Positions 1 through 37,233 of a stretch of DNA of 37,233 bases are shown one piece after another (within the stretch, counting starts at the first letter, position 1; the number at the start of each line of letters is the position of its first letter). A program made the translations under genes and the position numbers. Under the pieces are notes generated by a model. That model did no database searches. It saw only the letters and a list, made by a program, of their open reading frames with translations, and had not been told where the DNA came from. Location: NCBI GenBank assembly GCA_038063455.1, contig JBBTVB010000006.1, positions 1-37,233 on the forward strand. The letters are read 5' to 3'. This DNA comes from Patescibacteria group bacterium (GTDB taxonomy: Bacteria > Patescibacteriota > Patescibacteriia > PEXW01).

Positions 1-1646
1 CATACCCCCCTAACCCCCTTAGCAAGCAACCTCTTCCAAAGGTCCCAATCTTGATACCGCTTCAGGCTTTCATCAAAGCCAATACAGTGCTCACGTCGCA
101 GCAGGGACATGGTGGAAATATAGTTGCCTTTGAGCAAGCGCTCACCATCAAAGTCGAACAAATCAAACGTATGCCAGCCAAACTTGAAGTCACAATAGGC
201 ATAGCCAGCTTCGGGGTGTAGTAGCAGGGCACGGACCATGTTCTCGAGCATGGTGGGCTGCAGCTGGACGTCAGCATCGCAATAGAGCACAAAGTCCCCT
301 GTTGTTTTGGCAAAGCCGGCATTGCGTGCTGACGGAGCGCCCTTGTTTTCTTGGCGGATGAGCTGGACGCTGAACTTCTTAGCGATTTCAGACGTGTCGT
401 CTTTGGAACCATCGTCAACCACCACGATGTGGGTTGGTTTTAATGTTTGGGCTTGGAGGCTGGTTAGGGTTTGGTGGATGGTCTTGGAGGCATTGAATGC
501 GGGTACAACAACGTCAACCTGAACTTTAGGAATGCTTATGACAAGCTGCAGTAATTCGGCAATGCGCTTACGGCGGGTGGCCCAGCTAAACTGCTCTTTG
601 GCAAACTTGCGGGCGCGGTCGCTGTAGCGCTGCAAGCGAAGCGGGTCTTTGAGGAAGGGCTCAATAGCTTTGGCAATTTCATCAGCCTCGCCAGGCTCGA
701 CCAATTCACCGGTGATACCGGGATTAATGGTTTCGGGTATGCCGCCGGTGTTGCTGGCCAGCACAGGCAGACCATGAGCTTGGGCTTCTACGCTCACTAA
801 ACCAAAGCCTTCTACATCGCCGTGCTTGCCTTCAAAACTGGGAAAAACGAAGAGATCCGCAGCAGCGTAGGCCAGGCTGGTGTCTTCTAAATTGTTGACG
901 ACGTGAATGCGCTGTTCCAGGTGGTGCTTGGCAATGCGCGCCCGGATGTTCCCTTCTTCCGCGCCCCGGCCGACAATGAGGTAATGCAGGTTTGGGTATT
1001 TTTCTGTTAGCGATGCGAAGGCGTCTATAGCCAGCACATGGCCTTTGCGTTGGACGAGGCGGCCCACGGAAAGAAGTAGTTGCGCGTCCTGCGGAAGTTT
1101 GAGCGTCGTGCGTGCCTCTGCCTTGCTCACCACGGTCTCGGGTAGGTCTGCGCCGGGGGTTATGATTACGCGTCGGCTTTCGGCCACACCCAAACGCTGG
1201 AGGTGGGTATTGGTAAAATTGCTATTGGCGATGACTAGGTCGGCCTGCGGCAAGTTCTTCCGCAACATGCGGCGGCGCACGCCCCCGGCCGTGTCATAGC
1301 TCAACACGTCCATACCATGGGTAATAACCACAACCTTGGTGCCGTATTTTTTGCGGCAGCGCAAAGCCGCTGCCAGGTAGGGCGCGTAGTGACCGAGCAC
1401 AATGAGGTCGTAGTCATGCTTCTCGGTGTAATGCTTGAAACTCTTGTACGTACCTAGCCAACGCGGGCGGATTTTACCCGTCAGCAGAGGTGTCCGAATC
1501 ATTTTCCAGCCGGCCACCACGTCCGCGCCTGGTTCGGTGAGCACATCCACATGGATATCTTCGCGCTGACCAAAAAGATTCGCCAAAAACCGCTCCACGC
1601 CGCCGAATTGCGGGAGAAAGGTAGTAGAAATTAGCAGGACGCGCAT
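1..1646 (-). CDS. Fused glycosyltransferase, N-terminal GT4 (RfaB-like) plus C-terminal GT2; 3' end runs off the window
   Basis: Not in the ORF track because there is no stop in the window. My translation from ATG at 1646 (MRVLLISTTFLPQFGGVERF) gives GT4 motifs SVGRLVQRKGH and EGFGLVSVEAQAHGLPVLASNTGGIPE. It continues in frame into VDVVVPAFNA, VVVDDGSKD, GAPSARNAG, YCDAD and YQDWDLW (GT2). Confidence 0.9.
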   Translation of the reverse strand, partial: MRVLLISTTFLPQFGGVERFLANLFGQREDIHVDVLTEPGADVVAGWKMIRTPLLTGKIRPRWLGTYKSFKHYTEKHDYDLIVLGHYAPYLAAALRCRKKYGTKVVVITHGMDVLSYDTAGGVRRRMLRKNLPQADLVIANSNFTNTHLQRLGVAESRRVIITPGADLPETVVSKAEARTTLKLPQDAQLLLSVGRLVQRKGHVLAIDAFASLTEKYPNLHYLIVGRGAEEGNIRARIAKHHLEQRIHVVNNLEDTSLAYAAADLFVFPSFEGKHGDVEGFGLVSVEAQAHGLPVLASNTGGIPETINPGITGELVEPGEADEIAKAIEPFLKDPLRLQRYSDRARKFAKEQFSWATRRKRIAELLQLVISIPKVQVDVVVPAFNASKTIHQTLTSLQAQTLKPTHIVVVDDGSKDDTSEIAKKFSVQLIRQENKGAPSARNAGFAKTTGDFVLYCDADVQLQPTMLENMVRALLLHPEAGYAYCDFKFGWHTFDLFDFDGERLLKGNYISTMSLLRREHCIGFDESLKRYQDWDLWKRLLAKGVRGV

Positions 1647-1650
1647 TGGC

Positions 1651-3156
1651 TCAAGCCGAACGACGTCGGAGAAAGGCGTTGCGCACAGCTATGAACTCGG
1701 ACGGGTGAATGCCGCGGAAAAAGTAGAGAGCCACACTGTAGACGCACAGGAAGACTACACCAGCCAGCACTACTTCGGCATGACGGCTGTACACAATCCA
1801 GTCGAACGCCTGCAGCACCGGGTAGGCCGCAATGCCGGCCACAATAGACGCGCCGTACACTTTGGCCAAACGGATGCACAGCGACTTCCAGGGCACGCTG
1901 GTGACGCCCTTGGTCCAGTACATGCCCAAGCTAAACAGGGTTACGCCGCTCACCAGGGTGGCAATAGCCGAGCCCATGTACGAAAACTTCTGCAAGAGCA
2001 AGGCATTAAGCGAGATGTTTACCAGCACGGTAATGGCCATGCTCACAGTATTCAGCCGCGTGCGGTTGGTGGCGTTGAGCAGCGTGCCCACCGGGAAATT
2101 CATAAAAATAACCGGCAAACTCAAGATGAGAATCCGCAACGGTTCGGCCGCGGGCTGGAAAAAAGGTTTGAACGCCAAGCCCAGCACTTCTTCCGCGCCC
2201 ACAAATATGAAAATCGAGAGTGGCACGGCAATAAGCATCATGTACGTGAGCGCGCGCTCAAAGGTTTGCTGCAATTTTTCTTTGGCGTCCACAAAGTACG
2301 AGCTCAAGGCTGGGTACAGGCCGGCCGCAAAGGCGGAGGGTAAAAACTCCAGGGCAAACGTCAACTTGTGCGCCACTTCGTAAAACGCCACGGCCTCTTT
2401 ACCTTTAATTGCAATAAGCAGGTAGCGGTCGGCGTAGGTGTACACTTTTACCAGCAGGGCGGCAATCGCAAACGGCAAAGCCATTTTGAGCAAGTCTTTA
2501 ATAAACTTACTCTCCCACACCAAGCGCGGCCAGATTTTAAGAAAGTGCCGGATGGCAAAAATTGACCAGCCGAAGTTGAGGATGCTACCGAGCAGGGTGG
2601 CAAAGAACACCCCTTGGAAGCCCAGGCCGAGCTTGAGCGTGATGTAACCAACAGTCACGGATACTATCTGGTTCAAAATCATGCCCGCGGCTTCGTACTT
2701 CATGTTCTGCAAACCCCGCAGCACGGCAAAGAACGACAATGTAAACGTGTCGAACCCGACAATGAGGGCTACCAGGTAGAGCGACGACTGCACATCCTGC
2801 GTGAAATTACCGAAGTTGGTAACCAACCCAAACGCCGCCAGCACGACAATGGCAAAAAGCAATTTAATGCCCAGCACGTGGCCGAGCAGGCTTTTCACGC
2901 TCCCCGGCCGCCGGGCCACTTCCCGCGTAAGCACCTGGGACAACGAGAAGTCGATGAGGATGAGCGCAATGGGAATGAGCGACTTGAGCGGACCGTACTC
3001 CCCCGTCTTGCTGACGCCAATGCTGTTGACGACCACCGTGTAGTAGACAAAAGAAATAAGCTTCTGCAGCACAAACGCCCCCGTGAGGTACGAGGTGTTG
3101 CGGAGAATCTTGGACTGGCCGCTATTCACGTCGGTGGTTGGCACGGCTTTTACCAT
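1651..3156 (-). CDS. Wzx/MOP-family oligosaccharide flippase (polysaccharide biosynthesis transporter)
   Basis: About 500 aa, highly hydrophobic, with ILRNTSYLT, LIDFSLSQVLTREVAR, YADRYLL and LYPALS motifs; next to a glycosyltransferase. Start moved to MVKAVP (3156) because a -10-like TACACT lies 6 nt upstream. Confidence 0.88.
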   Translation of the reverse strand: MVKAVPTTDVNSGQSKILRNTSYLTGAFVLQKLISFVYYTVVVNSIGVSKTGEYGPLKSLIPIALILIDFSLSQVLTREVARRPGSVKSLLGHVLGIKLLFAIVVLAAFGLVTNFGNFTQDVQSSLYLVALIVGFDTFTLSFFAVLRGLQNMKYEAAGMILNQIVSVTVGYITLKLGLGFQGVFFATLLGSILNFGWSIFAIRHFLKIWPRLVWESKFIKDLLKMALPFAIAALLVKVYTYADRYLLIAIKGKEAVAFYEVAHKLTFALEFLPSAFAAGLYPALSSYFVDAKEKLQQTFERALTYMMLIAVPLSIFIFVGAEEVLGLAFKPFFQPAAEPLRILILSLPVIFMNFPVGTLLNATNRTRLNTVSMAITVLVNISLNALLLQKFSYMGSAIATLVSGVTLFSLGMYWTKGVTSVPWKSLCIRLAKVYGASIVAGIAAYPVLQAFDWIVYSRHAEVVLAGVVFLCVYSVALYFFRGIHPSEFIAVRNAFLRRRSA

Positions 3157-3199
3157 AGGTACAGTGTACCTTGGGCAGCACTGGGCTGCCAACGCATGG

Positions 3200-3757
3200 T
3201 TAGCGCTTCTGCCACTGCGGGGCGCGGCGGGCGCGCTTGAGGCCGGGCTTCTTGCGTTCTTTAATACGCGCGTCGCGGGTTAGCAAGCCAGCAGCCTTCA
3301 GCGTGGGGCGCAGGGCTGGGTCAAGCAGCAGCAGGACGCGGGAAATGCCGTGGGACGTGGCGTGGGCTTGGGCATGGGTACCACCGCCGTTGACCTTAAT
3401 CGACCAGCGGCCTTTGGCCCAGCCGGTAAGGGTCAGTGGGTACTTAGCCTGTTCAATCCAGGAGTCAAAGCTCAAGTACTTTTCCAAGGTTTTGCCGTTG
3501 ATAACAATTTCCCCGGTGCCCAGGGTGTAGTAGCGCACGCGGGCAATGGCGCGCTTGCGTTTGCCTACGGCAAAGGTGTAGGTCTCGCGCGGAGTCAGCT
3601 GTTCCTGCACCGAGGCTGGGGCTGCGTGAACAACCGCTTTGTGAGCAACTTCTTTATGGGCAACTGGTTTATGTGTAACAGCTTTTTTTACTGCCGTTTT
3701 CTTGACGGTAGGTTTCTTGGCGGCAGACTTCTTTGCTGGAGCTTTGGCAGTAGGCAT
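3200..3757 (-). CDS. rpsI: 30S ribosomal protein S9 with Ala/Lys-rich N-terminal extension
   Basis: GKRKRAIARV, VNGGGTHAQA, LLTRDARIKERKKPGLKRARRAPQWQKR. Confidence 0.97.
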   Translation of the reverse strand: MPTAKAPAKKSAAKKPTVKKTAVKKAVTHKPVAHKEVAHKAVVHAAPASVQEQLTPRETYTFAVGKRKRAIARVRYYTLGTGEIVINGKTLEKYLSFDSWIEQAKYPLTLTGWAKGRWSIKVNGGGTHAQAHATSHGISRVLLLLDPALRPTLKAAGLLTRDARIKERKKPGLKRARRAPQWQKR

Positions 3758-3760
3758 GAG

Positions 3761-4126
3761 TTAAGCTTTTACCACGAGGCGCTTGAGAATGAATTTACGG
3801 GTGCGGTTCTGCGGCAGCATACGCTTGATTGCCGTAATGAGCACGCTAGTGGGGTCTTGGGCCAACTTGTCGCGCAGGATGGTCTCGCGCAAACCGCCCG
3901 GGTAACCGCTGAAGTGGGCGTACTTCTTGGTGAGCAGCTTGGTGCCGGTCACGCGGATTTTACTGGCGTTGGTAATAATAACCTTCTCCCCACTAATGAC
4001 ATCGGGCCGGTAGCTGGGCGTGCCTTTGCCGAGCAAAGTGTAGGCAACCAAGGAAGCAAAACGGCCAAGGACTTTGCCGTCGGCATCCAGAGTTATCGTA
4101 GTGGTTGGGGGGGTAGGCTTGCGCAT
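3761..4126 (-). CDS. rplM: 50S ribosomal protein L13 (short form)
   Basis: LDADGKVLGRFAS, LLGKGTPSYRP, SGYPGGL, AIKRMLPQNR; adjacent to rpsI. Confidence 0.96.
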   Translation of the reverse strand: MRKPTPPTTTITLDADGKVLGRFASLVAYTLLGKGTPSYRPDVISGEKVIITNASKIRVTGTKLLTKKYAHFSGYPGGLRETILRDKLAQDPTSVLITAIKRMLPQNRTRKFILKRLVVKA

Positions 4127-4132
4127 AGAAAT

Positions 4133-4480
4133 TTAGACGAGTTCCAAAACCGCGATCTTTGCTGCATCGCCCTGGCGCTGGTGGGCCAAAATGCGGCGGG
4201 TGTAGCCGCCTTTGCGCTCTTTGTACTTGGGGCCCAGGTCGGTAAGCAGGATGTGCACAGCTTTATCGGTAAAGGTCTGGTGCAGCTTGCGGCGGGCGGT
4301 TAGGGTGTTGGCTTTGGCGGTGGTAATAGCGCGCTCCACAATGGGCTGCACGGCTTTGACTTTGGCCACCGTGGTCTGCACGCTGCCCAGCAGCACAACG
4401 GAATTGGCCAACGACCGCAACATGGCGTTGCGTGGGGCAGCTTTCCGGTCGAGGGTGGGGCGGGTCTTGCGGTGGCGCAT
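4133..4480 (-). CDS. rplQ: 50S ribosomal protein L17
   Basis: MRHRK, RNAMLRSLA, TTVAKVK, ERKGGYTR, RQGDAA. Confidence 0.97.
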   Translation of the reverse strand: MRHRKTRPTLDRKAAPRNAMLRSLANSVVLLGSVQTTVAKVKAVQPIVERAITTAKANTLTARRKLHQTFTDKAVHILLTDLGPKYKERKGGYTRRILAHQRQGDAAKIAVLELV

Positions 4481-4485
4481 AGAGC

Positions 4486-5247
4486 TTAGTCTTCCTTTTT
4501 CTCTTTCTTAGCGGGCTTCTTCTTTGGTTTGGCCTCGGCTTCTACAGCTACAGTCTCTTCCGGCACCGAAGCAAGCAGGTGCTGGAAGTGCTCGGTGAGA
4601 ATCTGGCTTGCTTCACGGAAAGCTGCACCCGGGGTAATCGTGCCGTCGGTGCTGATCGTGAGCGTCACTTTGTCGTAGTTGGTCATCTGGCCCACGCGCA
4701 CGTTGTCTACTTTGAAGTTGACGTTGCGAACTGGGGTGTAAATGGCATCAATGGCAATCACACCAAGGTCCAAGCGTTCTTTCTCGCGCTGCTCCACCGG
4801 GATGTAGCCGCGACCTACGCCAATGGTCAGTTCCATTTCCACGTCGGCGGCCTTGTCGGTGAGGTGGGCAATAACATGCTCGGGGTTGCGCACTTCCACA
4901 TTGGACGGGCACTTCAGGTCGCCGGCGGTAAGCACTTTCTCGCCTTTGGCTTTTACCATGACCGTTGCGGTTTCGCCTTCAAACATGTGCATGCGCACAC
5001 CCTTGAGGTTAAGAATCAGGTCGACCACGTCTTCCTGCACGTGTGGTAGGGTAGAAAATTCGTGCGTGGCGTTGCTGAACTTCACGCTGGTAATGGCCGC
5101 ACCCGGCAAAGAGGACAAGAGCACGCGGCGCAGGGCGTTACCGAGGGTGGTGCCGTACCCTGGGTAGCAAGGCTCCACGACAATTTCCGCGGCGTTGGGG
5201 CCGGCGTCGGTGAGCGTTACTTTCGATGGCAGTTGGATGCGTTCCAT
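4486..5247 (-). CDS. rpoA: DNA-directed RNA polymerase subunit alpha, apparently lacking the alpha-CTD (253 aa)
   Basis: EPCYPGYGTTLGNALRRVLLSSLPGAA, HEFSTLPHVQEDVVDLILNLK, GRGYIP, IDAIYTPV, RVGQMTNYDK; ends in a short acidic/Lys-rich tail. Confidence 0.97.
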   Translation of the reverse strand: MERIQLPSKVTLTDAGPNAAEIVVEPCYPGYGTTLGNALRRVLLSSLPGAAITSVKFSNATHEFSTLPHVQEDVVDLILNLKGVRMHMFEGETATVMVKAKGEKVLTAGDLKCPSNVEVRNPEHVIAHLTDKAADVEMELTIGVGRGYIPVEQREKERLDLGVIAIDAIYTPVRNVNFKVDNVRVGQMTNYDKVTLTISTDGTITPGAAFREASQILTEHFQHLLASVPEETVAVEAEAKPKKKPAKKEKKED

Positions 5248-5269
5248 AAGCGTAGGGGGCTAAAAATGT

Positions 5270-5878
5270 TTAGCGGGAATAATGTTCGACGATGAGCTGC
5301 ATGTTGAGCGGCTGATTAACGTCCGTGGCTTCGGGCAACCGGGTAACAGTGCCGGTTTGCGCGTCCTTGTCGAGTTCCAACCAGCCAGGCACGTCGGTCT
5401 TGCCCTTTAGGCGTTCAGCAACCGCAGCCTGCATCTTGGTTTTGTTCTTGCCTACGCCAATAACTTCTTTGGGCCGGATGCTGTAGGAAGGGATGGTGAC
5501 GCGCTTGCCGTTGACCGTAATGAGCCCATGGCCCACGAGCTGGCGGGCTTGCGCGTGCGTGGCGCCAATGCCCAGGCGGAAAACCACGTTGTCCAAGCGG
5601 CGCTCCAGGTTTTGGAGCAAGAGTTGACCGGTGTCGCCTTTCTTGGTCTTGGCTTTTTTAAAATAGTTGGCAAACTGGCGCTCGAGCAAGCCGTAAATGG
5701 CTTTGGCCTTTTGCTTCTCGGCTAGCTGGATGCCGTACTCGGACAAGCGCGACGTACCCTTGGGGCCGTGCTGACCCGGCGGGTATGGCCGGCGCTGGAC
5801 GGGGCACTTGGCCGCGTCGCAGAGTTTGACGCCGTAGCGTCGGCAGCGAGCATGTTTGGGTCCGGTGTAGCGTGCCAT
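5270..5878 (-). CDS. rpsD: 30S ribosomal protein S4
   Basis: MARYTGP, PPGQHG, SEYGIQLAEKQK, LERRLDNVVFRLG, ARQLVGHG, IVEHYSR. Confidence 0.98.
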   Translation of the reverse strand: MARYTGPKHARCRRYGVKLCDAAKCPVQRRPYPPGQHGPKGTSRLSEYGIQLAEKQKAKAIYGLLERQFANYFKKAKTKKGDTGQLLLQNLERRLDNVVFRLGIGATHAQARQLVGHGLITVNGKRVTIPSYSIRPKEVIGVGKNKTKMQAAVAERLKGKTDVPGWLELDKDAQTGTVTRLPEATDVNQPLNMQLIVEHYSR

Positions 5879-5884
5879 AGGGGT

Positions 5885-6361
5885 TTAAACGCGGCGCACT
5901 TTCGGCTGGCGGACGCCGTTGTGCGGGATAGGGGTAATATCTTTGATTGAAGTAATAGTCAAACCGTTGGCGACTAACGAACGCACCGCAGCTTCGCGGC
6001 CGCTGCCAATGCCTTTGACGCGCACGTCGACCTGCTTGAGGCCAACGTCACGGAGCTTTTCTAAAATGGATCGCACGACGATACCAGCAGCGTAGGGTGT
6101 ACCTTTCTTCGGGCCGCGGAAACCTTGGCCGCCCGCCGAGCCCCAGGCCAGCACATTGCCGCCGAGGTCAGAGATGCTAACAATGGTGTTGTTGTACGTA
6201 GCCTGGATGTGCGCAATGCCGTGCTGCACGAACTTCTTGCCCTTCTTGGTCTTCTTCTTTTTCTTGGGGGCGTCTGTGCTTTCGGCTTTCGGCGCTTCGG
6301 CACCGGCTTGTGCAGCCGTGCTATCGAGGAGTTGGTCGAGAATTTTATCCGTGTCGGCCAT
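5885..6361 (-). CDS. rpsK: 30S ribosomal protein S11 with N-terminal extension
   Basis: AHIQATYNNTIV, GFRGPKKGTPYAA, KGIGSGREAA, DITPIPHNG. Confidence 0.98.
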   Translation of the reverse strand: MADTDKILDQLLDSTAAQAGAEAPKAESTDAPKKKKKTKKGKKFVQHGIAHIQATYNNTIVSISDLGGNVLAWGSAGGQGFRGPKKGTPYAAGIVVRSILEKLRDVGLKQVDVRVKGIGSGREAAVRSLVANGLTITSIKDITPIPHNGVRQPKVRRV

Positions 6362-6366
6362 AGGTG

Positions 6367-6756
6367 TTAGGTCTTTTCGTTAGCAGACTTGCGACCACTG
6401 CCCATAGTACGGCGGGTGTTGCCGCGCACGGTGCGGGAGTTGGTCTTGGTGCGCTGGCCGCGAACCGGCAAGTTTCGGCTGTGGCGCATGCCAATGTAGG
6501 AATTGATTTCTTTCTTGCGCTTAATATTCAGCAACACTTCGCGGCGCAGGTCGCCTTCCACCTTGTGTTCCTTTTCAATCAGCTCACGCAGGCGGTTCAC
6601 TTCCGCTTCCGTTAGGTCGTTGGTGCGCTGCTCGGGGTTGAGCTTGGCTTGGGTAATAATGTTGACCGCGTTCGACGGCCCAATACCGTAAATGTACCGC
6701 AAGGCAATGCGGAGCGGTTTGTTTGGCAGAGTGATACCGGCAATACGTGCGGGCAT
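6367..6756 (-). CDS. rpsM: 30S ribosomal protein S13
   Basis: [34 protein letters not shown]. Confidence 0.98.
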
Positions 6757-6760
6757 AGAG

Positions 6761-6874
6761 TTATCCTTGACGTTGCTTGTGCTTGGGGTTGCTGCAAATC
6801 ACGAGCAGCTTCTTGCCCCGGCGAATGACGCGGCACTTGGGGCACATCGGTTTTACGCTTGAGCGGACTTTCAT
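6761..6874 (-). CDS. rpmJ: 50S ribosomal protein L36 (zinc-binding type), 37 aa
   Basis: Below the ORF-track cutoff. My translation is [37 protein letters not shown], located between infA and rpsM. Confidence 0.97.
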
Positions 6875-6880
6875 TGCAGC

Positions 6881-7141
6881 TTATTTACGATAGGTGATGC
6901 GACCTTTCTTCAGGTCGTAGGGGGTCATTTCCAGAATCACAGTGTCCCCAGGCAGGATTTTAATGCGGTTCATACGCATGCGGCCGGACAGGTGCGCGTG
7001 CACCATGTGCTCGTTGGCAAGCTTCACCCGGAAGGTGGCAGACGGGAGGAGTTCCTCCACGATGCCTTCCACTTCCAGAAAGCCTTTCTTATTCACGCCC
7101 CGGGCTTCTGGCTTAGGGCGGTCAGTCGTCGGTTGTGGCAT
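6881..7141 (-). CDS. infA: Translation initiation factor IF-1
   Basis: [53 protein letters not shown]; likely start MPQPTT at 7141. Confidence 0.96.
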
Positions 7142-7280
7142 GCCGTAGAGAAAAAAGATATCCCCGCGGAAAAAGTGCGGGGCCTGCACAACTCCCTCCC
7201 CAAGATGGGGATGGATAAGTGTACAGCCGGGCGGACCAAAGTCGGGAGCAGCAGGAGGCGGGTTGTAATAACTAAAATGC

Positions 7281-7309
7281 ACTGTACCAAGCCGCAGGAA
7301 GGGTGTCAA
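7281..7309 (-). promoter_or_regulatory. Sigma70-type promoter for the infA-rpsI operon
   Basis: Minus strand TTGACA-17 nt-TACAGT with TG at the extended -10 position. Confidence 0.7.
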
Positions 7310-7390
7310 GAGTTAGGCTAGGCCATACTGATGGTTTATACCGATGTACAGAACAACGAAGTTTTGGCTGAACGGTTTATTGTGGTCAAT

Positions 7391-7544
7391 CACGTATTGA
7401 TAGCCCTTTCTGGCAGCAGAAAGGGCACAAAGACTGCTGGGGGCCTGCGACGGAACACTGGAAGCAAAAGGAATAATACGTATGGGATGCTTCCGGCGCA
7501 GTCCCCCAGACCCCAGAGTACTAAAGGTACCCTCTCTATAAGGG
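7391..7544 (-). repeat. Dispersed structured repeat, copy A
   Basis: Minus strand CCCTTATAGAGA..GGGGTCTGGGGG-[variable]-CCCCCAGCAGTCTTTG-GCCCTTTCTG/CAGAAAGGGC hairpin-ATACGT; closely matches 34315-34480. Confidence 0.85.
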
Positions 7545-7573
7545 AAAAAGGAAGTATGCATTGAGAGTATTCA

Positions 7574-7710
7574 GGGGTGCAGGGGGTGATCGCTGAGCCA
7601 CGGTTTAGTGAGTTTTCATTGCTTCCCGGGTGCGAATCGAGCACCCCCTGCTGGTGTCTTTGGGCACCACCCTTTCTTGCCACGAAGAAAGGGTGGTATA
7701 TCCGTGCTCA
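7574..7710 (+). repeat. Dispersed structured repeat, copy B
   Basis: GGGGTGCAGGGGGTG-[variable]-CACCCCCTGC, TCTTTGGGC linker, ACCACCCTTTCTT/AAGAAAGGGTGGT hairpin; same architecture as copies A and C. Confidence 0.8.
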
Positions 7711-7796
7711 TACATCACGTTCTCGATATCCATGACTTCGTTGTTCAGAATCAACACGAGTATCATTAAAAAATCTCAATCCACTAATGTATATAA

Positions 7797-7997
7797 TTAC
7801 TTCTCCAAACGTTGCAAACGCTTTGCTCCCAGAAAAGTTACGAGCATTGCACCCCACACTGGCAACAGGAATGGCTTGAGCGGGGCGTACCACAGGCTAG
7901 CAAACGTACAGGCTACCGCTATAACCAAAAGCGCCAAGGCACATTTTGCCAGAACTTTTTTGCGCGTGCGCAAACGCTGGAGAAGTTGCTCGTCCAT
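7797..7997 (-). CDS. Small hypothetical membrane protein with two hydrophobic segments
   Basis: 66 aa; hydrophobic stretches ALALLVIAVACTFASLW and FLLPVWGAMLVTFLG flanked by basic residues. Confidence 0.5.
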   Translation of the reverse strand: MDEQLLQRLRTRKKVLAKCALALLVIAVACTFASLWYAPLKPFLLPVWGAMLVTFLGAKRLQRLEK

Positions 7998-8033
7998 TAC
8001 TATCTCATTATTGTGTGAACCTAAACTAATCCC

Positions 8034-8058
8034 AAAAACCGCCTAGGAGGCGGTTTTT
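8034..8058 (-). terminator. Intrinsic terminator, potentially bidirectional, overlapping the stop of the 60-aa ORF
   Basis: AAAAACCGCC-5 nt-GGCGGTTTTT perfect inverted repeat with A/T tracts. Confidence 0.7.
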
Positions 8059-8225
8059 GAGTTGAGCTGGTCGTATTTCTTAATAAGCGCCCGCTGGTCT
8101 TCGCTGGCCTTCCGAATAACCCGTTTAAATAACTTCTTCTTTTCTGCCGAGGAAGCATTACGAAAGAAGTCCGAAAAGTCATTCTCGGGCTTGGATTTGC
8201 CTAGTAATTTTCGGAAAAAGTCCAT
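8043..8225 (-). CDS. Small basic helical protein, partner of the zeta-toxin-like gene (putative antitoxin)
   Basis: 60 aa, FSDFFRNASSAEKKKLFKRVI; starts 5 nt after the zeta-like gene stop. Confidence 0.7.
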   Translation of the reverse strand: MDFFRKLLGKSKPENDFSDFFRNASSAEKKKLFKRVIRKASEDQRALIKKYDQLNSKTAS

Positions 8226-8230
8226 AATGG

Positions 8231-8944
8231 CTACTGAATCAATCCTTCTAAGACTTCTTGAGTATACTGGGAATCAAGGTAAGGGTCAAGGGTGTTAACA
8301 TTTAATTCTAAATTTTCTAAGACCTGTTCCTTAGAAATATCCTTAACAACCACATTCAATTGAATGTCCGAACCAAACTGTTTTTTCACCTGTCGAATAT
8401 TCGCAATAGAGGTGAGGTACGCTTTAATAAAAACATCTCTTGTTACCCTTCTGTGTTCTAACTCCTCACGCTTATTTGTAAAATCCCAAGCAACAACTGG
8501 ATCCTGATACACATAATAAATGTCCACTTTTCGCTTATGATTGAGCGCACGTTTAATATTCATCACAGCGCCTTGGTAGGCAAAAGTTCCGTCAAGAATG
8601 AAATTGTAGTTTTTTCGAAAAACATGATTGAGCAGCATATCCACACCTCTGACCGCGGCATGCTGGTATATGTGTGCGTGACTACCTCTATAGCCAGGGA
8701 TAGACTCCCGTATCTCATCCGCGTCAATACGAACAGGTTTGCTTTTGAACTCTTCAGAAAGGTGTTTCGAGACTTCTGTTTTTCCTGCACCTGGTGCACC
8801 GGCCATAAATAAGGCAACAGCTTTATCAGCGGCCGTAAATTGATGAGGGTTTGCAAATTTTTCTATAAGCTCAGATTCTTTGCCTTTAATAATAGCAAAT
8901 GCCTCGTCGGCAATTCTTTGTTCATCCAGGCTTAGGTCGGGCAT
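8231..8944 (-). CDS. Zeta-toxin family P-loop kinase
   Basis: FMAGAPGAGKTE (Walker A), RIDADEIRE, FILDGTFA, AWDFTNKRE..RRV; AT-richer than the flanking alaS. Confidence 0.85.
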   Translation of the reverse strand: MPDLSLDEQRIADEAFAIIKGKESELIEKFANPHQFTAADKAVALFMAGAPGAGKTEVSKHLSEEFKSKPVRIDADEIRESIPGYRGSHAHIYQHAAVRGVDMLLNHVFRKNYNFILDGTFAYQGAVMNIKRALNHKRKVDIYYVYQDPVVAWDFTNKREELEHRRVTRDVFIKAYLTSIANIRQVKKQFGSDIQLNVVVKDISKEQVLENLELNVNTLDPYLDSQYTQEVLEGLIQ

Positions 8945-8954
8945 GCAAAATTAA

Positions 8955-10802
8955 TTACTCCCCCACTACCGCCTTAATGCGTCGGATACCAGCCGAGACG
9001 GACTTCTCGGACACAATTTTGAAGCTTTTGAGCTCGCCAGTGTGTGTGACGTGTGGGCCACCGCAGAGCTCTTTGGAATAGCTGCCGACACTGTATACGG
9101 TCACGCGCTCCGGGTATTTCTCTTTGAAAAATGCGAGCGCGCCGGCGGCCTTGGCTTCGTCAAACGACATTTCCGCTTTGGTCACGGGCAAATCCTCGTG
9201 GATTTTGGCGTTCACAATTGCTTCCACCTGCATAATCTGCTCGGGCGTGAGTTTGGTGGGGTAGGTAAAGTCAAAACGCAGACGCTGGGCATTAATATCT
9301 GAACCGTCTTGGTGCGCGTCGTTACCCAGTACATCGCGCAAGGCTTGCTGCAATAAGTGGGTAGCGGTGTGCAGCCGAGTCATCACGGTACGCTCGTCGT
9401 CAGACAAGCTGGCGCTATTCAAGCCGTGGCCCCCGAATTTTGCCACCACCCCGGCGCGCGAGGCAGAACGGTGCTTGTCCAGCTCAGCTTCCACTTCCGT
9501 GTCGTCAAACACGAAGCCTTTTTGCTTGAGCTGGTCAAAGGTGGAGCCATACGTAGTAAAAAGTTGGACCGCCGCTTTGCCGGTAATTTGGATGTGCGAC
9601 ATGCCGGCCTGGCCTTCATGCTGCGCTAAGACATCTTCTTTCGGTAATTGTTTGAGCAGCTTGTCGATGCTGACGAGTCGGACCTTTTCATAGTTCCCGT
9701 ACTCTTTTTGAAAATCTTCCAATATCGCCCCGCGTTTTTCCATAATTTCGGGGTAGGCCTGGCCATACTCTTTAATAACCGCATCGACCACCACGGCAAG
9801 ATCAAAGCCATGGTTCAGGTACTGGTCGCACGCGCGGCGGAACACTCGACGCAAAATGTAACCTTGCTCTTTGTTACTGAATCGCACTTCATCTCCACGC
9901 AAAAACACCGAGGCTTTAAAGTGGTCGCTGGCAATGCGCAAACGTCGGCTGTCTTCCAGGCCATTCCCAGTGAGGCCAAAGTGTTTGTCTTTTTGTAATA
10001 CCTCAATAATTGGCAGAAACGCTTCGGTTTGAAAAACGCTATCCACCCCTTGCACGACCATGGCCAAACGTTCCAGACCCATGCCCGTGTCAATGTTTTT
10101 CATGGGCAGAGGCACGTACTCCCCTTTCTCGGTTTTTTCGTACTCGGTCATGACCAAATTCCAAACTTCCACAAAGCGGCCGCAGTCGCAGGTGTTGGGC
10201 AAGCACTTGGCGCCTTTGTCGCAGGGTTCGCCGGTGCGGTCGTAGTGCAACTCGGACGACGGGCCGCACGGCCCAGTCTTGCCTGGCGGACCCCAGAAGT
10301 TGGATTCGTGGTTAAAGCCGGCGATGCGTTCTTTGGGCAAGTGCGCCTGCCAGAGTTTTGCCGATTCGGTATCCGTCGCCACGTGCGGCGCATTCTTCTT
10401 GGGGTGGCTGTCGGCGTGGTAGTAGGTGGCCCACAACCGTTCGGGGTTAAGGTGGACCTGCTTGGTGACAAACTCCCAGGCAAAAGCAATGGCTTCTTTT
10501 TTAAAGTAGTCGCCCACGCTGAAGTTGCCGAGCATTTCGAAAAAGGTCAGGTGGGTGGTGTCGCCTACCTCGTCGATGTCCGAGGTGCGGAAACACTTTT
10601 GCACGCTGGCTAGCCGGCGGGATTTAAGATCGGACTCGGGGTCACGTTCGCCCAAAAAGTAGGGCTTGAACTGTTGCATCCCGGCCGTGGTAAGAAGCAC
10701 GGTGGGGTCGTTCTGCGGGATGAGCGAGGACGACAAAATGACCACGTGCTTGTGGGCCTCGAAGTAGTGTAGGAATTTGGTACGGATGTCGCGGAGGTGC
10801 AT
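8955..10802 (-). CDS. alaS: Alanine--tRNA ligase (short form, no C-Ala domain)
   Basis: LLTTAGMQQFKPYF, VQKCFRT, HLTFFEMLGNFS, GPCGPSSE, IDTGMGLER; editing motifs HTATHLL and ELCGGPHV; ends at GIRRIKAV. Confidence 0.97.
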   Translation of the reverse strand: MHLRDIRTKFLHYFEAHKHVVILSSSLIPQNDPTVLLTTAGMQQFKPYFLGERDPESDLKSRRLASVQKCFRTSDIDEVGDTTHLTFFEMLGNFSVGDYFKKEAIAFAWEFVTKQVHLNPERLWATYYHADSHPKKNAPHVATDTESAKLWQAHLPKERIAGFNHESNFWGPPGKTGPCGPSSELHYDRTGEPCDKGAKCLPNTCDCGRFVEVWNLVMTEYEKTEKGEYVPLPMKNIDTGMGLERLAMVVQGVDSVFQTEAFLPIIEVLQKDKHFGLTGNGLEDSRRLRIASDHFKASVFLRGDEVRFSNKEQGYILRRVFRRACDQYLNHGFDLAVVVDAVIKEYGQAYPEIMEKRGAILEDFQKEYGNYEKVRLVSIDKLLKQLPKEDVLAQHEGQAGMSHIQITGKAAVQLFTTYGSTFDQLKQKGFVFDDTEVEAELDKHRSASRAGVVAKFGGHGLNSASLSDDERTVMTRLHTATHLLQQALRDVLGNDAHQDGSDINAQRLRFDFTYPTKLTPEQIMQVEAIVNAKIHEDLPVTKAEMSFDEAKAAGALAFFKEKYPERVTVYSVGSYSKELCGGPHVTHTGELKSFKIVSEKSVSAGIRRIKAVVGE

Positions 10803-10807
10803 ATAAT

Positions 10808-11539
10808 TTATATGGTAATCATTTCATCATCCTGTGCCACCCACGCGCCAGGGAAAGCGGCTTGGATTTCTGCGCTAATGGCAGGATATCGCGGGTCAGT
10901 ATGGATAAGGCCCAAGCGCGGGGCACCAGCAGCTTTCGCCAGGTCGGCCACAATCTGTGGGTACGAATGGCCTTCCAGCTTGGCACGTTCGGCGTGGGCG
11001 CTGTCATAGTTACATTCATGCAACAGGACGCCGCAGCCTTTGAAAAAATCTGCATTAGCGGGGTCGGCCGTGGTATCCGTACTTATGCCAATGCGGTTTT
11101 GACCACTAGAAAAAGTGAAGAGGTTAGAAAAGCCGCTGGCGTGGGGAACTTGCCGCCGACGAATCTGTAAACCGCGAATCTCGGTTTCCGTGCCCATCTG
11201 CTCCATAGCAACAGGTAAGGATGCGCCCAAATATTCCGGGCTAAAGGGTTCCCGAAAAAATGTAGCTAGCTCGGTAATACGCTCGTCTGCAAGAATGCGT
11301 ACGAATCGAAATTGGCCACTCTCCAAAAAATTATTAATGGCCGCTAAACCAATAATGTGGTCGTGGTGGAAATGTGACAAAATAATGGCGAGCTCTTGCT
11401 GCGGTGCGCTCTCTGGCAGTGCGAGCAAACCCAAACCCCCATCCAGCACCACTTGGTGCTCGGGGAAAAAAATGGAAAGTGAGCGGCCGCCGCGTAAACG
11501 TAGTGGGTAGGCACCGGCACCAAGAATCTGCACCTGCAT
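10808..11539 (-). CDS. MBL-fold metallo-hydrolase (RNase Z/BN-like)
   Basis: LDGG, SHFHHDHIIG (HxHxDH), STDT, LHEC, GHS, LIH; start moved to MQVQILGAGA to avoid overlap with the divergent gene. Confidence 0.85.
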   Translation of the reverse strand: MQVQILGAGAYPLRLRGGRSLSIFFPEHQVVLDGGLGLLALPESAPQQELAIILSHFHHDHIIGLAAINNFLESGQFRFVRILADERITELATFFREPFSPEYLGASLPVAMEQMGTETEIRGLQIRRRQVPHASGFSNLFTFSSGQNRIGISTDTTADPANADFFKGCGVLLHECNYDSAHAERAKLEGHSYPQIVADLAKAAGAPRLGLIHTDPRYPAISAEIQAAFPGAWVAQDDEMITI

Positions 11540-11578
11540 AGTCGTGGAAGGCAAATGAAGTACGGTATACTGCATATC

Positions 11579-12334
11579 ATGATGCACCGCAGGCAAACCG
11601 TCAAAACCCCGTTTGGCAGCATCCACAGCTTGAGCAGCGGTACAGGCGCACCTGTGGTTTTTCTCCACGGCTGGAGCGCCGACGCCCGAACCTGCACAGC
11701 TTTGCTGGACTGCTTAGCAACGGTCTACCAGGTCACCATTCCAACACTCCCCGGCTGGCATCCATCGTACTCGCTGGAGGGTGATGCCGACCCCACCCAC
11801 GCCTTCCAAGCCCTGGGCGACTGGCTGGATGCCACGGGCCTGCGGGATGTAACCCTAGTTGGCCACTCGCTCGGTGGGGTAGCGGCCGTCAACCTGTGCG
11901 CGCAACGGCCAGCCGTGATTTCTCGCGTAGTACTGGTCGACACGGTGGGTGTACCTATTGTGCGCGACCATGCCAGTTGGAAAAAAATGTGGTTGCAAAA
12001 ACGCCTGCGCATGTACAAAGCGTACGGTCCAAACGTGGTCACTCGCCTGGACCGAGCGTTGCTCAAGCATACCCTCATCCGCAAAAAACATCTGGGCCGC
12101 ATGTCGCGCTATGCACGGACGGCAGACGTACTGCCGTTGCTAGATCGAATTACTCTCCCGGTGGAATTTGTGTGGGGTACGGACGATGCCTACACGCCTA
12201 TGAGTACTGCCCGCACCATGGCCGAGCACTGCAAAAAGTCTAGCATCATCGAAGTACCGGGCGACCATGACTGGCCGCTCTTCACGCCCGACGTGCTACT
12301 AGGGTATCTCATGAGCCACCATTACCAAAAATAA
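11579..12334 (+). CDS. Alpha/beta fold hydrolase
   Basis: VVFLHGW, LVGHSLGG nucleophile elbow, VWGTDDAY, GDHDW. Confidence 0.9.
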   Translation: MMHRRQTVKTPFGSIHSLSSGTGAPVVFLHGWSADARTCTALLDCLATVYQVTIPTLPGWHPSYSLEGDADPTHAFQALGDWLDATGLRDVTLVGHSLGGVAAVNLCAQRPAVISRVVLVDTVGVPIVRDHASWKKMWLQKRLRMYKAYGPNVVTRLDRALLKHTLIRKKHLGRMSRYARTADVLPLLDRITLPVEFVWGTDDAYTPMSTARTMAEHCKKSSIIEVPGDHDWPLFTPDVLLGYLMSHHYQK

Positions 12335-12336
12335 AT

Positions 12337-12364
12337 ACCGCCTCTGTAAAATTACAGAGACGGT
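12337..12364. terminator. Hairpin terminator between convergent genes
   Basis: ACCGCCTCTGTAA-AA-TTACAGAGACGGT with one mismatch; followed by a T-rich stretch on the minus strand. Confidence 0.65.
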
Positions 12365-12388
12365 GGACTTGGTTAATGAAAAACCAGT

Positions 12389-13138
12389 TTATACACTGAG
12401 CCGAAACACAACGCGTTTCCCCTTTTGTAATGCAAGCAACGCCTGCTCAGCTGGAGTAAATGCTGCACACCGACTTTCTAGCGATGTAAAGGCGGATTCA
12501 CCTTGCGTGCGCCCCACATCCGTTAGAATCGGATCGAGCACTGCATGGCATTGCTCTTCCCAGTGATTATAAAAGTTATCGGGCGATCCCCAAACTTTCC
12601 ACAAATCAACAAGGTCACCCTGGTAGTCAATTGACACAAAAATAGTGCGATCTTGAGTTACCTTAAAGCGAGTACCCCACTTCCATGCATCTACACGAGT
12701 GTAAATATGCTCCTGCCATGGTAAGCCAATGTGCGGTGCAAGTGGTGCTATAGCATAGGCCGCTGAAGGGCTATTATCTGGCACAACAATCGCCTCAAAA
12801 TCGGTCGAGGGAACATACACGAATAGGCTCATGACTAAAGAAAACGAGAAGGCTAATGATGCTAGCGCAACCAGGTTTCCACCTACAATTCGGACTTCTC
12901 TTACGACTTGAAACCTTGTTGAATACGCATCTTGAAAAAATAAACTGCCAATAATAAGGCATGTTGCCAAAATAAGACCGCAGCCTAGCACCCAACTGAA
13001 AAACCCATTGAGCATATAACTCCGGGTGAATGCAAACGCACCAATGACTAGCAAAATGACTGCACTTCCTAGGCTGATGATGCTAATTTGAGCACTGCGT
13101 TCGCTTATTTTTTTGAATAAATTGGAAAAGAACTGCAT
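12389..13138 (-). CDS. Hypothetical membrane protein (about 3 N-terminal TM helices plus a soluble domain)
   Basis: 249-aa ORF with hydrophobic N-terminal half; GGAGG SD and its own promoter upstream. Confidence 0.7.
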   Translation of the reverse strand: MQFFSNLFKKISERSAQISIISLGSAVILLVIGAFAFTRSYMLNGFFSWVLGCGLILATCLIIGSLFFQDAYSTRFQVVREVRIVGGNLVALASLAFSFSLVMSLFVYVPSTDFEAIVVPDNSPSAAYAIAPLAPHIGLPWQEHIYTRVDAWKWGTRFKVTQDRTIFVSIDYQGDLVDLWKVWGSPDNFYNHWEEQCHAVLDPILTDVGRTQGESAFTSLESRCAAFTPAEQALLALQKGKRVVFRLSV

Positions 13139-13187
13139 GAAATCCTCCAGTTTTAAGAGTTTTGTGGTCTATTTTTCTAACAATACC

Positions 13188-13216
13188 AGCCTAGAATCCG
13201 AATCAACGAGTGTCAA
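13188..13216 (-). promoter_or_regulatory. Sigma70-type promoter of the 249-aa orphan
   Basis: TTGACA-17 nt-TAGGCT. Confidence 0.6.
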
Positions 13217-13223
13217 TAGAGAC

Positions 13224-13625
13224 TCACGCGGCATCCAACGCCTGATTCACCAAGGCATCGGCTTGCGCGTTTTGCTCGCGCGGGATGTGACTAAACGTAA
13301 CCTTGGTAAACTCCTGCGCCACATTCCACACTTTTGTAAAAAGTTTTGCAAGGTTAGCGTCTTTGACCTTATAGTTTCGATTCAATTGTTCCACGACGAG
13401 CAGGCTATCTAGCTTGCAGTCCACCTGGCTAGCACCAAGTTTTTTAGCGCACGTTAAGCCGTGGAGCAGCGCCATGTACTCAGCGACATTGTTCGTGGTC
13501 TCGCCAATAGTTTCACCATGCGCTGCCACGACGGCCGTGCCGTCCTTGAGCACGTAGCCAATGGCCGCCGGCCCAGGGTTGCCGCGTGCGCCACCGTCAG
13601 TACATAGCGTGAGATGCTTCGACAT
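13224..13625 (-). CDS. rnhA: Ribonuclease HI family protein
   Basis: TDGGARGNPGPAAIG, TNNVAEYMAL, LDSLLVVEQL, HIPREQNAQADAL. Confidence 0.93.
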   Translation of the reverse strand: MSKHLTLCTDGGARGNPGPAAIGYVLKDGTAVVAAHGETIGETTNNVAEYMALLHGLTCAKKLGASQVDCKLDSLLVVEQLNRNYKVKDANLAKLFTKVWNVAQEFTKVTFSHIPREQNAQADALVNQALDAA

Positions 13626-13628
13626 AAA

Positions 13629-15359
13629 CTACGATACTTCTGAAAGCCGAAGATCGACTACTTTGAGTTGTAATTCCCGCGTGCCGTTCCACTCGTTGCG
13701 GTCCACAGTGAACACCGCATCCACTTTGTCCCCGACCGTCAGCTGCTTGCCATAGGTGAGGCCGCCGCCAAAAGCAATGAACTTGCGCGGCTCGGGCACG
13801 GTGTGGTTGACCACGATACGCAAATGTTTGCCTTCCTTACCCACAGGCTGCAATTCGGTGACGGTCATGTTGCGGCACAGAAATAAGGGTTTCGCATTGT
13901 CCACACCAAAAGGTTCAAACTGCTCTAAGGTGTCGAGCAGCGGCCAGTCCACGGCTGGCAATGGCACGTCCACGTCGATAGCAAGGTCTTTAACTAAATC
14001 TTTTTCATTCAATTGTTTAACAGCCGCAGCTTCCATATTCTGCACAAACTGGCCTACGTGTTCTGGCTTAAGCGTGAAACCGCAGGCTCCGGCATGGCCG
14101 CCAAACCGTTCGAGTAATTGCTTGGTGGTATGGAGCGCAGCCGTAATATCAAACTTCGGGATGCTGCGGCCCGAGCCCGTCACTTCGCCATTGTGCTCGG
14201 CCATGACCAATACCGGACGGTGGTACTCATCCGCCAGCTTGCCCGCAACGAGGCCGACGACCCCCACTGGCCAGTCCACCCCGACCGCAGCCAGCAACTT
14301 CCGCTCGTCGGTTACTTCCCCAATGGCTTGTTTGGCCTGGCGGACAATGGTTTCGGTAAGTTTTTGCCGTTCAGTATTCGATTGATTCAAAGCAGCAGCA
14401 ATGGCTTTGGCTTCTTCCATATCCGTACTAATGAGCAAGCGGAATGCCGTGCTGGCATGGTCCATGCGGCCGGCGGCATTGAGGCGCGGGCCAATCTGGA
14501 AGCCAATGCTGGTGGTGTCAAAATTTTCCTGGCGCGAGCTCATGGCTTCGGCCAAGGCGCGAATGCCCGGCCGCGGCGACTTGCGCAGCACCACCAGGCC
14601 ATATTTCACCAACGTACGATTCTCACCAATGATGGGCATGAAGTCGGTAATCGTGCTTATGGCCACAAAATCTAATAGCCATTTTTCAAACCCTTCTTTG
14701 GTAAGGCCGTTAATTTTTTCCTGCTGGCTCGAGCGGAGAAGCGCCTGGGCCAATTTAAACGCCACGCCCGAACCGGCCAGGTGCGGGAACGGGTAACCAC
14801 TGTCGGTGAGTTGAGGATTAATAAGGGCATACGCCGCCGGACGTTCTGGCGGTTCGTGGTGGTGGTCGGTAATAATGACGTCAATGCCGAGTTCTTTGGC
14901 CCGCGCCACTTCGGCAATGTTACTGGTGCCGCAGTCACAGGTGACAATCAGCTTAGCCTTATGCTTCTCGTGCAAGTGATCAATGGTCTGCAAATTGAGG
15001 CCATACCCTTCCCGTTCGCGGTGGGGCAAGTACACGTCCACGTCCGCGCCCAGAGCCTGCAGGGTGGTGTGCAGCACGGCAGACGAACACACGCCGTCCG
15101 CGTCATAGTCGCCATGGACGATAATTTTTTCCTTGGCCGCTATCCCCTGTTGAATGCGCTCCACCGCCTTGCGCATATCCTTGAACAAAAAAGGATCATG
15201 AATATCCGTACTCCAATCGGGATTGAGAAATTCGTCAATCGCTACTTGGGTACGCAAACCCCGATTCCAGAGCAACTGGAGCACGAGGGGGGCAAGTTCA
15301 GGAAATTGTTTGCGGACGTCCTCGGGTACCGGGTCAGCCACGCGCCACTGCTTTGCCAT
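13629..15359 (-). CDS. recJ: Single-stranded-DNA-specific exonuclease RecJ
   Basis: HGDYDADGV, EGYGL, TCDCG, ITDHH, GPRLNAAGR, GSGRS, FGGHAGACG; true start likely MAKQWRV at 15359. Confidence 0.96.
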   Translation of the reverse strand: MAKQWRVADPVPEDVRKQFPELAPLVLQLLWNRGLRTQVAIDEFLNPDWSTDIHDPFLFKDMRKAVERIQQGIAAKEKIIVHGDYDADGVCSSAVLHTTLQALGADVDVYLPHREREGYGLNLQTIDHLHEKHKAKLIVTCDCGTSNIAEVARAKELGIDVIITDHHHEPPERPAAYALINPQLTDSGYPFPHLAGSGVAFKLAQALLRSSQQEKINGLTKEGFEKWLLDFVAISTITDFMPIIGENRTLVKYGLVVLRKSPRPGIRALAEAMSSRQENFDTTSIGFQIGPRLNAAGRMDHASTAFRLLISTDMEEAKAIAAALNQSNTERQKLTETIVRQAKQAIGEVTDERKLLAAVGVDWPVGVVGLVAGKLADEYHRPVLVMAEHNGEVTGSGRSIPKFDITAALHTTKQLLERFGGHAGACGFTLKPEHVGQFVQNMEAAAVKQLNEKDLVKDLAIDVDVPLPAVDWPLLDTLEQFEPFGVDNAKPLFLCRNMTVTELQPVGKEGKHLRIVVNHTVPEPRKFIAFGGGLTYGKQLTVGDKVDAVFTVDRNEWNGTRELQLKVVDLRLSEVS

Positions 15360-15368
15360 AGTGGATGT

Positions 15369-15400
15369 AGTATAGCAAAAAACCCACGCAGTGCATGGGC
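15369..15400 (-). terminator. Intrinsic terminator of the zinc-ribbon ORF whose T-tract runs into the extended -10 (TGCTATACT) of recJ
   Basis: Minus strand GCCCATGC-ACT-GCGTGGGT-TTTTT-GCTATACT-9 nt-ATG. Confidence 0.65.
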
Positions 15401-15402
15401 TT

Positions 15403-15567
15403 TTACTTTTCGATGTTGTAGTGCTTGATGCAACCGGGGCATAAGCACTTTCCCCGATAGCTGCCGATCTCAATAAGCTCGGTTTTTTTACCGCACTTTG
15501 GACAAGGTGGTCCATCACCAGGCGCTACATACCTAGACGTAAAGAGCTTTTTCAGGAACCGAAGCAT
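15403..15567 (-). CDS. Small zinc-ribbon protein, 54 aa
   Basis: MLRFLKKLF...CPKC...CLCPGC; AAGGAGG SD just upstream of the ATG and a terminator directly downstream. Confidence 0.65.
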   Translation of the reverse strand: MLRFLKKLFTSRYVAPGDGPPCPKCGKKTELIEIGSYRGKCLCPGCIKHYNIEK

Positions 15568-15634
15568 AGTCCTCCTTGGAAACAAAAATGAGCCTACACC
15601 GTAGGCCGAAACTGTAAAGGGGTAGGCTTTTTAC

Positions 15635-16501
15635 CTACGTATACTGCTTGAGCGTCCCGGAAATATCGATATTGTCCAACCGCTCTTTAACCAAAGATTC
15701 GGTTCGCATTTCGGGCACATCCTGCTCGTAAGTGTCGCGGATTTCGCGATACAAAATGCCGGTCGGGATTTTTTCGCCCCACTCGAGGGCGCGGGCAAAC
15801 GCTTCCTGCTTGTTACTAAAGTCATGGCCTGTACCGTCCAGGTTGTACACCCGGTCGTAAAACCAGGAATAGGTGTTGTGCTGGTTAAAGGTAACGCACG
15901 GCTGCAGCACGTTGAGGTGAGCAAAACCCGGGTGGTCCACGGCGGCTTTGATGAGTTGCGTGAGCTGGCCAGTATCGCCGGCAAAGCCCTGGGCCACGAA
16001 AGACCCGCCCGCGGCAATAGCCAACGCAACCGGGTTGAGCGGTTGGTCAATAACGCCTTCGGGCGTGGACGACGTTTTTTGCCCGCGCTCGGTGGTGGGT
16101 GCCATCTGGCCTTTGGTCAAACCGTAGACCTGGTTATCGTGCACGATGTAAGTAATGTCTACGTTGCCGCGCAAGGCGTGCAGGAAGTGGTTACCGCCTT
16201 CGCCATAGCCGTCACCATCCCCGCCGATGACGATGATCTTCAGGTCTTTGTTGGCGAGCTTGGCACCAATGGCCACCGGCAAAGCCCGGCCGTGCAACCC
16301 ATGGAAACCATACGTCCGGACAAAGTTGGCCATGTTTCCGGAACAGCCAATGCCATACACAATGAGCACGTCCGATGGCTGCCAGCCCAATTCGGCCATG
16401 GCGTTCTTGAGTGCTGTCCAAATGCCAAAGTCGCCACAACCCGGGCACCACGTGGGGTAGTGTGGGGAGTTGAAGTCGGGATTTTTTACAGGTCGTTGCA
16501 T
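15635..16501 (-). CDS. 2-oxoacid:ferredoxin oxidoreductase beta subunit (TPP-binding)
   Basis: WCPGCGDF, GIGCSG, LHGRALPVA, GGDGDGYGEG, DNQVYGLTKGQ, LQPCVTFN; start set at MQRPVK. Confidence 0.95.
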   Translation of the reverse strand: MQRPVKNPDFNSPHYPTWCPGCGDFGIWTALKNAMAELGWQPSDVLIVYGIGCSGNMANFVRTYGFHGLHGRALPVAIGAKLANKDLKIIVIGGDGDGYGEGGNHFLHALRGNVDITYIVHDNQVYGLTKGQMAPTTERGQKTSSTPEGVIDQPLNPVALAIAAGGSFVAQGFAGDTGQLTQLIKAAVDHPGFAHLNVLQPCVTFNQHNTYSWFYDRVYNLDGTGHDFSNKQEAFARALEWGEKIPTGILYREIRDTYEQDVPEMRTESLVKERLDNIDISGTLKQYT

Positions 16502-16502
16502 A

Positions 16503-18251
16503 TTACATGTGTCCTTTCGCAAACGCGGCAATATCCTCCGCCCAGAACGGCCGACCGTCGTTTTTGAGCAGTTGGTGGTTACAGGTCACGTCCGCATATT
16601 CTTTGAGCACGCCGCCAAGTTGGGCGGTGCCATTGTTTTCTACCAAAATCGTTTTCTTGGCCGCACGGAAAAACTGCTGCACTTCTGCCACTGGGAATGG
16701 CAGCAGGTACAACACCTGCAGGACATTGGCGCGGATGCCCATGGTGGCAAGCTTGCGCATAGCTTCTTTGCAAGATTGCGTGACCGAGCCCCAAGTAACG
16801 AAGGTGACATCTGCATCGTCGGGTCCGTAATGCACCAGGCGCGGCGGCAAAAACGAAAGGACTGCTTCCAGCTTACGCTCACGTTTACGATATTGCATCA
16901 CACGGTTGTCCGACTCTTCATTGGCATGGCCCACCGCATCGTGCTCGTCCGAATTCGCGATGAAGACGCCACCGGATTGGCCCGGGATGGGCCGGGGGGT
17001 AATGCCAGTAACAGTGTCAGCGTAACGTTGGTACCACGGCCCACCGCCATGCTCTTGTGCGGTCACAAAGCCGCCGCGCTGGACGCGGAGCTTGGTCAGG
17101 TCGAACATGGGTGTACTCCAGTGACTCTCGGCTAAATATTTATCAGTGAGTATTATGACTGGCAACTGACCATGTTCGGCAATGTGCAAACTGCGCGCCG
17201 CCTCTTGGAACGCTTGCGTCGGGTCAGCCGGCGCCACAATCACGCGCGGGAATTCACCTTGGCCGGCGTGCATCACAAAACGCAAATCCCCTTGCTCGGT
17301 CCAGGTGGGTAACCCAGTTGCGGGGCCAGGCCGCTGGGCGTCAACAATAACTAAAGGAGTTTCGGTAATCGCGGCCATGCCCAGACCTTCGGTCATCAAG
17401 CAAAAGCCGCCGCCCGAAGTGCCACAAGCAGCGCGCACGCCAGCGAACGACGCGCCAATAGCCAGGTTCACCGCGGCAATTTCATCCTCGGCATGTTTGG
17501 TAATGTGCTTGTACGTCGGCGCCAGTTCGGCTAGAGAAATGAGAATGGATGACGCTGGCGTCATGGGGTACGCAGCGTAAAATTTTAGACCGCCATGGAT
17601 AAAGCCCAGGGACAGCGCGTCATTCCCGCCAATGACCATGCGCTGGTCATTTTCTTTGGGCACAATGCGCCAGGGAAAATCCTTCACCAATTTCTGCACG
17701 TGCTCGTAGCCCGCGCGGCAGGTAGCAACATTAATGTCCACCACCTTCTGCCCTTTGGCGCCAAACGTATCTTGAAAAATATCGTCCATAAGTTTGCGCG
17801 GCGCTTGGAGCAAGGCCAGGGTCGCCCCGAGCGCCACGGTGTTGCGCATGAGATCTTTGCCGCCGTTCTTGAGCGCCAAATCCATGAGCGGCACAGGCAC
17901 CAGCACAATGTCTGTCCGATCCCCAATCATAGCGGGGTTAATGGTAAGCCGCGTGCTGTCATACACCAGCGCGCCGCCGGGTGACAAGCTGGCCGCATGC
18001 AGGCGGACGGTTTCTTCGTTAATAGCCACCAAAATTTCCGTGCCTTGGTCGTGCTCAAAAATCTGTTCCTCGTCTACCTGAACGACTTGGACGTTATGCC
18101 CGCCGCGAATGAGGCTGGGATACTCGGCGTAGTCCGTGGTCCACAAGCCCGCGCGCGTGCAGTACTTGGCTAGCATAGCGCCGGTGACCATAATCCCGTC
18201 CCCCGCCGCGCCGCCGATAGTCCAGGTGAATGTGTTGACTTTTGATTTCAT
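16503..18251 (-). CDS. 2-oxoacid:acceptor oxidoreductase alpha subunit (gamma-alpha fusion)
   Basis: GGAAGDGI, YPSLIRGGH, YPMTPAS, EDEIAA, TSGGGF, QRPGPATGLPT, VENNGTAQL. Confidence 0.95.
   Translation of the reverse strand: MKSKVNTFTWTIGGAAGDGIMVTGAMLAKYCTRAGLWTTDYAEYPSLIRGGHNVQVVQVDEEQIFEHDQGTEILVAINEETVRLHAASLSPGGALVYDSTRLTINPAMIGDRTDIVLVPVPLMDLALKNGGKDLMRNTVALGATLALLQAPRKLMDDIFQDTFGAKGQKVVDINVATCRAGYEHVQKLVKDFPWRIVPKENDQRMVIGGNDALSLGFIHGGLKFYAAYPMTPASSILISLAELAPTYKHITKHAEDEIAAVNLAIGASFAGVRAACGTSGGGFCLMTEGLGMAAITETPLVIVDAQRPGPATGLPTWTEQGDLRFVMHAGQGEFPRVIVAPADPTQAFQEAARSLHIAEHGQLPVIILTDKYLAESHWSTPMFDLTKLRVQRGGFVTAQEHGGGPWYQRYADTVTGITPRPIPGQSGGVFIANSDEHDAVGHANEESDNRVMQYRKRERKLEAVLSFLPPRLVHYGPDDADVTFVTWGSVTQSCKEAMRKLATMGIRANVLQVLYLLPFPVAEVQQFFRAAKKTILVENNGTAQLGGVLKEYADVTCNHQLLKNDGRPFWAEDIAAFAKGHM
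18206..18240 (-). repeat. 35-bp direct repeat, copy 1 (inside the 5' end of the OFOR alpha gene)
   Basis: 33/35 identical to 19534-19568. Confidence 0.9.
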
Positions 18252-18308
18252 GAAAAGAGTATAACACTATACATAGAATTGTGGGCTAAAATTCCTTAAT
18301 GAATCTTT

Positions 18309-19484
18309 TTATTTTAATGCCCTTTCTTTCAGGTAACCTGATTGTGTGAATTCCTCAATTTTTGAAGCGAGCGCTTGCCATGCTGGACCCTTTTCATCAT
18401 TTGGGTTTTGTGGCGTATGATTTTCAAAATACGCAGCATCGAAAAGCTCACGAGGGACTCCCGCTCTAATAAGAGACAAAACATCAATTCTTTCAAATTG
18501 ATATTTTCCCCAATCCATTTCATTTTCATCACGCCCTTCTAATCGGAGTGCCCACATCTCAGTCAAAGCCTCATTCAACCATCTATGCTCCTGTCCACGC
18601 ATGGCGGAGCTAGTGCCATTATATTCAACGTTTCGCGAAAATGAGAGTCCAGTTTTTTTGTGTTCCACATAACGCAGTCCATTTTCTTCTACCAAAGCTA
18701 GGCTTATACCTGACAGTCCATGAGTATATTCATGGACTAGGGCATGATGTCTTTCTTCTTGATTGAGCTGAAGACCTATTCTAACCTCGCGTGTTTTTGC
18801 ATCATAATCTGCGACGCCTGTAGTTTCCAAGGGGTCGGTATAAGAGACTTTTATTGACTCTAATCGCCTATCCACCAGCTCCTTTGATAAAGGAATTCTC
18901 CCAGCTTCAATCTCTGCATATATTGCATCCTTAAATAGCTGAAAATTGAAAGTAGTTTCACCTTTTACAAGGGAAAGCTTTTCTTCAATTCTACTTATAT
19001 GCTTTTCAAGCATCATTTTAAAAAGAGGTGTGGGGAGTTCACCCCGTCTAAATATGTCGATAGCAACCTGAGGAGATACTTCTGTATTATGAGTATCGCC
19101 TAACTCCTTAAAAGCATGAGATATGTCTGGATCTTTTAGGGACTGGGAAAAAAATTCTTCTGAGTATTTTGCCTCTTCCTCAAAACTTGAGTCTTGATTT
19201 TTTTCTGCTCGTTCAAAAAACATTTTAAGCGCCCTTTGAGGCATATCTAATTTTTCCTCCCAGATTTTCTGAATATCTTCTTCGGATAGGATCTTCCCCT
19301 CATTGCTGCTTATTCGCTTCATTGTTTCAATTTCACTTTTTGCAAATTCAATCTCCGATAAGCCAAAAATTCGATTGCCTGTAGGCCGCCTTTTTCTAAA
19401 ATCCTCCTCGAATTCTTGGGAAGTTTCAGAAATATACCGAATGGAATTTTCACTTTCAAAATGTACACCACTCTCAATTGACAT
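18309..19484 (-). CDS. AT-rich hypothetical protein with a zincin (gluzincin-like) metalloprotease motif
   Basis: HALVHEYTHGLS (HExxH) plus downstream WLNEALTE; visibly lower GC than neighbouring genes. Confidence 0.75.
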   Translation of the reverse strand: MSIESGVHFESENSIRYISETSQEFEEDFRKRRPTGNRIFGLSEIEFAKSEIETMKRISSNEGKILSEEDIQKIWEEKLDMPQRALKMFFERAEKNQDSSFEEEAKYSEEFFSQSLKDPDISHAFKELGDTHNTEVSPQVAIDIFRRGELPTPLFKMMLEKHISRIEEKLSLVKGETTFNFQLFKDAIYAEIEAGRIPLSKELVDRRLESIKVSYTDPLETTGVADYDAKTREVRIGLQLNQEERHHALVHEYTHGLSGISLALVEENGLRYVEHKKTGLSFSRNVEYNGTSSAMRGQEHRWLNEALTEMWALRLEGRDENEMDWGKYQFERIDVLSLIRAGVPRELFDAAYFENHTPQNPNDEKGPAWQALASKIEEFTQSGYLKERALK

Positions 19485-19525
19485 AAAGTATGAATGATCT
19501 TAAATATCTGAATTCTAGTTAAAAT

Positions 19526-19579
19526 CTATTGCACCGCGCCGCCAATAGTCCAGGTAAATGTGTTGACTGTTGGTGTCAA
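19526..19579 (-). pseudogene. Remnant 5' fragment of the OFOR alpha gene (contains direct repeat copy 2, 19534-19568)
   Basis: TTG-start translation (M)TPTVNTFTWTIGGAVQ* versus intact MKSKVNTFTWTIGGAAG; own TGGTATACT 7 nt upstream. Confidence 0.8.
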
Positions 19580-19606
19580 CTTTCAAAGTATACCATGCCG
19601 CTACTA

Positions 19607-19635
19607 TTGACATAACTAACGTTTCTAGGTACGCT
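19607..19635 (+). promoter_or_regulatory. Sigma70-type promoter of the DUF218 gene
   Basis: TTGACA-17 nt-TACGCT; GGAGG SD before the GTG start. Confidence 0.6.
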
Positions 19636-19669
19636 TTCGTGAAACAAAAAAACAGCGCGGAGGTTCTGG

Positions 19670-20206
19670 GTGCAAATACTCTTCGTTCCTTCGGGAGGCA
19701 TTACTCCTGTAGATCAACTCTCACCTGCAAATACCCTTCAACGGTGTATAAAGGCCTTGCAGCTCTGGCAGAATGGAACCTATCATATTCTCATCCTAAG
19801 CGGGGGCATCTGCGACCCGCCAAGTATACAGAGGACTGCGGGTGCCGAAATCATGAGGCGCTGGTTCGTAGAGCGTGGCGTTCCTGAAAAACGAATCATC
19901 ACGGAATCACACTCTCGGGATACATATGAAAATATTATCCTTAGTGTAAGGCTCTTGAAAAACCTCGTTCCGCACAATCAAACACACCATTGGACTGTCG
20001 TATCGCAGTGGCAACGCTGCCTACGTATCTGGATAACCCTCTGGCGTTTACACCGTATTCGCCCAAAGCTCCAGATGCTCCGGTATCCCATCGGTATCAG
20101 AGGATTCCTCAAAGAATGTGTTTTCATTGCGTACCACCTGTACGATCGTGATGGCAATAAGTACCTTGCACGAAAAAACCGCAGCCGGCGATCATTCGCT
20201 TCTTGA
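19670..20206 (+). CDS. YdcF/ElyC (DUF218) family protein
   Basis: LILSGG, AEIMRRWFVERGVPEKRIITESHSRDTYENI. Confidence 0.85.
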   Translation: MQILFVPSGGITPVDQLSPANTLQRCIKALQLWQNGTYHILILSGGICDPPSIQRTAGAEIMRRWFVERGVPEKRIITESHSRDTYENIILSVRLLKNLVPHNQTHHWTVVSQWQRCLRIWITLWRLHRIRPKLQMLRYPIGIRGFLKECVFIAYHLYDRDGNKYLARKNRSRRSFAS

Positions 20207-20236
20207 CCTGACATATCACATATGTCAGGTTTCTTT
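20206..20236 (+). terminator. Intrinsic terminator
   Basis: ACCTGACATAT-CAC-ATATGTCAGGT followed by TTCTTT. Confidence 0.7.
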
Positions 20237-20272
20237 ATTGTAAATACCTGTGGCTGAATATTTATACGAAAT

Positions 20273-20305
20273 AAAAAATGGCTCCCATACAAGTATGGAA
20301 GCCAT
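20273..20305 (-). terminator. Intrinsic terminator for the small minus-strand ORF
   Basis: Minus strand ATGGCTTCCATAC-TT-GTATGGGAGCCAT followed by a T-tract. Confidence 0.65.
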
Positions 20306-20335
20306 CAAACACCACAGTTTGGTCAAACGATTTTT

Positions 20336-20515
20336 TTATTTTGTCCGCTTGCCCCTGCTAAAACTCCTTTGGCGTTGCACAGTTTCACTCTGGGAAACAC
20401 CTGTCGCCACGGTCAGCCTTTCAAGCGGTGAAAGGAGTCTTTTTGCAGCCCGAGGAACGAAATGAGATTTCGCGAATGCGCGATTTTCAGCTCTAGACAG
20501 ATCCCTGTTATTCAC
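20336..20515 (-). CDS. Small basic orphan protein, 59 aa
   Basis: GTG start 7 nt after AAGGAG; (M)NNRDLSRAENRAFAK...SRGKRTK; upstream TTGACA-17-TACAAA and a downstream terminator. Confidence 0.5.
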   Translation of the reverse strand: MNNRDLSRAENRAFAKSHFVPRAAKRLLSPLERLTVATGVSQSETVQRQRSFSRGKRTK

Positions 20516-20626
20516 GTGGACACTCCTTGTTTGTGGTCTTTTTTCCTTTGTGATACTCACTGGCTTTTTTTTGGAGAACAACAAATTCTCTCGTACAGAT
20601 TTTTGTAGCATAGCATGCAAAAAATG

Positions 20627-20911
20627 TCAACCGACAACGGCCGCTTGGATCCGTTGTATTTCGGTTTCTACCAGCGGCCCGTCGTACTCCCCGGCATGCA
20701 TATTGGTACCCACATAACTTACTAACTTAGCGTCCAAATGCAGGTCGACACGCATGGTATCACCAACGATTTGAGCGTATACGTGATAGCGTGGAAATTG
20801 ACCCTCGGCGGCGCGGCGGGAAAAACTGCCGTTACGCTCCACATGGTAGCCAAGCCGACTAAAAAAGACGCGCGCGTTGCCTACCCGAGCTAGCGGTAAA
20901 GTGGCTTTCAT
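20627..20911 (-). CDS. Hypothetical protein, 94 aa
   Basis: ATGA overlap with the acetate-CoA ligase stop; His-containing motifs FPRYHVY, DLHLD, HAGEYDG. Confidence 0.75.
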   Translation of the reverse strand: MKATLPLARVGNARVFFSRLGYHVERNGSFSRRAAEGQFPRYHVYAQIVGDTMRVDLHLDAKLVSYVGTNMHAGEYDGPLVETEIQRIQAAVVG

Positions 20912-22962
20912 ACTTTAGTAAAAGTTAGTCGAGCATCCACAACTGTGGCTTTCTGATTCGTAACCAAAACCGGGTTAAGGTCTAAGGATGATACTTCAGG
21001 GTGTTTGGCAATAAACTGGCTCACGCGCGTTGCTAACGCAACCACTTGGTCAACCGCAAAAGTTTGTCCGCGCGCACCGCCAAGCACTGACCAAACTTTG
21101 GCCTTTTCCAGGAAGCGACGCGTGTCCGCAGAAGTCAGTGGCGCGGCAACGTAGTCTACGCTGCGCATGGCTTCCACGTAAATTCCGCCAAAGCCCACGA
21201 GCACCACGGGTCCAAACTGCGGATCTTGCACTGCGCCGATGATTAATTCCAAGCCAGCGTGGCGTTGGTCTTGCAGGACAATTCTCGCTCCCGGCTCCCG
21301 CAACTGCTTGGCAAATACGCGACTAAAACGTTTGTAGGATTGTTGGACCATTGCTGGCGTGTGCAAGTCCAGGGCCACTGCGCCTTTTTCAGTCTTGTGC
21401 AGTACGCTGGGCGCGTCAAGCTTCATGACCACTGGATAGTGGAGTTGGGCGGCGCGCTTTACGGCTTGTGCTGCCGAACGGATTGGATACACGGGCAGCA
21501 CCTTAATACCGCCAGCGCCCAAAATTTTCTCGGCCTGCTCCCCCACTGCAGTTTGCAACTTGGGCCGGAAAGGCGTTGCAATTTTTGGCAGCGGCTGCAC
21601 TTTTACCGCATTAACTCGCGTGCCGGAAACAAGCGCGCCCGCGGCTTGGACAGCAAGCTCTGGGTAGGCAAACGCTGGCACGCCGGCAGCGCGTAAACTT
21701 GCAACTGCAGCGGCCACTTTTGGCCCACCAACAAAGGCTGCGAGAATCGGTTTGGCGCTTTTGCGGTGCAGTTGAATAATCTTCTTTGCAACAGCGGTGC
21801 TGCGCGTTACCATTTGCTCAGTGAGTACGCTTACTACTAAATCCACATTTTTATCCGCTACCACCGCAGCGAGCGCGGCAGCATACCGTTCCGGCGGTGC
21901 GTCCCCCACCACGTCCACTGGATTGTGGAGTGCCGCTGCCGGGGGCAACACTTTTTGCAAACGTGCGTGGGTTGCGGGCGCCAGTGCGGCGAGTGCCAGC
22001 CCAGTGTTGGGTAAAGCATCAGTAGCCAGAATTCCCGGCCCGCCCGCATTGGTTACAATAGCTAAGCGATTGCTTCGCGGCTTGGGTGCATTGGCAAACG
22101 CAGCTGCAAAGGCAAACCACTCTTCGATGGTGTCCACCACAATGCAGCCGGCCTGACGCAGCAGCGCATCCGTAACCACGGAGCTACCGGCCAGTGCCCC
22201 GGTGTGCGACTGGGCGGCTTTTGCGGCCGCCGCACTGCGCCCGGCACGCAAAATAATAATCGGTTTGGTGGGCGCCACGGCCTGGGCAGTTTGCAAAAAT
22301 GCTCGGCCGTCGCGAATGTCTTCCAGGTACATCAAAATAACCTTGGTGCCAGGGTCGGCGGCCAAAGCAACAAGAAAATCCTGCTCATCCAGCACGGCTT
22401 TGTTGCCTACGCTGAGGATAGCGCGGAACCCCAAATGCTGCCCTGCTGCCCAATCCATGTTCGCCACGGCCATAGCGCCAGACTGCGAGAGAATGCTGAC
22501 GTTACCCGGCTTCGGTAAACCCGCCGCAAAAGAAGCATTGAGCTTGAGGTGCGGCAACAGCAGACCTAAACAATTGGGCCCGACCACGGGCAGCTTGGCG
22601 CGTCGCGCGATTGCAATAATCTCCTGTTCCAAGGCTTTGCCCTTTGTTCCCAGTTCACCAAAGCCCGCACTAATAACCACGGCGCTCTTGGCTTTTGCCT
22701 TTAACACATCCCGCAACACGGCCGGCACAACGGCTGCAGGGGTAGCAACAATTACCAGGTCAACACGTTTCGGAATGGCACTAACGTTCGAATAGGCTTT
22801 TACGCCCTCCACCCTGCTAGCCTTGGGGTTTACCGGGTAGACTTGGCCCCGAAACCCATACTGCCGGCAGTTACGAAAAATGACATTGCCAATTTTGCCC
22901 CGCTCGCGCGACGCGCCCACCACGGCAATGGTTTTGGGGTTCAAGAGTGGCTGAAGGTTCAT
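20908..22962 (-). CDS. Acetate--CoA ligase (ADP-forming), fused alpha/beta
   Basis: IAVVGAS, VISAGF, VGPNCLG, SQSGA, SHTGALAG (phospho-His), TNAGGPG, NPVDV, ATP-grasp HKTEKGAV and LDLNPV. Confidence 0.93.
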   Translation of the reverse strand: MNLQPLLNPKTIAVVGASRERGKIGNVIFRNCRQYGFRGQVYPVNPKASRVEGVKAYSNVSAIPKRVDLVIVATPAAVVPAVLRDVLKAKAKSAVVISAGFGELGTKGKALEQEIIAIARRAKLPVVGPNCLGLLLPHLKLNASFAAGLPKPGNVSILSQSGAMAVANMDWAAGQHLGFRAILSVGNKAVLDEQDFLVALAADPGTKVILMYLEDIRDGRAFLQTAQAVAPTKPIIILRAGRSAAAAKAAQSHTGALAGSSVVTDALLRQAGCIVVDTIEEWFAFAAAFANAPKPRSNRLAIVTNAGGPGILATDALPNTGLALAALAPATHARLQKVLPPAAALHNPVDVVGDAPPERYAAALAAVVADKNVDLVVSVLTEQMVTRSTAVAKKIIQLHRKSAKPILAAFVGGPKVAAAVASLRAAGVPAFAYPELAVQAAGALVSGTRVNAVKVQPLPKIATPFRPKLQTAVGEQAEKILGAGGIKVLPVYPIRSAAQAVKRAAQLHYPVVMKLDAPSVLHKTEKGAVALDLHTPAMVQQSYKRFSRVFAKQLREPGARIVLQDQRHAGLELIIGAVQDPQFGPVVLVGFGGIYVEAMRSVDYVAAPLTSADTRRFLEKAKVWSVLGGARGQTFAVDQVVALATRVSQFIAKHPEVSSLDLNPVLVTNQKATVVDARLTFTKV

Positions 22963-22968
22963 GCCTGA

Positions 22969-23002
22969 AGTATAGCAAAAAGAGAGAGGGTCACTCTCTC
23001 TT
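22969..23002 (-). terminator. Intrinsic terminator of the 114-aa orphan fused to the extended -10 of the acetate-CoA ligase gene
   Basis: Minus strand AAGAGAGAG-TGACC-CTCTCTCTT-TTT-GCTATACT-6 nt-ATG. Confidence 0.65.
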
Positions 23003-23335
23003 TGGTCCTAATTGAAGTGCATCGTAGAGTGCCTCAACTGATGAAAACTCCTGTGGTGTACCCCCGGCGTGGCGACCGTGCCAGTTGCCATTCACTTTTT
23101 TAACCAGGTAGATGAGTGCGTCACTCGACCCCGCACTGCCTGGTTTGCCGCCGTGTGCTTTACACAGCACGGTGATGCAATGGCTCAACGTGTTAACTTC
23201 TTCTTGGGTCGGTTCCTCAGAGCCTTCGAGTATGGCTAGGTACGGTCGGTTATACCCACCTCGCACATTCGAAATTTGAGCTTCAGCAAGCGTCGGGCAG
23301 CCGCAGGTATGGAGCGATGTAAAAGCATCAGACAA
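22991..23335 (-). CDS. Hypothetical protein, 114 aa
   Basis: TTG start just after a strong GGAGGTGA SD; own promoter and terminator; HTCGC motif near the N-terminus. Confidence 0.6.
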   Translation of the reverse strand: MSDAFTSLHTCGCPTLAEAQISNVRGGYNRPYLAILEGSEEPTQEEVNTLSHCITVLCKAHGGKPGSAGSSDALIYLVKKVNGNWHGRHAGGTPQEFSSVEALYDALQLGPKRE

Positions 23336-23370
23336 AGATCACCTCCGTGTTGATTGTTCGTGTTAAAAAC

Positions 23371-23399
23371 AGCCTACGGAAAGCAATAGGCACTGTCAA
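23371..23399 (-). promoter_or_regulatory. Sigma70-type promoter of the 114-aa orphan
   Basis: TTGACA-17 nt-TAGGCT. Confidence 0.6.
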
Positions 23400-23408
23400 G
23401 AAAATAGC

Positions 23409-24089
23409 TTACTCCGCGTTCTTGCCGTCTTTCAGCGTAATGGTCTTCTTGCAGGCCGCGGCAACCTCCAGGTTGTGCGTGACCATAATGAAGGTTTGGT
23501 TGTTCTCGCGGTTGAGCTTCTTGAGCAACTCAATAATTTCCATCGACGTCGCACTATCCAGCTCGCCGGTGGGTTCATCGGCCAAAATAATAGCCGGCTT
23601 GTTCATGAGTGCCCGGGCAATGGCCACGCGCTGCTGCTGCCCACCCGAGAGTTCGTTCGGTTTATGTAGCATACGATCTTGCAGGCCCATGAGCGTGAGC
23701 AATTCTTCCGCGCGAACTTTGCGCTGTTTGAGATTCATGCCGCCGTACTTCCCGGCCTGCATGACGTTTTCAACTGCGGTGAGCGTAGTAATAAGGTTGA
23801 AACCTTGAAAAATAAACCCGAGTTTTTTCGCCCGGACAACGTTGGCTTCGCTTTCTTTCATCTTCATCACGTCAATGCCGTCCAGCAGGTACGCACCCGC
23901 ATCGGGGCGGTCCAGCAAACCCAAAATGTGCAGCAAGGTGGACTTGCCGCAACCCGACGGCCCGACAATGGCCGAGAAATCCCCTTCCTGCACTTCGATA
24001 TTCACGCCCTGCAAGGCATGCACCGTGTTGGTCTTGGACAAGGTGTATTTTTTCTGTAGGTTGTGGGCGGAAATAAGAACCTTAGGCAT
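23409..24089 (-). CDS. ABC transporter ATP-binding protein (LolD/MacB-like)
   Basis: GPSGCGKST, FIFQGFNL, LSGGQQQRVAIARAL, LADEPTG, VTH; start set at MPKVLIS. Confidence 0.95.
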   Translation of the reverse strand: MPKVLISAHNLQKKYTLSKTNTVHALQGVNIEVQEGDFSAIVGPSGCGKSTLLHILGLLDRPDAGAYLLDGIDVMKMKESEANVVRAKKLGFIFQGFNLITTLTAVENVMQAGKYGGMNLKQRKVRAEELLTLMGLQDRMLHKPNELSGGQQQRVAIARALMNKPAIILADEPTGELDSATSMEIIELLKKLNRENNQTFIMVTHNLEVAAACKKTITLKDGKNAE

Positions 24090-24093
24090 AGAA

Positions 24094-25383
24094 TTAGAGT
24101 TCGCGAATAGCGTCAACCACTTTGAGCTTGGCCGCGCGCAAGGCAGGAATAACCCCGGCCAGCACGCCCAGGACGAAGGAGAAGGCCACGACACCCAGCA
24201 GGAAGCCTGGGGAAATGAGGAAAATTTCTGCGCCACTGGCCGCAGTCTTGTTGTTGATAATGAGTGCGGTAATCGCGCCGATGGTCATACCTAGGATGCC
24301 GCCCACAATCCCGATGGCGCCAGCTTCTAGCGTGTAGTCCCAGGCAATGGAGCGGTTGGACGCGCCAATGGCTTTCTTAATGCCGATTTCCCGCTTGCGC
24401 TCGGAAATGGACATGATCATGGTATTGATAATCGAAAACCCGCCGACCACCAAAGCGATGACCGCACTGCCAAGAATAATCGCGTTAAATATCGCCGAGG
24501 CTTTATCAATTTGCTCGCCAAGTTTGGTGGGTGAGAGCACCAGCACGTCATCTTTAAGTTGGTCTTTAATCCGGTTGCTTACTTCGTCTGGGTCCTGACC
24601 ATCTTTCCACGACACGGCCGCGCTCGGGGTCAGGTCTTCCAGTTTAAAAGACCGAGCAGAAATAATTTGCTTTCGTGCCTCTGGGGAAAGCAGGGCCAGA
24701 TCAGCATCAGTTATCTTGGCCGCTTCATCCGCGCGGTCTTTGAGCGATTGCAAGAATGGATTAGAAGCCAGCAGCATTTCCCGGGCCGGGGTAATCTTCA
24801 TAAAAATGAAATTATCCGGGCCGGTGAGCGTCTGGTCAGCAATGCCTACCACTTTGAAGTCGCGCCCGCGAATGTTCATGGTGTCCCCTACCGCAATGCC
24901 TTTATCTGCCGCGATGGTGTAGCCGACAGTTATCACGTTGTCTGGGTCTGCCTTGGCAATAAACCGCCCGGCTTTCATATCCAGCGTTTCCCAATTCCGG
25001 TTTTTGTACGCGGAGTCCAGGTCCATGCCTTCGATGGATTTCGACGGCCCAAAACCACCACCCGTCGGGTTGTCTGGATCGGGTTCTTCCAGCGGAATTT
25101 CGACACTGGCTGCCACGGCTTCTACGCCCTCAACCTTCCGCATGCGGTCCAGCACATCTAAGGGGAGCAAGGCCCCGCCGCCGCTGCCGCCCTCAAAACT
25201 GGTACCTTTGGGCAGGATGGTAATTTGGCCGGTAATGTAGCGCTTGCCACCACTGATAATCTTGTTAAACCGCAGAGCCATGGAGCCCATGACCGTAAAC
25301 GCAAAGATGCCGACAGTAATGCCGGTAATGGTGAGAATGGTCCGCCCCTTGCGGCGGAGCATGTTCCGTAGAATTTCCATCAT
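24094..25383 (-). CDS. ABC transporter permease (MacB/FtsX-like)
   Basis: RRKGRTILTITGI, large extracytoplasmic domain, INTMIMSISERKREIGIKKAIGA, PALRAAKL. Confidence 0.93.
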   Translation of the reverse strand: MMEILRNMLRRKGRTILTITGITVGIFAFTVMGSMALRFNKIISGGKRYITGQITILPKGTSFEGGSGGGALLPLDVLDRMRKVEGVEAVAASVEIPLEEPDPDNPTGGGFGPSKSIEGMDLDSAYKNRNWETLDMKAGRFIAKADPDNVITVGYTIAADKGIAVGDTMNIRGRDFKVVGIADQTLTGPDNFIFMKITPAREMLLASNPFLQSLKDRADEAAKITDADLALLSPEARKQIISARSFKLEDLTPSAAVSWKDGQDPDEVSNRIKDQLKDDVLVLSPTKLGEQIDKASAIFNAIILGSAVIALVVGGFSIINTMIMSISERKREIGIKKAIGASNRSIAWDYTLEAGAIGIVGGILGMTIGAITALIINNKTAASGAEIFLISPGFLLGVVAFSFVLGVLAGVIPALRAAKLKVVDAIREL

Positions 25384-25432
25384 ACGCAGGAAGTGTACTG
25401 AATCGTGCTGGATAGTCAAGGTCTAGAACTTG

Positions 25433-25461
25433 TTGACAGTGCCACATGTATTTATTAAGGT
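25433..25461 (+). promoter_or_regulatory. Sigma70-type promoter of purK
   Basis: TTGACA-17 nt-TAAGGT. Confidence 0.55.
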
Positions 25462-25529
25462 TACAGACTTAGAACTTTGACAATGTAACTAGTTAAACCC
25501 TGCAGTACATGGCAGGTAGAAAGGTTGAT

Positions 25530-26663
25530 ATGCAATTTGTTCCACCAGGAGCAACCCTTGGCGTTTTCGGAAGCGGCCAGCTGGGTCGAATGTTCGCCCT
25601 TGCCGCCATTAGGATGGGCTATCGAATCAATTGTTATTCTCCCGAATCAGGTTCCCCTACCGGGCAGGTCGCCGATAAAGAATTTGTCGGGCCATACGAT
25701 GATCTTGATACAGTTACCGCCTTCGCCAAGAGTGTTCAGGTTGCTACGTTTGAATTTGAGAATGTTGCTTCGGCAGCCGGGGAGACTGCAGCAAAATTTG
25801 TGCCGGTTCACCCATCGCCATATGTCCTGCATACCTGTCAGCACCGGTTGAGAGAAGGAGTATTCTTGGGTGAGAATCATTTTCCTGTCGCAGAATCCCT
25901 CATTGTTGGCTCGTTAGAAGATTTAAAACACGCAGTTATAACAATTGGTTTCCCTGGCGTTTTAAAAACTGCTGGGTTCGGATACGACGGGAAAGGTCAA
26001 GTCATGATTCGCGCTCAAGCCGATATTGCAGCTGCGTGGGAGCATCTCAAGACGGACGAAGCTATCTATGAGCGATTCATCGATTTTGAGAAGGAAATTT
26101 CTGTAGTCGGCTCCCGAAGTCAGGATGGGCAATTCTCGCACTTCGGTGTTATTGAAAATAGCCACGCTAACCATATTCTCGATATTTCTTTCGCCCCGGC
26201 AGATGTTTCATCTGTACTGAAACAACAGGCTATCGATATAACCCAAGAAATCATGATAAAGCTTGAGGTTATTGGGCTGCTCTGTGTGGAAATGTTCGTT
26301 ACAAAAAATGGAAGGATTCTCGTTAACGAGATCGCCCCACGCCCGCACAACTCCGGGCACCTGACAATCGAAGCTTGCACCACAAGCCAATTCGAGGAGC
26401 AGGTACGGATGATATGTGGACTAGCGCATGGCTCTCTTGACTTAGTTAAACCGGCAGCAATGGCAAATCTGCTAGGTGACATCTGGGAGAACGGCGAGCC
26501 GCGTTGGAGTGAACTCGACCAATTTCCTGATGTTAAACTTCATCTTTATGGCAAAAAAGTAGCCAGACCCGGCCGAAAGATGGGACACCTGACGACGTTA
26601 GCAGGAACTCCGAAACAGGCAGTGGCACGAGTCAAAGCTGCTCGAGAGGCCCTAAGGAGTTAA
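25530..26663 (+). CDS. purK: N5-carboxyaminoimidazole ribonucleotide synthase (ATP-grasp)
   Basis: GSGQLGRM, TFEFENV, GYDGKGQ, NEIAPRPHNSGH, TSQFE, HLYGK..RPGRKMGH; start at 25530 (after AAAGG) or 25509. Confidence 0.95.
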   Translation: MQFVPPGATLGVFGSGQLGRMFALAAIRMGYRINCYSPESGSPTGQVADKEFVGPYDDLDTVTAFAKSVQVATFEFENVASAAGETAAKFVPVHPSPYVLHTCQHRLREGVFLGENHFPVAESLIVGSLEDLKHAVITIGFPGVLKTAGFGYDGKGQVMIRAQADIAAAWEHLKTDEAIYERFIDFEKEISVVGSRSQDGQFSHFGVIENSHANHILDISFAPADVSSVLKQQAIDITQEIMIKLEVIGLLCVEMFVTKNGRILVNEIAPRPHNSGHLTIEACTTSQFEEQVRMICGLAHGSLDLVKPAAMANLLGDIWENGEPRWSELDQFPDVKLHLYGKKVARPGRKMGHLTTLAGTPKQAVARVKAAREALRS

Positions 26664-26690
26664 TTTCCTTTTGCACACTATAGTATTTTT

Positions 26691-26721
26691 AAGAGCGGGC
26701 ACTCAGTGTTCGCTCTTTTTT
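26691..26721 (+). terminator. Intrinsic terminator of purK
   Basis: AAGAGCGGGCAC-TCA-GTGTTCGCTCTT-TTTT. Confidence 0.75.
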
Positions 26722-26750
26722 AATTCATCTCAAGGGGTGCGAGACTAACA

Positions 26751-28655
26751 CTACTCCACCACCACACCCATATTGCCGAGCAATGCCCAGTCGGCTAGGA
26801 AAGCTGCTTTAGAAAAGCGCTTCTCACCGTAGAGCGGGTCCAGGGTGATAATAGAACTCGGGTTGCTGGCCGAACCAACAAAGCCAATGACTACGCGGGT
26901 GTGCTCCCCCACAATGGCCAGCACGGTTTTACCGGTTAGGGTTTTCCAATCCACGCGCCTGCCGGATGCGCCATTGCCCCAGACAATAACCGGGTTGCCG
27001 GCTTTTATCTCGGTGAGCAAGTCAGTAAGATTACCGTTTTTAAAGGCACGGGTTTTTCGGTACGCACTCCCCGCTTTTGCAATCGGCGCAGCATACACGC
27101 CGTAACCTGTCCCCGGCTGCTGCCCGTCAATATTCCCGACAAAGGCCACATCGGGGTCACCCCACACCCCATTTTTCTTCGGCGTGGGATCCACGCCAAT
27201 GGCTTTGATAATTGGCGCCTCGCCGACGTTGATGCCACGATAGCGCAGGGCCATAACCAACGTGGCAATCTCGCAACTCAACGCGTGATCTTGCCGGTGG
27301 AACGGCACCGCAAGCCTGGTGGTGGCGCGCTCGGTGGTAAACCGCACAACAATGTCGTCCGCTGATGGGAAACCCGCATTACCAACCACACCCTTCGTGA
27401 AGGTTGCGGTATACGTGGTATCAAACGCCAAATCTTTGTTGGGATTAAAGTTCAGCGTATTCCTCTGCCAGGTTATTACCCCCTGGATGGTGGGGCTGAT
27501 ACGTACACGCTTGGCGGCATCCGCCTGATCGACGGGTTGATCAAAAGTGAAATGCAACGTGCTACCCACGCGGATGCCGCTGGTCGCGTTCGCGGGCGCG
27601 CTGGTTGCGAGCACCACTGGGCCAATAGTACTAAACGCGCTGGTTGCATCGGCTGGCAAAAACCCGCCGGCTTTGGTCCGGAGCGCACTGGCAAGCTTGA
27701 ACGTATACGCGGTGCGTTGCAGCAACGGCTCGTGCGCCAAGCTAAAGGTGAGGCCATCGCTCGTCGTCCACTCCCCCACGACCGGGGGCGTGAGTGCAAT
27801 TGCTTTGGTAAACACCTCAAGGTCTGCGGTCTCAGTAAGTGTAACGGCGATGGGCGTGGTAAGTAACTGGTTCGTGCCCTGCGGCGAAAAGGCGGCAACG
27901 CCTGCGGCCGTCCGGACATTCCAGGCTTGTGAAAAAACTTCTTGCGCTTCGCCTTGCTCGGCAACTTCGGACGTGCCAAAAACCAGCTGCTGCGCGCTGC
28001 GCTGAACGTGCAATTGTACGGGTACACCTTGGGGCAAGAGCTGCGCCGGGGTGACGACAAAGTGTAGCTTGTCTTCCGTCGGCGCAACGAGCAGCGGCAA
28101 CGCCGGCTCGGTAGCAAAGCTAAAAGCAACCGTCTCGTCCGCTGGTCGGTCGAGCGTCACCCGCCAAGAAGTGTCCGCCGAGATTGGCGTATCTGCACTT
28201 GGCGTAATACTGACGACCTTCGGTACCGCTGCGGTGGTAAAGCTAAAGCTCTGTTCCGTACTCGAACGCAACCCTGGAATGGCACTTTGCACATCAGCTA
28301 GCGAAACACGATACGTTGTGCCTGGCTCCCAAGTGGTGGTGGGGGTGAAGGTAGCGCGGCGATACAGGCTGTTGCCGAATAGCGGCTGGCTGTAGCGAAG
28401 CTCGCCATCAATGTGCGGCGTCGCCGTCACGCGCAGGGTGCGGGCTACCGGCACGATGAAATTGAAGACTACTGGTTGCGTCACAGCCAGCAGATTGTCC
28501 GCACCCAACGGGGCAAGCGTTGGGCGGGGCTGAACAAAAACAAACAAGCTCGCAACCAGCACGAGCACTGGGACAACCAGCAACACGCGTCGTGGCCCGT
28601 GATGGCGTCGGATGTACTGCGTGGCTGCAGGAAATGGCACGGCCGCTGCGTCCAT
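26751..28655 (-). CDS. Membrane-anchored protein with tandem Ig-like (Big_5-type) domains and a C-terminal C39-like cysteine peptidase
   Basis: N-terminal TM helix; repeated P..G....FTFDQPVD / LAFDTTYT / FTT modules; QDHALSCEIATLVMAL...EHTRVVIG...LDP (Cys-His-Asp). Confidence 0.8.
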   Translation of the reverse strand: MDAAAVPFPAATQYIRRHHGPRRVLLVVPVLVLVASLFVFVQPRPTLAPLGADNLLAVTQPVVFNFIVPVARTLRVTATPHIDGELRYSQPLFGNSLYRRATFTPTTTWEPGTTYRVSLADVQSAIPGLRSSTEQSFSFTTAAVPKVVSITPSADTPISADTSWRVTLDRPADETVAFSFATEPALPLLVAPTEDKLHFVVTPAQLLPQGVPVQLHVQRSAQQLVFGTSEVAEQGEAQEVFSQAWNVRTAAGVAAFSPQGTNQLLTTPIAVTLTETADLEVFTKAIALTPPVVGEWTTSDGLTFSLAHEPLLQRTAYTFKLASALRTKAGGFLPADATSAFSTIGPVVLATSAPANATSGIRVGSTLHFTFDQPVDQADAAKRVRISPTIQGVITWQRNTLNFNPNKDLAFDTTYTATFTKGVVGNAGFPSADDIVVRFTTERATTRLAVPFHRQDHALSCEIATLVMALRYRGINVGEAPIIKAIGVDPTPKKNGVWGDPDVAFVGNIDGQQPGTGYGVYAAPIAKAGSAYRKTRAFKNGNLTDLLTEIKAGNPVIVWGNGASGRRVDWKTLTGKTVLAIVGEHTRVVIGFVGSASNPSSIITLDPLYGEKRFSKAAFLADWALLGNMGVVVE

Positions 28656-28661
28656 GGGGCG

Positions 28662-30263
28662 TTAGGAAAGTAAGTTGCGACCCGTCATGTCTGGGGGCAC
28701 GGGTAAACCTAAGGTTTCCAGCACCGTCACGGCGACATCAGCCAGAATGCCAACCGGCTGCACGCTATTCAAGGCTTCCACCCCGCCCGGCAGCTGGTAG
28801 GGCGACGCGTCTTTCCACTGATTCGCCACTGCAATAAACGGGACGGGACTGGTGGAATGTTCTTTATCAATAGCGCCGGTTTGCAAGTTGAGCAACTCTT
28901 CGGCGTTGCCGTGGTCGGCGGTAATGTACAGCACGCCGTCTGCCGCCAGGACTGCATCCGTCAACTGGCCCAGGCACTCGTCGAGCACTTCCAGTGCCTC
29001 AATGGTCGCCTGAAAATTTCCGGTGTGCGCCACCATGTCAGCATTGGCGTAGTTAACCACGTAAAAGTTGTACGCGCCGGCATTGAGCTCTTGCACTAGG
29101 CGGTTAGTAATGTCTCGTGCCGCCATCGCGGGTTTCTGGTCGTAGCTGGAGACGTGCGGGCTGGGAATGAGTGCGTGGTCTTCACCAGGGTAGGCTTGCT
29201 CGTGGCCGCCATTAAAAAAGTAGGTTACGTGCGCGTACTTTTCGGTTTCCGCAATGTGCAACTGCTTGAGCCCTCCCTCCGAAATAACTTTTGCTACCGG
29301 CGAGGCAATATCTTCGGGCGGGAAAGCGACAGTGACCGGTAAATCTTTGTCATATTCGGTCATCGTCACAAAGACCAGGTGCTGCAGGTACGTGCCACGG
29401 TCAAATTTCTCAAAGCCGGGCAGCACGAACGCCTTGGTCAGTTGGCGCATGCGGTCGGGCCGGAAGTTAAAGGTAATCACGCTGTCACCATCCTGAATCT
29501 TCCCAACGGGCTGGCCCGAAGCATCAGTGATGACTGTCGGCGCAAACTCTTCGTCCAATACGCCTTTGGCATAGCTGGCGCGAATCAAGGCCAGGGGGTC
29601 GGAGCCTTTCTCTGGCGACTCACCAAACACCATGGCCCGGTAAGCTTTTTCCTCGCGCTCCCACCGATTATCGCGGTCCATGCCCCAAAAACGACCAATC
29701 ACCGTGGCAATTGCCCCGACACCCACTTCCTTCATGTGGGCCTGAAGTTTACCAATAAAATTTTCTGCGCTCTTCGACGGCGTATCGCGGCCGTCTAAAA
29801 ATGTATGGATGAACACCTCGTGCACGCCCTGCTGCTTGGCCAACTCCAGCAAGGCGTACGCGTGCTCGTTAAAACTATGCACGCCGCCAGAGCTCATCAA
29901 GCCCACCAGGTGCAAGCGCGATTTTTTTTGCTGGACATTTTCAATGGCGCTAAGAAACGCCGGGTTGGTAAAAAAACTCCCGTTGGCAATGGCCCGGTTA
30001 ATCCGCGGCAAACTCTGGTAGACAATTTTACCCGAGCCCAGATTCATGTGGCCGACTTCGGAGTTACCCATCTCGCCCCACGGCAAGCCAACGGATTCGC
30101 CCGACGCTTGCAAGGTCATGGCCGGGTAGTGCGCGACGAGCTCGTCGTAGTGCGGCAATTTGGCAATGGTATAGGGGTTGCTGCGGCTGGGTGGCGCCAC
30201 GCCCCAGCCGTCCAGCACCACCAGGACCAGCGGGCGCAAAGCTGGGTTCGTAGGGTCAGGCAT
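28662..30263 (-). CDS. gpmI: 2,3-bisphosphoglycerate-independent phosphoglycerate mutase (paralog 2)
   Basis: LDGWG, GNSEVGH, GGVHS, DGRD, NFRPDR, AETEKYAHVT, ADMVAH, TADHGNAE. Confidence 0.96.
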   Translation of the reverse strand: MPDPTNPALRPLVLVVLDGWGVAPPSRSNPYTIAKLPHYDELVAHYPAMTLQASGESVGLPWGEMGNSEVGHMNLGSGKIVYQSLPRINRAIANGSFFTNPAFLSAIENVQQKKSRLHLVGLMSSGGVHSFNEHAYALLELAKQQGVHEVFIHTFLDGRDTPSKSAENFIGKLQAHMKEVGVGAIATVIGRFWGMDRDNRWEREEKAYRAMVFGESPEKGSDPLALIRASYAKGVLDEEFAPTVITDASGQPVGKIQDGDSVITFNFRPDRMRQLTKAFVLPGFEKFDRGTYLQHLVFVTMTEYDKDLPVTVAFPPEDIASPVAKVISEGGLKQLHIAETEKYAHVTYFFNGGHEQAYPGEDHALIPSPHVSSYDQKPAMAARDITNRLVQELNAGAYNFYVVNYANADMVAHTGNFQATIEALEVLDECLGQLTDAVLAADGVLYITADHGNAEELLNLQTGAIDKEHSTSPVPFIAVANQWKDASPYQLPGGVEALNSVQPVGILADVAVTVLETLGLPVPPDMTGRNLLS

Positions 30264-31821
30264 GGGGGGTGCAGAATAAGCTGGAGCCAGTCATGGTCTC
30301 GGGTTTTTTTACCGCCATAATATTCAGGATGGTAGGCGCAATGTCCGCCAGGCGGCCGGATTTTTTGAGCGCGAGTTTACGGTATTGTCGGTTGACGTAA
30401 ATGAACGGCACGGGGTTGGCCGAGTGCTCAGTGTCGACCTCGTGGGTGCGCAGATTTTTCAACTCTTCAATATTGCCATGGTCTGCAGTAATAACCAGGG
30501 AACCGTTGACTGCGAGTACCGCACGACGTAGCTGCCCCAACGCCGCGTCAACCGCTTCCACCGCAGCAATCGACGCCTGCAAGTGCCCAGTGTGCGCCAC
30601 CATGTCTGGCGCCGCAAAGTTTAGCGCAATAAAGTCGTGGGACTTTTTTCGGATAGCGGCCAGCACGGTGCGTACCAAAGCAGCCGTCGACATGGCTGGT
30701 TTCATGTCGTAGGTAAGCACCTTGGGTGAAGGGATAAGCACGCGGTCTTCACCGGCCACGGGGTGGTCGTACCCACCGTTGAAAAAGTACGTCATGTGGG
30801 CGTACTTCTCGGTTTCCGAAACGTACAGCTGGCGGTACGCGGTGAGCGCCATGGGCAAGGTGTCTGGAATGTCACGGCTGGGGAATGCCGAGAGCACGCC
30901 GGGCAAGTCTGGACCAAAGTCCGTCATAGCAACAAAAACGAGATTCTTCAAAACTTTGGTGCGTCGAAAACCTTTAAAGTGCGGTTGGACAAAAGCTTTG
31001 GTAAGTTGCCGCGCGCGGTCACTGCGTAAGTTGAAAAAAATAATTGAATCGTTGCTACCAACGGTCATGGGCTTTTCTTTCTCGCCAGCCACCGTCGTGG
31101 GCCGGATAAATTCGTCGCTCTCATTACGGTTGTACGCTTCTAAAATTGCAGTTTCCGCACTCTCGCTGCGCTGGCCAGCACCAAGGGTGAGTAGGTCGTA
31201 GGTCTGCTGAATACGGCTCCAGTGCTGGGCGCGGTCCATGGCGTAGTACCGCCCGGTCACGCTGGCAATGCGCGTGCCGTTGAGTGTGCGTTCCATTTTC
31301 TTCAAGAGTTTAATGGCCGCAAACCGCGGACTATCCCGCCCGTCCGTAAACAAATGCAAGGCCACGCGCGGCAGCTTGGAGAGCTGTGCGAACGTGAGCA
31401 AAGCTAGCAGGTGATCTGGGTTGGCATGTGCGCTCTGGCTGTTGCCCAGCATGCCCATGAGGTGCAAAGTGGACTTGTGCTTGCGCACGTGCGTGACGGC
31501 CCGGATAAACGCAGGATTACGAAAAAAGCTGCCATCACTTATATCGTGCGAAATGTAAATCGTATCCTGCAACACCACCCTGCCGGCACCAATATTCAAA
31601 TGCCCGGCTTCGGAGTTGCCATCCTGACCTTTACCTAAGCCCACATCTTTGCCGCCCGCATGCAGCTGCGTGTGCTGGTACTGGCGCAGCAGCGCACTGT
31701 AGTTGGGGGTTTTGGCCAGTGCAATGGCATTGCCCGGTCCAGGTTTGGCAATCCCCCAGCCGTCCATGATTGCCAAAACAACTGGCAGCTGCGGTTTAAA
31801 AATGGGACAGCGCTCACGCAT
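30256..31821 (-). CDS. gpmI: 2,3-bisphosphoglycerate-independent phosphoglycerate mutase (paralog 1)
   Basis: MDGWG, GNSEAGH, DGRD, GRYYAMDR, NLRSDR, ETEKYAH, PDMVAH, TADHGNIE; start set at MRERCP overlapping the eno stop. Confidence 0.95.
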   Translation of the reverse strand: MRERCPIFKPQLPVVLAIMDGWGIAKPGPGNAIALAKTPNYSALLRQYQHTQLHAGGKDVGLGKGQDGNSEAGHLNIGAGRVVLQDTIYISHDISDGSFFRNPAFIRAVTHVRKHKSTLHLMGMLGNSQSAHANPDHLLALLTFAQLSKLPRVALHLFTDGRDSPRFAAIKLLKKMERTLNGTRIASVTGRYYAMDRAQHWSRIQQTYDLLTLGAGQRSESAETAILEAYNRNESDEFIRPTTVAGEKEKPMTVGSNDSIIFFNLRSDRARQLTKAFVQPHFKGFRRTKVLKNLVFVAMTDFGPDLPGVLSAFPSRDIPDTLPMALTAYRQLYVSETEKYAHMTYFFNGGYDHPVAGEDRVLIPSPKVLTYDMKPAMSTAALVRTVLAAIRKKSHDFIALNFAAPDMVAHTGHLQASIAAVEAVDAALGQLRRAVLAVNGSLVITADHGNIEELKNLRTHEVDTEHSANPVPFIYVNRQYRKLALKKSGRLADIAPTILNIMAVKKPETMTGSSLFCTPHA

Positions 31822-33073
31822 GCGCTTCGAGCCAAATTTCGAGAAGGCGGTTGTACTTGGCCAAACGTTCACCCCGGCTCATGGAGCCGGCTTTTAGCCC
31901 ATCCGCGCCTACGGCCACAGCGAGGTCGGCAATGGTGGTGTCGGTGGTTTCGCCTGAACGGTGCGACACGATAATTTTGTAGCCGTGCTTTTGCGCCAAC
32001 TGAATGGTGGCAATGGTTTCTGAAAGGGTGCCAATTTGGTTGACCTTAACCAGGATGGCATTGCCAACCTTGGCATCGATACCTTTTTGGAGGCGTTCTA
32101 CATTGGTCACGAACAAGTCATCGCCCACCACCCACATACCAGCAGCGGCCAGGGCTGTGGTGTGGCTCGGCCAGTGATCCCAATCATCTTCGGCTAAACC
32201 ATCTTCCACCGAGAAAAGATGATACTTTTGGTGCCACTCTACATACAGCGCAGTCAGTTGATCGGCCGAAAGCCCTTTGCCTTCCAGCAGCAGCGGGTAC
32301 GTGCCGTCAGGTTTGGCAAGTTCGCTCGCTGCTGCATCCATAGCCAGCAGCACATCTGACCCTAGGCCATAGCCGGCGCTAGCAACCGCCTCGGCCAGAA
32401 GTTGCAACGGCTCTTCGTTGGTACGCATTTTCGGGGCGTAGCCGCCTTCGTCACCAACGAGGGTGGAAAGCGCTTTGCCTTTGAGAACGCTGCCGAGGGT
32501 GTGAAAAATTTCAGCTGTGCAGCGGAGCTGGTCTGGAAACGAAACTTGCTGCGGCACCAGCATGAACTCTTGAAAGCTTAAGCCCGAGTCTGGCGCGTGC
32601 ACGCCGCCATTGATCACATTGCAAAATGGTTTGGGGAAAGTTGTGGGTACAGTCAATCCGTACTGCTGCTGCAAGAACAGGTACAGCGGCGTGCCGGCCG
32701 CAACAGCCGCCGCCCGGGCAGCCGCCAAAGAAACGCCAAGAATTGCATTGGCACCGAGTTTGGATTTGTTTGGCGTGCCATCAAGGGCAATAAGCGTTTC
32801 ATCAATTTTTCGCAGGTCAGCTACTGGCATGCCAACCACAGCGCTTGCAATGGGGCCAGTGACATTACCGACCGCTTGCAGCACGCCTTTGCCGCCAAAC
32901 CGTTTGGCATCGCCATCGCGCAATTCTAGTGCTTCGTGGCTGCCCGTGGACGCGCCAGACGGGACCGCTGCCGTACCTGTGCTGCCGTCATCCAGCCGAA
33001 CCGTAACTTGCAGGGTCGGGTTGCCGCGGGAGTCGAGAATTTCCAGTGCTTCGATAGTCGATAGAGTCGCCAT
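31814..33073 (-). CDS. eno: Enolase
   Basis: EILDSRGNPT, VPSGASTG, LGANAILGVS, QEFM, GDEGG, VKVNQIG, SHRSGET, ERLAKYN. Confidence 0.98.
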   Translation of the reverse strand: MATLSTIEALEILDSRGNPTLQVTVRLDDGSTGTAAVPSGASTGSHEALELRDGDAKRFGGKGVLQAVGNVTGPIASAVVGMPVADLRKIDETLIALDGTPNKSKLGANAILGVSLAAARAAAVAAGTPLYLFLQQQYGLTVPTTFPKPFCNVINGGVHAPDSGLSFQEFMLVPQQVSFPDQLRCTAEIFHTLGSVLKGKALSTLVGDEGGYAPKMRTNEEPLQLLAEAVASAGYGLGSDVLLAMDAAASELAKPDGTYPLLLEGKGLSADQLTALYVEWHQKYHLFSVEDGLAEDDWDHWPSHTTALAAAGMWVVGDDLFVTNVERLQKGIDAKVGNAILVKVNQIGTLSETIATIQLAQKHGYKIIVSHRSGETTDTTIADLAVAVGADGLKAGSMSRGERLAKYNRLLEIWLEAHA

Positions 33074-33075
33074 AG

Positions 33076-34248
33076 CTATGCGGTGTTGAGAAGTGGAGTG
33101 AGCCCCGGCAAAGGTTTGCCTTCGAGAAATTTTAGCATTGCGCCGCCGCCAGTAGAGAGGAAAGTAAATTTTTCACCAAGCTGCAGTTCGTTAATCGCAT
33201 CCAATGTCTCGCCGCCGCCCGCAATGGTGCTAGCGGCCAAGCCAGCTACCACTTTCGCTATCGCATCAGTACCTTTGGCAAAAGCTGGGAGTTCAAAGTA
33301 ACCCATGGGTCCATTCCAAACAACCATGGCCGCGGTTTTAAGAATGTCTGAGTACAGCTCTACCGTCTCTGGCCCAATGTCCAGAATCAAATCCTCGTCG
33401 GGGACATTTGCAACTGCCACCGTAGTGGTATGCGCACTAGATTCTGCTTTAGCCGCCATAACCACATCGACCGGCACGCGAAGCTTGTTGGTGGTTAGCG
33501 AGAGGTCGCGCACGCTCTCAACCATATTTTCTTCGATGAGTGATTTCCCCACGGCAATGCCTTGCGCTTTCAAAATGGTGTTGGCTAGCGCACCGCCGAG
33601 CAGCACGTAGTCACAATGTTCCAGTAGGGTGCGGATGACTGGTAACTTCGTCGAAATTTTTGCGCCACCGATAATTGCCACTAAAGGCCGTTTCGGCTTT
33701 TCAATAATTTCACCCAAGAAGGCGACTTCTTTTTGCAGTTGGAAACCGGCCCCGGATGGAAGCAATCGCGGGAGGGTAGAAACCGATGCCGCTTTGCGAT
33801 GCGCAACGGAGAAAGCCTCGCTCACTACTAGCTCGCCCATATTTGCCAAGCTCATGGCAAAAACCTTGTCGTCGGCCTGCTCGCCTGGATGAAATCGCAG
33901 ATTCTCAAAAAGTGTCACGTCGCCAGGCCGAAGTTTTTGGCTGCGTACTGTCGCCTCGGGCGTACCCGGTATTTCCGGGGCAAACTGCACGTTCGGCAGC
34001 CGTTCGGCCAAGTAGTCAAAAACCTGCCGCAAACTCAAGTGTGTATCGTCTGGGTTATTCGGTTTGCCTAAGTGGGTAAGCAGAACAATCCGGCAACCTT
34101 GCTCGCGCAAGTACTGGATGGTAGGCATGGCCGCATCTATCCGCGTGGCATCGCACACCTTGCCCTCGCGGCAGGGCACGTTAAAATCCACGCGCACAAT
34201 TACTTGGCGGCCGGCAACATCCAGATCCTGCAATTTTCGCAGTTGCAT
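33076..34248 (-). CDS. pgk: Phosphoglycerate kinase
   Basis: VRVDFNVP, ENLRF, AHR, GGAKISTK, DIGP, WNGPMG, GGGET, STGGGAMLKFLEG. Confidence 0.97.
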   Translation of the reverse strand: MQLRKLQDLDVAGRQVIVRVDFNVPCREGKVCDATRIDAAMPTIQYLREQGCRIVLLTHLGKPNNPDDTHLSLRQVFDYLAERLPNVQFAPEIPGTPEATVRSQKLRPGDVTLFENLRFHPGEQADDKVFAMSLANMGELVVSEAFSVAHRKAASVSTLPRLLPSGAGFQLQKEVAFLGEIIEKPKRPLVAIIGGAKISTKLPVIRTLLEHCDYVLLGGALANTILKAQGIAVGKSLIEENMVESVRDLSLTTNKLRVPVDVVMAAKAESSAHTTTVAVANVPDEDLILDIGPETVELYSDILKTAAMVVWNGPMGYFELPAFAKGTDAIAKVVAGLAASTIAGGGETLDAINELQLGEKFTFLSTGGGAMLKFLEGKPLPGLTPLLNTA

Positions 34249-34254
34249 GGAGTT

Positions 34255-34263
34255 ATTATACCA
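34255..34263 (-). promoter_or_regulatory. Extended -10 element (TGGTATAAT) 6 nt upstream of the pgk ATG; leaderless-type promoter
   Basis: Perfect TGnTATAAT with no SD; the same geometry recurs at other core genes. Confidence 0.65.
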
Positions 34264-34314
34264 AAAAAATCCACTTTTGGCGACCGGATATCCAAGTCAA
34301 TCGTAAGTATATAA

Positions 34315-34480
34315 CCCTTATAGAGACTGATTTTTTAGAACTTCCTGGGGGTCTGGGGGTTCGAGAAGCGGACCTTGGGGATACAATCTTAGATATGCCT
34401 ACGCTGGGCACGCGTTCGAGAACCCCCAGCAGTCTTTTGGCACCACCTTTTCTGCTGCACAGAAAAGGTGGTGGATACGT
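34315..34480 (+). repeat. Dispersed structured repeat, copy C
   Basis: CCCTTATAGAGA..GGGGTCTGGGGGTTC-[variable]-GAACCCCCAGCAGTCTTTTGG, then a 14-bp hairpin CACCACCTTTTCTG/CAGAAAAGGTGGTG, then ATACGT. Confidence 0.85.
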
Positions 34481-34560
34481 AGCTGACCTTCAGAAACAGC
34501 ACGAAGTTACCTTCGTCGTCACGAAGGTACAAAAAATCTGTACGTCCAAAACGCGTAATA

Positions 34561-35319
34561 CTACTCCTCCTTTGCCCCAATCGGTGTATCCAGTTTCCCC
34601 TCCTGCCGCCATTGCTGGGCCAGCAGTGAAGCCTTCATAAGCGAGTCGAATGATTCACCGCCATCACCCCAGGCACCTTGGAGCACTTCAAATGTCATCG
34701 TCCCCTGCTGCACGTAGTAGTTGTTCAGGTCCGTCACTTCCAGCTCGCCGCGTGCTGACGGCTTGAGGGTTTTGACCACGTTGAATACTTCGCCATCAAA
34801 CATGTACACACCAATGACGGCCAAGTTGCTTTTGGGTTCTTGAGGCTTTTCAACGATACCCACGATCTTCTCACCTTGCACTTCGGCAATACCAAAAGAT
34901 TTTGGGTTGTCGACGGACTTCAAAAAAATCTTGGCGCCTTTTGGCTGCGCATCAAAATCCTGCACGGCTTTGGCAATGGAATCTTCCAAAATGTTATCGC
35001 CGAGGATAACCACAACTTTTTCACCATCGGCAAAGTCTTCGGCTAGGCCCAGCGCTTGGGCAATGCCGCCGGGTTTTTCTTGCACAGCATATGAGAGCCG
35101 GACGCCATAGGCGCTCCCATCGCCCAGCAACTCCAAAAAGCCGCCAGCATGGCCCTTGCCCGAGACAATCATAATATCTTTAATCCCCGCCTGCTGCAGG
35201 GTCTGCAGGGGAAAATAAATCATGGGCCGATCGTAGACTGGCAGTAAATGCTTATTGGTAACGCGGGTAAGGGGGAAGAGGCGTGAGCCTGTGCCGCCAG
35301 CGAGGATGATGCCTTTCAT
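34561..35319 (-). CDS. Glucose-1-phosphate thymidylyltransferase-like sugar nucleotidyltransferase (RmlA/SpsI-like)
   Basis: MKGIILAGGTGSRLFPLT..NKHLLPVYD, QEKPGGIAQA, LGDN, VEKP, KPSARGELEVTD. Confidence 0.92.
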   Translation of the reverse strand: MKGIILAGGTGSRLFPLTRVTNKHLLPVYDRPMIYFPLQTLQQAGIKDIMIVSGKGHAGGFLELLGDGSAYGVRLSYAVQEKPGGIAQALGLAEDFADGEKVVVILGDNILEDSIAKAVQDFDAQPKGAKIFLKSVDNPKSFGIAEVQGEKIVGIVEKPQEPKSNLAVIGVYMFDGEVFNVVKTLKPSARGELEVTDLNNYYVQQGTMTFEVLQGAWGDGGESFDSLMKASLLAQQWRQEGKLDTPIGAKEE

Positions 35320-35385
35320 AAGGATGCCTGATATAAATGGATACCCCACATTCTACTATTCAAAAACCTAAAGCGCAAACCTGCA

Positions 35386-36207
35386 CTATGGGCTAGAATG
35401 CTCTTCACCTAAGATAAAAACCTCTCCACCAATTGGTGTATCTGGCCGGGGGAAAATAATTCGCTGATTCGGTTTTGCTCTATACGTCATTTCGCCATCC
35501 CAGGCAAAGGGTTGATTCGCAGGAAGTACCTCAAAGTCAGAAAAATCTTTTGCAAAACGAAAGTCTGCTGACTGCTTCATGCCAATAGTAGTAACGGGAA
35601 TATATCGTTTAGCAGTCATTTTTGGCTGCACGCCATCAACGTGCTTTCGGATTAAAAGAAAGCCCTGAATGGCCTGATGCGCAAGCGCAGTGGCAGTCCC
35701 TGGGTCAAAAATTGATCCACACTCTGCACAAAGCCCAATTTTACCTTGGCTATGCATGTAGCTGTCTGTAGACCCTGGCTCAAGCTCGGCCCACCCAGTA
35801 GAAATAATTGTAAAAGGCAAGAATTGGGCGAGTGTGATTCCTGCGCCTTCAGCAATGATAAAGGGTGTTGTGTGTCTACTATTGCTTGCGTGTAAATCTA
35901 GCAAGGCCGATGCTTGGTCAAGTATGGGTGCCAGCTCGGCTGCTCGCCGCGCTTCATAACTAGCGCCAGCTTTACCCACCAGAAAACACCGATTGAGATT
36001 TTCTTCAATATAGCGAATCCCCCGTTCTACAGCTTTTGGATTGCCAAGAACCATAAAGACTGTACCGCGTTGAATACGTAACGGCGTGTACTGCTTAAAA
36101 GCAAGCAATCCCGACTGCTCGTTTCCATGTACTCCCGCCATAATCACACTGGTGGGGCCAGGTTGCTTACCATCAACACGTGTTACGCCGAGAGGCAAAG
36201 GCTGCAT
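35386..36207 (-). CDS. Succinylglutamate desuccinylase/aspartoacylase (M14 carboxypeptidase-like) family protein
   Basis: GVHGNEQSG, GNPKA, NLNRCF, LDLHA, AECG; start set at MQPLPL. Confidence 0.88.
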   Translation of the reverse strand: MQPLPLGVTRVDGKQPGPTSVIMAGVHGNEQSGLLAFKQYTPLRIQRGTVFMVLGNPKAVERGIRYIEENLNRCFLVGKAGASYEARRAAELAPILDQASALLDLHASNSRHTTPFIIAEGAGITLAQFLPFTIISTGWAELEPGSTDSYMHSQGKIGLCAECGSIFDPGTATALAHQAIQGFLLIRKHVDGVQPKMTAKRYIPVTTIGMKQSADFRFAKDFSDFEVLPANQPFAWDGEMTYRAKPNQRIIFPRPDTPIGGEVFILGEEHSSP

Positions 36208-36227
36208 AGAATGAATAAAATGAGGAT

Positions 36228-36270
36228 TTGACAAGGATACGTACATAGTATACTTTAGTCAAGTAAAGTA
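36228..36270. promoter_or_regulatory. Overlapping divergent promoters with a 20-bp palindromic operator (36251-36270)
   Basis: Plus strand TTGACA(36228)-17-TACTTT; minus strand TTGACT(36262)-17-TATCCT; operator TACTTTA-GTCAAG-TAAAGTA. Confidence 0.75.
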
Positions 36271-36278
36271 CTATATTT

Positions 36279-36599
36279 ATGCCTACGTGGTATACCAAAC
36301 AATCGAAGGCCCTGTTCCAGGCTATCCTGCACCTTCGCTCACCCAGCGAAGCCAAGCGCTTCTTTCGCGATCTGCTGACGGAAGAAGAAATCTTGGAGTT
36401 TAGCCGGCGCTGGGAAGCAGCGCAACTCTTGCGACAGGGCGCGCCATACACAACGATTGTGCGGCGTACCGGCTTAAGCTCTACCACAGTAGCCCGCGTG
36501 CAGCGGTGGCTGAAGGGTAGCCAGGGTGGCTATCGCCTTATGCTCGCACGCCAGCATCATACCGACCGCCTTCATCATTCCCGTTTGAAAGAGGCGTGA
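36279..36599 (+). CDS. YerC/YecD family TrpR-related transcriptional regulator (HisR-like)
   Basis: LFQAIL.L....EAKRFFRDLLT.EEI....RW.AA.LL..G.PY.TI...TGLSSTTVARV.RWL..G.GGY; extra C-terminal His-rich tail. Confidence 0.9.
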   Translation: MPTWYTKQSKALFQAILHLRSPSEAKRFFRDLLTEEEILEFSRRWEAAQLLRQGAPYTTIVRRTGLSSTTVARVQRWLKGSQGGYRLMLARQHHTDRLHHSRLKEA

Positions 36600-36620
36600 G
36601 CTGAAATTTTTGCAGCCTAC

Positions 36621-36644
36621 TCCCCTCTCAAGCGAGGGGATTTT
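36621..36644 (+). terminator. Intrinsic terminator, possibly an attenuator
   Basis: TCCCCTC-TCAAGC-GAGGGGA-TTTT, lying between the regulator and the GNAT gene. Confidence 0.6.
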
Positions 36645-36682
36645 AGATACACAATGTTCATGAACAACGAAAGGAGAAATGC

Positions 36683-37233
36683 ATGGATACCATATCCTAC
36701 GATAGCTTCAGGCCAACACGTGACACAGCACTGATGCAAAAGCTTATTCTGTGCTACCAGAATGTCTTCAGCGCCTCACCCTGGTTTGAGTGGAAACGCT
36801 GCACTACGTGCAACCGCAAATGGGGACGCGAGCAAGAAACTGAAATTCAGTGCATGCGGTGCCCAAAGTGCGGCTCGGCTCTCACCGACTTCTGGCCGAG
36901 TGATGTGGTAGAGCAGGACATCTGCAAAGAGCTTACGCTTCCCGGCGCATCCTGCTGGCTCGCCTGCCACAGGGAGAAAATTGTTGGGTTTTGTTGGGGC
37001 TATCCTATAGCCCTCATAGCTTTGGAAGAGAAACTTGGCATTGCCTGTGCTACACCCATTCAACATACGTATGGGAATATTACCCAAGTAGCATACCAGG
37101 ACGAAATCGGTGTAGAACAAAAATATCGCGGCCACGGGCTAGGAAGCATGCTCTTTAACTTAAGAAAAAATGACTTCCTCAAGCAGGGCCTGCACATTGG
37201 GGTGGTAAGAACTAAAACCCAGCCGCCAACCGT
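36683..37233 (+). CDS. GNAT family N-acetyltransferase with an inserted zinc ribbon; 3' end runs off the window
   Basis: Not in the ORF track (no stop). AAGGAG SD, then my translation MDTISY..YQNVFSASPWFEWKRCTTC..CPKC..IVGFCWGY..DEIGVEQKYRGHGLG (acetyl-CoA binding motif A). Confidence 0.85.
   Translation, partial: MDTISYDSFRPTRDTALMQKLILCYQNVFSASPWFEWKRCTTCNRKWGREQETEIQCMRCPKCGSALTDFWPSDVVEQDICKELTLPGASCWLACHREKIVGFCWGYPIALIALEEKLGIACATPIQHTYGNITQVAYQDEIGVEQKYRGHGLGSMLFNLRKNDFLKQGLHIGVVRTKTQPPT

Follow-up and report, generated by a model that had tools for sequence, protein, structure and literature searches.

Why does a member of the Patescibacteria, whose genomes are tiny and hold very little non-coding DNA, carry several copies of one structured unit between its genes, and is that unit an RNA gene, a mobile repeat or a regulatory site? 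The question arises from an earlier note on the window, i.e., the whole 37,233-nt stretch of contig JBBTVB010000006.1 analysed here, which described a three-copy dispersed element with a conserved covarying scaffold around a variable core. The three copies (A, B and C) are genuine members of a family, of which the 0.85-Mb genome of this groundwater bacterium (G000; assembly 87% complete) holds not three but 10 full copies, scoring 107-195 bits with the covariance model R1.

Architecture of the element

Each copy is a unit of about 188 nt comprising a hairpin P1, a GUCUUUKG linker, the 11-6-11 palindromic hairpin M2 and a third hairpin, M3; over the whole family, the unit length ranges from 115 to 190 nt. 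P1 is a clamp stem, GGGGUYUGGGGG...CCCCCARC, with a subfamily-specific core inside, and M3 is laid out as CGTGAYTGACC, a 27-nt loop and TTCGTYGTYAYG; P1, M2 and M3 are unlike one another. The motifs listed in the earlier note, including the hairpin (here CCYTTTCT..AGAAARGG) and the CCCTTATAGAGA common to A and C upstream, are all present. The unit reaches further 3' (to 7338, 7759 and 34534) than it had drawn, and the ATACGT or ATCCGT that it saw after the hairpin is the start of M3, which it had missed. The features in the window are:

7338..7516, minus strand: copy A, full element of the beta subfamily (P1 with core, linker, M2, M3), identified by R1 (132.8 bits, E 9e-37) and fold
7349-7394, minus strand: M3 of copy A
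7399-7428: M2 hairpin of copy A
7428-7443 (minus strand), 7644-7663 and 34423-34439: CCCCCWGC..GTCTTT
7503-7514 (minus strand, copy A) and 34348-34359 (plus strand, copy C): GGGGTCTGGGGG
7517..7571: spacer of 55 nt between A and B, which form a head-to-head pair, with the upstream boxes of both copies, viz., TTAGTAC at 7518-7524 (minus), CCCTTATAGAGA at 7533-7544 (minus) and TGAGAGTA at 7562-7569 (plus)
7572..7759, plus strand: copy B, full element of the alpha subfamily (CUGAGC...GCGAAU core), identified by R1 (107.2 bits, E 3e-29) and synteny
7574-7586: GGGGTGCAGGGGG in copy B
7667-7698: M2 hairpin of copy B
7703-7748, plus strand: M3 of copy B
34315..34345, plus strand: upstream boxes of copy C, viz., CCCTTATAGAGA at 34315-34326 and TTAGAAC at 34335-34341, 6 nt before the G-run
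34346..34534, plus strand: copy C, full element of the delta subfamily, identified by R1 (180.3 bits, E 9e-51)
34348..34431, plus strand: P1 of copy C, clamp stem GGGGUCUGGGGG ... CCCCCAGCA around a core of about 60 nt
34432..34442, plus strand: U-rich linker of copy C, GUCUUUUGGCA, directly 3' of P1
34443..34473, plus strand: M2 hairpin of copy C, CCACCTTTTCTG-CTGCA-CAGAAAAGGTGG
34478..34523, plus strand: M3 hairpin of copy C, CGTAGCTGACC...TTCGTCGTCACG

The R1 scores of these three copies (107-180 bits, E 3e-29 to 9e-51) are far beyond chance, and single sequences fold with z-scores of -3.5 to -4.9.

The fold is conserved on one strand

In an alignment of 57 copies from nine genomes, which was fitted to the model and hence favours pairing, 90.5% of the cells are paired versus 77.7% after shuffling and 48-54% when the partners are slid, and changes occur on both sides in 27 of the 38 pairs. 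Such two-sided changes affect 10 of the 13 pairs of P1, and the covariation that had been reported for its stem (CTGGGGG/CCCCCAG against CAGGGGG/CCCCCTG) is real. The inner seven pairs of M2 are almost invariant, its outer pairs covary and its 6-nt centre varies; support for M3 is weaker (74-80% of cells paired). The linker columns T/C/T/T/T are invariant, with GUUUUUG(G) in AT-rich lineages. G-U pairs outnumber A-C pairs by 224 to 20 (114 to 20 once the invariant outer helix is left out), and therefore it is one defined strand that folds; G-U pairs of the strand-specific kind are seen in P1 and M3. Strand-specific pairing with compensatory changes thus upholds the earlier suggestion of a structured RNA or ssDNA family.

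The element is also conserved above its surroundings: orthologous copies at syntenic sites are 65-83% identical over P1 and M2, as against 44-53% in the distal flanks, which is the level of shuffled sequences. Copy B and its ortholog in the related genome G005 are 83% identical over P1 and M2 and about 50% identical in the distal flanks; over the 45 nt that precede B, identity to that ortholog is 77%.

These observations bear on a putative DNA-level role, in which the M2 palindrome would be bound by a dimeric protein, such as the single Xer-type recombinase or a regulator, with the rest of the element being accessory. Dif-type sites have a 28-bp, 11-6-11 layout, and M2 has the same; its inner 7 bp are nearly invariant and its 6-nt centre varies. 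Further, the genome encodes a single tyrosine recombinase. Yet a DNA site does not need the strand-specific G-U pairs of P1 and M3, and it leaves the covariation of P1 unexplained, so that we give this proposal very little credence.

Subfamilies and mosaic copies in the host genome

A search with a covariance model, which the earlier note had advocated, recovered the 10 copies of the host genome together with further copies in its relatives and in other Patescibacteria. Within the host genome, M2 is confined to these 10 copies, all of which lie between housekeeping genes. The cores do differ from copy to copy, as had been noticed, but they are not free-form: they sort into subfamilies that are kept between species, with the alpha cores conserved across species. 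Differences between copies are concentrated in loops, with stems and linkers unchanged. Segments have been exchanged between copies, and M3 has been swapped among them, making the copies mosaics. Other small hairpin repeats are nested within loops of the element.

The delta subfamily (six copies, seen only in G000) combines an almost identical scaffold with about 35 differing apical nucleotides, framed by conserved UAUAC and CCUAC islands. This speaks for an RNA scaffold whose programmable apex guides an unlinked effector, akin to the variable guide or cargo segment proposed earlier. That proposal fares poorly: the apical segments and cores match their own genome at chance level (best E 0.14), neither the phage collection nor the viral contigs searched contain a match to the whole element, and the orthologous alpha cores are conserved between species. 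Moreover, the genome search gave no TnpB, the neighbours scanned with Pfam include nothing IscB-, Cas- or IS110-like, and the same scan yielded neither a recurrent protein family adjoining the copies nor a candidate effector gene. We accordingly regard a guide function as highly improbable.

Distribution, gain and loss

The element is present in all six other genomes of the genus that were searched, often as head-to-head pairs, and patchily across the Patescibacteria (11 of 150 other sampled genomes), with copy numbers from 1 to 20. P1, the linker and M2 are conserved in sequence deep across classes, M3 is absent from distant lineages, and core motifs are common to classes publicly recorded as Kerfeld-, Falkow-, Magasanik- and Peregrinibacteria. 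G197 has 20 matches and G006 has 15 full-length copies, some of which are 100% identical at different loci. Minus/plus pairs like the one in the window recur in relatives: there are six such inverted doublets in G006 against one in the window, and each doublet sets two full elements 5' to 5', their cores or subfamilies being different. Copies are found at contig ends of fragmented assemblies, and a unitig break lies inside copy A.

Comparison of sites in close relatives, another of the checks that the note had proposed, showed that occupied and empty sites differ by species. The infA-alaS locus of copy B has orthologous copies in G005 and G003, and the copy there in G002 is not typed as alpha. 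The site of copy C is empty in G003 and without the element in G001. Insertions specific to G000 were found at S16-SMC (a gap of 364 nt versus 51-144 nt in relatives without the insert) and PGI-YebC (280 nt versus 24-140 nt); conversely, some sites occupied in G005, G006 and G003 are empty in G000. In G197, eight copies are antisense to neighbouring genes, nine are co-directional and one is otherwise placed, and some copies fill the entire intergenic gap with 0-5 nt to spare.

The patchy phyletic pattern, the copy number of 1-20, the occupied and empty sites and the near-identical copies at unrelated loci give the family the look of a selfish repeat. It could thus be a non-autonomous DNA repeat of the REP/REPIN, ERIC, BOX, Correia or RPE kind, whose hairpins are recognised by a trans-acting enzyme, probably on ssDNA, with transcription being incidental. 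We consider this, the main rival to the reading favoured below, possible, if on the doubtful side. The bursts in G197 (20) and G006 (15) and of delta in G000 (6) speak for it, as do the G000-specific insertions and the converse empty sites, the identical G006 copies, the random orientation within G197 operons, the copies at contig ends with the break in A, the hairpin repeats nested in loops and the modular build with M3 and M4 (a separate hairpin that occurs genome-wide and follows the element) swapped. On the other hand, dead copies should decay evenly, whereas resident orthologs are conserved above their flanks with compensatory substitutions, and the deep conservation of P1, linker and M2 across classes also speaks against such a repeat.

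Searches for known families and mobilising genes

The whole window has no match in Rfam 15 at gathering thresholds, in keeping with the earlier failure to recognise a named family; relaxing the threshold to E 10 gives eight matches in the window, none of which overlaps A, B or C. ARAGORN found no tRNA or tmRNA gene in the window. A T-box leader, which AGAAAGGGUGGUA..CGUG might recall, was rejected: RF00230 gives no match up to E 10, the copies are not in leader position, and the GGGUGG is paired inside M2.

The statement that the window has no transposase, integrase or RT holds for its 41 ORFs scanned with Pfam, among which an RVT_3 (RNase H-fold) protein at 13224-13625 is the sole near-miss in name. 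In the 87%-complete genome, PF01797 (Y1 HUH transposases of the RAYT and IS200 kinds) has no match at E 0.01 and PF07282 (TnpB) has none; the genome yielded just a single RT and a single tyrosine recombinase, and the recombinase, at C2:217667, adjoins no copy. The co-occurring HUH transposase or nuclease for which a search had been suggested was therefore not found as a Y1/HUH or TnpB gene. The copies are dispersed, and they are gained and lost between species. Mobilisation in trans of a non-autonomous element, as first proposed, is possible, but the lack of these genes tells against it, and against the selfish repeat in general.

Three classes of mobile DNA were considered and set aside. The IS200/IS605 PATEs and TnpB omega-RNAs call for TnpA(Y1) or TnpB, neither of which is present here, and the hairpins at the two ends of the element are not similar. 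MITEs were rejected because neither terminal inverted repeats nor target duplications appear at the boundaries of identical copies or between occupied and empty sites, boundaries that are old and fuzzy enough for short duplications to escape; the same observation weighs against the selfish repeat. Integron attC sites have RYYYAAC...GTTRRRY cores in same-orientation arrays next to an integron integrase; these core motifs do not occur in the sequences read, and the copies, which sit among housekeeping genes, point either way.

Upstream boxes and the U-rich tract

A T-T-A-G-n-A box, anchored by our own regular expression, lies 1-7 nt before GGGG in 53 of the 57 aligned copies, and similar T-A-n-n-GCA boxes occur in other classes with unrelated flanks. 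The two upstream boxes are 12-14 nt apart, a spacing too short to suit sigma-70. A sigma-70/consensus scan called no promoter or terminator for A, B or C. An intrinsic terminator is a short GC-rich hairpin with a U tract directly after it. The G5/C5 clamp of P1 leads into GUCUUUUGG, with 5-7 U in its place where lineages are AT-rich, but the P1 hairpin spans about 85 nt and the consensus scan does not call it. The U-rich tract is similar to the tail of one classic terminator that the window contains (GGCGGTTTTTGGG, 8061-8031). We infer that the linker is a terminator-like U tract.

Such a tract after P1 also invites the reading of the element as cis-acting punctuation at gene boundaries, which would act on neighbouring transcripts by terminating them, by stabilising RNA ends or as an insulator whose promoter faces outward. 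Consistent with this, the 5' side faces a gene start or another element in nine of the 10 G000 copies (six gene starts, the A/B pair and one fragment of a second repeat family), six of the 10 are directed towards the 3' end of a convergent gene (gaps of 9-124 nt, about 470 nt for B), and the distal box, when reverse-complemented (CTATAAGGG), resembles a -10 for the divergent side. Against it, the predicted own promoters of pgk and infA sit between element and gene, both orientations are tolerated inside G197 operons with the U tract on the sense strand only, and relatives lack the element at the same gene boundaries. Further, one strand is selected, as the G-U/A-C asymmetry indicates, but relative to the genes beside them many copies lie antisense. 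Punctuation is hence an unlikely role.

A proposed portable small-RNA gene cassette

The reading that we favour, tentatively and at somewhat short of an even chance, is that the copies constitute a family, uncatalogued so far and spread across the Patescibacteria, of small genes for structured RNAs, moving as self-contained DNA cassettes. The family itself, its fold on one strand, its distribution, gain and loss, its mosaic copies and its conservation above the flanks are observed; its transcription, RNA ends, way of spread and molecular function we infer as follows. Each cassette would carry a TTAGnA-like upstream box (of the -10 type, without a canonical -35), with transcription starting 1-7 nt downstream at the G-run. 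The transcript would fold into the long hairpin P1, clamped by five G-C pairs, with 35-55 apical nucleotides varying by subfamily. The U-rich tract directly after P1 (GUCUUUUGG, or GUUUUUGG in AT-rich lineages) may end or pause transcription and would be followed by the sequence-invariant hairpin M2 and, in the host's genus, by M3. Cassettes would duplicate into new intergenic sites, often head-to-head with two copies sharing one spacer; they are also lost again, and segments are exchanged between copies, which recombination would bring about. Purifying selection would act on the fold of each resident copy. The RNAs would most likely act in trans, as a set of siblings that present a C/U-rich apex or bind a protein by way of their invariant parts (the base of P1, the linker and M2).

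That orientation is independent of neighbouring genes and that no protein family recurrently adjoins the copies speak for this cassette reading, as do the ten copies without an Rfam match, the covarying fold of one strand, the upstream box, the conservation above the flanks, the subfamily cores kept across species, the differences confined mostly to loops and the terminator-like tail after P1. Against it, the patchy distribution and the variable occupancy and copy number have the look of a selfish repeat, the spacing of the two upstream boxes does not suit sigma-70, the gap-filling G197 copies leave no space for an external promoter, none was called at A, B or C (nor any terminator) though canonical TTGACA/TATAnT promoters are used in the genome, and the near-invariant inner pairs of M2 would also fit a DNA-level protein site. 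A more speculative variant, to which we attach a small probability, is a SINE-like portable RNA gene, in which a promoter plus structured-RNA cassette spreads over intergenic sites and classes without a transposase of its own. Selection would keep each copy because the RNAs form a set of siblings, regulators or decoys whose specificity lies in the apex, and M2 would serve as a handle for the single Xer-type recombinase or another host enzyme.

Significance and comparison with known systems

Despite their tiny genomes, these bacteria keep 10-20 copies of a 115-190-nt element with its fold preserved by selection. To our knowledge, almost no regulatory RNAs are known in the Patescibacteria; if this is a true RNA gene family, it would be among the first candidate trans-acting RNA systems of the phylum. 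If it is a selfish repeat, its spread without a recognisable transposase would suggest a route of mobilisation not yet known. Either way, the covariance model now available can annotate these loci, explain contig breaks in metagenome-assembled genomes and keep copies from being mistaken for riboswitches or leaders.

Like IS200/IS605-derived PATEs, TnpB omega-RNA and IscB HEARO, the copies are non-coding units of one strand with a defined structure, present many times over and able to persist with no transposase next to them; they differ in having no TnpA or TnpB, no Rfam match to the HEARO or IS605-orfB models and no similar end hairpins. REPs are 20-40 nt long and accompanied by a RAYT gene (Y1 HUH). 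The family shares with REP/REPIN its multi-copy extragenic hairpins, frequent inverted doublets and structure kept by compensatory change, but its unit is 115-190 nt, no Y1_Tnp gene was found, and its doublets are 5'-to-5' with different cores. With sibling small-RNA families such as Qrr and LhrC it has in common several paralogous, independently placed units, a common scaffold, C/U-rich exposed regions and no linked protein gene. In those families, copy number and location are stable, whereas here copies come and go between species and lack a callable canonical promoter or terminator.

ERIC/IRU of enterobacteria and BOX of Streptococcus pneumoniae are intergenic repeats of 100-200 nt that fold as RNA, lie in either orientation and vary between strains, with the modules of BOX being shuffled; they are not known to have a transposase of their own. 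The present family resembles them in size class, RNA fold, both orientations in and between operons, variable presence and, as in BOX, shuffled modules. What sets it apart is that its sequence is conserved over several classes within one phylum and that it combines a fixed G5/C5 clamp with a U-rich linker and a palindromic hairpin that does not vary; it also has a conserved upstream box and frequent head-to-head pairs of different subfamilies.

Copies of the element in the source genome

The three intergenic stretches singled out in the earlier note, here copies A, B and C, are present as described, and each folds far better than its shuffles (z-scores of -3.5, -4.2 and -4.9). A motif search of the whole source genome (G000; 850,625 bases in six contigs, C1 to C6) recovered additional copies, and R1, a covariance model of the whole element built from an alignment (A3) of ten copies from that search, finds ten full-length copies at 107-195 bits, the three first noticed among them. 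The window is C6:1-37233.

Full-length copies of the element in the source genome, as delimited by R1
C2, 20156-20343 (+): full copy
C2, 42713-42902 (-): full copy
C2, 83761-83950 (+): full copy
C2, 199349-199536 (+): full copy
C3, 30406-30593 (+): full copy
C4, 5731-5917 (+): full copy
C4, 16993-17180 (-): full copy
C6 (window), 7338-7516 (-): copy A
C6 (window), 7572-7759 (+): copy B
C6 (window), 34346-34534 (+): copy C

R1 gives 22 matches in this genome; among the 12 that are not full copies, three belong to a second repeat family and align more weakly, at 39-44 bits, and the remaining nine are reverse-strand matches to palindromic parts. The A/B locus was compared with DNA contigs of a groundwater study (three DNA runs) over window positions 6300-9300: one contig of set X2 covers 7379-7977 unchanged, and no joint, insertion or deletion was seen at the locus in these contigs. 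Unitigs of set X1 end at 7440-7457, within copy A, and depth is elevated at 7411-7511, as is expected of a repeat. Contig joints at 6444-6762 fall within the S13 gene; they look like conserved sequence from other organisms and were set aside.

No catalogued family covers the copies in an Rfam/Infernal search: Rfam 15 had no match at gathering thresholds, and not one of the eight matches that it gave up to E 10 overlaps a copy. ARAGORN called neither tRNA nor tmRNA, and a resemblance to T-boxes was rejected on the Rfam search up to E 10 and on context. Literature searches with the G-run and hairpin M2 strings yielded unrelated papers only, and abstracts on structured or small RNAs of CPR bacteria held nothing about such an element.

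Anatomy

The element opens with GGGGUYUGGGGG, followed by a subfamily-specific inner helix and apex of 35-55 nt; this long stem, P1, is closed by CCCCCARC and succeeded by a U-rich linker, GUCUUUKG. Next come hairpin M2 (CCACCYUUUCUG-4 nt-CAGAAARGGUGG), confined within the source genome to the ten copies, and hairpin M3 (CGUGAYUGACC, a loop of ~27 nt, UUCGUYGUYAYG). The ATACGT motif of the earlier note is indeed there, as part of M3. In 53 of 57 aligned copies, a TTAGnA-type box precedes the G-run by 1-7 nt; the count was anchored with our own pattern, so that the conservation of this box is partly by construction. The upstream CCCTTATAGAGA of the earlier note corresponds to an A-rich TTAnAG-like box ~13 nt farther upstream. 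Sigma-70, sigma-54 and ECF readings of these upstream boxes did not fit by eye. An Hfq/Sm site in the linker was discounted, no Hfq or LSM gene having been found in the genome, and a type I toxin was rejected for want of a conserved small ORF, an ATG lying within M3 in some copies only. In copy B, an ATG in the M3 3' strand opens a frame of ~104 codons (window 7734-8046, +), which has no Pfam match and aligns with the related genome G005 by tblastn at 67% over 93 aa, a stretch that includes the element itself.

Many copies are followed by M4 (GATYCC...GGRATGACA), an independent small hairpin repeat often found as convergent or divergent doublets. Thirteen sites in the source genome fit its strict pattern, some away from the element.

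Examples of M4 in the source genome (strict pattern)
C2, 281281-281352: M4
C1, 30344-30471: M4
C3, 61171-61272: M4

The second repeat family ends 3' in the same M3 and M4 modules; it lacks M2, and its stem is of another G-rich/C-rich sequence (GAGCCCTGCGCAGTCCCG..CGGGACGGAGCAGTCGTGGCCGGGGTAGGGGG...GGCCTTCGAAACTCTGAACCCCCTGGCCCC). Its three copies lie at C6:63711-63815 (26 kb past the window end), C3:14441-14563 and C2:252777-252889, and reversed 5' fragments of it adjoin the copies at C2:42713-42902 and C4:16993-17180.

Covariation and strand specificity

Pair statistics were drawn from an alignment (A5) of 57 copies from nine genomes. Standard pairs fill 90.5% of its pair cells; the share is 77.7% after column shuffling and 48-54% when partners are slid. 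The alignment was fitted to the model, a procedure that favours pairing. Both sides change in 27 of the 38 pairs; most of the covariation signal comes from P1, with 10 of its 13 pairs, and from the outer half of M2. Little variation is seen in the G5/C5 clamp or in the inner pairs of M2, and M3 pairs more weakly (74-80%). The tally of G-U against A-C cells is 224 to 20, and still 114 to 20 once the invariant outer GGG/UCU helix is left out, an excess indicating that it is the annotated strand that folds, as RNA or single-stranded DNA. The structure of the element is thus under selection and strand-specific. A role for M2 as a site acting at the DNA level strikes us as very improbable.

Recurrent core types

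The earlier note took the core for a possible variable guide or cargo segment. The cores instead sort into recurrent types, alpha (copy B), beta (copy A), beta-prime, gamma and delta (copy C). Alpha (CUGAGC...GCUYCC...GCGAAU) comprises 15 copies in five genomes of the genus plus G009, and delta six copies, in the source genome only. Alpha cores stay recognisably alike from one species to another, so this segment is no free slot for cargo. Apex segments match their own genome at chance level only, and viral contigs and phage records contain no copy of the element. The idea of a guide RNA was rejected on these chance-level matches and on the lack of matches in phage records and viral contigs, and we regard a guide scaffold as very unlikely.

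Distribution

R1 detects the element in every one of the six other genus members and in 8 of the 11 family genomes, with no match in G007, G008 and G011; overall, 16 of 61 relatives, the source genome included, have a match. Head-to-head (-)/(+) pairs are common, with gaps of 39-60 nt (55 nt in A/B), and one relative, G006, has six such pairs and three singles. A broader P1+M2 model (R2, from alignment A6) was run on 150 other genomes drawn evenly from the phylum and places the element in 11 of them; these are clustered, with three of six in family f70 and four in f88, and the AT-rich carrier G197 alone has 20 matches. When 185,579 species genomes were scanned with a sequence pattern, 43 loci emerged; of the 19 that were checked, R2 matches 18 at full length. 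By record title they belong to Candidatus Kerfeld-, Falkow-, Magasanik-, Peregrini- and Peribacteria, 'Altimarinota' and 'Patescibacteria group'; labels assigned automatically to some of them, Gammaproteobacteria and Oscillospiraceae for example, were distrusted. Distant members keep GGGGUCYGGGGG, CCCCCRGCAGUUUUUG and M2, and M3 is absent.

Several candidates were dismissed: a Desulfovibrio pattern-scan locus is not matched by R2, and matches below ~35 bits in G083, G179 and G101 are an M2-like hairpin alone. A Planctomycetota MAG contains an identical 28-bp M2 palindrome (CCACCCTTTCTG-4-CAGAAAGGGTGG; model positions 97-126 only) within an unrelated repeat, ~170 bp long with inverted repeats of 24 bp at its ends (GGGCAAAATTCACATTGGACACAT; loci L048, L051, L056, L058, L065-L067, L071, L073, L074). 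The rest of the element is missing there, and the likeness, though striking, is probably sequence convergence.

Genomic context

Housekeeping genes flank the copies (infA/S13, alaS, pgk, NTP transferase, bacA, fpg, dus, RNase T, dnaB, dksA, a cohesin protein, PGI, yebC, S16 and SMC). No gene family recurs among them, and a neighbour-gene association was rejected on that account. In the source genome, the 5' side of nine of ten copies faces a gene start (six), the partner copy (A/B) or a second-family fragment (one), and six copies are directed at the 3' end of a convergent gene. Of the G197 copies, eight are antisense to flanking co-directional genes, nine co-directional and one otherwise placed, and some take up the entire intergenic gap. 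A function as operon punctuation appears unlikely to us.

Intergenic DNA of the source genome is enriched in TTGACA and TATAnT hexamers, which indicates that it uses ordinary sigma-70 promoters. A promoter/terminator scan called none for the element copies; infA and pgk each have a predicted promoter of their own, and the pgk mRNA is possibly near-leaderless.

Predicted promoters in the window
7281-7309 (-): sigma-70 promoter of infA, TTGACA-17-TGnTACAGT
34255-34283 (-): sigma-70 promoter of pgk, extended -10 TGGTATAAT, 9 nt before the ATG

Other features of the window deserve mention. The infA ORF, listed at 142 aa, is over-extended 5', its IF-1 domain being residues 79-141. A Zeta_toxin-domain gene (8231-8944, -; E 1.9e-32) and a downstream 60-aa ORF (8043-8225, -) separate alaS from copy B; in G005, an orthologous element lies ~230 nt from alaS and the zeta gene was not seen, so this gene seems to have inserted next to the pair in a lineage-specific manner. 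The alaS-zeta unit is closed by a textbook intrinsic terminator (8031-8061, -; AAAAACCGCC-TCCT-AGGCGGTTTTTGGG), whose U5GGG tail resembles the linker 3' of P1. Upstream of enolase and pgk are two paralogous genes in tandem, both encoding cofactor-independent phosphoglycerate mutase (iPGM_N + Metalloenzyme; 28662-30263 and 30256-31872, both -). The Pfam name given to a protein of 133 aa with an RNase H fold (13224-13625, -), 'RVT_3, reverse transcriptase-like', could mislead annotation, as the protein is no RT.

Gain, loss and reshuffling

A search of close relatives for empty sites found occupied and empty orthologous positions in both directions. The infA-[pair]-alaS site is common to G000, G005, G003 and G002, with the alpha copy orthologous in G005 and G003 and its partner differing; the dus site is occupied in G000 and G005, and the dksA-cohesin site holds a single copy in G000 and a pair in G006. 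In the pgk-NTP-transferase gap, G000 has a delta copy, G006 a beta copy in which two small hairpins are nested, and G001 M4 alone; in G003 this gap is 25 nt long, with no element. Delta copies at S16-SMC and PGI-YebC are specific to G000, the gaps measuring 364 and 280 nt there against 51-144 and 24-140 nt in relatives without a copy; the extra S16-SMC block runs from about -30 through M3 and M4. Conversely, G005, G006 and G003 have a pair or its remnant between two genes ~15-20 nt apart in G000. Neither target duplications nor terminal inverted repeats were seen at the element boundaries compared.

Some copies of one genome match each other at 100% all the way from the TTAG box through M4; in others only part of the unit is identical, with apex or M3 swapped, which points to recombination between copies. 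Orthologous copies retain 65-83% identity over P1 and M2, against 44-53%, the shuffled level, in distal flanks. In G006 (loci L081 and L078), a GC-rich hairpin (CCCTCGCACC..GGTGCGGGG) is nested in the M2 loop of two copies, and one copy has its 5' G-run interrupted by a CCTCCTC..GAGGAGG hairpin, so that repeats have inserted into other repeats.

As for mobilisation in trans, which the earlier note had envisaged, no Y1/HUH transposase or TnpB was found in the 87%-complete source genome; it does have one RT (C5:122795-123391) and one tyrosine recombinase, of Xer type (C2:217667). A DGR link was rejected, this sole RT lying on C5, where an M3 pattern search gave no good M3.

A proposed small-RNA cassette compared with a possible selfish repeat

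We tentatively favour the element being a self-contained small-RNA gene cassette that is duplicated, lost and homogenised by recombination, with transcription, RNA ends and function all predicted from sequence. Its order would be promoter box, G-start, clamped hairpin, U tract, M2 and sometimes M3. Favouring this cassette are strand-specific covariation, conservation of orthologs above their flanks, the box 5' of the G-run across unrelated lineages, and independence of neighbours; the same four features argue that individual copies matter. Other features fit a selfish repeat of the REP/ERIC/BOX kind almost as well: the patchy phyletic pattern of the element and its bursts, the sites found empty, the occurrence of identical copies at loci that are unrelated, and an orientation that is random within operons. 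The transposase is missing and copies decay non-uniformly, both of which speak against such a repeat. We consider a REP/ERIC/BOX-like repeat possible, and only a little less likely than the small-RNA cassette that we provisionally prefer.

Follow-up and report, generated by a model that had tools for sequence, protein, structure and literature searches.

A conserved, probably functional histidine attenuator at the end of the hisR repressor gene in Patescibacteria

The end of a hisR gene in this patescibacterial genome is formed by a conserved and, we are rather confident, functional histidine attenuator. To judge from the sequences, hisR in this bacterium and in many of its relatives is probably both a repressor gene and a ribosome-read sensor for the next gene, and we consider it very likely that repression by HisR and the ribosome-read His attenuator make up a two-layer histidine switch within one gene. 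An earlier note on this DNA had proposed that one gene combines His-dependent repression with His-tRNA attenuation, and this proposal is supported by conservation and covariation in relatives. Leader-peptide attenuators are as a rule looked for among tiny ORFs of untranslated leaders, so that one inside the end of an annotated regulator would be overlooked. If the reading is true, a repressor gene is under simultaneous selection as protein and as RNA sensor, and two-layer amino-acid control exists in Patescibacteria, which are often regarded as nearly unregulated. The reading also makes testable whether transcription and translation are coupled in these bacteria and which genes are turned on at histidine shortage; this gene set is worth asking about, since most of the controlled genes encode uncharacterised enzymes.

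The hisR gene, its operator and its neighbours

The window, i.e. the whole stretch of 37,233 nucleotides that was analysed, is the start of contig C6 in an 850-kb, 87%-complete genome assembly. Within it, hisR/yerC occupies positions 36279-36599 on the forward strand and encodes a TrpR-family repressor of 106 aa whose His-rich extension is about 15 residues long. The YerC core claimed by the earlier note is borne out, as the product of this ORF scored 65.1 bits against TIGR02531 (cut-off 42.2) and also matched PF01371. Profile matches to 3G1C, 3FRW and 3KOR had E-values of 5e-23 to 7e-21, and these Firmicute homologs of solved structure have no His tail within the aligned stretch.

A predicted HisR-type palindromic operator with 7-bp arms and a 6-nt spacer, following the consensus of PMC9413887, is located at 36251-36270 (no strand assigned). 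It overlies the likely -10 element of hisR: a sigma-70-like promoter was read by eye on the forward strand, with its -35 hexamer at 36228-36233 and its -10 hexamer at either 36249-36254 (15-nt spacer) or 36251-36256 (17-nt spacer). The consensus promoter scan did not pick up this putative promoter (36228-36256), and the same layout is repeated upstream of hisR in the closest relatives. The operator matches the search pattern perfectly by construction, the pattern being the site itself. By profile and operator, the sequence at 36279-36599 is that of a HisR/YerC protein, for which His-dependent DNA binding is predicted; HisR of R. gnavus together with histidine has been shown to bind DNA and to repress its own promoter (PMC9413887). 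No second operator within two mismatches of the pattern was found in the 850-kb assembly, and a wider HisR regulon in this genome was rejected on this ground.

An AstE/AspA-like gene (35386-36246, reverse strand) is divergent from hisR, and a promoter-like site belonging to it (36262-36234) overlaps the operator. As AstE-like genes come up again after the cassette in relatives (5 of 80), the gene may be co-repressed with hisR. It is, however, only 29% identical over 101 aa to one of these downstream genes, and it is missing at the same place in the congeners seen. Elsewhere in the window, a cofactor-independent phosphoglycerate mutase-like gene (28662-31872, reverse strand; named by eye) is present twice, as divergent copies in tandem, after enolase and phosphoglycerate kinase genes. 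Beyond the window, C6 carries an apparently AT-rich cluster (L001:2868-10526) of large membrane sensor-kinase-like, ThiF-like and acyl-transferase-like genes and two membrane proteins, likewise named by eye from translations.

The controlled gene encodes a GNAT acetyltransferase of 218 aa with a Cys-rich insert. It starts at 36683 on the forward strand, runs past the end of the window (37233) to C6:37339, and is preceded by a Shine-Dalgarno-like site read from the sequence at 36669-36676 (forward strand). The earlier note had spoken of a GNAT operon, which did not hold up: identification of the genes beyond the window showed that the GNAT gene stands alone, a terminator of its own lying 20 nt past the stop and a convergent Nudix gene coming next, and a larger operon downstream of hisR was rejected on these grounds. 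The HisR target in this genome is accordingly one GNAT gene only, his-gene targets being seen in relatives. Sequence searches of the Atlas and the PDB with the GNAT returned only generic GNATs; that it acts in histidine scavenging or modification is a guess, with at best about an even chance of being right.

Among 107 fused loci, i.e. those in which hisR carries the His tail, the first downstream gene belongs to the family of this GNAT in 18, and is hisG in seven, hisI/E in five and hisS in three. Genes for hisG, hisI/E or hisS are thus next in 15 of the 107 loci, and a his gene lies within four downstream ORFs in 19 of them and in none of the other 88. Other first genes encode SLOG, AstE/AspA-like, radical SAM, phosphorylase and histidine-racemase-like proteins (the last below its family cut-off), and Pfam gave no match at 1e-6 for 34 of the 80 first genes that were scanned. 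Recurring downstream families without an NCBIfam match (L124:4349-5245, L208:1199-2101, L195:4385-5116, L061:3026-3844, L121:1501-2403 and L053:2383-2850) are candidates for a histidine-linked pathway. An operator with at most two mismatches is present upstream of 89 of 108 fused loci, 10 of 45 short loci and none of 107 control windows. The operators and the 15 loci with hisG, hisI/E or hisS next back the histidine specificity of the system independently.

Histidine codons and competing RNA structures at the gene end

The C-terminal end of the hisR product reads QHHTDRLHHSRLKEA, and the stop codon is a TGA at 36597-36599. Both CAT-CAT pairs reported by the earlier note are present on the forward strand (36555-36560 and 36573-36578) and in frame as His-His. 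The first pair aligns with conserved His columns of the family alignment and likely provides the sensor codons. The position of the second pair is not conserved, the closest relatives having none or one His there, and this pair is probably secondary. Two His-His pairs within the last 16 residues occur in one of the 746 ORFs of the genome, and four or more His within the same stretch in three of the 746. The genome has a single tRNA-His (GUG), and CAT makes up 34% of its His codons; CAT is read more slowly, by wobble.

The RNA around the stop codon (all features on the forward strand) can be divided into the segments of an attenuator. Segment 1, the protector (36567-36572), pairs with 36591-36596 in the minimum-energy fold if free of ribosome; this 1:2 hairpin, unmentioned in the earlier note, belongs to the switch. 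Segment 2, the 5' arm of the antiterminator (36577-36603, core 36585-36603), spans the last codons and the stop, and pairs with segment 3 (36613-36631), which includes the 5' arm (36621-36627) and the loop of a predicted intrinsic terminator. This terminator (36621-36644) is the 3:4 hairpin and was called terminator-like by the hairpin scan. The pairing and the terminator had both been proposed before, and recalculation gave the same picture: 14 Watson-Crick pairs, one G-U and four mismatches between 36585-36603 and 36613-36631 (-12.6 kcal/mol), and a terminator hairpin of -12.9 kcal/mol with a U-tract as short as described (A followed by four T).

Viewed within this genome alone, the pairing is unremarkable. 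The gene end is equally likely to pair with the terminator arm in 20 of 86 terminator-bearing genes, 12 of 200 shuffled sequences fold as well as the locus, and synonymous recoding of the locus gave p = 0.2; significance of the pairing from this genome alone was rejected on these values. Terminator-like hairpins are found 3' of 113 of 745 ORFs in the whole genome (six in shuffled controls), of which 29 (26%) lie within 12 nt of the stop and the mode is 18-23 nt. Stop-to-terminator distance can serve as a sign of uncoupled transcription. The distance at hisR, 22 nt, is the modal and hence ordinary value of the genome, and it was therefore rejected as evidence of attenuation. No match to any of 4227 Rfam families, including His_leader (RF00514) and T-box (RF00230), was obtained at 10 loci including this one, and when the genome was scanned with the RNA model, the next match after the locus itself was terminator-only (E 0.006). 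Because the pairing is unremarkable here, evidence beyond chance must come from relatives.

Conservation and covariation in relatives

TIGR02531 gave 156 matches in all, in 124 of the 401 genomes of the class. The core-model sample comprises roughly the best 110 of the 156, the weaker matches being left out, and 80 further loci, a set biased towards tails, were added via a scan with the tail-containing alignment. Of 180 distinct ORFs in the pooled sample, 15 were excluded (score below 70, truncation or lack of the anchor motif), which left 165 hisR ORFs: 111 fused, 45 short and nine other. Close homologs of the hisR locus come mostly from Patescibacteria lineages, and other labels were taken for misassignments.

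The earlier note had called for an alignment of YerC homologs from these lineages, and it shows that His-rich tails are kept across Patescibacteria: 105 of 114 family tails of 14-32 aa contain at least two His in the full sample, as do 49 of 58 when only the core-model sample (105 loci) is considered. His accounts for 15.7% of the 1756 tail residues. The tail is absent from all of the non-Patescibacteria controls, which are few (three plasmid-collection records and three PDB chains). The first His codon of the tail is CAT in 94 of the 111 fused loci, CAT usage is 73% in tails compared to 48% in downstream genes, and the CAT share of the tail exceeds that of the downstream genes in 46 of 56 loci and falls below it in seven.

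The rest of the protein displays the opposite trend. Tailed proteins have 3 His in 9232 core residues (3 of 111 proteins), whereas short proteins have 67 in 3706 (32 of 45 proteins), and in fresh loci (n = 26) core His was found in none of 19 tailed compared to four of seven short proteins. The depletion is by far strongest for His (log2 ratio -5.5), the next residue being Cys (-1.9). The HisR of this genome is one of the three tailed exceptions, with one core His codon. However, it should be underlined that some of the contrast between tailed and short proteins may be inherited, since 54 of the 81 His of untailed proteins are confined to three columns, the hisR tree is poorly resolved (84 columns for 165 rows, with 89 of 162 branches open), and only two well-supported pairs were available to the independent-pairs test of core His loss (p = 1).

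The RNA elements are conserved as well. A terminator of -8 kcal/mol or better is present in 97 of the 109 fused loci with enough flank, at a median of 27 nt past the stop, and the gene end pairs with the terminator arm in 86 of 97 family members, compared to the 20 of 86 control genes. The antiterminator arm starts at a median of 21 nt after the first His codon (interquartile range 20-23), and in 78 of 91 loci synonymous recoding makes the fold of the segment from His to stop less stable. For covariation, 88 of the 97 loci were aligned, nine with long inserts or doubtful terminator calls being excluded. In the antiterminator helix 79.6% of cells are paired (70.0% after shuffling, 41-58% in slid registers), with 139 double changes compared to 47.6 after shuffling; all 12 of 12 pairs show double changes and none of 500 shuffles reached these values on paired cells or double changes, counts that are inflated by relatedness and that refer to a helix register picked by eye on the same alignment. 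The terminator helix has 87.6% of its cells paired and 125 double changes (31.5 after shuffling). The covarying terminator and antiterminator pairs that the earlier note had suggested looking for thus exist, the latter in the register it had given, and both tail and alternative pairing, whose lack of conservation would have spoken against the proposal, are conserved with compensatory changes across Patescibacteria. Judged from the alignment, mutually exclusive antiterminator and terminator are kept by covariation across the family. Cognate arms pair with -16.8 kcal/mol and non-cognate arms with -12.2 kcal/mol, but only 13 of 97 loci have their best partner in their own arm. When 29 loci from across the phylum, three of them already in the sample, were scanned with an RNA model built from the alignment, it hit the 3' region of hisR in 21.

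These data also bear on the possibility that the tail serves the protein, through metal binding, DNA contact or His sensing, and that an ordinary gene-end terminator only incidentally resembles the arm upstream of it. His clusters are able to bind metals, and both the typical stop-to-terminator distance and the comparable pairing in ordinary genes of this genome would fit. Still, we regard this as very unlikely: pairing is far more frequent in the family than in the controls and is accompanied by compensatory changes, the stop codon wanders from 5 to 17 codons past the first His while the RNA arm stays about 21 nt away, the CAT preference is a signal at the codon level, and the HisR proteins of solved structure have no tail.

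The attenuator reading is favoured over a protein role also by a split form, in which the His cluster, arm and terminator are found on separate small ORFs. In about 25 of the 105 core-model loci, called by eye, with three lacking a script-listed ORF and with no control set, HisR is short and the His cluster sits on a small ORF of its own that comes after hisR. Since these leaders mostly carry an antiterminator arm and a terminator like those of the fused loci, the tail is, on this sequence evidence, a leader able to exist fused or free. In one clade of such loci (L012, L038, L050, L051, L056 and L083) the free His leader is separated from the short hisR by a long palindrome of another kind, which suggests a changed operator and a second promoter. 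Six tail-less HisRs (L019, L020, L021, L024, L025 and L028), five of them upstream of hisS or hisG, have His codons within the fold; at these loci a long stem (-20 to -38 kcal/mol) is predicted to join the codons that directly follow the His pair with the 5' arm of the terminator, with tight spacing. His codons inside the fold are possibly a third way to embed an attenuator. At locus L221, a second full-length match to the attenuator model (L221:2491-2602), about 600 nt downstream of the first, suggests tandem His attenuators.

The family switch could also be real while the copy studied here is eroded or nearly constitutive, with a weak arm, four mismatches and a short U-tract, so that the GNAT gene is only partly controlled. 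Its arm pairs with -11.4 kcal/mol, compared to the family mean of -16.8, and 36 of 96 foreign terminator arms are better partners for it than its own; the result of recoding, the four T of the U-tract and the one core His codon point the same way, and hisG, hisI, hisE and hisD were not found in the 87%-complete assembly, in which hisS is present. On the other hand, hardly any change in either the arm or the terminator arm is seen in three congeners, whose proteins share no more than 66-68% identity. A perfect operator is in place, the flip coincides with the first His pair in the model, and the congeners as well as other terminators of the genome have similarly short U-tracts. We therefore consider erosion of this copy unlikely.

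Predicted ribosome control and known systems

The two layers would operate as follows. In the first, we infer that histidine-loaded HisR occupies the palindrome at its own promoter and thereby dampens transcription initiation. In the second, the last 15 codons of hisR would act as the leader peptide of a four-segment attenuator. When charged tRNA-His is ample, the ribosome would reach the stop and cover segment 2, the 3:4 terminator would form, and only hisR mRNA would be made. When charged tRNA-His is scarce, the ribosome would stall at the first His-His pair and cover segment 1, so that segments 2 and 3 pair and RNA polymerase reads into the GNAT gene. A likely benefit is that the attenuator would keep the basal transcription needed by an autoregulated repressor from leaking into the target gene.

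Folding models that assume a ribosome footprint of 12-15 nt past the A site conform to this scheme. At this locus the terminator (1:2 plus 3:4) is favoured without a ribosome, and at equilibrium the antiterminator prevails solely while the A site lies between 36555/58 and 36564/67. Once the ribosome has come to the second His pair, the terminator is favoured again at equilibrium, while the truncated transcript keeps the antiterminator until 36576-36579. The worry of the earlier note that a ribosome at the second pair would partly cover the arm was thus justified, and in the models it is the first pair that opens the antiterminator. Across the family, the terminator exceeds 0.5 in 96 of 97 loci when the ribosome sits on the stop, and the antiterminator does so in 95 of 97 truncated transcripts when it sits on the first His. 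In full equilibrium the antiterminator is formed in 54-60 of 97 loci with a ribosome at the first His, compared to 42 without. The computed folds thus have the spacing of an attenuator: a stalled ribosome frees segment 2 and a stop-bound ribosome blocks it. The antiterminator is, however, already formed without a ribosome in 83 of 97 truncated transcripts, and the switch would consequently depend on a ribosome that keeps pace with the polymerase over 92 codons.

This dependence leaves room for control by the ribosome that is not tightly coupled His-specific attenuation: the switch could report general translation failure or stop occupancy, or act mainly via mRNA stability, and the His codons would then modify it only modestly. 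In the modelled truncated transcript the antiterminator can form with a ribosome anywhere upstream of about codon +3, Rho had no match over the cut-off in the genome, 26% of terminators lie close to stops, and most downstream genes are not his genes. It is nevertheless highly improbable that such control accounts for the data, as the core His depletion goes far beyond that of other residues, the distance from His codon to arm is fixed, his genes and hisS recur downstream, and NusG is present in the genome.

Beyond the His-specific switch itself, a broader reading has in our view slightly more for it than against it when taken as a whole. It describes a widespread Patescibacteria cassette in which the repressor frame has turned into a tRNA-charging sensor, with His removed from the fold and massed at its end, fused and split forms interconverting, and perhaps a third form with His in the fold. 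Histidine shortage would then at once free the operator, hold the unfinished repressor on the ribosome and open the terminator, and the cassette would mark a His-starvation gene set (Cys-insert GNAT, AstE/AspA-like hydrolases, histidine-racemase-like, SLOG and radical SAM proteins) in host-dependent bacteria.

In the literature searched, most subscription papers being outside its coverage, no description of a fused repressor-attenuator architecture was found. The HisR regulon of PMC9413887 and the hisR locus have in common a TrpR-family protein over the TIGR02531 cut-off, a 20-bp operator of the Firmicutes type and, as a prediction for the hisR locus, autoregulation, and hisR is first in its operon here as in Proteobacteria and Elusimicrobium (PMC9413887). 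In that study, whose main text mentions neither 'Patescibacteria' nor 'candidate phyla', leader peptides were sought only where HisR and T-boxes were absent, and attenuators were reported as replacements of HisR. In the hisR locus, by contrast, both are placed in series in one gene, often with a non-his target.

With the hisL and trpL attenuators of enterobacteria and the His-leaders of the B. cereus group, Peptostreptococcaceae and Erysipelotrichales (PMC9413887, PMC2965389), the locus shares tandem cognate codons, the 1:2, 2:3 and 3:4 pairings and the preference for the terminator when the ribosome reaches the stop. Firmicute leaders have 3-5 His codons in a row (PMC9413887), whereas hisR tails have two to four. 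The leader here makes up the 3' end of a functional gene, for a repressor of 106 aa, and not a short dedicated ORF of the hisL type; a short, dedicated, non-functional leader is found only in the split relatives. The hisR locus would work like hisL, yet it is not a hisL. The hisL leader itself has seven His codons in a row.

The closest precedents for a functional ORF in the role of sensor are YtgCR and rph-pyrE, each of which differs in signal or logic. In the YtgCR protein of Chlamydia trachomatis (PMC7755916), a WWW motif likewise places cognate codons within a repressor ORF, where they sense amino-acid shortage via the ribosome and alter termination. There, stalling promotes termination, lowers the repressor and de-represses a distant promoter, and the repressor senses iron (PMC7755916). 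In the hisR locus, unlike YtgCR, stalling is predicted to prevent termination and turn on the next gene, and repressor and codons would sense one and the same amino acid. In rph-pyrE of E. coli (PMC2784333), as is predicted for hisR, an intercistronic attenuator is governed by how a full-length functional gene is translated and where its stop codon lies, but the signal is the pyrimidine level, amino-acid sensor codons are lacking, the upstream gene encodes a nuclease rather than the repressor of the pathway, and a ribosome near the hairpin relieves termination. The split Patescibacteria form comes close to the series control by TrpR and trpL in E. coli, whereas the fused form does not. In the E. 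coli trp system, TrpR repression by the free amino acid and trpL attenuation by charged tRNA act on one transcript, with trpR unlinked and trpL a separate ORF of 14 codons.
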